Assembly: GCA_034439755.1 (NCBI GenBank)
Contig: JAWXAZ010000122.1
Location: forward strand, 2,117-66,116
Direction of reading: 5' to 3'
Length of the DNA: 64,000 nucleotides
Source of the DNA: a bacterium
GTDB taxonomy: Bacteria > Bacteroidota > Bacteroidia > UKL13-3
Shown here piece after piece: positions 1 to 64,000 of this stretch (position 1 is its first letter; each line of letters begins with the position of its first letter). The position numbers and the translations under genes are program-made. The notes under the pieces were generated by a model. That model was not told the DNA's origin, ran no database searches, and saw only the letters and a list, made by a program, of their open reading frames with translations.

Positions 1-779
1 GGGAATACCAAACTTGCAAGGTTAATTTATTTGCCATTCCATCGACCGATAAGCAGGTAAGTTTAAACTGCAGAATGATTTATCCAGCGGCTTTTGATTC
101 TACTAAGAAATACCCTGTTTTGGTTTATGTTTATGGTGGACCACATGCGCAAATGATTACCAACTCTTGGTTAGGAGGGGCCGACTTATGGCTGTATTAT
201 ATGGCACAGCAAGGTTATATTGTTTTTACCTTGGATAACAGAGGTAGCATGAACAGGGGATTAGAATTTGAGAATGCTACTTTTAGAAACTTAGGTAAGC
301 TAGAAATGGAAGATCAATTGGCAGGGGTAGCTTATCTTAAAAAGTTCACTTATGTAGACGCAAAAAGATTGGGCGTTTATGGCTGGAGCTTTGGTGGTTT
401 TATGAGTACTTCTTTGATGACACGCACGCCAGATATATTTAAAGTGGGTGTAGCAGGCGGACCCGTTATTGATTGGCGCATGTACGAAATTATGTATACC
501 GAGCGCTATATGGACATGCCACAAACCAATCCGCAGGGCTATCATGATGCAGATTTAACCAATTATGCCAAGGATTTAAAAGGTAAATTAATGTTGATTC
601 ATGGCACCAACGACAATGTGGTTTTATGGCAACATACCCTCACATATATAAAGAAATGTGTTGATGAAGGTGTGTTAATTGATTACTTTGTTTATCCTGG
701 TCACGAGCACAATGTTTTGGGTGCAGACAGGGTACATTTAATGCGCAAAATATCGCAATATTTTAAAGAGAATTTATAA
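1..779 (+). CDS. S9-family serine peptidase, dipeptidyl-peptidase IV-like catalytic domain (5' end outside window)
   Basis: Frame is open from base 3 to TAA 777-779. KKYPVLVYVYGGPHAQ, nucleophile elbow GWSFGG, then HGTNDNVV and GHEH fit the Ser/Asp/His region of prolyl-oligopeptidase-fold DPP-IV enzymes. Confidence 0.85.
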   Translation, partial: EYQTCKVNLFAIPSTDKQVSLNCRMIYPAAFDSTKKYPVLVYVYGGPHAQMITNSWLGGADLWLYYMAQQGYIVFTLDNRGSMNRGLEFENATFRNLGKLEMEDQLAGVAYLKKFTYVDAKRLGVYGWSFGGFMSTSLMTRTPDIFKVGVAGGPVIDWRMYEIMYTERYMDMPQTNPQGYHDADLTNYAKDLKGKLMLIHGTNDNVVLWQHTLTYIKKCVDEGVLIDYFVYPGHEHNVLGADRVHLMRKISQYFKENL

Positions 780-781
780 GG

Positions 782-2791
782 TTATTGAACCACAATTTTC
801 TGAACATGGCTAGATGAGCCAGAGGCTATTTTTAACAAATAGATTCCTGGATTTTGTCTAGCCATATTTATGTTTATTTGGTTGAGGCCTACCCTTGCTT
901 CTTCAAAATTTTGTTGCAGCAACAACTTTCCCTCCATAGAATAAAGGCTGGTTGCGATGGCATTGCTTTGAACCAATTGCACGTCTACTGTTAAGTTTTG
1001 TTGGTTTATAATTGGATTAGGATAACAAGAAACTTGTATGGTCTGAACCAATTTTTCTTGCGTGCCATTGATGTGATTTACGCGCGCATAGGCAGCACCA
1101 CCCGCATTAAAATAAGTACCACTTGCACCCGTTTCTAATTTGATGGCACGCACAGCATACTGGTAATTTCCGGTAACATAATTTTTATCGTGGTTGTATG
1201 TGGTGCCCGTTTCAGGCACATCATTGAGTCGGTAAAAAGTGTTGCTAAGCGTATCTACCAAATAAACGGCATAACCCAAACCAGGTTCAGAAACAGGCGA
1301 CCACAACAGTTTAACCACTTTATTTTCGCTGATGGCACTAAGGTTAGAAACCGCAGGTAAATTTTTCATGCGCAAGGTTGGATCGCCCATAAGGGCTATG
1401 TGCATTGAATTTTCTGATAAGTTAAATTGGCCAGAGAAATAGAAATTGGTATTGTTCTGGCTTATTTGAGTGCCTTTGCCGATGCGCTCTCCCAAGCCCA
1501 TGTGGTGCACATACCATTTGGGTATACCACCCCAAAAAGAAGCCAAACTTTTGGATGCAATGGGTGCCCGCAATAAATTATTTTGAACATCCCAATCGCC
1601 AAAAAAGCTACCGGCTAATATGGTAAATACATTTTCGAAACTATCGTTTACAAAACTTGTGGTGCTGCCAATGCCGTTGCAGTTTGTATAAGATCCGGCG
1701 CCACAACCATAACTCCAGAGGTAGGAGCCCTTTTTTTGAGCTGTAATATAATCGAGGGTATCGTAAGTTAGATTTGAACCCACCAAAGCGGCAAAATTTG
1801 CATAGCCCGTTGAGGCTAAATTTAGGGAGGCAAAATTATTATCTACCAAGGCACGTTCTTGCACCTTCCATACACCCGTTCTCCAAGCATGGTTTCTATC
1901 GAGATAAGCTGCTGTAAGTGCGGTATCGCTCTTTTTAAAAGCTGGCATATTAAATAAATCTACCCTTCCTACTTCTAATACGGCTTCGCTTGGGAGTTTG
2001 CTTTGATCAAACTTACCATCGCCTACCACATTATAATTTCTAGGTTGCGAACCTGTTTTACAATCCACCCAATCATCTGTAAGTCCGTTGCCCAAAATGC
2101 CATAAACCACATCGGCAGGCCAGGCGCCCGTGTGGTTTCCGCTTCCTTCCACATGGCCATCTGGTGGGGGTGTTTCTGAGTTAGAAGAATAATATCCAGA
2201 GTAAGGCACAGGAACATGACCCAATATAAACAAGCTGGCTGGCTTAATGAGGGCATTTTGATAAATGGCTTTCACCCTGTTGCGAACCGAATTAACCGCT
2301 TCTCCCCTACCTGCATAATCAATATACAACACATATCCTTCCTTGTATAAATCTGCTTGAAGTTGGTTAATTTGAGTGCTCAATGGCAAACGAAAATTGC
2401 TATCTATTAACAGGATAACGGCAGGATATTGTTTTGGTTCTGGAAAAGCATTTCCAGCATAAATATACCCCAAAGCCACATTGGTTGAACCTTGGCGTTT
2501 TACAATTTGATATTCGAACGCCTCTCCTTCTTTTACGGCAACATCTTTATATTGATTAAATGTACCCGCAATGCTGGCAATTGGCGCCGATCCCCAATTC
2601 TGAGTTTGTTGATTTAACCTTTTGTAAATATCATAATTGCCCGCAAAGTTTTCGTAAGGCCAAGTAAGCGTTATGCTGCCATCTGCATTTGCAGTGGCGC
2701 TTATTCTTATCACCTGCGTTTTGGCAATTTGAGCCATAGCGTGTATAGAAATTAGCAAACATATTAGCAGTAAATTATACCCCTTTTTCAT
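782..2791 (-). CDS. Secreted T9SS cargo protein, function unknown
   Basis: 669-aa ORF with signal peptide MKKGYNLLLICLLISIHAMAQ. The last ~80 aa (YPNPI...GIYLLKIASGSSSHVQKIVVQ) fit the T9SS type-A sorting domain pattern. The central domain was not identified. Confidence 0.6.
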   Translation of the reverse strand: MKKGYNLLLICLLISIHAMAQIAKTQVIRISATANADGSITLTWPYENFAGNYDIYKRLNQQTQNWGSAPIASIAGTFNQYKDVAVKEGEAFEYQIVKRQGSTNVALGYIYAGNAFPEPKQYPAVILLIDSNFRLPLSTQINQLQADLYKEGYVLYIDYAGRGEAVNSVRNRVKAIYQNALIKPASLFILGHVPVPYSGYYSSNSETPPPDGHVEGSGNHTGAWPADVVYGILGNGLTDDWVDCKTGSQPRNYNVVGDGKFDQSKLPSEAVLEVGRVDLFNMPAFKKSDTALTAAYLDRNHAWRTGVWKVQERALVDNNFASLNLASTGYANFAALVGSNLTYDTLDYITAQKKGSYLWSYGCGAGSYTNCNGIGSTTSFVNDSFENVFTILAGSFFGDWDVQNNLLRAPIASKSLASFWGGIPKWYVHHMGLGERIGKGTQISQNNTNFYFSGQFNLSENSMHIALMGDPTLRMKNLPAVSNLSAISENKVVKLLWSPVSEPGLGYAVYLVDTLSNTFYRLNDVPETGTTYNHDKNYVTGNYQYAVRAIKLETGASGTYFNAGGAAYARVNHINGTQEKLVQTIQVSCYPNPIINQQNLTVDVQLVQSNAIATSLYSMEGKLLLQQNFEEARVGLNQININMARQNPGIYLLKIASGSSSHVQKIVVQ

Positions 2792-3051
2792 ACTCTATTA
2801 TTTATTGGTTCAGACCGAATCAAATATATTAAAAAACGAATGGTAAGGAAAAAAGAAATAAGGGGTAAGCCAAAAACTCGGATTTTTACGGCGCAAAATA
2901 ATCTTAATAATATCTAAATATTTATAGTAATAGGCTTCCCATAACAGGCTGAAACCCTCTCTGGGCTTCAAAAATAAAAAAAACAGCGGCCAAACTGTAG
3001 CAAACTCTGGACAAGCTAAATAATGATGGAGAAATTTTATCTGTTTTAAGA

Positions 3052-3059
3052 TATATTTG
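3052..3059 (+). promoter_or_regulatory. Candidate Bacteroidota -7 promoter box (TATATTTG)
   Basis: Matches the TAnnTTTG consensus, 89 nt upstream of ATG 3148 in a 356-bp divergent intergenic region. Confidence 0.35.
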
Positions 3060-3147
3060 TTAGATTGAATTGGTGTGATTTCTTAGGAAGACCCACCATC
3101 TTGCTATATTAAAACTAAAAAAAATGTTGCTTCAAAACATCTAAATT

Positions 3148-6100
3148 ATGAATATGATGAAAAAACTACTGCTTGTCATTGCTCTATTTTCTCAATATTT
3201 TGCCTTTGCACAATTTCCCAATCACCTTAATGTTTCCTTGTTGCCTGCAACGCGTGGAAACATTTTGGATGTGGTAGATTTTAACAACGACACCTATGAG
3301 GATTTGGTTTATCAAAATGGCTTAACGGGCACCATTGATTTATACCAGAACAATTCTTCCTCGTTTCAAAAAGTGAATACTGCTTTTGGATTTCCGGTGA
3401 TAACGGGCAATGGAAACGGCACAGAGGGTGTTATCTCGTTTGATTATAACAACGATGGATACCAAGATTTGTTAATCATGCAATCTGGTGCAACTGGCTA
3501 TATGCGCTTGTTTAAAAACAATTGTGGCAGCAGTTTTACAGAGGTAAGCACGAGCATGAACATGCCTATAAATCCCAATATTACGGGGCAGTATATTACC
3601 AACGACCCCATTGTTGTGTTGAGCGATTATGATAAGGACAATGACATTGACATTGTGTTTGTGCGCTTTGCTTTGGGCGAATATAAAATTAGCGCGCTTA
3701 AGAATAATGGCAGTTCTTTTTTAGCGCCTATTGATATTATCTCGGGCTTTGGATCAAGCATTATTCCCATTATTGATTTCATAAATTACGACAATGATTT
3801 GGATGAGGATTTGTTGATTATTAAAAATACAGGGGTAAAACAATCATGTGAAATTTTGCTCTATGGCAACAATGGATCTGGCACCTTTAACTTAATATCG
3901 GGCACAGGACTTACCAATAGCAGTGCGGTAGGATTTGCCAATATTTCAGATTTAAATCAAGACGGATTTGCAGATATTTTATTAGGAACAAAAGACACGG
4001 TTCAGCCAGGATCACCGGTAAACATGGGCTTAAAGGTATTTAGAAACAACGGCGGCTTGGGTACCTTTACCGATATTACGGCAACCTATAATACACTTTC
4101 GACCACCAAAGGAGACTATTTTTTATCGCATATTTTCGACCTAGACAACGATGGTTTTAACGATGTACTTTGGGAAGTTAAACGCAATGATTCTACTTTT
4201 TCTACACCTGCCTTGATGCGCAACAATGGATTAAATGTTTTTTCAAATGAGCATTTAAACCTTATACCAAGTGCGGCAACCGATACCAATTCAAGCATGC
4301 GTTATGTTGTTTTTGATTATGACAACAATGGAACATTGGATATCTTTCAGCCAGGAGGCAGCAGTAATGCGCAACTGTTTAGCAACAGCAGTTCTGGCAA
4401 TAATTATTTAGCCATTACGCTTTATTCTTGTTCGGGTATGGCCGATCCAATTGGCGCAAGGGTATATGTGAAATCGGGCACCAAAAGAGTTTACACCACT
4501 TATACAGGGCAGGGAAATTCAACTGATGGCTTAGCAAAAAGCGAGAAAATTCACATGGGACTTGGGTCCAACTCTTTTATAGATTCACTGGTGGTGTATT
4601 GGCCAAATGGTAATGTTACGGTTCGAACCAATATTCTTGCCAACAACCATTATAAAATCATCAATGGCAACTGTAGAATTGCCGAACGTTTGGTTTTTGA
4701 TTTAGGGAACGACAGTATTTCGTATTGCAATGTTGACACGGCTATTTTCACGGCACCTAACGGCTACGCTAGATATTTGTGGAGCACTGGCGATACCACC
4801 ATTGGAACAAAAGTAACTCAAAGTGGTTGGTTATACTGCAATGTGTTTTTCTATGCAAATTGTACCTTAAGAGATAGTATCTATATTTCTATTGGGCAGG
4901 GAAGAATTGCACAAAATGATACCACCCTCCTTTTAGGACAAAGTTTAAATTTAGATGCATTGCCTAGATATGATTGCTCTTTATTTGGTTTGCCTGCTTA
5001 TAGAATTGTAAACCAGGGAGACAACCTAGGTGCAAGTTTAACCTATGTAAATTCGAGAAATGGACATCATTATTATAAATTTAATGCGGCAAGCGATTGG
5101 TCTACCGCGCAACGTGATGCATTGGCCTTAGGCGGACAATTGGTTGTAATAAACGACCAAGATGAAAATGACTTTATTGCCCAAGAACCTTCGCTAAACA
5201 ACACCAATTTATGGATAGGCTTATATAGAGAAAATAATCCAAACGAACCCTTTAAATGGGTTAATTGCGATGAATTAAACTATATCAATTGGTCGAATTT
5301 ATTTGCCTCGCCAAGTACCTTTCCTAATGAACAACATGTTTATTTTAGGGCCACAGGCTGCCCTGATGCTGGAACTTGGAAAAACACAGATGAGACACAA
5401 AGTAGTCCTGACCCTTGCGAATCGAATATTTTTGGATTGGTAGAATTTGATAACAGCAAGGCAACATCGTATTTATGGAATACAAGTGAAATAACACAAA
5501 GTATCAATGTTGCCCCAACTACAAGCAGTATTTATTTTGTGGAGGTAACTCAAAACAACAAGACTTGTTTTGGTTCCATAAATATAGAGATGCTTGATCC
5601 TAGTCAGCTCATATTGTTTGATTCGATAACAGATTGCACCGCAAATTCCATTCAAGTTACTGCCAATACAACAGGATGGCAATCTTATTTATGGAATACA
5701 AGCGATACTGCTAGAACCATACAAATAACACAAACCGGATGGTATACCATAACAGCGCTTTACGGCGGCAGTGTTGGTTCAGACAGTATTTATGTAAGCT
5801 TACCTAAAACAGGAATTTTAAGCCCAGACACCACAATTTGTGCGGGTTCTAATTTGTATATACGTGGACCAATTTTGCCATTTGTGGTGCAGCAAGCGCA
5901 TAGGCAAAACTTTCAATCGGGTATATTTCCGAATTACAGTTCTACTAGTAATTTTAGCTTTAATAGCACCAAAGTTTTGGGGCCATTTGCCAATGATTCT
6001 GTGACCTATTTGCTACCTTCTATTCCGGTACACGATTCTATTACGGTGAGTTTTGATTTGTATTTGCACGATACTTGGGAAGGAAATTGTGGTGCAGTTG

Positions 6101-9100
6101 GGCCCGATAGATTTAAATTTTACCAAGGCAATAGTGCGGTTTTGAATGAGACGTTTTCTAACTCGCCATCATGCACGCAATCTTATACCAATACTGGTGT
6201 AGCAGGCAATTATCCAGCCTTTACGGGCGCGGCAATTACGGGACTACCGCAAAGATGTCACATCAGTGGAACCACTTCAAAATATACCATTACCAAATCG
6301 TTTAAACACAGTGCGCCTAGTTTGGTTTTATCTTGGTTGGCTTTGTTACAAGACACTTCAGATAACTCTAGTTTGTGTAACGAAAGTTGGTCTATAGACA
6401 ATGTGATTGTAAATTATAGAGTGCCAACAAAAGTACTTTGGTCTACTGGAGATACTTCTCAAAATATTTTATTTAATGCCACTAATGCAAGTGAAATGAT
6501 TTGGTTAAGGGTGCCCAATGGAACGGATTTTTGTTATGATACCATAACGGTAAACACCTATCCTGGAAGTTTGCCTTTACAATTATTTGCGATAGATACT
6601 TTGTTTGAATGCAATGTGTATTCAACCATTTTGTCGATGCCTCCTGGTCACAGCAAATACAGGTGGAGCAATGGTGATACGCTTGAGTCTACCAACTTGT
6701 ATAATGAAGGATGGTATTCTGGCTATATTGAAAATGCATCGGGTTGTGCTAGCTACGACAGTGTATATTATAATGTAAATCATTTTAGTTTAAACATGAC
6801 AGACACTACAATTTGTGCTGGCAATACCATTAAGATTGAATCGAGTTTAAACAACAACGCAACTGATTTTCCTGGTCCGGCAAATGTGGCTTATATACCA
6901 GGACAAATATTGGCGGGGTATACCTATTTAGGGGCTTATAGAGGACATCATTATTATCAAGCAACGGTGAGTGGAAGTTGGGAAAGTTCGGTTCAAAAAG
7001 CTTTTGCAGTAGGAGGTTACCTTGCCTGTATCAATGATTCATTGGAGCAAAATTTCATTAGCAATTTAACAGATAGCAATGTGTGGATTGGTTTGTTTAA
7101 ATCGAGAAGCGGGTATTATAAGTGGATGAACAATGACACCTTAACTTATAAGCATTGGGGTACATCGCAGCCAAGTATTAGTCCTAAGGATTATGCTTAT
7201 ATCATGGGTTCAAATTGTGTTCAAAAAGGCAAATGGGCCACCCATGTAAATACCGATATTACTGCAATTGATCCTTGCGATAAAAACGCGTTTGGTTTGT
7301 TAGAAATAACCCCAACGCAATATGATTATTTATGGTCTACAGCAGCTACTTCAAGCACCATATTGATATCGCCTACCGCAGATCAAATTGTTAATTTAAC
7401 CATTACAAGAACCAAAAACAATGTGGCTAGTACCTGCTCGGCCGGAGAGGTGAATGTTAACATGGTGGCCGCACCAATTGTTACGGGTAAAACAGAAAAT
7501 TGTTTAAACAGCACGAGTGCTTATACCACTGTTTCTAAAACAGGCAGGTCTTATTTTTGGTTTGTTACAGGTGGTACTATTACATCTGGACAAGGAACCA
7601 ATAGGGTGAATGTAAATTGGAATCAAGTTGGGGCTGGCACGGTGGTTTTACGTGATTCTATTTTGGCAACAGGTTGTGTTATTTATTCTGATACTTTGCG
7701 AATTAATACGGTGCAATTGTTTGCACCAACTATTACGGGTGATAGCACTGTATGCCAAGGACAATTGATTTTTTATAGTATTCCGCTAGACACAAACTAT
7801 ACAAGAACGTGGTTTATTTCGGGGGGTACCATTGTATCTGGACAAGGAACAGACAGTATAAAAGTAAACTGGACAGGCAGTGGAAATGTGAACGTAAGCG
7901 TTTTGGTTCGGCACAAACCTACTAATTGTAATGCACCTTTGGCTTCCTTCCCTGTTACCATTTCTGTTTCCCCAAATCCTGTGATGACGGGCTTGGATAC
8001 TGCTTGTGTAAACACCGTAAACTTATATACCATACCGTTTAATGTGGGCAGAAAATATGTGTGGACAGTAGCGGGAGGAAGCATTGTATCTGGTCAAAAT
8101 ACAGATAGCCTTCGCGTATTGTGGGGCATCGGTGGAACAGGATCGGTTCAAGCCATGGATTCTATTTTGGCATCTGGTTGCTACGCAATTACTAGTTTAA
8201 AAGTGGTTACGATTAGCTCTTTGTTAGTACCCATAATTGTAGGCTCTAGCGCTGTTTGTGAGAACTCAATTGTATCGTATAGTACAACGGGCAATATTGG
8301 TAGAACCTACCGTTGGACAATTACAGGTGGTAACATTGTATCTGGTTTGGGTACTGCTGCCATCAATGTAGTTTGGGGAACGCCAGGAACAGGAACACTG
8401 CAAGTATTAGATTCAATAAATGCTACAGGATGTAAATCTGTATCGAATAATTTTAACGTGAGCATAGACTCATTGCCACAACCCATTATAAATGGCAGCA
8501 ATGCGAAATGTAATGGTGAAATTACCTTTTATTCAATTCCAAGCAAAGCAGGACATAGCTATAATTGGACCGTAACTTTAGGCAATATTTTAAGCGGACA
8601 AGGAACTTCAACCATTCAGGTTATTTGGCCAATAATTGGTTCTGGCACGGTGAGTGTAATTGATTCGATTGTTGCTACGGGATGTTCTGGAACAGCACCT
8701 TTATTTACGGTAATGGTGAATGCTAAGCCAAATCCACTTATTAGTGGAATTCAATCTATTTGTGTGGGAACTACTGCTAGTTATACTACTCCAAATAATT
8801 TGGGCCGAACCTATACATGGCTGGTGAATAATGGAACCATTGTGAGTGGACAAGGCAGTTCTACCATTTCTGTTTTGTGGAATGTGGTTGGCAGTGGATT
8901 TTTAAATGTAACGGATTCTGTAAATTTAACCGGATGTAAATCTGTTACATCAAATTATAACGTGAGTGTGGTGGCAGTGCCATCGCCAATTATTACTGGA
9001 AAAGACACGGTATGTGAATTATCGTTGCAGACTTATTCGGTTCCATTTAATGCGGGTCGCAGTTACAAATGGAATGTAATAGGTGGCAGCATTGTTGGGG

Positions 9101-10254
9101 GAAGTGGAACAAACTCAGTAGATGTTTTATGGGGCGCGTTTGGTTCAGGCAGTATAACGCTAAGCGACTCTAATAACACAACGGGATGTATAGGCAACGC
9201 AACATTGGCTAATGTATATATACAAACCTTGCCACAGCCAGTGGTGAATGGGGCAACCAGCGTTTGCGTAAACGGCATTTCGTCTTATAATACGCCACCG
9301 AGTTTGGGTAGAACGTATACTTGGGTGGTAACAGGTGGAACCATAGTTTCTGGTTTTGGAACGGCTGGCATTGATGTAAATTGGGGCAGTGTAGGAACCG
9401 GAACTGTTGTGGTTACAGATAGCATAGATGCAACGGGTTGTTATGGCGTTTCGGCTACTATTACGGTGAATATTCAGGCTAAACCAAGCACCTTTATTAG
9501 TGGTACAAATACCATTTGCGAATTGGGTATTGCCATGTATGGCACCATCAATAATTTAAACAAATTTTATGATTGGAATGTGTTAGGCGGCAATATTAAT
9601 TTTGGTCAGGGTACTTCTAATATTTCTGTAACATGGGCAAGTGCCGGTGTTGGATATGTGTATTTAACCGACTCGCTCATTGGGGCAAATTGTTCTGCAA
9701 GCACTTACTTGGGAGTTCAAGTAAATTCAATACCAAGTGCAGGCTTTAACTACGCTCAAACGGCAGGTGGTGTTAAGTTAACGCCAATAGATAACACGGT
9801 TAGCTGTAAATGGTATTTTGGCGATGGCGATTCTAGTTACACATTTTCGCCTTATCATGCTTATGCAAATAATGGCATATACACCGTTACCTTGCAAACT
9901 AGAAGCATATTTGGTTGCTTAAATGAAAGCTCAACCGATGTAAACATAAGTACGGTTGGCTTGTCACAAGAAGCCTTGGCGCATCACTTTAAATTTGTGG
10001 CGCAGCCAAATCCATTTACAGAACAAACTAAGCTAACACTAACTTTAAAAGAAAGTGCCGATATTAGTTTGGAAGTATTTGACATGAGTGGCAGACTGGT
10101 TCATACTTACACGCAAGGTCAGTTGCACTTGGCAGGCACATATGAGTTTGGGTTTAATTCTGCCGATTTCCAAACTAGCGGCGGCGTGTATTTGGTGAGG
10201 ATCAAAGTGAATGAAGACTACAGGCATTTGAGAATCATTGAGCTGGGCAGATAG
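3148..10254 (+). CDS. Giant multidomain T9SS-secreted adhesin-like protein (FG-GAP/UnbV, two C-type-lectin-like modules, nine Ig-like repeats, PKD, T9SS CTD)
   Basis: 2368-aa ORF with signal peptide. It has FG-GAP/VCBS-type D-x-D-x-DG repeats and an UnbV/ASPIC-like segment (nt ~3240-4640). Two lectin-like modules carry WIGL and paired Cys (nt ~5040-5455 and ~6930-7310). Y(L/R)WS(T/N)GDT motifs recur. A PKD signature WYFGDGDSS...YTVTL lies at nt ~9765-9950, and the C-terminal QPNPF...GGVYLVRIKV sorting domain at nt ~9990-10251. Confidence 0.85.
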   Translation: MNMMKKLLLVIALFSQYFAFAQFPNHLNVSLLPATRGNILDVVDFNNDTYEDLVYQNGLTGTIDLYQNNSSSFQKVNTAFGFPVITGNGNGTEGVISFDYNNDGYQDLLIMQSGATGYMRLFKNNCGSSFTEVSTSMNMPINPNITGQYITNDPIVVLSDYDKDNDIDIVFVRFALGEYKISALKNNGSSFLAPIDIISGFGSSIIPIIDFINYDNDLDEDLLIIKNTGVKQSCEILLYGNNGSGTFNLISGTGLTNSSAVGFANISDLNQDGFADILLGTKDTVQPGSPVNMGLKVFRNNGGLGTFTDITATYNTLSTTKGDYFLSHIFDLDNDGFNDVLWEVKRNDSTFSTPALMRNNGLNVFSNEHLNLIPSAATDTNSSMRYVVFDYDNNGTLDIFQPGGSSNAQLFSNSSSGNNYLAITLYSCSGMADPIGARVYVKSGTKRVYTTYTGQGNSTDGLAKSEKIHMGLGSNSFIDSLVVYWPNGNVTVRTNILANNHYKIINGNCRIAERLVFDLGNDSISYCNVDTAIFTAPNGYARYLWSTGDTTIGTKVTQSGWLYCNVFFYANCTLRDSIYISIGQGRIAQNDTTLLLGQSLNLDALPRYDCSLFGLPAYRIVNQGDNLGASLTYVNSRNGHHYYKFNAASDWSTAQRDALALGGQLVVINDQDENDFIAQEPSLNNTNLWIGLYRENNPNEPFKWVNCDELNYINWSNLFASPSTFPNEQHVYFRATGCPDAGTWKNTDETQSSPDPCESNIFGLVEFDNSKATSYLWNTSEITQSINVAPTTSSIYFVEVTQNNKTCFGSINIEMLDPSQLILFDSITDCTANSIQVTANTTGWQSYLWNTSDTARTIQITQTGWYTITALYGGSVGSDSIYVSLPKTGILSPDTTICAGSNLYIRGPILPFVVQQAHRQNFQSGIFPNYSSTSNFSFNSTKVLGPFANDSVTYLLPSIPVHDSITVSFDLYLHDTWEGNCGAVGPDRFKFYQGNSAVLNETFSNSPSCTQSYTNTGVAGNYPAFTGAAITGLPQRCHISGTTSKYTITKSFKHSAPSLVLSWLALLQDTSDNSSLCNESWSIDNVIVNYRVPTKVLWSTGDTSQNILFNATNASEMIWLRVPNGTDFCYDTITVNTYPGSLPLQLFAIDTLFECNVYSTILSMPPGHSKYRWSNGDTLESTNLYNEGWYSGYIENASGCASYDSVYYNVNHFSLNMTDTTICAGNTIKIESSLNNNATDFPGPANVAYIPGQILAGYTYLGAYRGHHYYQATVSGSWESSVQKAFAVGGYLACINDSLEQNFISNLTDSNVWIGLFKSRSGYYKWMNNDTLTYKHWGTSQPSISPKDYAYIMGSNCVQKGKWATHVNTDITAIDPCDKNAFGLLEITPTQYDYLWSTAATSSTILISPTADQIVNLTITRTKNNVASTCSAGEVNVNMVAAPIVTGKTENCLNSTSAYTTVSKTGRSYFWFVTGGTITSGQGTNRVNVNWNQVGAGTVVLRDSILATGCVIYSDTLRINTVQLFAPTITGDSTVCQGQLIFYSIPLDTNYTRTWFISGGTIVSGQGTDSIKVNWTGSGNVNVSVLVRHKPTNCNAPLASFPVTISVSPNPVMTGLDTACVNTVNLYTIPFNVGRKYVWTVAGGSIVSGQNTDSLRVLWGIGGTGSVQAMDSILASGCYAITSLKVVTISSLLVPIIVGSSAVCENSIVSYSTTGNIGRTYRWTITGGNIVSGLGTAAINVVWGTPGTGTLQVLDSINATGCKSVSNNFNVSIDSLPQPIINGSNAKCNGEITFYSIPSKAGHSYNWTVTLGNILSGQGTSTIQVIWPIIGSGTVSVIDSIVATGCSGTAPLFTVMVNAKPNPLISGIQSICVGTTASYTTPNNLGRTYTWLVNNGTIVSGQGSSTISVLWNVVGSGFLNVTDSVNLTGCKSVTSNYNVSVVAVPSPIITGKDTVCELSLQTYSVPFNAGRSYKWNVIGGSIVGGSGTNSVDVLWGAFGSGSITLSDSNNTTGCIGNATLANVYIQTLPQPVVNGATSVCVNGISSYNTPPSLGRTYTWVVTGGTIVSGFGTAGIDVNWGSVGTGTVVVTDSIDATGCYGVSATITVNIQAKPSTFISGTNTICELGIAMYGTINNLNKFYDWNVLGGNINFGQGTSNISVTWASAGVGYVYLTDSLIGANCSASTYLGVQVNSIPSAGFNYAQTAGGVKLTPIDNTVSCKWYFGDGDSSYTFSPYHAYANNGIYTVTLQTRSIFGCLNESSTDVNISTVGLSQEALAHHFKFVAQPNPFTEQTKLTLTLKESADISLEVFDMSGRLVHTYTQGQLHLAGTYEFGFNSADFQTSGGVYLVRIKVNEDYRHLRIIELGR
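7471..9732 (+). repeat. Nine tandem ~84-aa (about 252-nt) coding repeats inside the giant gene
   Basis: Each unit follows P-x-I/V-x-G-x5-C-x6-Y-x9-Y-x-W-x-V-x-GG-x-I-x-SGQGT-x3-V-x-W-x3-G-x-G-x-V-x5-N/A-x-GC. 2262 nt divided by 9 gives about 251 nt per unit. Confidence 0.85.
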
Positions 10255-10322
10255 GAAGAAGAGGGAAGAATTAACAGAAAGAAGAAACAAGAAGAGGGAA
10301 GAGAGATAGGAAGCGGGAAGAA

Positions 10323-10385
10323 GAGAAACAGAATGAGAAAGAGGAATAAATCACTCTTACTTATTTTGTTTCTCTTTTTTTGTTT
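10323..10385 (+). terminator. Long-stem rho-independent terminator of the giant gene
   Basis: GAGAAACAGAATGAGAAAGAG (10323-10343) pairs with CTCTTACTTATTTTGTTTCTC (10354-10374): 18 Watson-Crick pairs, 2 G-U and 1 mismatch, with a 10-nt loop. It is followed by TTTTTTTGTTTT. Confidence 0.7.
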
Positions 10386-10483
10386 TGGGAGTTATTTTAA
10401 AGAGCACGACCCACCATTTAAATCTGATATGAACACTAGGGGTTTAAACTAAAAAAAAACGGACTCAAAAACGGAGACCGTTT

Positions 10484-10560
10484 TAGTAGATGGGAATAGG
10501 ATGGAACTGCCCACCGCCCCAGGCGGATATGAATCCTAACAATATCATTTTGGGGATTAC
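10484..10560 (-). pseudogene. Degenerate tRNA-like remnant resembling the 3' part of the adjacent tRNA(CAT)
   Basis: Shares AGGAT(C/G)GAACTGCCCACC (10498-10515) and ATGAATCCTA (10529-10538) with the tRNA gene about 80 nt away. Acceptor, D-arm and T-stem pairing are lost. Confidence 0.35.
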
Positions 10561-10604
10561 TTCATGCTTGATAAATTTTCGGCTTTGGAAATGGCCCAAA
10601 ACAA

Positions 10605-10632
10605 GAAAAGCACATTTTACAATGTGCTTTTC
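10605..10632 (-). terminator. Terminator hairpin just downstream of tRNA(CAT)
   Basis: Perfect 12-bp stem GAAAAGCACATT/AATGTGCTTTTC with loop TTAC, followed on the minus strand by TTGTTTTGG. Confidence 0.65.
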
Positions 10633-10637
10633 TTTGG

Positions 10638-10711
10638 TAGCGGGGAGCAGGATCGAACTGCCCACCTTAGGGTTATGAATCCTACGCTCTAACCAACTGA
10701 GCTACCCCGCC
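10638..10711 (-). tRNA. tRNA with anticodon CAT (elongator Met or Ile2-type; cannot be distinguished here)
   Basis: The reverse complement GGCGGGGTAGCTCAGTTGGTTAGAGCGTAGGATTCATAACCCTAAGGTGGGCAGTTCGATCCTGCTCCCCGCTA folds as a cloverleaf. It has a 7-bp acceptor (G1-U72), GCTC/GAGC D-stem, anticodon loop TTCATAA and T-loop TTCGATC. It lacks the C1xA72 mismatch and GGG/CCC anticodon stem of initiator tRNA. Confidence 0.85.
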
Positions 10712-10764
10712 AAATTCCTTGAAATAATAGACAAATTTGATGTATTTTTATTTTTAAGGGGCTG

Positions 10765-10772
10765 CAAATATA
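10765..10772 (-). promoter_or_regulatory. Candidate -7 box (TATATTTG on minus strand) for the tRNA(CAT) gene
   Basis: TAnnTTTG match about 55 nt upstream of the tRNA 5' end. Confidence 0.35.
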
Positions 10773-10954
10773 GGGATTTTGATATTTTAAAAAAAAATAT
10801 TTCTTATAAACAATTTTTTATCGCTGTGCCGTTATTGTTATAGGTTCAACAGAATTCGTCGTCTATTAATCAATACAATACACATTGTTTTCAACATGAA
10901 TCATGCACAAATTGCAAACATTTTTTATAATTGTGTTAAATTTGTAAATTAATA

Positions 10955-11746
10955 ATGCAAAATATAATGAAAAGAAGGAAAGTAATCATCGGAGGTTTAA
11001 CATTGGCAATTATTGGCCTAGTTACGCTTGCGTTTGTGAGCTATCCGCCTTTTGATGCCTTAAGTAAAGACTTTAAGAAAAACCATAAACTCGGCTTTCC
11101 TGGTTTTGGCATCTGGCTACCACCAGATTATGAAGTCCATGGAATTGATGTTTCTCGTCACCAAGGTAAAATAAACTGGGAGTCTGTTAGCGAGCACTCT
11201 TCAAACAATATCGACATTAGTTTTGCCTTTATCAAAGCTTGTGAGGGTAGAACTTTAAGGGATAATTACTTCCAAGAAAATTGGCGCAATGCCAAAGAAA
11301 TTAACATGCTTAGGGGCGCTTATCATTTCTTTAGGCCGCATTTAACCGCTGATGAGCAATTTATCTTATTTAAAAGTATCGTTAAATTAGACAAGGAGGA
11401 CTTACCTCCTGTATTAGATGTTGAAATGAGGGGCAGCACGCCTCCAGCTAAAATGAAAAAGAGTGTGAAGCGGTGGTTAGAACTTGCAGAAAAACACTAT
11501 GGTGTAACCCCAATTTTATATACCAGCTATTCTTTTTACCGCAACTATTTTAGTGGCAAAGAATTTGAAAAATATCCTTTGTGGATTGCACATTATGCCA
11601 CAGACGACTTAAATCGCTTAACCAGAAGTTGGAATTTTTGGCAACACAACGAAAGTGGCAGGGTTAAGGGAATTAGAGGAAATGTTGACTTCAACGTATT
11701 CAAAGGCGACTATAACGACTTAATGAAACTTTGCAAGAAGCAGTGA
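10955..11746 (+). CDS. Glycoside hydrolase family 25 lysozyme (muramidase) with N-terminal membrane anchor
   Basis: GIDVSRHQGKINW, FAFIKACEG, GAYHFF and LDVE motifs are typical of GH25. A hydrophobic N-terminal segment is present. A TAAATTTG box lies at 10937-10944. Confidence 0.85.
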   Translation: MQNIMKRRKVIIGGLTLAIIGLVTLAFVSYPPFDALSKDFKKNHKLGFPGFGIWLPPDYEVHGIDVSRHQGKINWESVSEHSSNNIDISFAFIKACEGRTLRDNYFQENWRNAKEINMLRGAYHFFRPHLTADEQFILFKSIVKLDKEDLPPVLDVEMRGSTPPAKMKKSVKRWLELAEKHYGVTPILYTSYSFYRNYFSGKEFEKYPLWIAHYATDDLNRLTRSWNFWQHNESGRVKGIRGNVDFNVFKGDYNDLMKLCKKQ

Positions 11747-11754
11747 TTTTGATT

Positions 11755-11860
11755 ATGCTTTGCAAAAAGCAAAATAAATCTCTGTTTCAATTACAATCAT
11801 GCTTTGCAAAAAGCAAAATAAATCTTTGTTTCAATTACAATTATGCTTTACAAAAAGTAA
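11755..11860. repeat. 44-bp tandem repeat, about 2.4 copies, each with a small hairpin
   Basis: ATGCTTTGCAAAAAGCAAAATAAATCT(C/T)TGTTTCAATTACAAT(C/T) at 11755-11798 and 11799-11842, then a partial third copy. Each unit contains TGCTTT-GCAA-AAAGCA. Confidence 0.8.
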
Positions 11861-12118
11861 TTAACCCTTCTTTTTAGCTATTACAATTAAGTAGGTGTAA
11901 ACCGCGGCGCCTACGGCAAAAAATGCAATGTAAGCGTACTTTTCCTTCATATAAAAATCGTAGCTCAAAAAGCCCATCATGCCCAATACTAAGGCCAATT
12001 TGATGCCTTTCTCGCTCGAATAATTCTTTACCACCCTAGGCAAAATAACATATACCAAAAGCAAGGCAAATGCAATTAACCCAATAATGACCAACCAGTT
12101 TAAATCATCTCTTAGCAT
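11861..12118 (-). CDS. Small integral membrane protein (hypothetical)
   Basis: 85-aa ORF with about three hydrophobic helices. Its start overlaps the stop of the upstream alkaline phosphatase gene by 14 nt. Confidence 0.5.
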   Translation of the reverse strand: MLRDDLNWLVIIGLIAFALLLVYVILPRVVKNYSSEKGIKLALVLGMMGFLSYDFYMKEKYAYIAFFAVGAAVYTYLIVIAKKKG

Positions 12119-13205
12119 TCTTGTTTGGACTTAATAATTTGACAAATTTGTGAAAGATTTCTGTATTCTCATAAATTCCATTAAACAACTCAGCACCCGG
12201 ACCATAAGCAAATACGGGCACCATAATGCCACTATGTCCTTTGCTGGCATAATTCACTGTAAACTGATCTGGGTTCGATTTGTTCTCCAACAAACTTAAT
12301 CCACCCGTTTCATGATCGGCTGTTACCACCACCAAGGTATTGCCATCTTTCATGGCTGCATCCAACACCTCATTCACCACCGCATTAAAATCGAGCAATT
12401 CCAATTTCATATATTCAAAATCATTGTCGTGGCCGCCCCAATCAATTTGAGAACCCTCTACCATCAAGAAGTATTTTGCGTGGTATTTATCTAGATTGTC
12501 CTGAGCCAATTTTGTAGCTTTACTTAGAAAGTCACCCCTGCCCTCTTTCATTGTTTTCATGCCATCTTCGGCCAAGGTATAGATCAATTTTGGCGCTTTA
12601 ATTGGCAACAAAACGCTATCACTAGAAACCGTAAAACCAAACTCTTTTAACTCAGAGAACAAGTTCCTGCCATCTTTGCGGGCAGTAAAAAACTTCTTGC
12701 CTCCACCAATGGCAATGTCACAATTTTTCCGAACCAAAAACTCGGCAATCTCATCCTGACTTTTGCGAGAAGCCACATGCGCATAAAATGAAGCGGGCGT
12801 TGCATGGGTAATAGAAGAAGTAGCAACCACTCCTGTTCCCCAATTTAAGTTTTTCGCCTTCTCAAAAATACCTTCCTTTTCAACGCCTAAACTATCTACG
12901 CCAATGGCACCATTTTTCGCTTTTTTGCCAATGGAAAACACCGTTGCTCCTGCCCCACTATCGGTTACATAGTTATCTGCCGATTGTGTTTTGCTAAGGC
13001 CTATAACCGGAAAGCGCTCAAATGAATTTTGCTCGCTATAGCCTACCATACAAGCAGAAATCTGCGCCAAGCCCATGCCATCGCCAATTAAAAATATAAT
13101 GCGTTGGGGCTTCTTAACTTTTTTAGGTCCGGGCTTAGTCGCGTTTAAAAAGAATGGACTCCATAAGAACACCAAAGCATACAATAAAATTTTCTTCATA
13201 ATCAT
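12105..13205 (-). CDS. Alkaline phosphatase (PhoA-type)
   Basis: Signal peptide present. DGMG, TDSGAGAT (nucleophile Ser context), DWGGHDND and TADHETGG metal-ligand motifs are all found. Confidence 0.85.
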   Translation of the reverse strand: MIMKKILLYALVFLWSPFFLNATKPGPKKVKKPQRIIFLIGDGMGLAQISACMVGYSEQNSFERFPVIGLSKTQSADNYVTDSGAGATVFSIGKKAKNGAIGVDSLGVEKEGIFEKAKNLNWGTGVVATSSITHATPASFYAHVASRKSQDEIAEFLVRKNCDIAIGGGKKFFTARKDGRNLFSELKEFGFTVSSDSVLLPIKAPKLIYTLAEDGMKTMKEGRGDFLSKATKLAQDNLDKYHAKYFLMVEGSQIDWGGHDNDFEYMKLELLDFNAVVNEVLDAAMKDGNTLVVVTADHETGGLSLLENKSNPDQFTVNYASKGHSGIMVPVFAYGPGAELFNGIYENTEIFHKFVKLLSPNKNAKR

Positions 13206-13376
13206 GGTTACAATTAATACCTTACTAATATTAAATTTAGGTCAAAGGACAATTTAAAATAAGCAGGTAAATATAGAGCGACAAGGTATAAAGTCCTAAT
13301 GTTTTGGGCTAAACTTCTTGCATGTCGGTATAACAAGGCAAAGATGAACAAAACTCTAAATATTCAAGCCAATACT

Positions 13377-14480
13377 TTACGATAATTCAAAAGTTTTTCC
13401 GGGCAAACTTCTCACAAAACCAGCAAACTCAAGCTCCAATAATTTTAAGGCCAAAGTGCCTGGATCCATGTTTAACTCATACGCCATTTCATCCAAATTT
13501 GCCTTAACCTTGCTGCGAATATGCCCCACCAGTTTGGTCTCCCCAGCATCCAATTGGCTCAGCAAATCAACAGGAGCTTTAGTTTTAGTAGCCTTATTCT
13601 CCCAAGCCATTAGCTGAACCAAATCGTCCAAGCAGGTAATCATTGAGGCCTTATTACACTGAATTAAATAATTACACCCCTGCGAATAATAATCGCCCAC
13701 CCTACCAGGCAAAACCATAATATCCTTATTATACGAATGCGCAATTTCACAAGTAATACGCGCCCCACCCTTGATAGCAGTTTCTGGCACCACCAATACA
13801 TCTGCCAATCCAGCCACTATGCGATTCCGCTTTGGAAAATTTTCCCTATCGGGATTGGTTCCACTTGGAAACTCGCTCAATAAACCTCCATTGGCCAGCA
13901 TTTTTTTAGCCATTCCTTGATGCGCACTCGGGTAAATGCGGTCTAAACCATGCGCCAATACGCCTATATTAGTTACGCCATTTTCCAGACAAGCCTTGTG
14001 TGCAATGCCATCAATTCCCATGGCCAAACCACTTACCACCGTTACATTGTAGTCTTTTAAGCCCTGAACCAATTTCTGCGTAAAGCTCCTTCCATAATCG
14101 GTGCCGCGCCGTGTGCCCACAATGCCTACCAGACGCGGTGGGTTGAGATCGAAATTGCCTAAGCCATAAAGCAGACAAGGTGCATCTACAATATCTCGAA
14201 GCCTATTTGGGTAGGCCTCATCCAAATAAAAATAAGTTTGAATGTGGTGCTTCTCAATAAAAGCAAGTTCCTTTTGGGCCTGTTCAAAGTTTCTATAAGA
14301 AAAAATATTCTCGGCCAAAACACTGCCAATGCCAGGAATGGCCTGCAATGCGCCGCGACGCTCTTTAAAAACGGCTTCCACACTGCCGCAATAAGCAAGC
14401 AGATTTTTAATAAGCACATCCCCAATTCCAGGAATGAGCTTAAGCGAAATTTGGTAAAGTAAATCGGGGGTAGTCGACAT
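13377..14480 (-). CDS. dprA: DNA-processing protein DprA (Smf)
   Basis: 367 aa. N-terminal helix-hairpin-helix-like PGIG repeats, a Rossmann-like core with GLAMGIDGIAHKA, and a C-terminal winged-helix-like tail. Confidence 0.9.
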   Translation of the reverse strand: MSTTPDLLYQISLKLIPGIGDVLIKNLLAYCGSVEAVFKERRGALQAIPGIGSVLAENIFSYRNFEQAQKELAFIEKHHIQTYFYLDEAYPNRLRDIVDAPCLLYGLGNFDLNPPRLVGIVGTRRGTDYGRSFTQKLVQGLKDYNVTVVSGLAMGIDGIAHKACLENGVTNIGVLAHGLDRIYPSAHQGMAKKMLANGGLLSEFPSGTNPDRENFPKRNRIVAGLADVLVVPETAIKGGARITCEIAHSYNKDIMVLPGRVGDYYSQGCNYLIQCNKASMITCLDDLVQLMAWENKATKTKAPVDLLSQLDAGETKLVGHIRSKVKANLDEMAYELNMDPGTLALKLLELEFAGFVRSLPGKTFELS

Positions 14481-14489
14481 AAAAAAAAA

Positions 14490-15341
14490 TTATAAAGAGG
14501 CTAAAGTATAGGCAATTGTTTTTTCAATAATGGCGTGTGTATCCTTGCTAAATTCGTGCGTAATTCTATTGGCAACAATGGCATTTATGGCAATGGCATT
14601 AAAGCCAAAAAGCTTGCTAAGCCCAAGAATAGCGGCAGTTTCCATTTCAAAATTGGTAACACGCATACCTTGAATGCGCAAGTTAGAAAGTTTGCTCACC
14701 AAATCGCGCGAGTGAATTCCGGCACGCAAATACCGCCCTTGAGGCGCATAAAATCCACTGCAAGTTGCCGTAATTCCCTTGAGGCTGCGCGCATCAAATT
14801 TAGAGAGCAAAGCGCCACTCGATTGAAACAAATAGGGCTTTAAAAAATCTAATCCGAGCTCCTCCCTTAATTCGCTTAAATCCAAATCTGGCGCCACATC
14901 ATAATACCAAAGCAAGTGATCTAGGCCCAAACCGTAAGTAGAAACAAGCATGCTATCCACCGAAATATCGGCCTGAAGGGCGCCACTCGTTCCCACCCGA
15001 ATTAAATTTAAATCGCGTTTCCCCGATTTAACTTCCCTAGTGGCCATATCCACATTCACCAAAACATCCAATTCATTCAAAACAATGTCAATATTATCGG
15101 TACCAATTCCGGTAGAGATTACACTAATTCGGTTCGAACCAAGGCGCCCAGTATGGGTAATAAATTCGCGTTTTTGTTTCTTTATTTCTATCGAATCAAA
15201 ATACTTAGAAACGGTGGGAACTCGCTCTGGGTCACCAACTAAAATAACAGTTTGGGCCAACTCTTCTGGCAATAAATTGAGGTGATAAATTGAACCATCT
15301 GGGTTCAAAATTAATTCACTTGATGGGATTTTTGCAGACAT
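14490..15341 (-). CDS. Nucleoside phosphorylase (PNP/UDP family 1, uridine-phosphorylase-like)
   Basis: LVGDPERV, STGIGTDN, RVGTSGAL and FEMETAA motifs. Confidence 0.8.
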   Translation of the reverse strand: MSAKIPSSELILNPDGSIYHLNLLPEELAQTVILVGDPERVPTVSKYFDSIEIKKQKREFITHTGRLGSNRISVISTGIGTDNIDIVLNELDVLVNVDMATREVKSGKRDLNLIRVGTSGALQADISVDSMLVSTYGLGLDHLLWYYDVAPDLDLSELREELGLDFLKPYLFQSSGALLSKFDARSLKGITATCSGFYAPQGRYLRAGIHSRDLVSKLSNLRIQGMRVTNFEMETAAILGLSKLFGFNAIAINAIVANRITHEFSKDTHAIIEKTIAYTLASL

Positions 15342-15377
15342 TTTATATTATTGTAGTTCACTGCTAAGTAAATCAAT

Positions 15378-15385
15378 TACCTTTG
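15378..15385 (+). promoter_or_regulatory. Candidate -7 box (TACCTTTG)
   Basis: TAnnTTTG match 24 nt upstream of ATG 15409. Confidence 0.45.
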
Positions 15386-15408
15386 TAAACAAAAAAGAAA
15401 TAAAAAAA

Positions 15409-16290
15409 ATGGAAAAGAAGAAAAACATCATGTTAGTTCCAATAGATTTCTCAGAAATCTCAATTAATGCCCTAAACCATGCCGCCCAATTGGCCAAGCA
15501 TTTCGACAATGATTTAGTTCTCCTCAGCATCTTAGAAGAAGATTTCTTAAGCAATATCTTTAGCTTTAGCAAAAATGAAACTAAGGATAATTTAGCCAAA
15601 GAAGCCTTGTTGAGCCGCTTAAAAGAAAAAGCTACTCAAATCAACAGAGATTTTGGTATTCATTGTTATACAGAAGTTCGTTCTGGAAAAATATATAAAA
15701 AAGCTATTGAAACCGCAGAAGAATACAAATGCGATTGTATTATCATGGGAACCCATGGTGCAAATGGCGTTGAGCGCGTTATTGGCAGTAATGCCAGCCG
15801 CATTATTAGCTATAGCACCATGCCTGTTATTGTGGTGAAAACCGACAAGAATCCAAATGCGTATAAAAACATCGTATTTCCATTGGATTTATCGCAAGAA
15901 TCGAAGCAAAAAATGAAATGGGCTATTCATTTGGGCAAGTCATATCACTCAACCATCCACGTATTAACTTACAAAGTTGGCGATGAGTTCTTAGACAATA
16001 AATTGGCGGCTAATTTAAGACAGATTCAAAATATTTTTGATGACGCAGGTGTAAAACACACCGAAACCATTTTGGAAAACGACAATGATTTTGCCAGAAA
16101 TACCCTAGAGTTTGCCGAAACTAATTTGGCCGATTTGATTATCATTATGACGCAACAAGAGAATGATAAATCTATAAGAGAATATATCATTGAAACCTAT
16201 GCGCAACAAATTGTAAACGATGCGGGCAATGTGCCAATATTCTGCGTAAACCCGCATTACGAAATGTTTAAAAGTGAGTTTGTTATTTAA
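15409..16290 (+). CDS. Universal stress protein, tandem USP domains
   Basis: 293 aa with two USP halves (ILVPIDFSE...IIMGTHGANG; VFPLDLS...). Confidence 0.8.
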   Translation: MEKKKNIMLVPIDFSEISINALNHAAQLAKHFDNDLVLLSILEEDFLSNIFSFSKNETKDNLAKEALLSRLKEKATQINRDFGIHCYTEVRSGKIYKKAIETAEEYKCDCIIMGTHGANGVERVIGSNASRIISYSTMPVIVVKTDKNPNAYKNIVFPLDLSQESKQKMKWAIHLGKSYHSTIHVLTYKVGDEFLDNKLAANLRQIQNIFDDAGVKHTETILENDNDFARNTLEFAETNLADLIIIMTQQENDKSIREYIIETYAQQIVNDAGNVPIFCVNPHYEMFKSEFVI

Positions 16291-16292
16291 TC

Positions 16293-16329
16293 GGTCTGAA
16301 CCAATTCCTTTGAAGGATTTGGTTCAGCC
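16293..16329. repeat. Inverted pair of the abundant GG(T)CTGAACCAA word forming a hairpin right after the usp stop codon
   Basis: GGTCTGAACCAATTCC (16293-16308), loop TTTGAA, GGATTTGGTTCAGCC (16315-16329). About 14 bp pair, with one bulge and one mismatch. Confidence 0.8.
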
Positions 16330-16336
16330 AGAAAAC

Positions 16337-16376
16337 AAAAAACCCGGCAAGAAAACTTACCGGGTTTTTTGTTTTT
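16337..16376. terminator. Bidirectional rho-independent terminator between convergent genes
   Basis: CCCGGCAAG/CTTACCGGG stem (1 mismatch) with loop AAAA, flanked by an A-run and a T-run. Confidence 0.7.
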
Positions 16377-16411
16377 AAATCTTATTTAAATTTTAACTTT
16401 ACCGATTTCTA

Positions 16412-18520
16412 TTAATAAATATTCTCGGTATTTCTATAACCTGTTGTATTGCTATACCAATTGGCAAACTGAGCACCATTGCTGCTTACCCATGTTGCAA
16501 ATCTTGTATAGGCTGTGTTGATATCGGCCTTTTCAATGGCATAACTATAGTTAGCTGGAACATTAATAGCCCATGGGAATCTGCCATCTGTGCTTACATA
16601 AGTATCTCCGCTTGTCAAATTGGTAGCATCGTGCCCGGTACCAAACAAGGATGTTGTAGCTAAGTCTGTTGGCAATTGTCCTGGTAGGTGAATTTCATAT
16701 CCTCTACCAAATCCTGAAGTTCCATTCCAAATAAAAGGATTGTATCCACTTAATCCGAAACTAGCCAAGCTTATTGTACTGGTAACATTGAAGGCCACAT
16801 TATAGGTAATATTTGCAACAGCAGCCTGACTAGGAACGGTATTCCACATATTCATTTCGGTTCTCATATCGTTAAAAATAACCAATACTGCTTTTGTTTG
16901 TCCGGCTTCTAAAGTTGCACCTGTTACAGCGCTTACATCGGCTCTATTAATTGGGAATTGCACGGCAAAACCATTGTTTTGCGAACCACCGGTGGCACGT
17001 AATAAATAGGTAGCTTCAACTCTTACTACATTGTTGCTGGCATTGGTAACCACATTATAATTATAGTTTACAACCACATCATTTAAATCGTAATCGCCAC
17101 GGAACGGCCATAAATCTTCAAATGCAACAGTAGATACACCGTACGTATTGTTAAAAGCTTTAGTTGGATCATTTGGATAATCATCGTTTGCATCTGAAAC
17201 ACCATCGGCATCTGTATCGGCTGGTGGCGACGGAATGGTTCCATTTCCTTCTGGATTACAACTTGTGATTGCTACATATAAAGAACAACTTTGAATGGCA
17301 CCACCGCTTATGCTTGCATTCCACGGACCTTCAATTCCGTTTCCATCGCAATAGCTTTGAGCGCCATTTACCAAGCCTTGCGCATTTCCTTTAGAATTTC
17401 CTAACACTTTAATTAATGAACTCGTTCCAAAACCTGTAATGGTACCATTAACTTGAATATTTTGGGTAGTAATCATGGCGCCATTATATTGCTTAAACTC
17501 ATTGTTAGAACCTCCTTGGATGGTGGTTTCCTCAAAACATTTTACATACCCATAATTCTTGAACAAGCCATTGTTTTGAAAATCGTTATACACAATTAAT
17601 TTACAGTTATTGGTAAAATCGCAACCACTGCTATTGATTAATTTATTGGCTACATTAATTGTTCCATTATTTACGATAACAGAAGAACCGTTTGGATTAA
17701 AATCTTTGCCTGCATTTATAATACCATAGTTTGTTAAAGTACTAGTTGAGTTAATATTAAAATTGCGGTTTGGATCTGTGCTAACCAAGCCATAGTTTAT
17801 AAAGTTTCCATCGATAGGAAGTGTACTTGTAAAATTGATTTCACCAGTTCCAGTCACAATAAATTGAGAAGATGAGTTGCCATTCATGTTCAAGTTATTG
17901 ATGCTACCGATTCCGCAAACACGCACTATAACGCCATTTTGCAAGGTTAAATTGGCTATATTTACATTACCCGTTAAGCATATTACGCCACTAGAATAGG
18001 TTAGGTTCCCCGAAGGATTATTTACCACCGTGCTGCAACCAGTTATACAATCTGGGCCACCGCCTGTTTTGTTTAACTTAACAATGCCATTGCTGGCAGT
18101 AAGGTTTGTGGTGATGGCATTGTTCACTATTTTAATTTTCTCCATCACTCTTGATTCGTCTGGAGCCGTTTTAACCACAAAATATTCTTGAATGGTATTG
18201 GCCGTGTTTATACTGGCTTCAAAAGGCATGGTTGGAGAAAAGGTTCCCTCTGCCAATTTAATTCCGCCTTCAATAGGATCTGCACTATAGATGGTTACAT
18301 AATGAAGCAAACCCACAAAACGGGTATCGGTGGTGGTAAATTTTACATTTACATCACGCGATGTTTTCCAGTCGAAATTTGCTGGAACTTTAATTTCGGT
18401 CATTTTATTCACCGTTACCAGTTGACCATCATAGTTGTTGTTTGTATCATCCACTTTAAATTTCTTACAAGAAGAAAATCCCAAACCCAAAACAAGCGAG
18501 AAAATTAGTAGCTTTTTCAT
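16412..18520 (-). CDS. LruC-domain lipoprotein, paralog 1
   Basis: Lipoprotein signal (LGFSSC). N/G-rich beta-helix-like middle. DTDADGVSDANDDYPNDP Ca-binding-like stretch followed by VAFEDLWPFRGDYDLNDVVV and a conserved C-terminal domain, which I recall as the LruC domain. Confidence 0.7.
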   Translation of the reverse strand: MKKLLIFSLVLGLGFSSCKKFKVDDTNNNYDGQLVTVNKMTEIKVPANFDWKTSRDVNVKFTTTDTRFVGLLHYVTIYSADPIEGGIKLAEGTFSPTMPFEASINTANTIQEYFVVKTAPDESRVMEKIKIVNNAITTNLTASNGIVKLNKTGGGPDCITGCSTVVNNPSGNLTYSSGVICLTGNVNIANLTLQNGVIVRVCGIGSINNLNMNGNSSSQFIVTGTGEINFTSTLPIDGNFINYGLVSTDPNRNFNINSTSTLTNYGIINAGKDFNPNGSSVIVNNGTINVANKLINSSGCDFTNNCKLIVYNDFQNNGLFKNYGYVKCFEETTIQGGSNNEFKQYNGAMITTQNIQVNGTITGFGTSSLIKVLGNSKGNAQGLVNGAQSYCDGNGIEGPWNASISGGAIQSCSLYVAITSCNPEGNGTIPSPPADTDADGVSDANDDYPNDPTKAFNNTYGVSTVAFEDLWPFRGDYDLNDVVVNYNYNVVTNASNNVVRVEATYLLRATGGSQNNGFAVQFPINRADVSAVTGATLEAGQTKAVLVIFNDMRTEMNMWNTVPSQAAVANITYNVAFNVTSTISLASFGLSGYNPFIWNGTSGFGRGYEIHLPGQLPTDLATTSLFGTGHDATNLTSGDTYVSTDGRFPWAINVPANYSYAIEKADINTAYTRFATWVSSNGAQFANWYSNTTGYRNTENIY

Positions 18521-18717
18521 AATTTTTTATATTATACCTTTAATACTCCTATAAATGTGCCAAACCCCCAATATCCCAATTACCTAGGCTCTCCAAGCAC
18601 AAACACTTTTAAAAAAATTCCCAAATTGAAACAATATGTGTCAAATATAAAAATTTCATATCGGGATATAAACAATTAGCCTTTCAAATTTTGCACATCA
18701 AAAGACTTTTATTCCAA

Positions 18718-20742
18718 TTATGGCTTCACATAAATCTTGGTCGCATTTCTATAACCAAGCGAGTTAAGGTACCAATCTGCAAAAGTTGCTCCGCCAGTTT
18801 GCGCCCATTGTCCAAATTTTAGGTAGGCTGTTACCACATCTGCCTTTTCTATTGGATAGGCGAATTTATTGGGCGTAAGGATGGCCCAAGGCAAATTATC
18901 CTTGCTTAAATAATACTTGTTTTGCGCAATACTTGTTCTATCGTGGCCCGTGCTAAAATAGGAGGCGCTTGCCAATGCGGTAGGTGTTTTACCAGGCAAG
19001 TGAATTTCCATTCCCCTTACATGACCATCGGTTAAGCCATAGATAAAAGGATTGTATTCGCTTAAACCAAAATCTACCAAAGGTACAGCCGTAGCAAAGG
19101 TAAAATTCATGGCCACGTTTACCGAATCGGCATAAGGCTCTGTTGGTATGGTGTTCCACCGTGGCTGAACCGAACGTATGTTGCTGTAAACTTTTACCAC
19201 AGGTTTCACATGACCTGCTTCTAAACTGGCACCGCTAATGCTTGAAACATTGCTGGCAGCACCAGGAAATTCAACAGAAAATGCGTTTTCAATCTGGCCA
19301 CCACTTGCCCGCAAAGTATATTTTCCAAACACATCTTTAACGGCATTTTGTGCATTGGTCACCAAATGATAATTAAAATCAACCACCACATCATTTAAAT
19401 CGTAATCGCCGTAATAAGGCCATAGGTCTTCATAGGCAACAGAAGCATATTGGTTCAGACCGGGATAATAACTATCGAAGGCACGTGCAGCATCGCTTGG
19501 ATACTTGTCATCATCGTCGTTTACCCCATCGGCATCTGTATCGGTGCTGGGTGGTAAACTAACAATACTGTCGTTAGAGATTGCGCTAATGGGATTGCTT
19601 GTTGTATAAAAAAGCACATCATTAAAATCGTGATCACAACCAGCAGCAGTGCGCACCACATCCTCAAACCCCATCACATATTTGCCACTTGCGGCATCAA
19701 AAAACATCACCAAATGTTGCTTTAAACTAACATTGTTTTCTGGGTTAAAATCTTTGTGTGCATAATACATTCCCTGACCAGCACTCAAAACTCCGGTAGT
19801 AATATCGTATCCATTTGCGGCAATACCATAAGCAATTACGGTATCTGCGCCAATTCGGCCTATGAAAACTTTATCTCCTGCTAGCAAACCCCCACCCGAA
19901 TTGGCAAGCGATGCATTTGGATAAACTAGGTACAAAGAATCGATGGCTGCAAGGTTGCTTGGCGGAAAATTCTTGTGGTATTTATAGTAAAAAAGAGTGT
20001 TTCTAAAACCGGCACCTTCTGTTAAAAAAGTAACCCAAACATCGGCGGTTTGTTTAATTAACAAAGTTCTTTTTGAAACATTATCGTCTAACCAAGTTGG
20101 GTGGTTTATGGCCACAGATTGCTTAGAAGGCAGCGCAGCCCAAATATCATTGATCATTTGGTTGCTCACCACATCCTTTGGCGAAATCAGGTTGTTGGGA
20201 ACTCCATTGGCGTTATAACCCAATGGCAAATATCGAGAAGAGTACTTTGCCGGATTCTTAAAAAGCATGCCATTTTCAAAAATTTGGTCTGAACCAAACG
20301 TTTTTACCAACTGAGGATTTGAACCACCTAAGTTTAGCGTTTGCAAACCCGGCTTCACAGCAATAACCACATTTTCTGGTATGCCCAAAAGAGAGGTATT
20401 GCACACAATTTCTTTTAGGTAAGAAGGCACCTTAATTTTAGCCTCAAGCCATCCATTGGCAGCTACCCGTCCTTTAAATAAAAGCTTACCACCCATTTCT
20501 GAAGGTGCGGTTTCTATGGTAAAAATAACATTCTTTCCTGGCAGATTTTGTGTATTTAGAACTTGAATTTTAAAATCCATTACCACATCGCTTTGATAAT
20601 TAAATCCGCCAGGCACCTTCATTTCAAAGATGTTGGAGGGGTCTTTTACAATTGGCGCTTCTGGAGGGGTTTCTGTAATTGATTTTTTACAAGCGGAAAC
20701 AAACAGGGTAAAAAAAAGGAGAAAAACAATTAGCTTTTTCAT
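18718..20742 (-). CDS. LruC-domain lipoprotein, paralog 2
   Basis: Lipoprotein signal (LFVSAC). DTDADGVNDDDDKYPSDA followed by VAYEDLWPYYGDYDLNDVVV. The C-terminal ~230 aa are colinear with paralog 1. The middle resembles DUF4114 (GFRNTLFYY). Confidence 0.7.
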   Translation of the reverse strand: MKKLIVFLLFFTLFVSACKKSITETPPEAPIVKDPSNIFEMKVPGGFNYQSDVVMDFKIQVLNTQNLPGKNVIFTIETAPSEMGGKLLFKGRVAANGWLEAKIKVPSYLKEIVCNTSLLGIPENVVIAVKPGLQTLNLGGSNPQLVKTFGSDQIFENGMLFKNPAKYSSRYLPLGYNANGVPNNLISPKDVVSNQMINDIWAALPSKQSVAINHPTWLDDNVSKRTLLIKQTADVWVTFLTEGAGFRNTLFYYKYHKNFPPSNLAAIDSLYLVYPNASLANSGGGLLAGDKVFIGRIGADTVIAYGIAANGYDITTGVLSAGQGMYYAHKDFNPENNVSLKQHLVMFFDAASGKYVMGFEDVVRTAAGCDHDFNDVLFYTTSNPISAISNDSIVSLPPSTDTDADGVNDDDDKYPSDAARAFDSYYPGLNQYASVAYEDLWPYYGDYDLNDVVVDFNYHLVTNAQNAVKDVFGKYTLRASGGQIENAFSVEFPGAASNVSSISGASLEAGHVKPVVKVYSNIRSVQPRWNTIPTEPYADSVNVAMNFTFATAVPLVDFGLSEYNPFIYGLTDGHVRGMEIHLPGKTPTALASASYFSTGHDRTSIAQNKYYLSKDNLPWAILTPNKFAYPIEKADVVTAYLKFGQWAQTGGATFADWYLNSLGYRNATKIYVKP

Positions 20743-20816
20743 TTCAGTGGTATGTAAAGGTAAACAAAGTTAACTGTTTTGCTTAAAAGCACCAATAAAT
20801 ATAATATTTTCGTTGC

Positions 20817-21791
20817 ATGGAGTTTAAAGTTTCACAAAAGTTCCCATGCCATTCAATTCCAATAAACTATGCACAAAAAATACTGTCTATGGGTTCTTGC
20901 TTTGCGCAAAACATGGGCAATTTGTTAGGTAAGCATTATTTTAATTTGATGCTAAATCCTTTTGGAATAGTTTTTAATCCCATTAGCCTTGCTCAGCAAT
21001 TGCAATTGCTTATTGAGCCAAGCAAATTTAACGAACATACAACCCTGTTTTCTCACCAAGAACGAGTGCATTCTTGGTTGCACCATGGAAGTTTTAGTAG
21101 AACCAACAAGGCCCAATTTATGCAAGAAATAACAAGCAATTTATTGGCTGCACAGCAACAACTAAAAGAAGCTTCTACCCTTATCATAACTTGGGGTTCG
21201 GCCAATGTTTATAAACTAAAAGAAACTCAAATGGTGGTTTCTAATTGCCATAAAGTACCTGCCAATCAATTTCAAAAATACCAATTAAGTATTGGCGAAA
21301 TCGCAGAAACATACAAGCAAGTATTGAAAGAATTAAATGCCTTTAATCCGCACCTACAAATCATTTGGAGTGTGAGTCCGGTTAAGTATGTAAGAGATGG
21401 TTTGCATGAAAACAATTTGAGCAAAGCTACTTTGCTTTTGGCTTTAGAGGAGGTGATGAAATTATACCCAAATAGCTATTATTTTCCGGCCTTTGAAATG
21501 CAGCAAGATGAGTTGCGCGATTACCGCTTTTATGCCAGTGATATGGCTCATCCGAGCGAGCAAGCCATACAATATATTTGGGAGCAATTTGTGGCACATT
21601 GCATAGCCCCAAACGATCAACAACTATTGGCGCAAGTGTACGAATTTAATAGGGCCATGGAGCACCGACCACTGCATGCAGATACAGCAGAATTTCAACA
21701 ATTTAGAGCAAGCACTTTGGAGAAAATTAAACAATTTAGAAAATCTCATTCACATATAAATTTGGATCGAACCGAAATGTTTTTTAGTTAA
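20817..21791 (+). CDS. GSCFA-family protein
   Basis: The eponymous MGSCFAQNMG motif lies near the N-terminus. 324 aa. Confidence 0.8.
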   Translation: MEFKVSQKFPCHSIPINYAQKILSMGSCFAQNMGNLLGKHYFNLMLNPFGIVFNPISLAQQLQLLIEPSKFNEHTTLFSHQERVHSWLHHGSFSRTNKAQFMQEITSNLLAAQQQLKEASTLIITWGSANVYKLKETQMVVSNCHKVPANQFQKYQLSIGEIAETYKQVLKELNAFNPHLQIIWSVSPVKYVRDGLHENNLSKATLLLALEEVMKLYPNSYYFPAFEMQQDELRDYRFYASDMAHPSEQAIQYIWEQFVAHCIAPNDQQLLAQVYEFNRAMEHRPLHADTAEFQQFRASTLEKIKQFRKSHSHINLDRTEMFFS

Positions 21792-22320
21792 GTTTTAAGT
21801 TGCGTTTTAGTTGAGGTTTAGTTGCGTTTTTAGTTGAGTTTTAGTTGAGTTTTAAGTTTAGGTTTAGGTTTTGGTTGCGTTTTAGTTAAGTTTAAGTTAA
21901 GTTTTAGTTGAGTTATAGTTGAGTTTTAGAAGTAGCATAGGTTTAGGTTTAAGTTGCGTTTTAAGTTAAATTTTAGTTGAGTTTTTAGTTAAATTTTAGT
22001 TGCGTTTTTAGTTAAATTTTAGTTGAGTTTTAGTTAAGGTTGAGGTTGAGTTTTAAGTTGAGTTTTAGTTGAGTTTTAGTTGAGTTTTTAGTTGAGTTTT
22101 AGTTGAGTTTTTAGTTGAGTTTTTAGTTAAGGTTTAGGTTGAGTTTTAAGTTGAGTTTTAGTTGCGTTATAGTTGAGTTATAGTTGAGTTTTAGTTGAGT
22201 TTTAGTTGCGTTATAGTTGAGTTTTTAGTTGAGTTTTAGTTGCGTTTTAGTTGAGTTTTAGTTAAGGTTTAGGTTAAGGTTTAAGTTGCGTTTTAAGTTA
22301 AGTTTTAGTTAAGTTTTTTT
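21792..22320. repeat. Satellite array 1: about 45-50 copies of an 11-12-nt G/T-rich unit (AGTTGAGTTTT and variants)
   Basis: Fills the whole convergent intergenic gap from the GSCFA stop to 2 nt before the nth stop. Variants are GTTGCGTTTTA, GTTAAGTTTTA and GTTGAGTTATA. The plus strand is almost free of C. Confidence 0.9.
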
Positions 22321-22322
22321 TG

Positions 22323-22979
22323 CTAAACAACCGCGCCCTTTTTTAATTGAGATGCATGGTATTTGCAATAATCTTTTAAGCCACAATCGGTGCATTTAGG
22401 ACTGCGGGCCAAGCAGGTGTACCTGCCATGCAAAATGAGCCAATGGTGTGCGGTGGCCACATATTCTTGGGGAATAAATTTCATTAATTGTTTCTCTGTT
22501 TCAAGGGGAGTTTTGGCGGCTGTTGTTAGCCCTAATCGCGCACTTACCCTGTAAACATGAGTATCTACAGCCATGGCAGCTTGGTTATAAACCACACTCA
22601 AAATAACATTGGCGGTCTTTCTTCCTACTCCTTGCAAGCTTATTAAATCGGGAATGTTATTGGGCACTTGGCTATCAAAATTTTGCACCAATTTTTGGGC
22701 CATGCCAATAAGGTGTTTGGTTTTGTTGTTGGGGTAAGAAATGGATCTGATATAAGGAAACAAGGTATCAAAATGGGTCTGAGCCAAACGCTGCGGGGTA
22801 GGGAAATCCCTGAACAATTGGGGTGTTACCAGGTTCACCCGCTTGTCTGTACACTGTGCCGAAAGAATAACAGCCACCAACAATTGATAAGGATTTTGAT
22901 ACTGTAATTCGGTTTCTGCAAAGGGTGTATGCGTAAGAAAATATTGAATGACTTTTTGGTAACGCTCGGCTTTTTTCAT
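22323..22979 (-). CDS. nth: Endonuclease III
   Basis: LVAVILSAQCTDKRVN, HhH-GPD segment LQGVGRKTANV, and a C-terminal 4-Cys Fe-S cluster loop (CLARSPKCTDCGLKDYC). Confidence 0.9.
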   Translation of the reverse strand: MKKAERYQKVIQYFLTHTPFAETELQYQNPYQLLVAVILSAQCTDKRVNLVTPQLFRDFPTPQRLAQTHFDTLFPYIRSISYPNNKTKHLIGMAQKLVQNFDSQVPNNIPDLISLQGVGRKTANVILSVVYNQAAMAVDTHVYRVSARLGLTTAAKTPLETEKQLMKFIPQEYVATAHHWLILHGRYTCLARSPKCTDCGLKDYCKYHASQLKKGAVV

Positions 22980-23029
22980 CTATGCTAAAATAGTCAAATT
23001 TTAACCAATTAATCTTTACTTTTGTTTAT

Positions 23030-23551
23030 ATGAAAAGATTTTTAAGCATACTTTTATGCCTGGCTGCATTTGCCACCCATGCGCAAGAAAAGCCAAAAGT
23101 AACACCTGCCATGAAACGCTTTGTTTATCAAACATCGAGCAGCATTTATAAGGAAATGCACGAAGCGGCAGCAGGAAATTTTAATGTGGTTTACAAGGAT
23201 GGAGATAAATGGGTATTTAAATTTTCGTTTAGAGGCGAAGACAATGAAATGATGTCGGATGATGAATTCTTTGAATCTTTTGAATTTGAAATTGCGCCGC
23301 CAAAAGGAAACACTTTTGAAATAAAGGAAGTAGATTTTGCCAAAAGCAATGTAATCTATACCAGAAGCTGCTTCTGCGCAGATGCTGGTCCACGGGTTTT
23401 ATACGAAGGAAATATTACGGGCAAAAAAGTAGGCAGAAAAAAATGGCTCATCACATTCGAGGGTTCTATTAATGCGCGACCAGACAGGCAAGAAAAACCT
23501 TTTCCTAGGCAATGGAAGGGTTATTTTAATCCAGGCAAATTGGTGTATTAA
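23030..23551 (+). CDS. Hypothetical secreted protein
   Basis: 173-aa ORF with signal peptide (LLCLAAFATHAQ). No recognisable family. Confidence 0.55.
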   Translation: MKRFLSILLCLAAFATHAQEKPKVTPAMKRFVYQTSSSIYKEMHEAAAGNFNVVYKDGDKWVFKFSFRGEDNEMMSDDEFFESFEFEIAPPKGNTFEIKEVDFAKSNVIYTRSCFCADAGPRVLYEGNITGKKVGRKKWLITFEGSINARPDRQEKPFPRQWKGYFNPGKLVY

Positions 23552-23564
23552 GCTTTCACTTTTT

Positions 23565-24208
23565 AGAGATTTGTAAGCGTAATTTGTAAGGCTCTATAAA
23601 AAGTAATTTGCAAGGCAATTTACAAAGTAATTTGCAAGGCACTATAAAAAGTAGTTTCCAAAACACTAAACAATGTAGTTTCCAAGACACTTTACAATGT
23701 AGTTTGTAAGGCACGATACAATGTAGTTGCAAGACACCATACAATGTAGTTTGTAAGGCACTATACAATGTAGTTTCCAAGACACTATACAATGTAGTTT
23801 GTAAGAAAATAAACAATGTAGTTTGCAAGACATTATACAATGTAGTTTGCAAGACAATATACAATGTAGTTTGTAAGACAATAAACAATGTAGTTTTTAA
23901 GGCTCTTTACAATGTAGTTTGTAAGGCACTATACAAAGTAGTTTGCAAGACACTATACAATGTAGTTTCCAAGACACTATACAATGTAGTTTGTAAGGCA
24001 CTATACAAAGCAGTTTACAAGGCACGATACAATGTAGTTTGCAAGACACTATACAATGTAGTTTGCAAGGCACTATACAAAGTAGTTTGCAAGACACTAT
24101 ACAATGTAGTTTCCAAGACACTATACAATGTAGTTTGTAAGAAAATAAACAATGTAGTTTGCAAGACACTTTACAATGTAGTTTGCAAGACACTTTACAA
24201 TGTAGTTT
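23565..24208. repeat. Satellite array 2: about 27 copies of a 24-nt unit (CACTATACAATGTAGTTTGCAAGA)
   Basis: Regular 24-nt periodicity, degenerate at the left end. Each unit carries TACAATGTA and TTGCAA mini-palindromes. An internal segment recurs with an offset of 336 nt, equal to 14 units (23771 and 24107). Confidence 0.9.
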
Positions 24209-24234
24209 ATATTTTATACCGATTTATAGAAAAC

Positions 24235-24327
24235 AAATAGCCCAATTTCGACAAATATCTCCTAGTACTATTATATTGCTACATTGGCATTGACCTGCTA
24301 AAATTATCAAATATCTTTGGGCTATTT
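24235..24327. repeat. Copy A of a dispersed ~100-nt intergenic element
   Basis: Bounded by a perfect 11-bp inverted repeat AAATAGCCCAA (24235-24245) / TTGGGCTATTT (24317-24327). Shares the 18-mer ATTTCGACAAATATCTCC (24245-24262) and an AAAATTATCAAA hairpin module with copy B at 59316-59414. Confidence 0.6.
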
Positions 24328-24397
24328 TATAATTACAATGGGTATTATTTGACAACATAAAATGCTATTTTTAGTTCTTACTATTTAACACCTAATT

Positions 24398-24853
24398 ATG
24401 GATAATTTTAACATTCGCTTTGCCACAGAAAAAGACTGTGCCCTCCTACTTCATTTTATAAAAGGCATTGCCCATTACGAAGAATTGAGTCACCTAGTGG
24501 AGGCAACTGAGGAAAAAATACGCACGCATTTATTTGGAGTAAAATCAGTAGCAGAGTGCTTCTTGGCTTACGAGGCGGAAACACCAGTAGGCTTTGCCTT
24601 GTTCTTTCACAACTATTCTACTTTTGTTTCTAAACCTGGAATCTACTTAGAGGATTTATACATTGAGCCTCATTTTCGCGGCAAAGGTTATGGCAAAAAA
24701 CTCCTCTTGCATTTGGTTCAGACCGCCAAAGAAAGAGGCTGCGGAAGGGTTGAATGGAGTGTGTTGGATTGGAACAAACCGGCCATAGATTTTTACAAAA
24801 GTTTGGGCGCTGTAGCCATGGATGGGTGGACCATTTTTAGAATTTCTTTGTAG
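24398..24853 (+). CDS. GNAT-family N-acetyltransferase
   Basis: 151 aa. Acetyl-CoA-binding motif RGKGYGKKLL with typical GNAT layout. Confidence 0.85.
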   Translation: MDNFNIRFATEKDCALLLHFIKGIAHYEELSHLVEATEEKIRTHLFGVKSVAECFLAYEAETPVGFALFFHNYSTFVSKPGIYLEDLYIEPHFRGKGYGKKLLLHLVQTAKERGCGRVEWSVLDWNKPAIDFYKSLGAVAMDGWTIFRISL

Positions 24854-26074
24854 TTAATCTATCTCAAAATAATTGAGGTCTTTGCTAAAGGAATCTTTGA
24901 TATACCAGGTGGCAAAAAAGGCTAGCAAGAGGCAGGCTGAACCTACCCAAAACGCTGCGTTTACCACGCCAAAAGATTTGGATAAACTGGCAAAACTTAG
25001 GGTAATTGGCACTACGGCGCCGCGCACAAAATTGGGAACGGTATTGGTTACGGTGGAGCGAATATTGGTGCCAAATTGTTCGGAGGCAATGGTTACAAAT
25101 AAGGCCCAATAGCCTGTGGCGAAGCCTATTCCGAAGCACATATATTTATAATAATCTACGCTAACTTGTTTGTTAAAAAGGTAAATAACCATTAGCACAA
25201 AAGAGAAAAACAAGTATAGATACACTACTTTTTTGCGGCTTTTTAAATACTGACTAAGGAGTCCGCTTACAAGGTCGCCTGCCGATAAACCTAGGTAGGC
25301 AAACATCACCGAATCGGCCACATCAATTTTACCAATGAGGCCTTGTGCTTCGGCAAATCGGTTCGATAAATTAACCATTACGCCAATGGCAAACCAAATG
25401 GGAAGGCCAATTAAAATGCAAGCGAGGTACTTTAAAAAGAGGCTCCATTTTTTAAACAAGGATAGAAAGTTGCCGCGTTTTATTTCATTGTTCTGAACCA
25501 AATTTTGATACATGCCACTTTCGTAAGCGCCTGCCCGCATAAGCAAAAGTGAAAGTCCCAATCCACCGCCCACTAAGTAAGTTGTTTGCCAGCCAAAACT
25601 TTTGCCCACTAAGCCTGCTACCACAGCGCCCAGGGCGCCAAAGGTTACAATAATCATGGTGCCATAGCCACGTTTTTCTTTGGGCATATTTTCTGCTACG
25701 AGGGTAATTCCGGCGCCAAGCTCGCCCGCCAAACCAACGCCTGCAATAAAGCGCATAAGGGCATATTGTTCTATGTTTACTACAAAGGCATTGATGATAT
25801 TGGCAATGGAGTATAAAAAAATAGAGCCAAATAAAACGGAAACTCTTCCTTTTTTATCGCCCATAATTCCCCAAAGCAACCCGCCTAATAGCATGCCGGT
25901 CATTTGGAGGTTAAACAAAAATATTTCTTTTACTTTAAGCGCTTCGCCTGTAAAACCTAAGGCTTGCAGACTTTCATTTTTTACCACATTAAAAACAATG
26001 AGGTCGTAAATATCTACAAAATAGCCTAGGGCAGCTACAATAATAAGGAGGCTAACTTTGTTTTTGGCTTGCAT
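24854..26074 (-). CDS. MFS transporter
   Basis: 406 aa with about 12 predicted hydrophobic helices and a GDKKGR loop motif after TM2. Confidence 0.8.
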   Translation of the reverse strand: MQAKNKVSLLIIVAALGYFVDIYDLIVFNVVKNESLQALGFTGEALKVKEIFLFNLQMTGMLLGGLLWGIMGDKKGRVSVLFGSIFLYSIANIINAFVVNIEQYALMRFIAGVGLAGELGAGITLVAENMPKEKRGYGTMIIVTFGALGAVVAGLVGKSFGWQTTYLVGGGLGLSLLLMRAGAYESGMYQNLVQNNEIKRGNFLSLFKKWSLFLKYLACILIGLPIWFAIGVMVNLSNRFAEAQGLIGKIDVADSVMFAYLGLSAGDLVSGLLSQYLKSRKKVVYLYLFFSFVLMVIYLFNKQVSVDYYKYMCFGIGFATGYWALFVTIASEQFGTNIRSTVTNTVPNFVRGAVVPITLSFASLSKSFGVVNAAFWVGSACLLLAFFATWYIKDSFSKDLNYFEID

Positions 26075-26122
26075 GCGCTTTCTTTAGTGAAAGGCAAAAT
26101 AGCAAATTATTTGATAAAAAAA

Positions 26123-26599
26123 TCAGGCCTTGATAAGTTGTAGAATTTGCCCCAGGTATTTTTCGTCAATATGGTCAAAGTGATTTAAATATTCACTGTC
26201 TACATCCAGTACCCCAATAATTTGTTGGTTCGGACCGAAAAGGGGTAAAACTATTTCTGATTTGCTTGCGGCGCTGCAGGCAATATGACCCGGAAAGGCT
26301 TCTACATCTGGCACCACGAGACTTCGTTTTTGTTGCCAAGCGCTGCCACAAACGCCTTTTCCAAAGGCAATTCTGGTGCATGCAAGGGTGCCTTGAAACG
26401 GACCAAGTACGAGTTCGTTGCCTTTTACCAAATAAAAGCCAACCCACCACCAGCGAAAAGTTTCTTTTAAAACCGCGCAACAGTTGGCCAGGTTGGCTAT
26501 TAAATCGGCTTCAGACTCAAGGAGTCCGCGCAATTGCGGCAAGAGTTGAAGGTATATTTCTTCCTTACCCAAAGAGGCGTTTAACTCAATGGTTTGCAA
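26123..26599 (-). CDS. GAF-domain protein, free methionine-(R)-sulfoxide reductase-like
   Basis: 158 aa. The CTRIAFGKGVCG and HIAC Cys motifs are characteristic of the YebR/fRMsr GAF family. Confidence 0.7.
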   Translation of the reverse strand: MQTIELNASLGKEEIYLQLLPQLRGLLESEADLIANLANCCAVLKETFRWWWVGFYLVKGNELVLGPFQGTLACTRIAFGKGVCGSAWQQKRSLVVPDVEAFPGHIACSAASKSEIVLPLFGPNQQIIGVLDVDSEYLNHFDHIDEKYLGQILQLIKA

Positions 26600-26605
26600 G
26601 GTAAA

Positions 26606-26824
26606 TTATTTTGTGGCAGTGGTTGAATCTGCGGCAACTGGTGCTGTTTCTGTAGCAGGTACTGCTGTTTCTTCTGCCTTAACGTTTGCACTGTTTACAG
26701 AATAACCTGCACTTTCAGATTTGTATTTCTCGTTGTCGTTAAGGGTTTTTTGAGCTTCCTCGGTTCCGTAATGACAAGCACTTAAGGTAGCTGCAAAAGC
26801 AAAGGCAAATAAAATCTTCTTCAT
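26606..26824 (-). CDS. Small lipoprotein (hypothetical)
   Basis: 72 aa with lipobox LSAC. Confidence 0.5.
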   Translation of the reverse strand: MKKILFAFAFAATLSACHYGTEEAQKTLNDNEKYKSESAGYSVNSANVKAEETAVPATETAPVAADSTTATK

Positions 26825-26890
26825 TTGTTTGATATTTTAATCTTTTTATTTTTTGTAAATAACGCTGCGAATATAAAAATTTGTTACACT

Positions 26891-27826
26891 TTATTTAAGT
26901 TCAAATTCTGAGTTTCCAATTTTAAAGCCTTCACAATACAATTCTGCCTTGTAATTTCCTTTTACAAACTCACTTCCTTTGTCCCAATAAATGCTTACTT
27001 GCTGACCTTCTTGGTTAAAATCGATGGATTTCTTTGTGCTGTATAAAGACTCTTCGTTTTGAAACTGGAAAGTACCAGAACCTGCTGCCTGGTTGTAAAC
27101 AGTTGCGCCATCTGGGCCGGTTACTTTAAGGTAAACGTCTTTTTTGCCCATTTCGGTCACATAATTTTCATTGATAGCGAAGGTAATTTTTAATTGATCG
27201 ATTTGAGAAACGCGGATGGTTTCTTTTTCTTTTCCATTCGAACGCAATTTAATACCGGTGATAAATAAGTTTTCGGTGCTTAACTTAGCGCCGATGGCCA
27301 CTTTATTGCTAAGGCGAGAAATATCCATATTGAGGTTTTCGTTCTTGCGCTTCTGCTTATCGATATCGGTTTTGAGGGTTTTATTCTCGGAGTTAAGCGC
27401 AACAATTACGGTGTTAAGTGAGTCTATCTGACCAATGTATTTGCGTTTATAATAGCGCAATAAATCTAACTCGTCGTTGGCTTTTTCTAATTCATCTTTG
27501 GTGAGTTTACCCTTGCGTAAAATAAACTCTATGCGATCTGCAAAAAGCTGCAATGAGTCGTTTTTCTCACGCAAAAACTGGTCTAATACAGAATTTTTTC
27601 CTTTATAATCTGTTAATTCTAAATCGGTTTCTTTGAGCAAAATTTCTAAATCGGCGCGGGTAGAATCCGATTGGAACAATTCAACCTCTTTTACGGCTAG
27701 TTTTTTATCGGTTTTAAAGTAATTAAAGGTAAAGAATGCCAGTAACATTAGGAGTAGAATATTGATAACGGTCTGAGAAATGATGATAACTCTATACCGT
27801 TTTAACTTTTTTTCTTCATTTTGCAT
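26891..27826 (-). CDS. Membrane-anchored coiled-coil protein (hypothetical)
   Basis: I prefer ATG 27826 (MQNEEKK) over the upstream GTG. One TM segment, a long heptad-rich region and a beta-rich C-terminus. Confidence 0.55.
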   Translation of the reverse strand: MQNEEKKLKRYRVIIISQTVINILLLMLLAFFTFNYFKTDKKLAVKEVELFQSDSTRADLEILLKETDLELTDYKGKNSVLDQFLREKNDSLQLFADRIEFILRKGKLTKDELEKANDELDLLRYYKRKYIGQIDSLNTVIVALNSENKTLKTDIDKQKRKNENLNMDISRLSNKVAIGAKLSTENLFITGIKLRSNGKEKETIRVSQIDQLKITFAINENYVTEMGKKDVYLKVTGPDGATVYNQAAGSGTFQFQNEESLYSTKKSIDFNQEGQQVSIYWDKGSEFVKGNYKAELYCEGFKIGNSEFELK

Positions 27827-27937
27827 GCTACAAAAATACACTTAGATTCCAATTCCCCGCCCTACTTTTTCCACTATATTGATATTAACAAACTATTTTC
27901 TGCCCGATTCACTATAATTGCGTAAAATATTACCACC

Positions 27938-28480
27938 GTGAAAATCACTACCACGCCCATCGAAGGAATTTTAATAATTGAACCTCAAATATTTAAGGAT
28001 AGTAGAGGTTATTTTTTCGAAAGTTACAACCAAGACAAGATGCAGGAAGCGGGCATAAATCTTCAATTTGTGCAAGACAACCAGTCTCTATCTCAAAAAG
28101 GGGCAGTGCGCGGTTTGCATTTTCAAGCGCCACCGTTTGAACAAGGGAAATTGGTGCGTGTGGCCAAAGGAGCGGTGAATGATGTGGTGGTAGATATTCG
28201 AAAAAACTCCCCTACTTATGGCCAAAATTTCACCATAGAACTCAGCGCCGAAAATCAAATGATGTTTTGGATTCCGCCGGGTTTTGCTCATGGTTTTGAA
28301 ACCCTTGAAGACGATACCCTTTTTTTATACAAGTGCACCAATATGTATAGCAAGGTTTCGGAAGGGGGTTTGTTTTGGAACGATCCAAATCTTGGAATAC
28401 AATGGAAAACCATGGAGCCCATTGTGTCTGATAAGGACCAAATTTTGCCATTATTTAAAGACTTTACAAGCCCCTTTTAA
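27938..28480 (+). CDS. rfbC: dTDP-4-dehydrorhamnose 3,5-epimerase
   Basis: GTG start. IEGILIIEP, RGLHFQ and QGKLVRV..G...DVVVDIRKNSPTYG motifs. Confidence 0.9.
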   Translation: MKITTTPIEGILIIEPQIFKDSRGYFFESYNQDKMQEAGINLQFVQDNQSLSQKGAVRGLHFQAPPFEQGKLVRVAKGAVNDVVVDIRKNSPTYGQNFTIELSAENQMMFWIPPGFAHGFETLEDDTLFLYKCTNMYSKVSEGGLFWNDPNLGIQWKTMEPIVSDKDQILPLFKDFTSPF

Positions 28481-28482
28481 GT

Positions 28483-29433
28483 ATGATTGAAAAGCAAATA
28501 GACAACAATGTTCTCGGCTTAATTAATCAGTTGAAGGAGAAATACGAAGCCAATGGTCAAGATTTTAAAGCTTACCTCGAAGGACTAGTGTACCAAGAAT
28601 ATACCAGCTATTGGGATTATGTTCAGATAGATACCTTATTGAGTTTACAGAAGCCAAAAACAAATATTCCGGATGAAGAAATCTTCATCATGTATCACCA
28701 AATTACGGAGCTTTATTTTAAGTTGTCGTTGCATGAGTTAAAGCAATTGTCTGATCGCAAAGGAAATTTAGATGCGGTATTTTTTACCCAACGTTTAAAG
28801 CGAATCAATGCCTATTTTAAGAACCTCACGCATTCTTTCGACATTATGGTGGAAGGCATGGAGAAGGAACAATTTCTTAAATTTAGGATGAGTCTTTTGC
28901 CTGCCAGCGGCTTTCAATCGGCTCAATACAGGAAAATAGAACTTTGCTGCACCAACTTATTGAGCTTGGTAGACAAAGAGCACCGAGGCCAATATTCTAA
29001 TGAGAGCAAACTAGAAGACATGTTTCAATACATTTATTGGAAACATGGCGCAACAGAATCGGGCACAGGCAAAAAAACGCTTACCCTTACCCAATTTGAA
29101 CAAAAATACACAGGCGAACTACTGCGATTGGCGCATGAGTACCAAGATAAAAACATGGCAACGCTTTACGATTCTTTGCCTGTTGCTCACAAAGCAAACC
29201 CGCAATTAATAGCCGAGCTAAGGCAATTGGATCAGAACGTAAATGTAAATTGGCCTTTGGTACACTATAAATCTGCCGTTAAATATTTAGCCAAACAACC
29301 CAGCGATGTTGCCGCTACAGGGGGCACAAATTGGCAGAAATACTTGCCTCCGCGCTTTCAGGTAAGGGTGTTTTTTCCGCAATTGTGGAGTGAACAAGAA
29401 ATAATAGATTGGGGTCGCACTGCGTTTGAATAA
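28483..29433 (+). CDS. kynA: Tryptophan 2,3-dioxygenase family protein
   Basis: YWDYVQIDTLLSLQ and HQITELYFKL are typical of bacterial TDO. 316 aa. Confidence 0.7.
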   Translation: MIEKQIDNNVLGLINQLKEKYEANGQDFKAYLEGLVYQEYTSYWDYVQIDTLLSLQKPKTNIPDEEIFIMYHQITELYFKLSLHELKQLSDRKGNLDAVFFTQRLKRINAYFKNLTHSFDIMVEGMEKEQFLKFRMSLLPASGFQSAQYRKIELCCTNLLSLVDKEHRGQYSNESKLEDMFQYIYWKHGATESGTGKKTLTLTQFEQKYTGELLRLAHEYQDKNMATLYDSLPVAHKANPQLIAELRQLDQNVNVNWPLVHYKSAVKYLAKQPSDVAATGGTNWQKYLPPRFQVRVFFPQLWSEQEIIDWGRTAFE

Positions 29434-29435
29434 AC

Positions 29436-29849
29436 ATGAGAATTATATTTACCATTTTGTTTCTTTTTATTGCCAGCTTTAGCTTTGGGCAAGTTGTTGA
29501 GAAAACCATTTCGGTTGGAGAAAAAATTTATATTTTACCTTGTAAAAAAGGTGCAAAAGAGTTTGTTGCCATGGATGTTTATGCCCGAACCAAACCCTTT
29601 GATAAAAGCAAGATAGACACCTTAACAGGCGAAGGTTTGTTACAAGAGTTTTTTAACGATAAAAGTATTGATGCCAAGCGCTTGCCATGCAGCATGGGTG
29701 GCTATTACTACCGCATTGCAGCCTACCACGAATTTGAGGATAAAGGCACAGTTAAACGCGTTTTATTGTGTTATACAAGCTATCCATTAACCCTTATTTG
29801 GATAGAATTAGACAAGGCAAATGAGTTAGGCGAAATTTCATTTAATTAG
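29436..29849 (+). CDS. Hypothetical secreted protein
   Basis: 137-aa ORF with signal peptide. Confidence 0.5.
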   Translation: MRIIFTILFLFIASFSFGQVVEKTISVGEKIYILPCKKGAKEFVAMDVYARTKPFDKSKIDTLTGEGLLQEFFNDKSIDAKRLPCSMGGYYYRIAAYHEFEDKGTVKRVLLCYTSYPLTLIWIELDKANELGEISFN

Positions 29850-29860
29850 CGGATTAGCAG

Positions 29861-30343
29861 GTGAAGGTAAATGTTTATACAGATGGCTCTGCTAGAGGAA
29901 ATCCGGGCAGGGGCGGCTATGGGGTGGTGATGATAAGTGGGCAGCACCGCAAAGAAATGAGTGCAGGGTTTAGGCATACTACCAATAACCGCATGGAGTT
30001 ATTGGCTGTAATTGTGGCCATTGAATCCATGAAATTACCTAACCTTCATATTACGGTTTACACCGATAGCAAATATGTGTGCGAAGCGGTTGAAAAAAAA
30101 TGGGTTTTTGCTTGGGCTCAAAAAGGCTTTATAGGCAAAAAAAATCCCGATTTATGGCGCAGGTTATTGGCCTTATATCCTAAACACCAAATTCAATTTA
30201 AGTGGATAAAAGGCCATGCCGGACATGCCTTGAACGAGCGTTGCGATCAATTGGCAACCGAGGCAGCAGATGGAGGCAATTTGCAGGTGGATACTTGGTA
30301 TGAAAACGAAAATAAAGAAAAGGGCTTGGGTTTTCCTGCGTAA
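29861..30343 (+). CDS. rnhA: Ribonuclease HI
   Basis: GTG start. VYTDGSARGNPG, NNRMEL, TDSKY and GHAGHALNERCDQLA (DEDD catalytic residues). Confidence 0.9.
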   Translation: MKVNVYTDGSARGNPGRGGYGVVMISGQHRKEMSAGFRHTTNNRMELLAVIVAIESMKLPNLHITVYTDSKYVCEAVEKKWVFAWAQKGFIGKKNPDLWRRLLALYPKHQIQFKWIKGHAGHALNERCDQLATEAADGGNLQVDTWYENENKEKGLGFPA

Positions 30344-30420
30344 GTGGGGATTGGTGCCAGCATTGAGGTTGTGGCAATTTGACTCTAATTTGTGTCATTT
30401 TTTTCTTTGCGAAAATTTGT

Positions 30421-30428
30421 TATCTTTG
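30421..30428 (+). promoter_or_regulatory. Candidate -7 box (TATCTTTG)
   Basis: TAnnTTTG match 23 nt upstream of ATG 30452. Supports the shorter start for the USP gene. Confidence 0.45.
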
Positions 30429-30451
30429 TTATATATAAAACACCACGTACC

Positions 30452-31291
30452 ATGTTGAAAATACTGGTTCCTACCGACTATTCGCCCGAGGCAAAAAACG
30501 CTTGTTTATATGCCTATCATTTTGCTCTGTTTACCAATAGCACTTTGGTCTTGTACCATGCCATTCCAGCAGTTATGGCGGTTACCGACATTCCCTACGA
30601 GAATTATTATTTAGACGAAGTAGAGGAAAAAGATTTGTTGCTGAGTGCATTTCAACAGCTCCTTGTAGAAAACGATTTGCACCCAAACGCCATACAAATA
30701 GAAGCCCATGTTGATTTGCAAAACGTAATTTCTTATGGCATCAAAAATGCATGTGAAATACACCAATGCGACCTTATTATTTTGGGTACTCATGGTGCCA
30801 GCGGTTTTAGAAAAATATTCTTAGGAAGCAATACGGCTCAATTGATTTCGGAAGCCAAAACCCCTGTCATTGCTGTACCTAAAGCATATCGGTTCGAACC
30901 GATTTATCATTTAATCTATGCTTCTGATTTAGAAAATCTGGAGGAAGAGTTGGGTATTTTGGTGCCTTTTGCAGAGGTCTTTCATGCAGCACTTGAAATA
31001 TTTTATTTTGATTATGCTGGTCCAGAAAGTGAGCAGCTAATTTTAGATGCAGAGCAGTTCATTTTTGAACACATGTATAAAAATATTAAGCTCAATATTA
31101 AAAAGGGAAGCATCCATTTGTCCATTGCAGAAAACTTAAAAAGGCAAATCAATACCAACAATACGCAAATGCTGGTTATGGTGCGTGCAGAACACAGCTG
31201 GATTCAAAAATTGATGCTAAGTAGCAACTCCCAAAAAATGGTTTTAGACCCAGGACTTCCAATTTTGGTCTTACATAAAACTGCCAATTAA
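30452..31291 (+). CDS. Universal stress protein, tandem USP domains
   Basis: MLKILVPTDYS...IILGTHGASG. The start was moved to ATG 30452, in frame with the ORF-track start at 30392. Confidence 0.75.
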   Translation: MLKILVPTDYSPEAKNACLYAYHFALFTNSTLVLYHAIPAVMAVTDIPYENYYLDEVEEKDLLLSAFQQLLVENDLHPNAIQIEAHVDLQNVISYGIKNACEIHQCDLIILGTHGASGFRKIFLGSNTAQLISEAKTPVIAVPKAYRFEPIYHLIYASDLENLEEELGILVPFAEVFHAALEIFYFDYAGPESEQLILDAEQFIFEHMYKNIKLNIKKGSIHLSIAENLKRQINTNNTQMLVMVRAEHSWIQKLMLSSNSQKMVLDPGLPILVLHKTAN

Positions 31292-31364
31292 TTATATTCG
31301 CCGGCACTCATAAATCAGCCTATTAGGCTGTTTTCTTAACAATAATTACGCTCGGCATTGCCAA

Positions 31365-32231
31365 TTAAACTGCTTTCTGCAAAAATTGAAGGATGCGCGC
31401 ATTTACCTTATCGGCCGATTCTATTTGAACAAAATGTCCGCTATGGGGAATCAATTCAAGTTCGCAATTTGGGATTAATGCCGCGGCTTTTTTAGCCAAT
31501 TTCTCTGTGGTTTCTGATACGTGCATAAGCTTGTTTGGTATAAAAGCATCGTGCTTGCCAAAAATAATTAAGCTAGGTTGCATCAGCTCTTTGAGGAAAG
31601 GAACCACTTGCTCATCTAACATGGCTTCAATGTTTTTTTGCACCATTTTTCGCCAATACTTTCCACTTTCGCCACTCATTAATTTATGCAAATCGCTAAT
31701 GATGTGCTTGGCATCTTTTTTTTGTTCGTTGTAATAACTGTTCTGAATGGCTGCCTCTAAACTCATGGCATCGCCATACATTAATGCACCCAAACTCAAC
31801 ATACTTTTCATAATGGTTTTTTCAAAATCAGAATAAAACTCCAAGCCACTTGCACCCAATAACACCAAGCGATCAACCAATTGCGGATAGCGCAAGGCTA
31901 TTAACAAAGAAACGTGTCCGCCCATGCTATGTCCCACCAAAACCACCTTGCTTAAATTCATTTCTTGAATAAAACGTGCCACACTTTCGGCATAAAAAAT
32001 TAAGGTAAAAGGATAATCGCCACGCGACGATAAACCATTGCCGGGCAGGTCTATGGCCACACAGCGTGCATGGTCTTTTAAGAAATCTATATTGTGTTTA
32101 AAAACCGGAATATAATTGGCAAGTCCATGAATAAACAGCAGGGTATATTGGCCACTGCCTTCATCGCAATAGGCAATTTCTATATTTGAACCTATATTGC
32201 ACTGCTTTACTGGGTAAGGATATTTGATCAT
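31365..32231 (-). CDS. Alpha/beta-fold hydrolase
   Basis: HG oxyanion motif (FIHGLAN), nucleophile elbow GHSMGG, C-terminal His (HSGHF). Confidence 0.8.
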   Translation of the reverse strand: MIKYPYPVKQCNIGSNIEIAYCDEGSGQYTLLFIHGLANYIPVFKHNIDFLKDHARCVAIDLPGNGLSSRGDYPFTLIFYAESVARFIQEMNLSKVVLVGHSMGGHVSLLIALRYPQLVDRLVLLGASGLEFYSDFEKTIMKSMLSLGALMYGDAMSLEAAIQNSYYNEQKKDAKHIISDLHKLMSGESGKYWRKMVQKNIEAMLDEQVVPFLKELMQPSLIIFGKHDAFIPNKLMHVSETTEKLAKKAAALIPNCELELIPHSGHFVQIESADKVNARILQFLQKAV

Positions 32232-32257
32232 TTGTAGGGCGAGTATAAAGCTTATAT

Positions 32258-33226
32258 TTGAAGAAAAATCTGACTTTGCAAAAAAAGATTCTCATTCTAC
32301 GTTTTAGTTCTATTGGCGACATTGTATTAACCACGCCTGTAGTGCGTTGTCTTAAACAGCAATTGGGAAATATTGAATTGCATTACTTAAGCAAAGCGGC
32401 CTTTGCTCCTATTTTAGCCAGCAATCCATATATTGATAAAATTATAGTATTAGATAAACATCCCATTCAAATGGGACTTTTTCTAAGGCAAGAAAAGTAT
32501 GATTTGGTGATAGACTTGCACCACAATTTGCGCACGGCTATGATAAAGGCAGCATTAGGCGTGGAGGCGCATTCTTTTCCTAAGCTAAACATAGAAAAGT
32601 TTTTGATGGTTAACTTTAAAATTAACCAGCTACCACCCCTTCATATTGTGGATAGATACCTATCTACCACCAAGCATTTGGGCGTGGTGAATGATGCTAT
32701 GGGATTAGATTATTTTATCCCAAAGGAAGATGAGTTGGAGAATTTGTTTGGGTTCAAACCGAAAGAAAAAGAATACTATACTTGGGCAATTGGTGCGCAA
32801 CATTTTACCAAGCGTTTGCCCAATGATAGGATTATTGAAAAGGCCAAAAAATTATCGCATCCTGTGGTGTTGTTAGGAGGCAAAGAAGATGTTGTTAATG
32901 CGGCAGAAATTGAGGCAGCTTTGGGCCAAAATTGCGTAAATTTCTGCGGTAAAATTAGCCTGAACCAATCGGCTTGGTTGGTAAAAAATAGCTTGCATTT
33001 ATTCACCAACGATACGGGTTTGATGCACATTGCGGCCGCTTTAAAAGTGCCTACAACTTCCTTTTGGGGCAATACCTTGCCGGCCTTTGGCATGACACCC
33101 TATTATGGCAAGCATAACATTGCGCATGATATCGTTGAAAACAACAATTTACCTTGTCGCCCATGCAGCAAAATTGGCTATCAAAAATGTCCGAAAGGTC
33201 ACTTTAATTGTATGAATAATCTTTAG
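32258..33226 (+). CDS. Glycosyltransferase family 9 (heptosyltransferase-like)
   Basis: ILILRFSSIGDIVLTTP N-terminus and TNDTGLMHIAAAL motif. Non-ATG (TTG) start per the ORF track. Confidence 0.75.
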   Translation: MKKNLTLQKKILILRFSSIGDIVLTTPVVRCLKQQLGNIELHYLSKAAFAPILASNPYIDKIIVLDKHPIQMGLFLRQEKYDLVIDLHHNLRTAMIKAALGVEAHSFPKLNIEKFLMVNFKINQLPPLHIVDRYLSTTKHLGVVNDAMGLDYFIPKEDELENLFGFKPKEKEYYTWAIGAQHFTKRLPNDRIIEKAKKLSHPVVLLGGKEDVVNAAEIEAALGQNCVNFCGKISLNQSAWLVKNSLHLFTNDTGLMHIAAALKVPTTSFWGNTLPAFGMTPYYGKHNIAHDIVENNNLPCRPCSKIGYQKCPKGHFNCMNNL

Positions 33227-33303
33227 AAGAAAAAGGTTTTAAGCAGGTGCATTTATCTAATGACATGCTTTAACACAACTTAATACGCATCTATAAAAAA
33301 TCC

Positions 33304-34506
33304 TTAATCAATATAGTCTTGCAGGTAGGCAAATTTTTCCATCAATTTTCCTCCAGAGGCAATGGTAGCATGTTCAATAATTTGCTCTTCGTCTGCATCT
33401 AATAAACAAGGCAAAACGTGTCGAACCAACTGCTCGCCAAACTCTATACTGGCATCGAAAGGCAGCTCGCAAGGCAGATTAGACACCGCTTGCACGTCTA
33501 CCACATTGGGTTGAAAAGGCGCCACCTCTTTCTCTGAATACACATTGTAACCATAGAAAGGATTGAGTATGGTAGAGCTTCTAATGGTGCTAGGCACCGG
33601 ACCCGGAATATCGCAGGTTATATCAGAAATTATTTTGATTCTAAAATCGCTGTTTTTAATTTCTTCGTGCGTAAAAAATGGCTCAATTCCTGGTTTCCAA
33701 AACACGGCATTAATCATGATATCAGCTCGCTTGGCATACAAACCAAAACACGATTTATAATCTTCGGGATGCTTGTAAAAATCAGACTTATCCCAGTTGC
33801 GTCCATCTTTGCGTTCGTAATAATCTTCGCTGCGCAAGTGCACAAAAATAGGACGGTTATAATCGTCTTCTAAAAACTCTTGCTGACTAACCTGGTGTAT
33901 TTTTAATTTCCTTAAAAACTCAATGCTGCCGTGTGCTACGCGGCCATCGCCGCAAACAACTATACGTATAGGCGGAATTTTTAAGCCTTTATATTGGTTC
34001 AGCAATTCCTCATAATTCTTTAATTCATTAGCAGGTTTAAGTGTGTAGTAAGCATATTTTTTGCCCAACATTAACAAGGCATAATGCGTACCCACAATTC
34101 CGGCAAATCGGCCAAATCCGATAATTCTGTTGCCTGCATCCCACACCAAGGTTTCGTAATCTACCAAGGTAATATTTTTGGCAATAATGGCCCTCAACAA
34201 GCCACGGTTGTGCGCTTGCTTTTTGATGGTATGCGAGAAAAATAAATACGTTTTATTGGGAATTAATTGATCGATGGGCACTTCTTTTACCCCCAATAAA
34301 ATATCACATTCGCTTAAATCTTCCTTCAATTCTATGCCCGCTGCCAAGTATTCTTCGTCAGAAAAACACCTAAAAGGCGAGGGCTGAACCAAGACTTTTG
34401 TATCTGGAAAATACTTATGTAATTCAATGCAATGCTCCGGTGTAAGCGGCGTGCGCAAGTCCTCTGGCTTTTTGCCTTCTCTTACTATCCCAATTATTTT
34501 TGCCAT
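33304..34506 (-). CDS. Alanine dehydrogenase/PNT-fold oxidoreductase, saccharopine dehydrogenase (lysine-forming)-like
   Basis: REGKKPEDLRTPLTP, VLVQPSPFRCFSDEEY, ILLGVKEV and FFSHTIKKQAHN resemble the lysine-ketoglutarate reductase type N-terminal domain. Confidence 0.65.
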   Translation of the reverse strand: MAKIIGIVREGKKPEDLRTPLTPEHCIELHKYFPDTKVLVQPSPFRCFSDEEYLAAGIELKEDLSECDILLGVKEVPIDQLIPNKTYLFFSHTIKKQAHNRGLLRAIIAKNITLVDYETLVWDAGNRIIGFGRFAGIVGTHYALLMLGKKYAYYTLKPANELKNYEELLNQYKGLKIPPIRIVVCGDGRVAHGSIEFLRKLKIHQVSQQEFLEDDYNRPIFVHLRSEDYYERKDGRNWDKSDFYKHPEDYKSCFGLYAKRADIMINAVFWKPGIEPFFTHEEIKNSDFRIKIISDITCDIPGPVPSTIRSSTILNPFYGYNVYSEKEVAPFQPNVVDVQAVSNLPCELPFDASIEFGEQLVRHVLPCLLDADEEQIIEHATIASGGKLMEKFAYLQDYID

Positions 34507-34511
34507 AATTC

Positions 34512-36440
34512 TTAGTGTAAAATTACTGCCCCAATTTTATGAGAGAGTATTTGTTGCTTTTCCTTTAGCAGCTTATACACTTCCATATTTAAGTGCAGGT
34601 CTTGTTCCAAATTATTATCTTGAGCGTCTTTTAATTCTTGCTGAACTTGATCCAATAATTTATTTAATTGATGTTTTTCTAAATACAACAAAGCAGAGGT
34701 AATATCCTTCATAAAAATATCATCTGGATCTTCCATAATAATGTCGTACTTACTAACCCAACGTTTGCTCATTTCATGCATCACCGTAAGCAGACCAGCC
34801 GCGGCAGAAGAAATAATTGGGTTTACATGTTGGGTAAAAGTTTGGGCGTTAAATTCCTCTTCTTTTACCAAATAAGCCTTAAATTCGTTTAACAACAAAC
34901 GCATCACTTCGTGCTCAAAAACTACCTCATCGGCATCCATTTTCTGAACTATAAAATCGGCAATATTTCTATACCCTTCTGCGGGCTTATGTCCGTGTAA
35001 AATCAATAACTTTATTACATACTGCTCCTGGTCGTACCGCGGCGAATCCAGCATGATTTGCGCCAGTTCTTCCTCGTGTGGCACATCCCTTGGTTCAGCA
35101 CTAATCCATTCTTTTTCTTTGGCTGTTAAGAACCCATTTCTACTTTTATTTAACTCGGTAATGAGCAATTGCTCATTCATATCTAGCAAGGCCGCACACT
35201 CACGTATAAACGCCATGCGCTTAATGCCATCCGGAATCTTGCTAATGCTTTCTACAATATCGCGGGTAACTTGCGCTTTCTTTAGAGGATCATGTGCTGC
35301 ATCTTGCAACAAAAGGTTGACCTTAAACAAGATAAAATCGCGGGTTTCTTTAACCAAATATTGTTGAAAGGCCTCTGCTCCTACTTTCTTTGAATATGAA
35401 TCTGGATCGTTGCCATCTGGGAACAGCAACACCTTAACATTTAACCCTTGCTCCAACAACATATCAATACCGCGCAAACTGGCTTTAATACCCGCTGCGT
35501 CGCCATCGTATAAAACAGTTACATTGTCGGTATGCCGCTTAATAAGCCTAATTTGATTTTCTGTTAAAGAAGTACCACTAGAGGCCACCACATTTTCTAC
35601 CCCAGATTGATGCATAGAAATTACATCGGTATAACCCTCCACCAAATACACAAAATCGTTTTGCCTAATGGCATTTTTGGCAAAAAACAACCCATATAAT
35701 TCATTGCTTTTATGATACAGCAAGGTCTCTGGCGAGTTCACATATTTGGCACTCTTCTCATCCTTTTTTAGCTGCCTGCCAGCAAAGGCAATTACCTTTC
35801 CGGTTGCGCCATGAATTACAAACATCACCCGGCCGCGGTAGGCATCATACAGCTTTCCTTGGTCGTTTTGTTTAACCAATCCGCCCTTTACCAGAAGCTC
35901 AGAATTATATTGCTTATTAAGCGCCTCGTTGGTAAAGTGATCCCAACTATCGTGGCTATAACCCAACTTAAACTTTTTAATAATATCGGTTCTAAATCCA
36001 CGCTCTTCGAAATAAGAAAGGCCAATGTTTTTTCCCTCCTCACTCTCCCACAATTCTTGTTCAAAATAATCGGCCACCCAATTGTTTAGAATTTGCAAAC
36101 TCTCTTTTTCTGAACGCAATGCACGCTCTTGGTCTATGTTTACATTCTCCTGCTGTGGCCAGTCGATGCGATAGCGTTCAGCCAAATTTTTGAGCGCCTC
36201 AATATAACCGAGGTTATCGTGCTCCATGATAAAATTAACCGCATTGCCGGCCTTTCCACAACCAAAGCACTTATAAATACCCTTGGCTGGTGAAACAGAA
36301 AAAGAGGGCGTTTTTTCATTGTGAAACGGACACAAGCCACTGAGGTTTGCTCCCCGCCTTTTTAGTCGCACAACATCGCTCACCACCTCCTCAATATTGG
36401 CCGCGTTTAATATTTCTTCTATTTTACTTTGTGGTATCAA
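34512..36440 (-). CDS. dnaG: DNA primase
   Basis: Zinc ribbon CPFHNEKTPSFSVSPAKGIYKCFGCGKAGN and a TOPRIM region (LVEGYTDV...LYDGDAAG). Confidence 0.92.
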   Translation of the reverse strand: MIPQSKIEEILNAANIEEVVSDVVRLKRRGANLSGLCPFHNEKTPSFSVSPAKGIYKCFGCGKAGNAVNFIMEHDNLGYIEALKNLAERYRIDWPQQENVNIDQERALRSEKESLQILNNWVADYFEQELWESEEGKNIGLSYFEERGFRTDIIKKFKLGYSHDSWDHFTNEALNKQYNSELLVKGGLVKQNDQGKLYDAYRGRVMFVIHGATGKVIAFAGRQLKKDEKSAKYVNSPETLLYHKSNELYGLFFAKNAIRQNDFVYLVEGYTDVISMHQSGVENVVASSGTSLTENQIRLIKRHTDNVTVLYDGDAAGIKASLRGIDMLLEQGLNVKVLLFPDGNDPDSYSKKVGAEAFQQYLVKETRDFILFKVNLLLQDAAHDPLKKAQVTRDIVESISKIPDGIKRMAFIRECAALLDMNEQLLITELNKSRNGFLTAKEKEWISAEPRDVPHEEELAQIMLDSPRYDQEQYVIKLLILHGHKPAEGYRNIADFIVQKMDADEVVFEHEVMRLLLNEFKAYLVKEEEFNAQTFTQHVNPIISSAAAGLLTVMHEMSKRWVSKYDIIMEDPDDIFMKDITSALLYLEKHQLNKLLDQVQQELKDAQDNNLEQDLHLNMEVYKLLKEKQQILSHKIGAVILH

Positions 36441-36553
36441 ATGGTGCCGAAGATAGTATTTTTTGAGATAGGCTTAAAACATAAAAATAGCGTTTTTCCA
36501 ATTCGTAAAAAATTGCCGATTTTTTCTCTTTAACTAAAATTGTAATTTTGAGC

Positions 36554-37226
36554 ATGCACAAGTTACAAGTAAGAACCGTTAATCTAACCCGGTACGTTAG
36601 CCCCCTGCGGGAGGGAGGTTCTATGCCTCATTTGGCAGAGGCCGATGACGGTTTTTTGTATGTGGTAAAATTTAGAGGAAGCTTTTGGCCGAACCGAAGG
36701 CGATGAAGAAATTCAGGATTTACTTAAAGCAAGCACCGGCCTTAATTTGGCCTTGCATTTTTTTTCAGGCTCAATCAGCTACGACCCCTTGGTGGGCGCT
36801 GTGGATACCTTGTTGGCCTCACAAATTGGTTGGCTCAATAACCTGCTTATGAACATGGACCGCGCAGTGCGTAGTACCAATATGCTCATGTGGAACAAAG
36901 AACTTTGGTTAATAGACCACGGTGCAGCCTTATATTTTCATCATGCTGACAATATTTGGGATCAGAAAGCAAGCCAAAATTTCGGTTTGATCCAAAAACA
37001 TGTTTTACTGCAACTAGCCACCCGCATGGCCGAGGCACATGAAATTGGCAGGATTGCGCTTACAGAAGAAAAAATAAAAGTCATTACCGCATTAATTTCA
37101 GGTGCCTGAATTGAGAGCGATTTAATTTATCCCAGCATAGCAGAACAGCGCAATGCCTATACACAATATTTGGTTCAGCGCATTCACCAATTTGGCCACA
37201 TTTTAAAGGAGGTAGGCCATGGATAA
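36554..37226 (+). pseudogene. Decayed HipA-like (PI3/4-kinase-fold) kinase gene that normally partners DUF3037
   Basis: ATG 36554 reads 50 codons (..DDGFLYVVKFRG..) to TGA 36704. The continuation (EAFGRTEGDEE...NMDRAVRSTNMLMWNKELWLIDHGAALYFHH) is in another frame that opens only at 36669. An in-frame TGA lies at 37107-37109, and the frame then runs to TAA 37224-37226, overlapping the next ATG. Confidence 0.6.
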
Positions 37227-37599
37227 TTACCTGTTTGAGTATGCTGTTATTCGCTTTATGCCAAAAGTAGAACGCCAAGAATTCATCAATGTAGGCGTAA
37301 TTTTATTTTGCAAAGACTTGGGTTATTTGCAACTTAAATACCATTAGCATGCCCATAAAATTTTGGCCTTAGCACCACAATTTGAGGTGGCAGAAATTGA
37401 ACAAAATTTACTGGCCTTTCATAAAATTTGTATAGGAGAAACCAGCGGTGGACCAATTGGAGAACTGTCATCTGCCGAACGATTTCGTTGGCTCACAGCC
37501 ACCCGCAGCAACATTCTTCAAAGCTCCAAAGTGCATCCAGGTCTTTGCAAAAATCCAGCATTAGCACTCGAGAAATTGTTTTTAGATTTGGCAGGATGA
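37219..37599 (+). pseudogene. DUF3037-family gene with in-frame TAG
   Basis: MDNYLFEYAVIRFMPKVEREEFINVGVILFCK matches my recollection of the DUF3037 N-terminus. TAG at 37345-37347 interrupts an otherwise open 127-codon frame. Confidence 0.6.
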
Positions 37600-37670
37600 G
37601 GTTGAAGAAAAAAGCTCAAAAATGGCGTGTAATTTTTTGTGTTGGTTCTAGTTTTTTTTGGCATAAACTG

Positions 37671-37728
37671 GCTAAAATATTAGCTATTTTACATCAAAAT
37701 GGGTATATTTGTTTAATATATTAGCTAA
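37671..37728 (+). promoter_or_regulatory. Candidate HipB operator half-sites (GCTAA-N4-TTAGC and TTAGCTAA) flanking the hipB promoter
   Basis: GCTAAAATATTAGC at 37671-37684 and the perfect 8-bp palindrome TTAGCTAA at 37721-37728 bracket the -7 box. Confidence 0.3.
37704..37711 (+). promoter_or_regulatory. Candidate -7 box (TATATTTG) for hipBA
   Basis: TAnnTTTG match 21 nt upstream of ATG 37733. Confidence 0.45.
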
Positions 37729-37732
37729 AAAT

Positions 37733-38020
37733 ATGAGATTTGGAGTCGATAAAATTCCCAGTGATTTGCTGATTGATATTGCAAGCAATCACAGAACATT
37801 GAGGAAGCAAATGGGGTATTCTCAAAGCGAGTTGGCAAGGCGTTCTGGGGTTTCATTGGGCAGTTTAAAGCGCTTTGAGTTAAGCGGACAAATATCTTTG
37901 GAATCACTCTTAAAATTGGCTCATCTCTTAGGGCATTTAAACGATTTCGAAAAATTGCTAAACCCAATTCCTAATTTGTCTGAGATTGAAAAATTATTTA
38001 GTGATAAAACCAGAGCCTAA
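37733..38020 (+). CDS. hipB: XRE-family HTH antitoxin, HipB-like
   Basis: HTH segment YSQSELARRSGVSLGSLKRFE. Its stop overlaps the hipA ATG by 1 nt (TAATG). Start set to ATG 37733. Confidence 0.7.
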   Translation: MRFGVDKIPSDLLIDIASNHRTLRKQMGYSQSELARRSGVSLGSLKRFELSGQISLESLLKLAHLLGHLNDFEKLLNPIPNLSEIEKLFSDKTRA

Positions 38021-39240
38021 TGGAGCAAATAAAAAAATTATTGGTATCAATTAGGTTAGCCAATGAAGAAGTCTCTTTAGGCGAGCTGGTAAGTGAAAGC
38101 AAAGGAATTTATTTCAAATATTTTCCAAGTTTTATTGAAAGAGGGATACAGATTTCTCCTTTTAAACTTAAACTTGGTGCAGAAATTAGACAAGCAGATG
38201 CACTGCCATTTGATGGCTTGTTTGGCGTATTTGCCGATTCAATGCCAGACGGTTGGGGCCGATTATTATTGGATAGAGCATTAGCCGAAAAGGGTATTAG
38301 AAACGCTAACTTGTCATTGTTAAATCGTTTGGCATTTGTTGGTAGCAAAGGCATGGGTGCTTTAACATATAGGCCAGAGATGGAAATAGAACATTTGCTG
38401 AGATTTGAATTTGAATTGGATGCTATTGCTTCATCTAGCAAACAAGTTTTGGAAGGATTAGAAAGTAAGGTGATAGATAAATTATTTGCCTTGGGTGGCT
38501 CATCGGGCGGTGCCCGACCAAAGATATTAGTTGCTTTTAATAATATAACAAAAGAGATAATAGGTTCAGACCAAATCTTGCCTATAGGGTTTGAGCACTG
38601 GTTGATAAAATTTCCATCTTCTAACGATAGTATTGACATCGCCAATATAGAATTTTCATATTATAAAATGGCCTTAGATGCAGGTATAGAAATGAGTGAA
38701 TGCCGCTTATTTACTGGCGAATCTAATAAGCAATATTTTGGCACTAAGCGTTTTGATAGAGTTGGAAAATCGTGTATACATATGCATTCAGCAGCTGGAA
38801 TTATGCATGATAATTTTAGGCAAAGTAATTTAGATTATGGTAACCTCATGGATTGTGCCTTTAAACTAGAAAATGATGTAATAGCTTATGAAAAAATATT
38901 GCGTTTGGCAGCCTTTAATGTTTTTGCGCACAACAGAGACGATCATAGTAAAAACTTTTCATTTTTGATGAATTCCGATGGCATTTGGCGCGCTGCACCA
39001 GCTTATGATTTAACATTTTCTTCATCGAGTCATGGCATGCACAGCACCATGATTGCCGGTGAGAGCGCCAACCCCACCAAAAAAAATTTAATAGATTTAG
39101 GCAGATATTTTAAAGTAAATAATTCGAAAAAAATCATTGATCAGGTTTACAACGTGGTACAAAATTGGCGCTTTTACGCAGAAAAATCTGGGGTTGGAAA
39201 ACAATCTATAAAAAGAATTGAATCGGTAATTGTCAAGTGA
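38020..39240 (+). CDS. hipA: Type II toxin HipA-family serine/threonine kinase
   Basis: 406 aa. P-loop-like GGSSGGARPK, catalytic HNRDDHSKNFSF, and a HipA N-terminal coupling region. Confidence 0.85.
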   Translation: MEQIKKLLVSIRLANEEVSLGELVSESKGIYFKYFPSFIERGIQISPFKLKLGAEIRQADALPFDGLFGVFADSMPDGWGRLLLDRALAEKGIRNANLSLLNRLAFVGSKGMGALTYRPEMEIEHLLRFEFELDAIASSSKQVLEGLESKVIDKLFALGGSSGGARPKILVAFNNITKEIIGSDQILPIGFEHWLIKFPSSNDSIDIANIEFSYYKMALDAGIEMSECRLFTGESNKQYFGTKRFDRVGKSCIHMHSAAGIMHDNFRQSNLDYGNLMDCAFKLENDVIAYEKILRLAAFNVFAHNRDDHSKNFSFLMNSDGIWRAAPAYDLTFSSSSHGMHSTMIAGESANPTKKNLIDLGRYFKVNNSKKIIDQVYNVVQNWRFYAEKSGVGKQSIKRIESVIVK

Positions 39241-39410
39241 AGCTATAATTATCGAACTTAAAATGTATTATAAATGGGGAAAGGACAGTTAGAGTCTGCT
39301 CAACAACTCAGCTTCAAAAGTTTACTGTCAAAAAGCTGTGTAAATAGCAGCAATATTTGTATAAAAAAGTCCAACAAGGAAAGCCTCGTTGAATTACAAT
39401 CATTTATTCG

Positions 39411-39434
39411 ATTCAGCATTTTTTAATGCTGAAT
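39411..39434. terminator. Hairpin between convergent hipA and OMP genes
   Basis: Perfect 10-bp stem ATTCAGCATT/AATGCTGAAT with loop TTTT. The flanking T-run is weak. Confidence 0.45.
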
Positions 39435-39439
39435 TTGGG

Positions 39440-40153
39440 TTAAAGAAATACCAAGCTTTTTGGGCATTTAATTCTCTTAGCTCTCGGGGGATGATTTTTA
39501 CCCAAATTACCCAGTGAAAATGAAATGCCCACACTGTGATTCCAAAATTGATCATTTATTGAATTCATCGTTGATACTTTACCATCTCCTGCATCGCTTG
39601 TTGTATAAGCGTAATTGCTTTGAAGGTTTATCCCAATATACTTCGATATTCTAATAATCATACCCACGCCTAGTGCAACATTTATTTCATTCATGGCAGT
39701 ATCATTCTGTGCAGGGAGGTTTACGTTGCGATATCCCAAGCCAGACACAACAAAAGGAGTTAGAAGACCATCACGGATAGTTGCAAATTTCCATTTAATA
39801 TGAAGATCAACAGCATCTATTCTACGAAAGAAAAAAGTTGAGCCACTTAAGTTATGGTATCCCCATTCGCCATGAGAATAGCTCAGAGCTAAATCAAAAC
39901 GTTTATTGATATACCGATTTATCGAAAATCCAGAAAAGCCTGGTTCGTTTGTTTGAATAAGTGTATTGTCTGCATCATAAAAGTTATTTGACAGTAAAGA
40001 AAAATGAAAAAAACCATTGCCCAAATCTCCATTATATTCGCTAATCCCGACATGTACACCAAGGGCCCAAGGATATTCGGCCGTTTGCGAGTTTGAAATT
40101 AAGGGTAGAAAAAAACATAGGCTTGCTGATAAATTGAAAGCCAACTTTTTCAT
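39440..40153 (-). CDS. Outer-membrane beta-barrel protein (hypothetical)
   Basis: Start moved to MKKLAFNLSASLCFFLPLISNSQT (signal peptide). Alternating hydrophobic beta-strand pattern and a C-terminal aromatic-rich strand. Confidence 0.55.
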   Translation of the reverse strand: MKKLAFNLSASLCFFLPLISNSQTAEYPWALGVHVGISEYNGDLGNGFFHFSLLSNNFYDADNTLIQTNEPGFSGFSINRYINKRFDLALSYSHGEWGYHNLSGSTFFFRRIDAVDLHIKWKFATIRDGLLTPFVVSGLGYRNVNLPAQNDTAMNEINVALGVGMIIRISKYIGINLQSNYAYTTSDAGDGKVSTMNSINDQFWNHSVGISFSLGNLGKNHPPRAKRIKCPKSLVFL

Positions 40154-40352
40154 ACCATTTGTTATTATAGAAACACGATGCAATTTAGTGCTAAAAGACA
40201 TCTAAGCTTTTACAAATGATTGGGATTCTTTGTTGTATTTCCCACATATCTACAGCTCATATTAATGAGGTATTCTATATGAAGGTTCATGTTGGCTACT
40301 TCGTTACCGTATTTGTATGTCGGTATAAACTTCTCGCCCACTAAAAACGGGA

Positions 40353-40372
40353 AAGGCACCCGAAGGTGCCTT
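40353..40372 (-). terminator. Terminator hairpin after tRNA-Arg
   Basis: AAGGCACC-CGAA-GGTGCCTT, followed on the minus strand by TCCCGTTTTT. Confidence 0.65.
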
Positions 40373-40448
40373 GGTAGTCCCTGAAGGACTCGAACCTTCG
40401 ACCTACGGTTTAGAAAACCGTTGCTCTATCCAGCTGAGCTAAGAGACC
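40372..40448 (-). tRNA. tRNA-Arg (anticodon TCT), CCA encoded
   Basis: The reverse complement GGTCTCTTAGCTCAGCTGGATAGAGCAACGGTTTTCTAAACCGTAGGTCGAAGGTTCGAGTCCTTCAGGGACTACCA forms a cloverleaf with anticodon stem ACGGT/ACCGT and loop TTTCTAA. Confidence 0.9.
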
Positions 40449-40559
40449 TGGAAAATGAGTGGCAAAATAAGCCTATTTCATGCGCTTTCGCAATGTTTTT
40501 TTTACTTACACAAAATTTTAACAGCCGTCAATGGCCTTTTGGCCTCATGTTCAAGCTCC

Positions 40560-41792
40560 TTATTTACATTGTTGCATTCTAAATTTAATCAGAAATGAAG
40601 ATGCCAAGGTTATTAATCCAATAAAAAGAATGGCATATTCTAGGTTCCAAATATCAGAAATTACACCTGTTATTAATGCGCCAACAGCATAACCTAGGTC
40701 TCGCCAAAACCTAAATACCCCCATACTTTTTGGCCTGTCTATGGGATGTGTTTGCTCTGCAATACCCGCCAAAAAGGTGGGATAGACCAAAGCCGTTCCA
40801 ATACCCAAGCCAAATGCCAACAATTCAAAATGCCAATATAAACTTGCGCCTGGCATAAATAAAATACTAATAGCTTGCAACAACATACCCAAAAACAGCA
40901 ACTTTTTCTTGCAAATTCTATCGGCCAAAAAGCCCGTAAACAATTGCCCAATGCCCCAAACCGCTGGATAAATACCTACAATTATTCCAACCGAAGTTAA
41001 ATCAAATCCTTTCGCAATTAATACCATCGGAAAAATGCCCCAAACCATCCCATCATTTAAATTATTGACCAATCCAGCTTGGGTTATTGAACTTAAATTT
41101 TTATCGGTCCAGGTAGTGGTCCAAAATACATTTTTTGAACGCAATATTGTACTCTCACTCCCCTCAAGTATTGCATGGCTATGGGTATCCTTTACAAGGA
41201 AAATAGAAGCAAGCAAACCCAATACCAGCAAGCCTATTCCAATGTAAAAAGGATAAGGGCGCAAGCCATACTCCGTGGCAATATATCCTGTAAAAAAAGC
41301 CACTAAAGCAATGGAAAGATAGCCCGCAAATTCATTTAACCCCATGGCCAATCCACGTTGCTTCGACCCTACTAAATCAATCTTCATTAACACCGTGCTG
41401 CTCCATGCCAAACCTTGATTAATGCCCAACAAAACATTAGCCGCCACTATCCAATTCCACGAGGGCGCAAACATAAGCATGAAGGGAATTGGAATGGCAA
41501 TTACCCAACCCATCACCAATAGCTTTTTACGTCCAAATAGGTTGGCCAAAGTACCCGTTAACAAATTGGTAAACGCTTTAACCAATCCAAAAACTACAAT
41601 AAAAGAAAGCACGGCCAACTTAGCCGATAAAGCAAATTCTTGAACAGCAATTTGAGGCAAAATACTCCGCTCCATCCCTACCATTCCACCCACAAAAGCA
41701 TTGATGAGAACCAGCAAAAAAAACTGTTTCCAATTCTCTTTCAAACCCAATTTTGGTTCAGCCAAAACCCCATGCGTTTCCTTTGTCTTCAT
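40560..41792 (-). CDS. MFS transporter
   Basis: About 12 hydrophobic helices and a GRKK loop motif. ATG 41792 preferred to the upstream TTG. Confidence 0.8.
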   Translation of the reverse strand: MKTKETHGVLAEPKLGLKENWKQFFLLVLINAFVGGMVGMERSILPQIAVQEFALSAKLAVLSFIVVFGLVKAFTNLLTGTLANLFGRKKLLVMGWVIAIPIPFMLMFAPSWNWIVAANVLLGINQGLAWSSTVLMKIDLVGSKQRGLAMGLNEFAGYLSIALVAFFTGYIATEYGLRPYPFYIGIGLLVLGLLASIFLVKDTHSHAILEGSESTILRSKNVFWTTTWTDKNLSSITQAGLVNNLNDGMVWGIFPMVLIAKGFDLTSVGIIVGIYPAVWGIGQLFTGFLADRICKKKLLFLGMLLQAISILFMPGASLYWHFELLAFGLGIGTALVYPTFLAGIAEQTHPIDRPKSMGVFRFWRDLGYAVGALITGVISDIWNLEYAILFIGLITLASSFLIKFRMQQCK

Positions 41793-41846
41793 ATAAAACA
41801 AAGGTCATTTTAAGCTAAATCAAATCCTTTAACATTTGATAAATAA

Positions 41847-42410
41847 TTAACGCACCTTGTTGCGAATGCGGCTTAAACTAACTTGAGTAATGCCAAGGTA
41901 AGAAGCAATGTGCTTTAGCGGAATCCGCTTCACAATATTGGTAGCCAAAAGTAAATCTTGGTACCGCTCCTCGGCACTGTGAAATTGAATGCGCTCCATG
42001 CGCCTAATAGTCTTTACATAAGAAGCCTCAAAAATCAATCGAAACAAGCGCTCCACCAAGGGAAACCGATCATATAACTGACTTAATTGTGTTGCATTAA
42101 TGGCAATAATTTCGGCGTTCTCCAATATTTGAATGGCCTTTTGCGAAGGTTCGCCTGTAAACAAACTTTCTAAGCGCGCTATTAAATCGCCCTCAAATGC
42201 AAAGTATTCTGTAATATCTACGCCATCTTTATAGTAAAAAATGCGGGCCACCCCAGACTTCAAAAAGTATAAGGTTTTGCAAGTATGTCCAAACGCTTGT
42301 AATAGCTCGTTCTTTTTGGCGGTCTGAACCAAACACGTTTGCGCAAGGGCCTTCTTAGCATCCTCTGGCAAACGAACAAGGGTATCGAAATAGGCAAAAA
42401 GTTGCTCCAC
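41847..42410 (-). CDS. Crp/Fnr-family transcriptional regulator
   Basis: 187 aa with a cNMP-binding-like beta-roll and C-terminal HTH (IASYLGITQVSLSRIR). Confidence 0.8.
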   Translation of the reverse strand: MEQLFAYFDTLVRLPEDAKKALAQTCLVQTAKKNELLQAFGHTCKTLYFLKSGVARIFYYKDGVDITEYFAFEGDLIARLESLFTGEPSQKAIQILENAEIIAINATQLSQLYDRFPLVERLFRLIFEASYVKTIRRMERIQFHSAEERYQDLLLATNIVKRIPLKHIASYLGITQVSLSRIRNKVR

Positions 42411-42596
42411 GTTTGTTTGAATTATTATTTATTTGCACCGCCAATTATTGTTATCTGTTTTAACCAAAGTAATACACGAAATTAGTGCTTTTTCTTCAAA
42501 ATGTTAAGGTATCAAAAAAGAATGAACAAGCTATTGATTTAGTTTAATTAACTTGCACGTCTATCAGCATGAGTATTGGTTAGAACCGAAAAAATT

Positions 42597-43304
42597 ATGA
42601 AAATTGAAATTTGGAGTGATGTAATGTGCCCATTTTGCTACATAGGCAAAAGGAAATTTGAGGTGGCTTTGGAAAAATTTGCGCACAAAGATGAAGTGGA
42701 AATTATTTGGAAAAGCTATCAATTAAATCCCAATATGGTGGATCAGCCAAACAAGGATGTGTACGAATATTTAGCAGAGGTTAAGGGACAATCGAGGGAT
42801 TGGTCAATAAAGATGCACCAATCTGTTGTGACTTCTGCGGCCGAAGTTGGCCTAGATTATCGTTTTGACATTGCAAAAGTTGCCAATTCGTTTGATGCGC
42901 ATAGGCTAATTCAACTGGCTAAAAAACACAACTTAGGAGGTGCCATGGAGGAGCGATTGTTTAAGGCATATTTTACAGAAGGGGCCTTAATTAGCGATGC
43001 CAATATCCTAACAAAATTGGGCACAGAAATTGGCCTAAAGGAGGCAGAAGTGAAGCAGGTTTTGGCTGGAGATGAATTTGCCCAAGAAGTTCAACTCGAT
43101 GCCTATGAGGCGCAGCAAATGGGTTGCAGTGGTGTGCCATTTTTTGTATTCAATCGTAAAATGGCGGTGCCAGGTGCGGTGGATAGTGCGGTATTTTCGG
43201 AGGTATTGGAGGAGGCCTATCAAGAATGGATGAAGGATAATTCTACCTTAAAGTTTGACCAAAAAGACGGTGCCATTTGTACGCCCGAGGGCGATTGTAA
43301 ATAA
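42597..43304 (+). CDS. DsbA-family thiol oxidoreductase (FrnE-like)
   Basis: MKIEIWSDVMCPFCYIG contains the CPFC active site. ATG 42597 preferred. Confidence 0.8.
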   Translation: MKIEIWSDVMCPFCYIGKRKFEVALEKFAHKDEVEIIWKSYQLNPNMVDQPNKDVYEYLAEVKGQSRDWSIKMHQSVVTSAAEVGLDYRFDIAKVANSFDAHRLIQLAKKHNLGGAMEERLFKAYFTEGALISDANILTKLGTEIGLKEAEVKQVLAGDEFAQEVQLDAYEAQQMGCSGVPFFVFNRKMAVPGAVDSAVFSEVLEEAYQEWMKDNSTLKFDQKDGAICTPEGDCK

Positions 43305-43404
43305 GATTATAATTTGGAATCAAAGCTGCTTTGCCCAACTTAATGGCTCTATTACAGATTTGCTTTCGGTATAATTGAGTAATTGTGCGTATTTTTGCTT
43401 CATT

Positions 43405-43758
43405 ATGTCAGAAAAAATAACACCTTGCCCTATTTGCAAATGCGAATATACCTATGCAATGGATCATTTAATGGTTTGTGCGGAATGTGCGCATGAATGG
43501 AACCAAGAGGAAGCCGAGAATGAGGAGAAGGCATCATCTGCGGGGTTAATTGTAAAGGATGCCCATGGCAATTTGCTGCAAGATGGCGACTCGGTGAGCA
43601 TCATAAAAGATTTGCCTGTAAAAGGCTTTTCTAGATCTATAAAAGTGGGTACCAAGATAAATAACATAAGATTAGTTGCTGGCGATCATAATATAGATTG
43701 CAAAGTGGGAGAATTTGGCGCCATGGCGCTAAAGAGCGAATTTGTGAAGAAGGTTTAA
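43405..43758 (+). CDS. Zinc-ribbon protein PhnA/YjdM family
   Basis: [10 protein letters not shown]...CAECAHEW zinc ribbon plus C-terminal [15 protein letters not shown]...[24 protein letters not shown]. Confidence 0.88.
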
Positions 43759-43795
43759 TGGTATAAACTTCTTTCCTAGAAATTAGTTCAAAACC

Positions 43796-43803
43796 TATAT
43801 TTG
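43796..43803 (+). promoter_or_regulatory. Candidate -7 box (TATATTTG) for the disrupted IPT/FG-GAP gene
   Basis: TAnnTTTG match 22 nt upstream of ATG 43826, which argues that ATG 43826 is the ancestral start. Confidence 0.45.
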
Positions 43804-43825
43804 TTTTTAAATATCCTAATTACCT

Positions 43826-45150
43826 ATGAAAACAGGCTTTTTATTTTTTTTTGGCAATTTACCTATTTGTTTCTATCCCAAATGTAAAGGCACAAATGCC
43901 CAGCATTACAGGCTTTGCTCCTGCGGCAGCACACCCACGTGCTATTTTAACTATTTATTACAGGCTTTGCTCCTGCGGCGGCATACCCACGTGCTATTTT
44001 AACTATTTATTACAGGCTTTGCTCCTGCGGCGGCATACCCACGTGCTATTTTAACTATTTATGGTACAAATTTAAACGTTGGCACAGGGGCTAGGCATGT
44101 ATTTGTGGGCAATGTAAAGGCCCAGGTGATAAGTGTTAGTTCAGATTCTATAAAAGTACGTGTGCCTTTTGGTGCCATTGTGGGGCCAATAGCTTTAAGT
44201 GCCAATAACAAAACTGTATGTAGTAATTTACATTTTGTACCCACCTATCCGGCCAGCACGGCCACCCCTAGCAACTTAAATTTCTGGCCCACCGAAGGCG
44301 ATGTAAACATTGCTCAAATTGGTATGAGAAATGACGTCGCTTATAAAAGTGGCGATATGGATAATGATGGAAAAGTGGATTTGTGCACTAAATTAGAAAT
44401 TTTGAACTACCCAAGTACCCTAATTTATGACCCTTATTACGTTAAATTAAGGCTTTTTAAGAACAATAGTAACAATACAGGTGGTCTTAGTAATGCTAAT
44501 TTTGATAACCCAATAGATTTTATTGCTGATAGCTCTGTAACAGGAAAGTTTAATTAAATTAGTGATTTTGAAATAGGTGATATTAATAGCGATGGAAATT
44601 TAGATTTGGTAGCAAGAACAGACTCTGGGGTGGTGTTTTTTATTAATAAAGGCTTAGGTATTTCTGCTACTCTGTTTACGCGAGTTTTAATTCAAAATCC
44701 AGACCTAGACAAAAAACCAACAAATATTTTGAATAAAAATGCTTTGGTATTAAAAGATTTTGATGCAAATGGCAAACTAGATGTTTTGGTAACTACACCT
44801 AATAAATTAATTATTTTAGTTAACAATTCAATTTCATCCTCCATTACTCAATCTAGTTTTCAAATAAAAACAATTAAAAGCTTACCATATTCAAGTATTG
44901 GGTGGACAGTATGTTCAGACGATTTAACAAATGATTCAAAACCAGATATAGTATATAATAATGTTTCTGTTACTACCGATTCAATTTTCATTTTACAAAA
45001 TGACTTTGGAACTTCATCACCTATTCTAGATTCTAACTCATTTTTAGGCCCTATTATTTCAAGATATTTAGGTGCCCCACGTTTTTCCAAAATAGAAGAT
45101 TTTAATCAAGATGGGTCTCTTGATTTGGCAACTAGTTTCAACTCAAACAA
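43826..45150 (+). pseudogene. Disrupted secreted IPT/TIG + FG-GAP repeat protein gene
   Basis: ATG 43826 is out of frame with the signal peptide (T9 run at 43844-43852). A 52-bp x3 duplication sits inside the IPT domain. An in-frame TAA lies at 44555-44557 (KFN*ISDFEIGDINSDGNLDL). FG-GAP repeats end abruptly near 45140-45155, where a minus-strand toxin stump begins. Confidence 0.75.
43905..44060 (+). repeat. Perfect-register 52-bp tandem triplication inside coding sequence
   Basis: Units are 43905-43956, 43957-44008 and 44009-44060 (ATTACAGGCTTTGCTCCTGCGGC(A/G)GCA(C/T)ACCCACGTGCTATTTTAACTATTT). Copies 2 and 3 are identical and copy 1 differs at two positions. Confidence 0.95.
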
Positions 45151-45227
45151 ACTTGGCCTTCAAAGTAATATGCTACTCCCTCAAAAGTTGCTTCTGCTTC
45201 ACTTGTCCACCTTACTTGTTTAGCCAT
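45138..45227 (-). pseudogene. 5' stump (about 25-30 codons) of a RelE/ParE-type toxin gene
   Basis: MAKQVRWTSEAEATFEGVAYYFEGQ... starts 16 nt inside the upstream antitoxin-like ORF. It then meets the truncated FG-GAP gene and a stop at 45138-45140. Confidence 0.45.
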
Positions 45228-45445
45228 TTCTTATATTTTTTCATTGCCACAGAATGAGGACGGGTTTCGCCTTGTTGAGATTGTTTTAATCCTCTTTCAA
45301 CAGAAGCCTGAATTGGTTCTGGTAATTCCTCAAACCAATTATCCGGTTGGCTCTCAAATATAGATTTGATATAGGTAATGATTTCCTTATTGTCTGTATT
45401 CAGTATCTTCTTCGCTAAATCTACTTTTGCGGTTGCTATATTCAT
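45212..45445 (-). CDS. Small antitoxin-like protein (orphaned partner of the truncated toxin)
   Basis: Intact 77-aa ORF with translationally coupled overlap to the toxin stump. Family assignment is not secure. Confidence 0.45.
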   Translation of the reverse strand: MNIATAKVDLAKKILNTDNKEIITYIKSIFESQPDNWFEELPEPIQASVERGLKQSQQGETRPHSVAMKKYKKWLNK

Positions 45446-45469
45446 GGGTGACCTTATTATTTCCTCAAA

Positions 45470-45762
45470 TTTACGAAATTTTCATGTGTTTCTCATCCAA
45501 GTGGGTGAAACTTCTTGATCAGCTCTCTTTGGTTGTCAACAGAAGTATGGCTATACATGAAGGTAGTCTATATTCATTCATGTTTAACAACACTTGCACG
45601 GCTATTCTTGATGGCACGTTCCGTATTAAAATCTCTTACAATTTCTGACGGCTTTTTCCAAACCAATGGACTTACATCATGATACCATTTTTCCAGCGTT
45701 TCTTTACTATCACCATGCTTAGTATAAAAATCTATTAGCTTGCTTTTGTTAGGTATATTCAT
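45470..45762 (-). pseudogene. Frameshifted HigB-like toxin gene
   Basis: MNIPNKSKLIDFYTKHGDSKETLEKWYHDVSPLVWKKPSEIVRDFNTERAIKNSR resembles the HigB_toxin N-terminal half. The expected continuation (..LLNMNEYRL..) is in another frame and further stops follow. Confidence 0.5.
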
Positions 45763-45800
45763 TTCAAATTTCAGCAACCACAATACAAAGACAATAAAAA

Positions 45801-45817
45801 GTAACCAATTTGGTTAC
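45801..45817. promoter_or_regulatory. Perfect palindrome GTAACCAA-T-TTGGTTAC upstream of the HigB-like gene (possible TA operator)
   Basis: 8-bp arms, 39-55 nt upstream of ATG 45762 on the minus strand. Confidence 0.3.
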
Positions 45818-46201
45818 AATCCCAAAAATATTTCCAATCCTATTAAACAAATAAAGGCTCACCCATAAGAGGATGAAGCTTTCAGCAATGTTCAGAAGAA
45901 CTTTACCCCAACGGGTGAAACCTATTAATCATTTCCCGTTGTTCGTCAATTGATACCTGTCTATAGGGTAAGGTTAACGATGTAATTTACCAAAATATTT
46001 TTGATGTTTACCACCTAATGTTATTAAAAATTGTTCTCCTACTTGACCTGTTGCACCAATTACTTTGCTTGTAACTTTCGTTGTAATTTTTTCAGTTATT
46101 ACTACTGCTTTCTCAATTGCAATAACTGGTTTGGTTTATTGGTAGCTTCTATATAACCAACTTGCTCCTTTTAATAATAAAGCACCTGCAGCTTCACTAT
46201 T

Positions 46202-47015
46202 CTACCTTAAATGGTTAGGGAACCATTTAGTTGCATAAATTTCTCCACCTAAACTTCCTAACAACGTCAACTTATCACCGTTTTGTATATAAGCTCTCAG
46301 GTCCTTGTCCTTTCCGTCATAGTGAATCATATACCCTTTGTTGTCCCAAACGCTACTATCTCCTAAAATGCCAGTAAACCAAATTGGATTGTTATTTAAT
46401 ACCGCATAAACGCTAACAGAGGGCACAGGTTTAGAATCAACATTCCACCTTCGTCCCAACCTACCATCATATTCCCAAAAAGTAGTAGACATGGTATTTC
46501 CAGCAACAGAAACCTTATCATCTTCCTTCCCATTAAACCCTTATCGATACTCACTCGCCTGATAGCTCCTGCCGGGCATTGTGCTACCAAAGACGTAAAT
46601 ATCTGTTGCAGAAATTACTTCTGCCACATAGCCATCAATTAAGCCATCTGCTGCGCTGTTTTGGATATAGTTGCCTGAAGGGTCGGAAGTATAAGCTCCA
46701 TTTTGATAGATATAGCCTCCACCAGCTTGGTAGGTATATTTTTCGTCAATTTCAATTTTAAAATCACTAACTACACTTAACACATTACCCAAATGGTTGC
46801 TAAGCTCATAGCGGCGTACGCCTTTTACGTAGCTTAGCTGCTGGCCACAATTGCTGATATATCCATTGCTATGTAATGCCACTTGTTGGTTCTGCTCGTT
46901 TAGGTGCCATAAAGGTAATAAATTTCCATATCCCTCGGGGCACATTTCTTTGGCACAAGCAGTTTCTTGGTTAGTAAATGGATTAGTTCTGTTTGTTTTA
47001 CTTTCGGCGACAGTA
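46202..47015 (-). pseudogene. Orphan RHS/YD-repeat core C-terminal fragment with unidentified C-terminal tip
   Basis: YELSNHLGNVLSVVSD, DIYVFGSTMPGRSY, YR*GFNGKEDD (in-frame TAA 46541-46543) and EYDGRLGRRWNVD...NNNPI are RHS-associated core motifs. The frame closes upstream at about 47015, so the N-terminal bulk of the protein is absent. Confidence 0.7.
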
Positions 47016-47104
47016 AATTATTTTCTCCCATCAATCTTTGTACTTTCTTTTTGTTTTTGTATTATCCTAATAACATCAGCATGGCACATTCGCTTGTAGC
47101 CACA

Positions 47105-47650
47105 TTACGTGTCTGAATCAGCATTTATTCCTTGCACAACAGACACAACAAACTCGTTACTTAGCTCCTCAATACCCTCATTTAATTGCTGTTTTATAGT
47201 TGTCGATTTCTTGCGGCCTAACCTCTTACCATTGCTCTTATGATGGTATTGATGCTTTGTTACGGAAACTATCTCTAAAGCTCGATTTCTGGTCATACCC
47301 TGCCCAATAAATCGTGTAACTAATTCCTTCTTTTCACTGGCGCATACTTTTTTTTTATCAGTTCATCCTTGAGCTTGCTTTCTAACTCCTTGCTGATTAA
47401 AAGTTTCTTTAATTGCTGATTTTCATTTTGCAAACGCTTGATTTCTTATAGCTGGTTAGGTGTCATTCCATGCCGGAAGCCATCTTCACCCATATTTTCA
47501 TGCTTTAGTTTCCAGATATAACAGGTGGCTGGGTAAAAACCATACTTCTTTAATGCTATGGTAACGCCATTTTATGAGGCCTCTTTCAAAATTTGAAGCT
47601 TCTCCTCTTTACTTTTTCTTTGTGTTTCTGTTGAGATGATTACTCAAATT
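47105..47650 (-). mobile_element. IS3-family insertion sequence remnant (orfA with two nonsense codons, orfB truncated after about 63 codons)
   Basis: The minus strand reads ..RKSKEEKLQILKEAS*NGVTIALKKYGFYPATCYIWKLKH...NQL*EIKRLQNENQQLKKLL.., then an A9 slippery run, then MTRNRALEIVSVTKHQYHHKSNGKRLGRKKS... This ends at 47105 against the RHS fragment. Confidence 0.6.
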
Positions 47651-47818
47651 TAATAATAATCCTGTCCGTTTGTTTAAGGGGGCGTTGCCCTTTCAATAAA
47701 TAATTAGCTATAAACCCAACCTTTTTAATTAGTCTTTCGTATTTGCATAGTATGAGCGTGAATAGGTTCATAAAAGTGAACTAAAACTATATCTGTTTAA
47801 CTTATCAAATATTTGAAA

Positions 47819-50620
47819 ATGAATAGTCGATTTATTTTTTTACTAGCATGTGTTCTTTGTGCATGCAGTTTATCCTATGCTCAACCCACTGCATGGGTTT
47901 CAAAAGGTGTTGGTGGAGGAGGAGCTGTTTATAGACCAAGCATTAGTCCGCATAACGGAAATAACCTATTTCTTGCATGCGACATGTCCCCTATACACCA
48001 ATCTGCTAATTTTGGTCAAACTTGGAGCGTATTCCCTTACTTACAATTGCCTGGCAATAGAAGTACCGAAATGCAATTCACGTCTAATCCAGCTAAATTA
48101 TATGCATTAAAAAAGCCAGCAAATTTTTATTTGCCTAGTAAAAGTTATGATGGTGGCTTAACATGGGTAAATGCTAGTAACCCTTGTATAACAACTGCAA
48201 ACCAATATTATGCAAGTCCATTAGATACCGATTTGGTAATCATTAGTGATGTGAATAAAATATATTTTTCGAACAACGAAAACTCCGCAACTTTTAGCAC
48301 CTTACTTACGTATCCGTTAACTAGTAGTGGACATTTAGCAGGTGTTTTTTTTGAAAATAAAGATACAATTTATGTTTGTTCGCATGACACATTAATCTAT
48401 ACATTCAATGGTGGAAGTACTTGGAACAGCGCCTTTGCAGGAACTCAAGGAATACCTTCGAATGAACATATTGTTAGTTTTAAAGGAGCAAAGCAAGGAA
48501 ACAAATGGGTGTTTTATGCAGTCACTATTATAGCTAATCCTAACTACAAAATATTTAAAACATTCTCGGAAGATTATACCTTATATAAAGGTGTATATAA
48601 GTTAAGTCAAAATCAAAGTCAATGGGTTTCGATAGGCGCTAATTTACCTGCGATTACGGATAAAGTTTATTTGATAGGCTTAGCAGATAAGGATACTTCC
48701 ACTGTGTATTTAGCAGGAAGTTCCAATTCTCTTGGAGTTTCATTAGGAGCAGTCTTTCGGTCAATAAATTCTGGTTCAAGTTTTACCAATATATTTCTTA
48801 CTTCTGGCATGTTTAATTCCAATGCAAATATTACAACTGGTTGGTTAGGAAAACATAGCTTAACCACAGCCAAATTTAGGTGGAATGGCTTAAATTATAT
48901 CTCTGGTTTAGCTGTTGATCCTAACAATGCAGCTCGTGTAGTTTGTTGTGATGGAATGACTATTCATACCAGCTTAGATTTGGGCTCAAATTGGAAACAA
49001 GCCTATACAGATACTATCTATCAAAATCTGCCATCTACCATGCTGCAACAAAGTCAATCCTATAAAACATCTGGTTTAGAAACTACCGCTGCTTATTGGT
49101 TATCATGGATTGGGCCTTTAAATCTTTTTGCTAGCTATAATGATATTTTAGCACGGAAATCGAATGATGGAGGAGCCACCTGGAATTTTAATATCACAGG
49201 CTTAGATTCAATTCGAATCAATGATGTGAATATGACTTTGGTTCATCCGCTAACAAAAAAAATGTATGCTGCTTGTGGCGAAGTTCCTGGCTCAAATGGA
49301 GATTATACCGATGCACGAGCAGGCTTAGTTCCAGGCAGAATAACTGTTTCTTCGGATAGTGGAGCAACTTGGCAAACCTTAAAATCATTTGGTCACTCCG
49401 TAAGTTCGATCTCATTTGACCCAAATTCAACAATTGGGATGTATGCAACAGTAGTTGATATTTTAGGTGGAATAGGTGGTGTATATAAATGTTCCAATAT
49501 TTTAGCCTCGCCAAGTATTTGGGTAAAATTAGCGTCTCCGGCCAGATCAGAAGGTCGTGCCTTGCAAATTACGGCGCTTAAAAATGGCGATTTAATTGTA
49601 GTTTATGGCTCAAGGGATACATCACGAAGCTCTTCTCCGAGTTTCGTATATAGTGCTAGCTCTGGTGCTTTTTATAGCAAAGATGGTGGAATAAGTTGGG
49701 CTGATAGCAACCTCGTTGCCATGAATAAATCAGTAGCAAACATAGAAGTAGATAGAAATGATACCTCGGAAAATACATGGTTAGCCTTTGTAGGAAGTAA
49801 TGGCTCTACGGGCGGGGTTTATCGCACTATAAATAAAGGATTTTCATGGACACCTGTGTATTTTCAAGCCACAATGTCTGGAACCTTTCATCCAACTTTG
49901 AGTAATACCTTATACATCTGTACCGAAAATAATGGATTACTTTATGCAAGCAATACACAAACCAATTCCTTTTCTATTTCAACCATAAATTCCTTTCCTT
50001 TTAAACGGCCACAAAAAGTTTTTTTCAATACGTATAATACAAATGAAGTATGGGTTACTACCTTTGGAAATGGAATTCGTATGGGTCTAAGCAATAGTTT
50101 ACCCGTAAGCTTTTTGTCGTTAAGTGGTGCTTGTAATGCAGAAAATATACACTTAAATTGGCGCACAGCTTCAGAATTTAATAACGCCCATTTTACCATT
50201 GAAAGAAGCACAGATTTATTGCATTGGGAAAGTGTAGGGATGGTATTAGGAAAGAAACAATCCGTTGTAATTCAAAAGTACGAATTCACAGATAGCGTAA
50301 ATTGGAATAAAGTGCAATCTAATGACTTGTATTATCGCATCAAACAAACTGATTTAAACGGTGACTTTGCTTTTTCCCCGACAATAGGATTGGATCCATG
50401 TGCTATGCAAATGGCCCCAATTAGTTTATTTCCAAATCCTGCGAATGATTTAATTCAATTCTCTAAACCAATGTTCGACGTGGAAGTGTATTCCATCCAA
50501 GGACAATTAATGAATCAACTCCTACCCGAAGCCAATGAATTAAGTACACATTCTTATCCAGATGGATTGTATGTATTGAAATCAAGGAATGGGTTTTTAA
50601 AATTTTTGGTCCATCATTAA
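47819..50620 (+). CDS. BNR/Asp-box beta-propeller protein with T9SS C-terminal sorting domain
   Basis: Signal peptide or lipobox present. Nine or more S-x-D-x-G-x-(T/S)-W boxes (SYDGGLTW, FNGGSTW, SLDLGSNW, SNDGGATW, SSDSGATW, SKDGGISW ...). C-terminal LFPNPANDLIQFS...GLYVLKS sorting domain. Confidence 0.8.
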   Translation: MNSRFIFLLACVLCACSLSYAQPTAWVSKGVGGGGAVYRPSISPHNGNNLFLACDMSPIHQSANFGQTWSVFPYLQLPGNRSTEMQFTSNPAKLYALKKPANFYLPSKSYDGGLTWVNASNPCITTANQYYASPLDTDLVIISDVNKIYFSNNENSATFSTLLTYPLTSSGHLAGVFFENKDTIYVCSHDTLIYTFNGGSTWNSAFAGTQGIPSNEHIVSFKGAKQGNKWVFYAVTIIANPNYKIFKTFSEDYTLYKGVYKLSQNQSQWVSIGANLPAITDKVYLIGLADKDTSTVYLAGSSNSLGVSLGAVFRSINSGSSFTNIFLTSGMFNSNANITTGWLGKHSLTTAKFRWNGLNYISGLAVDPNNAARVVCCDGMTIHTSLDLGSNWKQAYTDTIYQNLPSTMLQQSQSYKTSGLETTAAYWLSWIGPLNLFASYNDILARKSNDGGATWNFNITGLDSIRINDVNMTLVHPLTKKMYAACGEVPGSNGDYTDARAGLVPGRITVSSDSGATWQTLKSFGHSVSSISFDPNSTIGMYATVVDILGGIGGVYKCSNILASPSIWVKLASPARSEGRALQITALKNGDLIVVYGSRDTSRSSSPSFVYSASSGAFYSKDGGISWADSNLVAMNKSVANIEVDRNDTSENTWLAFVGSNGSTGGVYRTINKGFSWTPVYFQATMSGTFHPTLSNTLYICTENNGLLYASNTQTNSFSISTINSFPFKRPQKVFFNTYNTNEVWVTTFGNGIRMGLSNSLPVSFLSLSGACNAENIHLNWRTASEFNNAHFTIERSTDLLHWESVGMVLGKKQSVVIQKYEFTDSVNWNKVQSNDLYYRIKQTDLNGDFAFSPTIGLDPCAMQMAPISLFPNPANDLIQFSKPMFDVEVYSIQGQLMNQLLPEANELSTHSYPDGLYVLKSRNGFLKFLVHH

Positions 50621-51186
50621 TGGTATAGCTGAAAACCGCCAGATTTCCCAAAAATTATCCTTTAATGGTGAAATAGTTTACAATTAGTTTTGCGCTAAAA
50701 ATAGTGGAATGAATTAACCTTGTTAAGCGTATTTATTCAAGCAATTGCCTTGTTATAATCGCTTATATAACAACATCTGTCTGACCCGAAATGGGATTAA
50801 ACAAATGAAATTATGAACTCCATACTGATACTGATGAAATAAAAGGAAAAACGGGTTTGTTTCGCAAAATAAAAATGCGTTATTTTTGTTGACGCAATTA
50901 CAATTACCAATTTTTCCAAACGATGGAAAGCTTATATCAGAAACAGTTGGGGTTTATGAAAGTTAATGTTTTTTCTGCTTTCAAATTGCACTAATTTTGG
51001 GGGAGAGGACAAATTGGCGCGTAGCCCTGGGCATTCATTTTCTTGGTTGAAAGAAAAATCCGGTATTTCATATTTATTTTTAATTAGGTTAAAAAGGCTA
51101 GTATTTAAGTCCCCTGATAGTTTGCTAGACCCCTAAAAGGCCCCTACCGCTGTAAAATCAACTAAAACTAAAGAAAATAATTCGAT

Positions 51187-51223
51187 TAAAAACAAAAGAG
51201 CCCCCAATAAATTGGAGGCTCTT
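51187..51223 (-). terminator. Hairpin plus T-run downstream of tRNA-Asn
   Basis: AAGAGCC...GGCTCTT stem with inner CCAAT/ATTGG pairing, followed on the minus strand by TTTGTTTTT. Confidence 0.45.
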
Positions 51224-51254
51224 GTAGACTTTTTCCCACGCATTAAGTGCTTAG

Positions 51255-51328
51255 CTCCCTCTCCTGGACTCGAACCAGGGACCCCATGATTAACAGTCAT
51301 GTGCTCTAACCAGCTGAGCTAAGAAGGA
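51255..51328 (-). tRNA. tRNA-Asn (anticodon GTT)
   Basis: The reverse complement TCCTTCTTAGCTCAGCTGGTTAGAGCACATGACTGTTAATCATGGGGTCCCTGGTTCGAGTCCAGGAGAGGGAG forms a cloverleaf with anticodon stem CATGA/TCATG and loop CTGTTAA. Confidence 0.9.
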
Positions 51329-51415
51329 ATTTATTTCCCTTTCGGGGATGCAATGATAGGAATTGATTTTTAATTTCGCAATATTTGCACCACAAAAAAA
51401 TAAAAAAAATTTTAT

Positions 51416-52354
51416 ATGAGTTTATTAGTCGTTGGTAGTGTGGCGTTTGATGCCATTGAAACACCCTTTGGAAAAACAGATAAAATTGTTGGAGGTGCCG
51501 CTTCTTACATCGCTTTGGCTTCTTCTTACTTCACAAAATCATCAAATTTGGTGGCTGTTGTTGGAGAAGATTTCCCAAATGAATTTGTGCAACACCTAAA
51601 CAACCACGGTGTTAACACCGAAGGTCTGCAAATTAAAAAAGGTGAAAAATCATTCTTCTGGAGTGGAAAGTACCACACAGATATGAATACGCGTGATACT
51701 TTGGTTACCGAACTTAATGTTTTGGGCAATTTTGATCCAATTATTCCTGAAGCATACCAAAATTGCGAGTTTTTAATGTTGGGTAACTTAGCCCCCAAAG
51801 TTCAACAAACTGTGATTGAACGTTTAGCAAAACGTCCGCGCCTAATCGTTATGGATACCATGAATTTCTGGATGGAAATTGCCTTAGACGATTTAAAAGA
51901 AACACTTAAAATGGTAGACGTGCTAACCATCAACGATGAAGAAGCCCGCTTGCTTTCTGGAGAATATTCTTTGGTAAAAGCCGCTGCTAAAATTCAACAA
52001 ATGGGCCCAAAATACTTAATCATCAAAAAAGGTGAAAACGGCGCCCTTCTTTTCCATGGAAAGGAAGTCTTCTTCGCACCAGCCCTTCCACTAGAAGAAG
52101 TATTCGACCCTACAGGAGCTGGAGATACCTTTGCAGGTGGATTTATTGGCTACCTTGCTAAAACAGGCGATATTAGCTTCGAAAACATGAAAAACGCTAT
52201 TATTTATGGTTCTGCCATGGCTTCTTTCTGCGTTGAGCGTTTCGGAACAGAAAGAATCATCAATTTAAGTCGGGAAGAATTAGACCACCGCATCAATCAA
52301 TTCAAAAATTTAGTACGTTTTAACATTGGCGCTAACCTCGCAGAAAGCAACTAA
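51416..52354 (+). CDS. PfkB-family carbohydrate kinase
   Basis: 312 aa. N-terminal GxxxxD motif (VVGSVAFD) and C-terminal DPTGAGDTFAGGF signature. Confidence 0.85.
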   Translation: MSLLVVGSVAFDAIETPFGKTDKIVGGAASYIALASSYFTKSSNLVAVVGEDFPNEFVQHLNNHGVNTEGLQIKKGEKSFFWSGKYHTDMNTRDTLVTELNVLGNFDPIIPEAYQNCEFLMLGNLAPKVQQTVIERLAKRPRLIVMDTMNFWMEIALDDLKETLKMVDVLTINDEEARLLSGEYSLVKAAAKIQQMGPKYLIIKKGENGALLFHGKEVFFAPALPLEEVFDPTGAGDTFAGGFIGYLAKTGDISFENMKNAIIYGSAMASFCVERFGTERIINLSREELDHRINQFKNLVRFNIGANLAESN

Positions 52355-52408
52355 TAAAATTAGGCTCAACCAACTACTTTTGAAATTGGCGCTATCCTGA
52401 TAAAAAAT

Positions 52409-52451
52409 AAAAAAAACAGGCTGATTCTTAATTGAATCAGCCTGTTTTTTT
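52409..52451. terminator. Bidirectional rho-independent terminator
   Basis: Perfect 12-bp stem ACAGGCTGATTC/GAATCAGCCTGT with loop TTAATT, flanked by an A-run and a T-run. Confidence 0.8.
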
Positions 52452-52470
52452 ACGCCTAAACTACCAGAAA

Positions 52471-52914
52471 CTAAAACCTAAACATAGGTGCGCCCCAAGG
52501 AATTCTAGATAGAACCAACACCAAAGCAATGCCAAAAAAGATTAAACTACGCTTGTGCTTGTCGGCATCAGAATAAGCCTTCTTTACCCTAATACGCCCA
52601 ATTTGAATTAGCGCCACAGATATAATCATCATCAGTGGATGCTCAATTAACATAGCGCGAATAGCCGAATCTTTCATAGCCACAGCCATATTAGCCATTG
52701 CATGTTGAATATTCGGACTCACAAACAACAGAATTAAACCAATGAGCAATTGCGAATGCGCCGCAGATAACAAAAGCGTACCAGCCAAATTATCTGGCTT
52801 CGCAAATGGCGTGCCCCCACTTAAGCCACGTGCCGCCTTAAAAATTGCATAAAGCGCCGCAGCCAAAAAAGCCCAACGCAGTAAATTGTGAATAGAAAGT
52901 AATAAATCGTACAT
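52471..52914 (-). CDS. Integral membrane protein (hypothetical)
   Basis: 147 aa with four hydrophobic helices. Confidence 0.55.
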   Translation of the reverse strand: MYDLLLSIHNLLRWAFLAAALYAIFKAARGLSGGTPFAKPDNLAGTLLLSAAHSQLLIGLILLFVSPNIQHAMANMAVAMKDSAIRAMLIEHPLMMIISVALIQIGRIRVKKAYSDADKHKRSLIFFGIALVLVLSRIPWGAPMFRF

Positions 52915-52984
52915 AATGTTTTTTTTTCAAAACTAACTATTCACTAACTTATGTCAAGTTATTTTTTAAAACTACCCCACAAAC

Positions 52985-55039
52985 ATGTCCAGTTTTTGGC
53001 AACAAATGCCTTTTGTGCGCATCCTCCTCCCTTTTATTTTGGGCATTATTGCCTGCAGTAAATTTGCATATAACGGGCTGAACCAATCCATTTTACTAGC
53101 ACTCACAGCCGCCGCCTACCTCCTATTCCATTACCTAAGCAAACATTCATTCAGAGAATATTTGCACGGCATTTGGTTTAGCCTACTCTATTTTTTACTC
53201 GGAATTTTTATCCTTTGCCTCCACCAAGAGAAAGAAAAACTACAACACTTCTCCCAACATAAATCCCAAGCAATTGCGGTTCAAATTACAGAAAAAACTA
53301 CCCAAACAGAAAAAGGTTGGAAGGCCGAAGCACTTGTATTATATGGCATCGACAGCCTTTTAAACACCAAACCCCTGAGAGGAAAAATAGTGTTATACGC
53401 CCAAACTACACCCGGCGACACCCAACCAAGCTATGGCGACCAATTATTAATTAAATCTGGTTTTCAAGAAATATCTCCCAACAAAAATCCCGGTGCCTTT
53501 AACTACCAATTATACCTCCAAAGAAAAGGCATTTTCTACGCAACATACCTGCGCAAAAATCAATACCTAAAACTGCAATCAAACCAAGGAAATACCATCC
53601 TAAAAAAAGTCTATGCCTTTCAATATTTTATTCACCAAGTACTGCAAAATAACCTCCAAAAACCCGGCGAAATTGGCATTGCAGAAGCTTTGCTTTATGG
53701 GTACGACAAAGACATTGAAGACGATATAACCGACGCTTATAGCAAAACCGGAACCTTGCATGTACTGGCAGTAAGCGGCATGCATGTGGGACTCATTTTC
53801 ATGATTCTATCTTGGCTCTTAAAACCCCTAGAAAAACTTAAACGCAGCAAAAAACTCATTCCACTTTTGCAAGTTTTAGGCATTTGGATCTACGCCCTTA
53901 TTTGCGGCTTCTCGCCCTCCATTTTGCGCGCATGTGTAATGTTCACTTTTGTAATTATGGGCAAACAAATTGGCCGCAACAGCAACCCATTCAACAGCCT
54001 CAGCGCCTCGGCATTTCTGCTCTTACTCACCAACCCCAACCTAATTTACAATGTAGGATTTCAACTAAGTTATGCTGCCGTAGGTGGCATTTTAGGCTTC
54101 TACCCATACCTCTATCACCTGTTCAATTTTAAACGATCTATTTTCGACGAAATATGGAAAATATTGGCCGTATCACTCGCCGCACAAACCCTCACCCTCC
54201 CGTTAAGCATCTTCTATTTTCACCAAATTCCCCTCTATTTTTTGCTGGCCAATCTGCTCATCATTCCCCTCACCAGCATTATTATTTATGCCGGCATAAT
54301 CCTCCTAATTATATCGCCATTTCCTTTCCTCGCAAGCCTCCTTGGCAAGCTCATCGCCTGGCTCATTCAACTCACCAACCACATTGCCGTTTTTATAGCA
54401 GACCTACCCTATTCTTACCTCGATCAACTTAATTGGGATACACTGCAACTCCTAGCCTATTACCTCATTTGTATTGGCCTGATCCAATTCCTTTTCCGCA
54501 GAGATATATTTGCCCTAAAAGCCATCTTAGCCATTTTTATATTGCTACAAATACAAAAAGTTTATGTGCAAATTCACTTACAAAAACAATTTGCACTCAC
54601 CATTTATTCCCTGCCAAAAAACTTAGCCATTCAATATCAACATGGCAACCAAGCACAGCTTTGGCAACGAAGCTCAGACAAGCAACAAAAAAACTTTAAG
54701 AACCAAATACAACCCAATCTCTACCTCAAAAACATTGTCTCGGTAGAAACTGAAACCCTAGATACCTTAAACTACCTTTTTGCACCACAACCCGGATTAA
54801 AAATATGCATCCTTCAAAACCGCGGAATGCCCGCAAAGGAAGCGCTCAACATAGTGTTAATATGCGGCAAACATTATGTAAACATTGAAAAATTAATCTC
54901 TTTAAACAGGGTACAAAAAGTGGTTATAAATGGCGATGTGCCCAAAAAGAAATCGGCTGCCATCAAAAAAATTCTGCAAAAACACAAGATACCTTGTCAC
55001 GATGTTACCGAAAATGGTGCCTTTGAAGTATCATTGTAG
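52985..55039 (+). CDS. comEC: ComEC/Rec2-family DNA internalisation channel protein
   Basis: 684 aa and polytopic. Competence-domain motif GTLHVLAVSGMHVG. No C-terminal metallo-beta-lactamase domain is evident. Confidence 0.8.
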   Translation: MSSFWQQMPFVRILLPFILGIIACSKFAYNGLNQSILLALTAAAYLLFHYLSKHSFREYLHGIWFSLLYFLLGIFILCLHQEKEKLQHFSQHKSQAIAVQITEKTTQTEKGWKAEALVLYGIDSLLNTKPLRGKIVLYAQTTPGDTQPSYGDQLLIKSGFQEISPNKNPGAFNYQLYLQRKGIFYATYLRKNQYLKLQSNQGNTILKKVYAFQYFIHQVLQNNLQKPGEIGIAEALLYGYDKDIEDDITDAYSKTGTLHVLAVSGMHVGLIFMILSWLLKPLEKLKRSKKLIPLLQVLGIWIYALICGFSPSILRACVMFTFVIMGKQIGRNSNPFNSLSASAFLLLLTNPNLIYNVGFQLSYAAVGGILGFYPYLYHLFNFKRSIFDEIWKILAVSLAAQTLTLPLSIFYFHQIPLYFLLANLLIIPLTSIIIYAGIILLIISPFPFLASLLGKLIAWLIQLTNHIAVFIADLPYSYLDQLNWDTLQLLAYYLICIGLIQFLFRRDIFALKAILAIFILLQIQKVYVQIHLQKQFALTIYSLPKNLAIQYQHGNQAQLWQRSSDKQQKNFKNQIQPNLYLKNIVSVETETLDTLNYLFAPQPGLKICILQNRGMPAKEALNIVLICGKHYVNIEKLISLNRVQKVVINGDVPKKKSAAIKKILQKHKIPCHDVTENGAFEVSL

Positions 55040-55040
55040 T

Positions 55041-55817
55041 ATGGACGATTTGGTATTATACGAAGTAATAGACCGCGTGGGTTATATTACCTTAAACAGG
55101 CCCCAAAAAAGAAATGCCCTGAGCTACGAGTTTGTGAGCGAAATTCGCAACCAATTAACCTTGGCCGAAAACGACGTTACCTGCAAGGTAATTGTGATTA
55201 AAGCCAATGGCGATGCCTTTTGCAGTGGTGCAGATTTAGCTTCCCTGCAAAAATTACAAAACAATACCTACCATGAAAACTTAGCCGACAGCAAGCATTT
55301 GGCAGCCTTGTATTTGCAAATTTATCAATGCGCAAAAATTGTAATTTCGCGCGTGGAAGGTGCCGCATTTGCTGGAGGCTGCGGCCTAGCTACCATTTGT
55401 GATTTTTGCTTTGCAGACCACAATGCCCGATTTGCTTATACCGAGGTAAAAATTGGCTTTATTCCGGCCATTGTAACCGTATTTTTAATGCGCACGGTGG
55501 GCGAAAAAGTAGCAAAACAAATTCTGTTAACAGGCGATATTTTTGATGCCGAAAGAGCGCTCCAATACCAATTAATTACGCAGGTAATAGATGCCCAAAT
55601 CATTGAAGAAGAAGTGCACCAATTTGCCTTAAGGTTATGCAAAACTACTTCGGCGCAAAGCGTAGATAGCACCAAGAAAATGATTGCCAAAATTCCAGAA
55701 TTATCCCTTGAAGATGCCCTCAACTATGCGGCCGAAATGAACGCCGAAGCAAGGGCTTCCACCGATTGCAAAAAAGGAATTAATGCCTTCTTAAATAAAG
55801 AAAAATTAACATGGTAA
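55041..55817 (+). CDS. Enoyl-CoA hydratase/isomerase (crotonase) family protein
   Basis: ITLNRPQKRNAL, FCSGADL and GAAFAGGCGLA oxyanion-hole motifs. ATG 55041 chosen over the 54930 extension that overlaps comEC. Confidence 0.85.
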   Translation: MDDLVLYEVIDRVGYITLNRPQKRNALSYEFVSEIRNQLTLAENDVTCKVIVIKANGDAFCSGADLASLQKLQNNTYHENLADSKHLAALYLQIYQCAKIVISRVEGAAFAGGCGLATICDFCFADHNARFAYTEVKIGFIPAIVTVFLMRTVGEKVAKQILLTGDIFDAERALQYQLITQVIDAQIIEEEVHQFALRLCKTTSAQSVDSTKKMIAKIPELSLEDALNYAAEMNAEARASTDCKKGINAFLNKEKLTW

Positions 55818-56521
55818 GAAGAATTTATATCACCGCATTTACACTGCTATTAGGACTCAGCGCCATTTCACAAACCATACTTAGCGAGGGCAAGATTTTT
55901 TACGACATTAGCTACTTAAATTTACCAGAAGAAATGAAGCGCAATGAGCATTTAATGCCGCACGATGCCAGCTTCTATTTTAAGAACAATAAAACACGCT
56001 TCGAAATGGGCATTGGTGGCCTAGGAAAAAACACCACCATTTACGACCGGTCACTTAAACAAAATACCATCTTGTTAAACATCAAGGGCAAGAAATTTGC
56101 CATGATTAAATCGGACAGTGAAATGGTGGCGGCACAAAAATCATTGATTTCAAACGATACCAATAACAAATTTTTGCGCTTGGAAATTTTGGATCAGCAC
56201 AAAAAAATTGCAGAAAGAAATTGCCAAAAGGCCATTGTTTACAGAATGCTAAACGGTAAAGAACAAGCCAACGAATGCTGGTTTACCAAAGAAATTCCGC
56301 CTTTTAACACCATCAACGACCCCAACCTAAAAGCGCTCGATGGCTTTCTCATGCAATACACCATTAGCGAAAATGGCATGAGCATGAACATGACCGTAAA
56401 AATGGTGATGCCCATTCCCATTGAGGATGCCAAGTTCGAAATTCCTCTAGGTTACCAAGTGGTTACAGAAAAAGAATTGTACAAACTCCTCTTGGTTTTG
56501 CAATTTGAGGACGAAAAATAA
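55811..56521 (+). CDS. Hypothetical secreted protein
   Basis: 236-aa ORF with signal peptide. Overlaps the previous stop by 7 nt. Confidence 0.5.
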   Translation: MVRRIYITAFTLLLGLSAISQTILSEGKIFYDISYLNLPEEMKRNEHLMPHDASFYFKNNKTRFEMGIGGLGKNTTIYDRSLKQNTILLNIKGKKFAMIKSDSEMVAAQKSLISNDTNNKFLRLEILDQHKKIAERNCQKAIVYRMLNGKEQANECWFTKEIPPFNTINDPNLKALDGFLMQYTISENGMSMNMTVKMVMPIPIEDAKFEIPLGYQVVTEKELYKLLLVLQFEDEK

Positions 56522-56530
56522 TACGTAAAA

Positions 56531-57490
56531 TTAAGCCTGATTTTTGCTGGGTTCGGCCACACTAATTTCATCTAAAATAGAGATAAAATGTTCAATGCTG
56601 TTTATGATATGTGTGTTATTGCTTAAGTTCATCACACATTTTGAAAACTGCGATCCCGTAAGTAAAATTTGGCTCTTAGGCCAGCTTTTTGAAAGATAAT
56701 CAACAAACTCCTGCTTGTCAATTAAGGGCTGTGCTACCGTCATTAAGGTAAGCAAATAGTCTGGACTATCATGCCCAAAGGCATCGCGTAGATCTGATAA
56801 AGGCACTTCCTGCCCAAGGTATAAAACCTCGTGACCCCTAGAGCGAATTAGGTAATTGGCAAACAACAAACCCAAAGAATGTTTTTCGCTTTGGGGTAAA
56901 AACAACAAAAATTTCTTGCGCACCAAGGCCACTTTTCCCACCTGGCCATCTATGGCAACATATAATTTTTGCTTTATAATATTAGAAACAAAATGCTCGT
57001 GAGAAGGCAACAAACTGCCCACCTGCCACAACAATCCTACCTCGTTTAAAAAGGGAAAAATGATTTTCAAAAAAGTATCCTCAATGCCATATTGAAGAAT
57101 GTACGTGTTGAGCAATTTATGAAACTCAACTTCATCAAAACCCATCATGGCAGAAATAAATGCCTTGATATGGTTTTTAAACTCAGTGCAATTTTTACCC
57201 AAATGCATCACCTTTTGAGCAATTTGAAAACTGGTCATTTTGGCTATATCAGAAATTTTATGGCCATTCTCGTTTAATAAACTTATATTCAACAAGTTTT
57301 TTAAATCAGCATCGTTGTAAAACCTAATATTGGTTTCGCTTCGCTTAGGCACAACAATGCCGTATCTTTGCTCCCAGATGCGCAGCGTATGACTTTTAAC
57401 ACCCGTAATGGCCTCAATATCCTTTATGGTAAATGTTCCCAATGCTTTTTCCTCAATAGAATTTAATTCTTTAAACATTAGGCTACTCAA
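56531..57490 (-). CDS. MerR-family regulator with C-terminal cobalamin-binding-like domain (CarH/LitR-like)
   Basis: N-terminal MerR HTH (FTIKDIEAITGVKSHTLRIWEQRYG). The C-terminal Rossmann-like part carries E-x-H-x-x-G (SEKHSLG), as in B12-binding domains. Confidence 0.6.
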   Translation of the reverse strand: MSSLMFKELNSIEEKALGTFTIKDIEAITGVKSHTLRIWEQRYGIVVPKRSETNIRFYNDADLKNLLNISLLNENGHKISDIAKMTSFQIAQKVMHLGKNCTEFKNHIKAFISAMMGFDEVEFHKLLNTYILQYGIEDTFLKIIFPFLNEVGLLWQVGSLLPSHEHFVSNIIKQKLYVAIDGQVGKVALVRKKFLLFLPQSEKHSLGLLFANYLIRSRGHEVLYLGQEVPLSDLRDAFGHDSPDYLLTLMTVAQPLIDKQEFVDYLSKSWPKSQILLTGSQFSKCVMNLSNNTHIINSIEHFISILDEISVAEPSKNQA

Positions 57491-57511
57491 ATTGTTTTTA
57501 AAATAAAGATT

Positions 57512-58414
57512 ATGACAAAAATACTCATTTCGGGCGGTTCTGGTTTGCTTGGTTCAAACCTAACAAAAATTCTTAAAAATCAAGGTCACCAAGTTTCGTG
57601 GCTTAGCAGGAATCCAAAAACAGGAGATGTTCCGCAGTTTTTCTGGAATCCACAAACCCAAGAAATAGACCCAAATGCCTTGCAAGAAATAGACACCATA
57701 ATTCACCTTGCGGGAGCAGGAGTGGCAGATAAACGCTGGACAGACAGCTATAAAGATCTCATTCTACAAAGCAGAATTGAGGGCACGCAACTGTTGTTTA
57801 ATACACTCAAAAACAAGCCCAACAAAGTGCAAACTTTTATTGGCGCTTCGGCCGTTGGTATTTATGGTACCCACCCTGTTGCACCAACCAACGAAGACGC
57901 GCCCTTGGCAAATAATTTCTTGGCAGAAGTTTGCAAACAATGGGAAAACGAAACCCAAAAGATTGCTAGCCTGGGTATCAGAACCGCCATTGTGCGCATT
58001 GGCATTGTGCTGAGCCAAGAAGGCGGGTTCATCAAAGAAATTGGCCAACTGGCTAAATATTGGTTGGCAGCACCCCTGGGCAATGGCAATATGCTTACCC
58101 CTTGGATTCACATCAACGACCTTTCCAACATTTTTATTCACCTCATGCAACACCCCAATCTTTCGGGTGTTTTCAATGGCGTGGCACCCAATCCTGCCAC
58201 CAACAAAGAACTTACAAAAGCCATTTGTCTGGCCATGCACAAGCCCTTTTTCCTGCCTCCTGTGCCCGCTTTTGCCCTCAAAATTATAGTAGGAGAAATA
58301 GCGCCCATGCTGCTTTCCAACCAAGATATCTCCTGCAAAAAAATCCTCCAAACTGGCTTTCATTTTCAATTTACAAACCACAAATTGGCCATCCAAAATC
58401 TCTTGCAAGCCTAA
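57512..58414 (+). CDS. TIGR01777-type NAD-dependent epimerase/dehydratase family protein (SDR39U1-like)
   Basis: ILISGGSGLLGSNL Rossmann motif. 300 aa with a DUF1731-like C-terminus. Confidence 0.8.
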   Translation: MTKILISGGSGLLGSNLTKILKNQGHQVSWLSRNPKTGDVPQFFWNPQTQEIDPNALQEIDTIIHLAGAGVADKRWTDSYKDLILQSRIEGTQLLFNTLKNKPNKVQTFIGASAVGIYGTHPVAPTNEDAPLANNFLAEVCKQWENETQKIASLGIRTAIVRIGIVLSQEGGFIKEIGQLAKYWLAAPLGNGNMLTPWIHINDLSNIFIHLMQHPNLSGVFNGVAPNPATNKELTKAICLAMHKPFFLPPVPAFALKIIVGEIAPMLLSNQDISCKKILQTGFHFQFTNHKLAIQNLLQA

Positions 58415-58515
58415 AAAATGATAGACCATTGCAACCATTTCCCTATTTTTGCCTTCTATCAAGCATCGCTTCTGGCGGTCTGAACCAAGGAATTTATAAC
58501 AAGAAATAATTACGA

Positions 58516-59277
58516 ATGAAGAAAATACTTGCCTCATTAAGCTTAATAATCCTTACCACTGCAGTCTCTTTTGCCCAGAAAAAAGAGGAAAAACTCTATC
58601 AACCCGCAGTTATTGTGGAACTTTTTTCTTCGGAAGGTTGCGCTAGCTGCCCTTATGCAGACGAATTCTTAAAAGAGCTCATTAATATAAGCGACAGTGC
58701 TGGCACCCCCGTTTATGTAATAGATTACCACGTGGTAATTTGGAATAAATCGGGCTGGGTAGACCCCTTCTCCGATTCGCTCTATAGCCTTCGTCAGCAA
58801 GAATACATGCACAAGAAACAGCTAGCCGCCATGTACACCCCAATGGTCTTTGTAAACGGCGGCGACAAAGACTTTGCGGGTGGCGATAAAAAAGGAATTG
58901 GCATGGCCATACAAAATTTCCTGAGCGCACCTTCTATGCATTTTATGCGCAGCGGCGTTACAGGTATAGAAAATGAAGACAGCGTAATGATAGCCTACCA
59001 ATTTTGGGGCAATCCAGATTCGCTAGAAATGCGCGTGGCTTTGGTTCAGAAAGAAATAAATAGCCAAGTAAAAGGAGGCGAAAATTCTGGACTCATCCTT
59101 CACCACCACAATGTTGTGCGCGCGCTGCAAACGCAAAAATTAGGCAAGTCGGATGGCCACTTTAAATTCCCCATCGATAGAAATTTAAACTTAGACAATT
59201 ACCGTTTGGTGCTGTTTCTACAACATAAAAGAACCTGGAAAATTGTTGCGTCCGACCAATTAACGTTTAAGCCATAA
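58516..59277 (+). CDS. DUF1223-domain protein
   Basis: Signal peptide, then the VVELFSSEGCASCPYAD hallmark motif. Confidence 0.8.
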   Translation: MKKILASLSLIILTTAVSFAQKKEEKLYQPAVIVELFSSEGCASCPYADEFLKELINISDSAGTPVYVIDYHVVIWNKSGWVDPFSDSLYSLRQQEYMHKKQLAAMYTPMVFVNGGDKDFAGGDKKGIGMAIQNFLSAPSMHFMRSGVTGIENEDSVMIAYQFWGNPDSLEMRVALVQKEINSQVKGGENSGLILHHHNVVRALQTQKLGKSDGHFKFPIDRNLNLDNYRLVLFLQHKRTWKIVASDQLTFKP

Positions 59278-59315
59278 TTAACAACTAAACATTATAACCA
59301 TTATACAAAATATAA

Positions 59316-59414
59316 AGTCCTATTTCGACAAATATCTCCAAGTACCCTTATTTTGTTAAACAGTCATTTATCCAAATAAAATTATCAAAAAGCCCAAAGC
59401 TATTTGATAATTTT
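59316..59414. repeat. Copy B of the dispersed ~100-nt intergenic element
   Basis: 18-mer ATTTCGACAAATATCTCC at 59322-59339. Perfect 12-bp hairpin AAAATTATCAAA (59378-59389) / TTTGATAATTTT (59403-59414), whose loop AGCCCAAAG is the complement of the corresponding CTTTGGGCT in copy A. Confidence 0.6.
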
Positions 59415-59422
59415 ACTTGATA

Positions 59423-61987
59423 TTATTTGCCATTAACCTCTGCCAATACCTTGGCATAAAAATCTACATAAGCGGCTTCTTTAAACACCGCCTTTTCCAT
59501 ACTTTTTGCCTCAAGATTCTTTAACAAATTGAGCATTTGCTTGCCTTTTTCCCTATCGCTGTTTAACAAGTAGAAATGGGCCAAATGCTGCAAACCCACA
59601 AGCAAAACTGCGGCATTCTGCTGCTTCAAATAAGCACCATACGCACTTAAAATACTGTTGCGGTAAAAGCCATATTTCCCCAATATACCAGCAAAAAAAT
59701 CATTCTTATCCGTCACCGCATGCGCTGCATACAACCAAGCAATATTGCGCTGCATCAATGCCGTTTTATGCTGCTCCATCTCCCTACATTTCTCCAAACA
59801 CAAAGGCAAATCAGATATGGCCAAAGCTTGCAAACTCGTAGATTTAACCTTATAAGAAATATCGTTTAACCCTTGCAACAAAATGCCCCTGCTATAAGCC
59901 GAATCGCCCATGTAGGCAATTAAATAAATGGCATCATCGCGCACACCAGGTTGCAAGCCATGCAAAGCCAAATCTTCTATGCGGCGCGCAAACTTAGGGT
60001 ATAAAGTATCCTGCTTTTCAACCATAGAAATTCCCGCCATTTGGTAAAAATATTCGGGCTGATCCAAACAATAGGCGACAGCCTTTTCTATTAAAAATCG
60101 CTCCTTGCTATAGTCCAACTCACTTATGGCTTGAACCGACCGTATTTTCGACAAATAATTATCCGATAACTTTAATTGGTTCAGCCAGAAATTGGGCGAT
60201 TTTTCTTCCTTAATAACTGCTGGTAAATTGCCCGTGGGGTCTATCCAATACCCCAATAATTTTAACTCCCCTTCGAGCGAATCGGGTGCCGCAATTTCTA
60301 CTATATTTTCCCTATGATTTAAAACAATTGGCAATTTATACACAAACACAGAGCCGCCAGCTTGCTCCAACACCAACATCATTTCGCTGCTTAAATGAAA
60401 TACCTTAAAACCCGAATCTTGCACTTGGTTCAGCCCAAATTTAAACCCCCCATTTAATGCTTTGCCTAAGTATTTTATATCCAAAATGGGGTGACCAAAT
60501 CCATCGAACCACTCCTTAAAAAACTGCTGTAAATCCTTGCCACTGGCCTCTTCCATGGCATGCCTTAAATGATCCATATCGGTGTATTGAAACGCATTTT
60601 TACTCAAGTAAATTTGCATGCCTTTAAAGAAAGCTGTATCGCCCACAGTGTAGCGCAGGTAATGCAAAATCCAGCTACCCTTTTGGTAACTCACCACATC
60701 AAAAACCTCATCGGGCTCGGTATAATAATTCCTAATTGGACTAATTTTATACTTGCCCTTATTCCTTAAATAAGCATTCCAATTATTGGCAAAATCCCTG
60801 TCGGCATAAACCTTTCCCCTGCTTGCCTCATCATACATATATTCGCCATAGGTAGCAAAACTTTCGTTTAAAGGCAATTGACTCCAACTTCTACAGGTAA
60901 CCAAATTGCCAAACCAATGGTGAAACAACTCGTGGGCAATAATGTCTTGCTGTGGATTGTCTAAATGCTCTGTATTGGTATGTTGAACGCCCTCATTGTG
61001 CAACACCGCCGAGGTATTTTCCATGGCCCCACTCACAAAATCCCTGCACACAATTTGCGAAAATTTTTCCCATGGATAATCCACGCCTGTTAAGCGCGAA
61101 AAAGTTTCCATCATCTTGGGTGTTTCTCCAAAAATAGTTTGCGCATAAGGTGCATAAGCAGGCTCCAAATAATAGCTCACTTCCTTGTTGCGCCAATAGT
61201 CCTTGGTAACCACAAAATTGCCAATAGCAATCATGGTCAAATACGGTGCATGAGGCTTTAATTGTTGCCAATGATCAACGCGTTTGCCGTTTTTTAACAG
61301 CTTAGCATCCACCAACAATCCATTGCTTAAACTCACATCCGCAGTATCAATTGTTAAGTAAATATCTTGTGTATGTTTTTCGTTGGGCACATCTATGGTT
61401 GGAAACCAGCACGAATTATAATTGGTCTCGCCCTGCGACCAAATTTGCCTAGGTTTGTTTGGATCTGTGCCCAATGGGTTTATAAAATACAAACCACGAG
61501 AATCTGTTATGGCTCTGCCACCCTTGCTTTCTAACTCATTGGGTTTGGCTACGTACTGAACCAACACAGAAAAGGTATCACTTGCGCCATAGGATTTGCT
61601 TAAGGTAACAAGCAACTTGCTTTTATCATAAGCATAATTCAAATTAAGAGTGTCTTTTTTTACAATCTGTGCTACCCTTAAAATTGCAAATCCCTTAGCA
61701 TCTAAAGCAACCACATTGCTTTCTTGTGCATATTGCCGCATGCGCAAAACCGCAGTGCCGTATACCCATTGCTTCTGATAATCAAAAGATAAGTCCAATT
61801 TTGTGTGAACCAAATCGTGCACCCTGGCTTCCATAGGTTGATAAGAAACCACCCCTTTACCATGCTGCGGCTTAACCACCACATCGGGCAAAATAATTTT
61901 TTCCATGGCGGTTGTTGGGTTTTTATTTATTTTGCATCCCATCATCCCAATCAGCAGGAAGAAACTCAATAATTGATAAATTCTCAT
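59423..61987 (-). CDS. M1-family zinc aminopeptidase (aminopeptidase N-like) lipoprotein
   Basis: GAMEN exopeptidase motif, HELFHHWFGNLVT...NESFATY (HExxH-x18-E), and lipoprotein signal LLIGMMGC. ATG 61987 preferred. Confidence 0.88.
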   Translation of the reverse strand: MRIYQLLSFFLLIGMMGCKINKNPTTAMEKIILPDVVVKPQHGKGVVSYQPMEARVHDLVHTKLDLSFDYQKQWVYGTAVLRMRQYAQESNVVALDAKGFAILRVAQIVKKDTLNLNYAYDKSKLLVTLSKSYGASDTFSVLVQYVAKPNELESKGGRAITDSRGLYFINPLGTDPNKPRQIWSQGETNYNSCWFPTIDVPNEKHTQDIYLTIDTADVSLSNGLLVDAKLLKNGKRVDHWQQLKPHAPYLTMIAIGNFVVTKDYWRNKEVSYYLEPAYAPYAQTIFGETPKMMETFSRLTGVDYPWEKFSQIVCRDFVSGAMENTSAVLHNEGVQHTNTEHLDNPQQDIIAHELFHHWFGNLVTCRSWSQLPLNESFATYGEYMYDEASRGKVYADRDFANNWNAYLRNKGKYKISPIRNYYTEPDEVFDVVSYQKGSWILHYLRYTVGDTAFFKGMQIYLSKNAFQYTDMDHLRHAMEEASGKDLQQFFKEWFDGFGHPILDIKYLGKALNGGFKFGLNQVQDSGFKVFHLSSEMMLVLEQAGGSVFVYKLPIVLNHRENIVEIAAPDSLEGELKLLGYWIDPTGNLPAVIKEEKSPNFWLNQLKLSDNYLSKIRSVQAISELDYSKERFLIEKAVAYCLDQPEYFYQMAGISMVEKQDTLYPKFARRIEDLALHGLQPGVRDDAIYLIAYMGDSAYSRGILLQGLNDISYKVKSTSLQALAISDLPLCLEKCREMEQHKTALMQRNIAWLYAAHAVTDKNDFFAGILGKYGFYRNSILSAYGAYLKQQNAAVLLVGLQHLAHFYLLNSDREKGKQMLNLLKNLEAKSMEKAVFKEAAYVDFYAKVLAEVNGK

Positions 61988-62021
61988 AGCGTGTATTAGG
62001 GGTGCAATAAAACGAATTTCC

Positions 62022-62519
62022 ATGTTAAATATTCAAGTAAACAACCAAGATTTTATTTTTGATAGCATAACAGGCAATGCCATGCTAAATGGCAAGCCCA
62101 TAAATGCCGATGTGGTTAAACTTGCGCCCAACAAATATCATTTAATTATAGACCGCCAAAGCTATACCGTTGAGCTGCTAGAAAAAACCGAAAATGGCAA
62201 AGGCATGCACATTGCGGTGAATGGGGTAAAACAGATAGTCGCCATCAAAGATAAATACGACAATTTATTGCATCAACTGGGCATGGATAAAATGATGAGC
62301 AACAAGAACATCAACCTAAAAGCGCCCATGCCGGGCTTGGTGTTGCGCATCAATGTAGCAGTTGGCGATACCGTTAAAAAAGGCGATGTATTGCTGGTAC
62401 TCGAAGCCATGAAAATGGAAAATGCCATTAAAGCAGATGGCGAAGGCAAGGTTAAACGCATTGCCGTTAGCACCAAACAAGCGGTAGAAAAAAACACCCT
62501 ACTAATTGAAATGGAATAA
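62022..62519 (+). CDS. Biotin/lipoyl-attachment (biotin carboxyl carrier-like) protein
   Basis: C-terminal VLEAMKMEN biotinylation motif in a biotinyl-domain fold. 165 aa. Confidence 0.8.
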   Translation: MLNIQVNNQDFIFDSITGNAMLNGKPINADVVKLAPNKYHLIIDRQSYTVELLEKTENGKGMHIAVNGVKQIVAIKDKYDNLLHQLGMDKMMSNKNINLKAPMPGLVLRINVAVGDTVKKGDVLLVLEAMKMENAIKADGEGKVKRIAVSTKQAVEKNTLLIEME

Positions 62520-63482
62520 GCCCAAAGGCTTTATTTTTTCTATCAAGGCAGCGTTAAATTTTATAACACCCGATTGTGCTAAATGATGCGCATCGTAAAA
62601 ATCGGTGCTATCGTTTAGGGCTAAATTTTCGTAATTAAAATTTATATACAGGCCATAACTAGCAAACAAACTATCGGTATAAGCATAATTTTTATACGCC
62701 TCAAAAAAACCTTTACTTACAGGAGCTTGCACCAATAAAACCGGAATATTTTTCTGCTTTAACAATTCTATAGACTCCCCAAAAGCCGCCACCTGCTTGC
62801 CTTTTAGCCGCCACAGCTTATCCCCTAACTTAACAGATTCTACATCCAACGGCATAGTTTCAGCCATCAAATACCTTGGTTGGGCCCTAAAATCTTTCTG
62901 TACATAAGCCCCTAAAACATAAGTGTCCTCACCTACTTTTGCCGCTTCCCTAAAAGCCAAATCGCCATAAAAAACTTTCCGCATAAAACCATATAAAAAG
63001 GCATTGTAAACCACCACATGATTTACGGCCAAAGCCTGCCAAAACACATGGCCATAATGTGCTGTATTAGAAATTATATCCACCGCACTCTCTACCCCAT
63101 CCATCTCAAAATTCTCTGGAAACACCTCATAAATTACCAGTTTCGGTCTGAACCGATCTACGTATTCTTGCAATAAATAAGTGGTTTGCAAGGGCGTTTG
63201 GTTGCTCGACCCCAAATTAAAGGAACGCATGCCAGCAGCAGCAAAAATGCGGGTATCAAAGCCTCTATACGTATGCGAGGATCCTAAAAATAATACCTCA
63301 ACTTGGGTGCTGGTATCGGCCTCCAATAACCTGCTGTGCATAAAACCTGTTAAACCTTGTTTATAACGCAAATTCTTGTGGTATTTGCCATTTAAGGCAT
63401 TGCCCCAAATGGTTAAAAGTACACTATAAGTAATTAAAGCAAATAGTAAAAACAAGCCAAATTGTATCAAAAACTTACGCAT
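62502..63482 (-). CDS. Hypothetical membrane-anchored protein downstream of MBOAT (possible DltD/AlgJ-like acyl-transfer partner)
   Basis: An N-terminal TM segment, then a soluble domain. The assignment rests only on gene order after an MBOAT gene. Confidence 0.4.
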   Translation of the reverse strand: MRKFLIQFGLFLLFALITYSVLLTIWGNALNGKYHKNLRYKQGLTGFMHSRLLEADTSTQVEVLFLGSSHTYRGFDTRIFAAAGMRSFNLGSSNQTPLQTTYLLQEYVDRFRPKLVIYEVFPENFEMDGVESAVDIISNTAHYGHVFWQALAVNHVVVYNAFLYGFMRKVFYGDLAFREAAKVGEDTYVLGAYVQKDFRAQPRYLMAETMPLDVESVKLGDKLWRLKGKQVAAFGESIELLKQKNIPVLLVQAPVSKGFFEAYKNYAYTDSLFASYGLYINFNYENLALNDSTDFYDAHHLAQSGVIKFNAALIEKIKPLGLFHFN

Positions 63483-63501
63483 CTTATAATAAATCCCACG
63501 C

Positions 63502-64000
63502 TTAAAATTGAAAATAAATAAAAGGTGAAGTCTCAACGGTCATATACATGCCTATTAAAAAAACAAGCATGCCGTAAAAGCCCCAGCGAAGTGGTTTAGG
63601 GTATGCTTGCATAAAATATTGCAAAGCAAATTGCGCCTGTCTTCCCTGCCATTCTACCCAAAGAAAAAACACCAACAAAGGCAAAATATACGCGTTTAAT
63701 TTTGGTTCAGCCAGTACATTAGAAAACAAGGAACTATGGCATATATGTTTTATAAAAGAAAAAGCCTCACCTAAATTCTCTGCCCTAAAAAATATCCATA
63801 GAAAGCTCATCAATAAAAAGGTTGAAAGAATGCTTACGCCCTCCCAAATGGCCAAGCGCCAAGCAACATGCCTGCTGCCACCTACTAGGTTATACACCCT
63901 TTTTGCCATGCCAAATCTTGTATAAACATTTATGTAAAATAGGTAAAAAAGTGCGTTCAACAATCCCCAAACCACAAAAGTCCACGAGGCTCCATGCCAA
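63502..64000 (-). CDS. MBOAT-family O-acyltransferase, C-terminal part (5' end outside window)
   Basis: The frame stays open to the window edge (..WHGASWTFVVWGLLNALF..). FFRAENLGEAFSF and a polytopic profile are typical of AlgI/DltB-type MBOAT C-termini. Confidence 0.75.
   Translation of the reverse strand, partial: WHGASWTFVVWGLLNALFYLFYINVYTRFGMAKRVYNLVGGSRHVAWRLAIWEGVSILSTFLLMSFLWIFFRAENLGEAFSFIKHICHSSLFSNVLAEPKLNAYILPLLVFFLWVEWQGRQAQFALQYFMQAYPKPLRWGFYGMLVFLIGMYMTVETSPFIYFQF

Follow-up and report, generated by a model that had tools for sequence, protein, structure and literature searches.

A highly over-frequent 9-mer in an uncultured Bacteroidota genome as one spelling of a clade-wide motif and a possible DNA-uptake sequence

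Introduction

A single short word, CTGAACCAA or its complement TTGGTTCAG, recurs throughout a 64,000-nucleotide stretch of an uncultured Bacteroidota genome (the window, by which we mean the whole stretch analysed). The initial annotation proposed that it is a genome-wide uptake or self-recognition signal, which raises the question of what kind of constraint maintains such a word and how far through the genome and its relatives it extends.

Results

Abundance and position of the motif

Counting the whole window gave exactly 26 copies of the 9-mer, 14 TTGGTTCAG on the forward strand and 12 on the reverse, in agreement with the at least 26 copies and the absence of strand bias reported initially. 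Dinucleotide-preserving shuffles (n = 100) contained 0.76 copies on average and 3 at most, Markov models of order 0–4 predicted 0.5–1.2, and the expectation with the motif masked was 0.4. When synonymous codons were shuffled with the proteins unchanged, the mean was 1.4 and the maximum 5, versus 21 copies observed in coding sequence. An excess over higher-order Markov and codon-aware expectation, raised in the initial annotation for the whole genome, is found in the window. The 9-mer ranks first among canonical 9-mers, and the remaining frequent k-mers are explained by two tandem arrays. A word of 9–13 bases is approximately 30–60 times over-frequent in this genome; all motif densities were computed from samples of 7–64 kb.

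Eight copies extend to GGTCTGAACCAA and seven to GGCTGAACCAA, and both the 19-mer common to 24712-24730 and 42315-42333 and its 16-mer recurrence at 58473-58488 were recovered as previously described. The start coordinates also stood, except that the copy placed at 13615 begins at 13614. The features are listed below with the tripeptide read through coding copies (LVQ, TTG GTT CAG; x-G-S, xTT GGT TCA; LNQ, CTG AAC CAA; AEP, GCT GAA CCA); L numbers denote the other sequences with which orthologous sites were compared.

1043-1051, +: tGGTCTGAACCAA in T9SS-CTD protein gene (782-2791, -), LVQ
2805-2813, -: cGGTCTGAACCAA, intergenic in a divergent gene pair, 14 bp past the start of gene 782-2791 (-)
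5774-5782, -: in 2368-aa PKD/FG-GAP/T9SS gene, VGS; perfectly conserved in sister species L022, where the DNA is ~69% identical
9140-9148, -: same gene, FGS; conserved in L022
13377-14480, -: dprA, competence/recombination-mediator gene (Pfam DNA_processg_A, 1.3e-67), two copies
13614-13622, +: in dprA, LVQ; conserved in L022; relatives show LIQ/LLE at this column
14064-14072, +: in dprA, LVQ; CTTGAACCAA in L022, CCTGAACCAA in L041, CGTGAACCAA in L042
16293-16330: inverted pair of CTGAACCAA (16296, +; 16319, -), hairpin
19450-19458, -: cGGTCTGAACCAA in DUF4114/DUF4842 gene (18718-20742, -), LNQ; TTGAACCAA in L022 and L041
20289-20297, +: tGGTCTGAACCAA in same gene, FGS; palindromic form GGTTCGAACCAA in L022
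24713-24721, -: tttGGCGGTCTGAACCAAa in GNAT gene (24398-24853, +), LVQ; CGGTTTGAACCAA in L041, a dialect switch
25493-25501, +: in MFS transporter gene (24854-26074, -), LVQ; TGTTTTGAACCAA in L034
32960-32968, +: in glycosyltransferase-9 gene (32258-33226, +), LNQ; also CTGAACCAA in L001
33994-34002, -: in AlaDH/PNT-like gene (33304-34506, -), LNQ; missing in L001
34384-34392, +: same gene, LVQ; CTGTACGAT in L001
35090-35098, -: in dnaG (34512-36440, -), AEP; CTGAACCCA in L001, absent from L002
37170-37178, -: intergenic, 60 bp past the end of ORF 36747-37109 (+); CTGAATTAA in L002
41753-41761, -: tGGCTGAACCAA in MFS gene (40560-41801, -), AEP
42324-42332, +: tttGGCGGTCTGAACCAAa in cNMP-binding regulator gene (41847-42410, -), LVQ
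42333-53077: longest motif-free stretch, 10.7 kb
52985-55039, +: comEC, DNA import channel (Pfam Competence, 5e-66, and DUF4131), one copy
53078-53086, +: cGGGCTGAACCAA in comEC, LNQ; CGGTCTGAACCAA in L037
58480-58488, +: tGGCGGTCTGAACCAA, intergenic between epimerase (57512-58414, +) and DUF1223 (58516-59277, +) genes; CGGTTTGAACCAA in L037
59041-59049, -: in DUF1223 gene, LVQ; CTTTTTGAACCAAAGCC in L038 versus CTTTCTGAACCAAAGCC in the window, one T/C difference
60176-60184, -: ctGGCTGAACCAA in M1 peptidase gene (59423-62023, -), LNQ; 17/17 nt identical in L036 and L037
60425-60433, -: same gene, LNQ; absent from L036 and L037; GLNQ in the window versus EVNQ/DVKQ in relatives
61556-61564, +: same gene, LVQ; CT in L036 and L037, TTGAACCAA in L038
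63702-63710, -: ctGGCTGAACCAA in ORF 63502-63975 (-), AEP

The constraint acts on DNA

The coding copies fall into the tripeptide frames named in the initial annotation (LVQ 9, x-G-S 3, LNQ 6, AEP 3), and the sole unused frame of CTGAACCAA holds a TGA stop. Some copies were rightly called intergenic, five by our ORF calls rather than the four first claimed. LVQ is spelt TTGGTTCAG in 9 of 12 cases, where codon usage predicts ~2%, and the motif likewise spells LNQ in 6 of 9 cases and AEP in 3 of 4, with CTG and CAG accounting for 7% of Leu and 20% of Gln codons, respectively. These tripeptides occupy variable columns of the proteins, where they are lineage-specific replacements. Within the window GAACCAA is split 25:25 between the strands, with a similar balance in all lineages examined; copies of both orientations are interleaved, and their orientation relative to gene sense is 12:9. 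Occupation of four reading frames plus non-coding DNA, the use of rare codons and the synonymous shuffle bear out the earlier statement that the constraint is on DNA and not on one peptide; it is orientation-neutral and is not a codon effect.

Information is limited to positions -4 to +9, and the distal flanks are 26% identical, which is the random level. Because the flanks are random beyond -4, a longer or mobile repeat carrying the motif, an alternative named at the outset, is ruled out. One-off variants are enriched twofold (33 versus 15.6 expected), the pattern that a graded preference in binding would give.

A bipartite motif with dialects

The word itself stands as described, but the unit is larger: a bipartite clade-wide motif, tttCGGT-YY-GAACCAAa, with the core CGGT-YY-GAACCAA, of which the 9-mer represents one spelling. 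YY is CT in the window species (26 observed, 0.8 expected) and its sister species (12 observed, 0.5 expected). GCA_021740845.1 carries the TT form TTGAACCAA in 33 copies within 44 kb (2.2 expected), and GGTTTGAACCAA is found there 14 times. Other relatives carry mixtures of TT, TC and CT, with TT 7, TC 6 and CT 5 in L037; the TC form GGTTCGAACC, a palindrome, occurs five times in L034 (0.2 expected). No enrichment was seen in 181 kb of outgroups (CT 1, 2.6 expected; TT 4, 3.6; TC 0, 1.8). The same 9-mer is the top 9-mer in independent sister-species contigs (0.40–0.79 per kb) and has a density of 0.42 per kb in L002. Independent contigs from both the window species and its sister carry it at 0.4–0.8 per kb, which supports a word that is genome-wide, as first claimed, and also lineage-wide.

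The window's CT is replaced by TT in GCA_021740845.1 at orthologous sites in the GNAT, DUF4842, DUF1223 and M1 peptidase genes, a concerted switch. At three sites the window copy is preserved without any change in the sister species, where the surrounding DNA is ~70% identical, and roughly two thirds of alignable sites are unshared with GCA_021740845.1, indicating turnover.

Hairpins and the motif-free stretch

The inverted pair separates two convergent genes, Usp (15409-16290, +) and DUF4842 (16412-18520, -), and folds with a dG of -21.6 kcal/mol (z -4.1). The inverted pair in L038 also folds as a strong hairpin between convergent genes (z -7.4). No hairpin was found at the intergenic copies at 2805, 37170 and 58480. 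A separate canonical terminator hairpin follows the inverted pair at ~16340-16375.

The motif-free stretch has a lower G+C (0.36–0.37), its ORFs are fragmented at 43.8–47.8 kb, and relatives give just scattered short matches to ~43.8–51.0 kb, which is largely non-syntenic. At its end it adjoins tRNA-Asn (51254-51328), and in L038 the same PfkB/tRNA junction is occupied by a phage-type integrase. It is likely to be accessory DNA. As evidence of motif depletion it is a single region picked post hoc, which weighs against an uptake role.

Discussion

The best explanation of these data is that a clade of uncultured Bacteroidota shares a short genomic signal, with CTGAACCAA as its local dialect. We give about an even chance to the motif being a DNA-uptake or self-recognition sequence kept by biased uptake plus recombination, and infer DNA uptake as the selective agent. 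A component of the transformation machinery would bind the motif preferentially, and conspecific fragments carrying it would be imported and recombined more often. Mutations creating or improving a copy could then spread through the population by molecular drive, and copies would pile up wherever the sequence can absorb them: in codon frames that permit the word, at protein positions free to vary and in hairpins between genes. If the receptor came to prefer C over T at the second variable position and existing sites then followed, species-specific dialects could have resulted. The dialects, concerted switch, turnover, variant enrichment, hairpins and motif-free stretch, which the initial annotation had not seen, are supported as further hallmarks of uptake sequences.

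Pfam confirmed the reported dprA and comEC, both intact and the only competence-related genes visible in the window. These genes are near-universal and prove nothing, as noted initially. As context in favour of uptake, natural transformation occurs in Bacteroidota, where it relies on four proteins of unknown function besides ComEC, DprA, ComF and RecA (PMC8459023), and Riemerella columbina favours its own DNA, with no explanatory motif found (PMC7965970). A k-mer survey of Riemerella and Flavobacterium johnsoniae yielded A-rich words only (PMC7965970); the uptake reading therefore has no precedent in the phylum, which counts against it.

Two rivals remain, an array of protein-binding sites and a HIP1-like repair drive. 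The near-palindromic GGTTC|GAACC build in relatives, with perfect TTGGTTCGAACCAA sites, speaks against uptake: such a build is more typical of type II restriction-modification targets or of proteins that bind DNA as dimers than of DUS or USS.

Compared with known uptake sequences, about half of which lie in terminators (bioRxiv 10.1101/2025.10.24.684340), only 2/26 copies form a hairpin pair here, and the intergenic share (5/26) is close to the 14% non-coding fraction; both differences count against uptake. The likeness to the Neisseria 10-mer is probably coincidental, as initially suspected, being confined to the CT dialect while CGGTTTGAACCAA is the more widespread form. The putative role of the motif most likely resembles that of uptake sequences in Neisseriaceae and Pasteurellaceae. 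Close relatives each have their own spelling of the over-frequent word, a pattern that, to our knowledge, is otherwise known only for DNA-uptake sequences in relatives of Neisseria and Haemophilus.

Abundance and extent of the word in the window

The 64-kb window contains exactly 26 copies of the 9-mer TTGGTTCAG and its complement CTGAACCAA, split 14 to 12 between the strands. Both the count and the split agree with the initial annotation, and its coordinates were reproduced with one exception (13615 should be 13614). At 0.41 copies per kb, this is the top-ranked canonical 9-mer of the window. Markov models of order 0 to 4 predict 0.5–1.2 copies (0.4 with the motif masked), while 100 shuffles preserving dinucleotides gave a mean of 0.76 and a maximum of 3 copies, with none reaching 26. 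Markov models of higher order come near the observed count only because the motif trains the model in a 64-kb sample. The feature is genuine and departs strongly from randomness.

Longer forms are present in the window as well (GGTCTGAACCAA, eight copies; GGCTGAACCAA, seven copies), and these were found as first reported, along with a common 19-mer and a 16-mer. Information outside the 9-mer is limited to positions −4 to −1, where [C/T]-G-G-[G/T] carries 0.45–0.92 bits. The distal flanks of the copies are 26% identical, which is the level of random DNA, and the copies are therefore not fragments of a longer repeat. The initial annotation had named embedding in a longer conserved repeat as grounds for abandoning its reading; flanks that are random beyond position −4 speak against this. 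Nor do the copies show the extragenic placement and longer conserved unit of REP/MITE-type elements, with 21 of 26 in coding DNA and a flank identity of 0.26. Single-mismatch variants of the 9-mer are twofold enriched in the window (33 against 15.6 expected), and C-to-T neighbours are not depleted there (TTGAACCAA, 2 copies, 1.6 expected; CTAAACCAA, 3 copies, 1.7 expected; CTGAACTAA, 1 copy, 0.2 expected).

The motif was rejected as an RNA family, as the Rfam matches in the window are three tRNAs only. The remaining frequent k-mers of the window were considered as dispersed motifs and proved to come from two local tandem arrays, given here with two smaller intergenic tandem repeats.

Tandem repeats in the window
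21782-22317: array of 536 bp, 11-bp unit TTTTAGTTGAG, about 47 copies
23579-24208: array of 630 bp upstream of the GNAT gene, 24-bp unit GTAGTTTGCAAGACACTATACAAT, 26 copies, 85% match
43905-44062: intergenic, 52-bp unit, 3 copies at 98% match
11755-11857: intergenic, 44-bp unit, 2.3 copies

The TTTTAGTTGAG array takes up all of the space from the GSCFA gene to that for endonuclease III, which are convergent, and recurs in L021, an independent assembly from Logan for the window species. Two ORFs inside the GTAGTTTGCAAGACACTATACAAT array (23556-23888 and 23897-24193) are probably spurious.

Constraint at the level of DNA

Based on simple ORF calls, 21 copies in the window are coding and 5 are non-coding. 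The coding copies are read as TTG-GTT-CAG (LVQ) nine times, xTT-GGT-TCA (x-G-S) three times, CTG-AAC-CAA (LNQ) six times and GCT-GAA-CCA (AEP) three times, which is close to the initial tally of frames; the single frame of CTGAACCAA without copies holds TGA. LVQ is written as TTGGTTCAG in 9 of 12 occurrences and LNQ as CTGAACCAA in 6 of 9, against approximately 2% for each on the basis of codon usage, CTG making up 7% of Leu codons and CAG 20% of Gln codons. When synonymous codons were shuffled and the proteins kept, 1.4 copies were obtained (maximum 5) against the 21 observed, and shuffling codon order gave 0.5. The initial annotation placed the constraint on the DNA and not on a peptide, and the four frames, the non-coding copies and the low shuffle counts uphold this. 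Comparison with Markov models of order 0 to 4 or with a codon-aware model likewise leaves the excess standing in the window (0.4–1.2 copies expected from the former; 1.4 against 21 under the synonymous shuffle).

The encoded tripeptides are themselves affected. LVQ and LNQ are approximately twofold over-represented in the window, and among aligned homologs of DprA and of the M1 peptidase the motif tripeptides are lineage-specific and fall at variable columns; in the M1 peptidase, for example, the window has GLNQ against EVNQ or DVKQ in the nearest relatives.

Orientation is neutral. Coding copies divide 12:9 by gene sense, and the shorter word GAACCAA divides 25:25 by strand in the window and is balanced in every lineage sampled (7–64 kb fragments). 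Strand counts across samples were 14:12, 25:25, 26:23 and 12:12, with both orientations interleaved and no switch point; the first two of these confirm the lack of strand bias noted at the outset. Co-orientation with replication, as in Chi or KOPS, was not seen in these 7–64 kb fragments. GC skew in the window tracks gene orientation and defines no replichore.

Dialects across relatives

Independent contigs from a sister species, whose DprA and DnaG are 82% and 89% identical to those of the window, also carry the word: CTGAACCAA is found there at 0.40–0.79 copies per kb and outranks every other 9-mer in the longer ones. The claim of a genome-wide signal is thereby supported. Relatives at 70–76% identity gave a first impression of lacking the motif, which was wrong, as other dialects are present there. 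The common build is CGGT, two pyrimidines and an invariant GAACCAA (tttCGGT-YY-GAACCAAa, or NNNNCGGTNNGAACCAAN), in which the two pyrimidines are CT, TT or TC according to lineage.

Dinucleotide before GAACCAA by lineage, observed copies (expected copies in brackets)
Window, 64 kb: CT 26 (0.8), TT 2, TC 3
Sister species (L022 and L002), 28 kb: CT 12 (0.5), TC 5, TT 4
GCA_021740845.1 (L038 and L041), 43.7 kb: TT 33 (2.2), CT 3, TC 4
L037, a further relative, 21 kb: TT 7, TC 6, CT 5
Bacteroidetes bacterium B1(2017) (L040), 21 kb: TT 6, CT 5
GCA_040403785.1 (L034), 21 kb: TC 5 (0.2)
Nine outgroup loci, 181 kb: CT 1 (2.6), TT 4 (3.6), TC 0 (1.8)

The excess is absent from outgroups of similar G+C (nine loci, 181 kb). 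A scan of JGI metagenomes with DnaG returned only relatives of at most 59% identity, all motif-free, which serve as negative controls. For the motif word CGGTCTGAACCAA of the window, the TT-dialect counterpart is CGGTTTGAACCAA. GCA_021740845.1 has 14 copies of GGTTTGAACCAA and the consensus aaTTTCGGTTTGAACCAAa; the TC form in L034 is GGTTCGAACCAA. In the TC form, GGTTCGAACC is fully palindromic. Four relatives have perfect 14-bp TTGGTTCGAACCAA palindromes, each formed by two overlapping inverted motif copies.

Positions of TTGGTTCGAACCAA
L034: 16308-16321
L037: 20514-20527
L040: 3665-3678
L041: 981-994
L041: 17775-17788

Perfect palindromy, the hallmark of HIP1, is confined to this TC dialect of the relatives; neither CTGAACCAA nor GGTCTGAACC is palindromic. 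GGTTCGAACC also resembles the tRNA T-arm/B-box consensus, probably by coincidence, since the motif shows no preference for either strand and the resemblance is missing from the window dialect.

Small samples of deeper relatives (DprA 58–65%) contain weaker and possibly different forms, namely TGAACCCAA and TTGAACCTA, with TTGAACC in excess. There are five copies of TGAACCCAA in 13.7 kb of one such locus (L043) and three in 6.9 kb of another (L032); in a third (L044), TTGAACCTA is present six times and TT lies 5′ of GAACC in 19 of 39 cases. These may possibly be further dialects. CCAATAACTCA, encountered in L032 and L033 as an alternative motif, was rejected as a tandem repeat upstream of dprA. 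The 14-bp unit CCAATAACTCATAA is repeated in three to four copies directly upstream of dprA at L032 988-1040 and L033 33-75, in a relative whose DprA is 73% identical.

Orthologous sites and turnover

In the sister species, three alignable window sites are perfectly kept within DNA that is only ~70% identical, and further window sites are represented by the near-motifs CTTGAACCAA or GGTTCGAACCAA. Between the window and GCA_021740845.1, GAACCAA is kept at approximately one third of alignable sites and the other two thirds or so are not shared. Copies are thus continually gained and lost through point mutation. The kept sites mostly have CT in the window and TT in GCA_021740845.1, as in the genes for GNAT (24713), DUF4842 (19450), DUF1223 (59041) and the M1 peptidase (61556); many independent sites have therefore changed the same base in concert. 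The dialects, and the concerted switching at orthologous sites, go beyond what was originally reported.

Within the sister species, which occurs in many metagenomes, a 5.7-kb alignment of the dprA region from nine metagenome contigs (L022–L030) has 29 variable columns, none of them in motif copies. The four-gamete test was failed by 20 of 36 pairs of informative sites, which could reflect recombination or chimeric consensus assemblies.

Genomic setting, hairpins and a motif-free stretch

The window, from a member of the Bacteroidota, is ordinary chromosomal DNA and carries several T9SS C-terminal sorting domains, dnaG, dprA, comEC and other housekeeping genes. Only dprA and comEC were seen among genes for DNA import or transformation, and no methyltransferase or vsr gene was seen, in the small sample that 64 kb represents. 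The relatives are all metagenome-assembled genomes labelled Bacteroidia or Bacteroidota, and their sample names suggest a freshwater habitat. The neighbourhood of dprA is alike in most loci of the clade (window 14490-21791; L022, L034 and L040–L043): it is flanked by PNP_UDP_1, Usp, one to three DUF4842/DUF4114 lipoprotein-like genes and GSCFA, with the number of DUF4842 paralogs differing between species.

Two of the 26 copies in the window are paired. The inverted pair at 16296/16319 forms a hairpin between convergent genes (dG −21.6 kcal/mol, z −4.1) without a U-tract, and a TT-dialect pair in L038 likewise forms a hairpin between convergent genes (dG −22.7, z −7.4). Folding gave no hairpin for the other three of the five intergenic copies in the window.

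In the longest motif-free stretch (42.3–53.1 kb, 10.7 kb), a single region picked after the fact, G+C is lower and ORFs are fragmented. Relatives give only scattered short matches to ~43.8–51.0 kb. The stretch adjoins tRNA-Asn, and L038 has a phage-type integrase at that junction. The segment 43800-51250 (G+C 0.36–0.37; FG-GAP fragment at 44606-45223; gene for a 935-aa BNR/T9SS protein) is likely to be a variable island. Absence of the motif from 42.3–53.1 kb is suggestive of depletion in acquired or mobile DNA. Elsewhere, at 37709-39240, an HTH gene of HipB type and, after it, the gene for a HipA toxin make up a toxin–antitoxin pair, within a motif-free segment that is non-syntenic with the relative L001.

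Interpretation

The motif shares several traits with uptake sequences, which are words of 9–12 bp found hundreds to thousands of times in a genome (~0.3–1 per kb): an excess well beyond what composition predicts, orientation neutrality, constraint at the DNA level, and dialects with a conserved core. Taken together, we read the excess of a 9–13-mer, strand neutrality, rewritten codons and residues, near-matches, turnover, occasional hairpin pairs and concerted dialects as the signature of an uptake sequence. Thus, the part of the initial annotation that described a DNA-level, lineage-wide signal behaving like an uptake sequence stands, and the uptake function itself is putative. Transformation is known in Bacteroidota, with machinery that is partly unique (PMC8459023), and Riemerella columbina favours its own DNA, with no motif found (PMC7965970). 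Given these findings and the combination of traits in common with known uptake sequences, our preferred reading is biased uptake combined with recombination, although we would put our confidence in it at about even. The process would maintain motif copies. Against it, few copies lie in terminators, and the near-palindromic build would also suit a restriction-modification target or a protein that binds DNA as a dimer.

More tentatively, a probably freshwater, uncultured clade of Bacteroidota may have independently evolved an uptake or self-recognition system based on the bipartite CGGT-YY-GAACCAA, with dialects switched in concert at hundreds of sites. Because Bacteroidota transform by means of a distinct machinery, the signal would be read by a receptor with no relation to ComP, the pilin of Neisseria.

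It is less probable that the motif is bound by an abundant, sequence-specific protein with no part in uptake. The protein could be a chromosome-organising or nucleoid-associated one, or the site could be a self-marking one read by a defence or repair system; selection would act site by site, and dialects would follow co-evolution with the protein's specificity. The bipartite, near-palindromic CGGT-YY-GAACC and the palindromic GGTTCGAACC and TTGGTTCGAACCAA are typical of dimeric binders, orientation is neutral, and concerted switching of dialects at orthologous sites fits co-evolution with any protein. However, the left half is weak in the window dialect (0.45–0.9 bits), so that the site is effectively asymmetric, and the turnover of some two thirds of sites argues against position-specific function. 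To our knowledge, no chromosome-organising site (parS, matS, Noc, SlmA) occurs at 0.4–1 per kb or fills coding DNA through rewritten codons and amino acids.

We consider it improbable that the copies have no function of their own and are generated, as may be the case for HIP1, by a methyltransferase or very-short-patch-type mismatch repair biased towards the word. The palindromic TC dialect does hold TTCGAA with a CpG, TTGAACCAA differs from TCGAACCAA by the transition of C to T at that CpG, TT to CT is likewise a transition, and cyanobacterial palindromes have dialect-like variants. Patch repair, however, acts at one position and draws only on single-mismatch neighbours, each expected ~0.1–1.7 times in the window, and could not alone yield a ~60-fold excess of a 9–13-mer. 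Such a drive also predicts depleted neighbours, whereas the C-to-T neighbours persist; the window dialect is not palindromic; and the 64-kb sample, small as it is, showed neither candidate gene.

A Chi-like recombination hotspot (RecBCD/AddAB) or a KOPS-like polar sequence (FtsK) is disfavoured and appears very improbable. The word is over-represented, species-specific and found in coding DNA, as Chi is, and dialects among relatives would fit co-evolution with RecC or AddB, but orientation bias is absent in all samples, the orientations are interleaved, and inverted hairpin pairs have no role in such systems. That there is no signal at all, only a codon or peptide by-product, a dispersed mobile repeat or chance, is refuted: the TT dialect does use common codons (TTG, CAA) and LVQ and LNQ are over-represented, but the CT dialect uses rare codons, the synonymous and codon-order shuffles (1.4 and 0.5 against 21) and dinucleotide shuffles (0 of 100 reaching 26) fall far short, five copies are non-coding, the flanks are random, and outgroups have no excess.

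Significance

A survey in 2025 places uptake sequences in two proteobacterial families only, Neisseriaceae and Pasteurellaceae (bioRxiv 10.1101/2025.10.24.684340). What is novel here is an uptake-sequence-like motif in a new phylum and with a different architecture. If the uptake reading is true, this would be the first such system outside Proteobacteria and the third independent case, which would test molecular drive by biased uptake as a general route to such motifs and offer a sequence explanation for self-DNA preference in Bacteroidota transformation (PMC7965970). The graded dialects, with T-to-C switching of orthologous sites, would provide a natural experiment in which the receptor could be traced via co-variation of proteins with dialect. 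The word might also serve as a marker of core versus foreign DNA in these metagenome-assembled genomes, or improve transformation of related isolates. Should the word prove unrelated to uptake, a hyper-abundant and previously undescribed signal in the genome would still have to be explained.

Comparison with known systems

A literature search on the literal 9-mer gave primer matches only, and nothing linking uptake sequences to Bacteroidetes or Bacteroidota was found. The known Chi and KOPS sites are words of 5–8 bp that are ~75–90% co-oriented with replication. Like the present motif they are short, species-specific and over-represented in core DNA; unlike it they are strongly replication-oriented.

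HIP1 (GCGATCGC) of cyanobacteria belongs to the highly iterated palindromes, among which dialect-like variants exist. The two share hyper-abundance at approximately one copy per kb, presence in coding DNA and lineage-specific variants, and some relatives here have a true palindrome (GGTTCGAACC, TTGGTTCGAACCAA). In contrast to HIP1, the window form is asymmetric, and the invariant part is a half-site joined to a lineage-specific dinucleotide.

The uptake signal sequence of Pasteurellaceae (USS) is AAGTGCGGT, or ACAAGCGGT for the Apl type, with AT-rich helical-phase tracts as flanks. Common to USS and the present motif are a 9-mer core with weaker flank preferences, a mostly coding location that shapes the encoded tripeptides, enriched one-off variants and at least two dialects in the family; the left block CGGT also resembles the USS end GCGGT. 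Core sequence and phylum are unrelated, and the flank here is a short T-run plus CGGT.

Riemerella columbina indicates that uptake or transformation in Bacteroidota can tell self from foreign DNA by unusual machinery (PMC7965970, PMC8459023). It differs in that a k-mer survey there returned A-rich low-complexity words only and no specific motif (PMC7965970), and the present clade is a separate uncultured lineage.

Comparison of the motif with the DNA uptake sequence of Neisseriaceae (DUS) shows some likeness of the words themselves. The CT-dialect form GCGGTCTGAA differs from the DUS 10-mer GCCGTCTGAA at one position, and the window dialect has GTCTGAA in common with DUS. This likeness is confined to the CT dialect. 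The TT dialect (CGGTTTGAACCAA), which is more widespread, does not have it, and coincidence is therefore the likeliest explanation, as was originally suspected. The DUS also exists as the 12-mer ATGCCGTCTGAA and in dialects, and is bound by the minor pilin ComP. Its dialects share the invariant core CTG (PMC3630211), as those described here share GAACCAA. About half of known uptake sequences lie in terminators (bioRxiv 10.1101/2025.10.24.684340), far more than the 2 of 26 copies found in such pairs here, and the host phylum and the bipartite, near-palindromic build also set the present motif apart. In other respects the two are alike: each is a short non-palindromic word at ~0.4–1 per kb, equal in both orientations, tolerated in chosen frames and able to form inverted-pair hairpins at gene ends.
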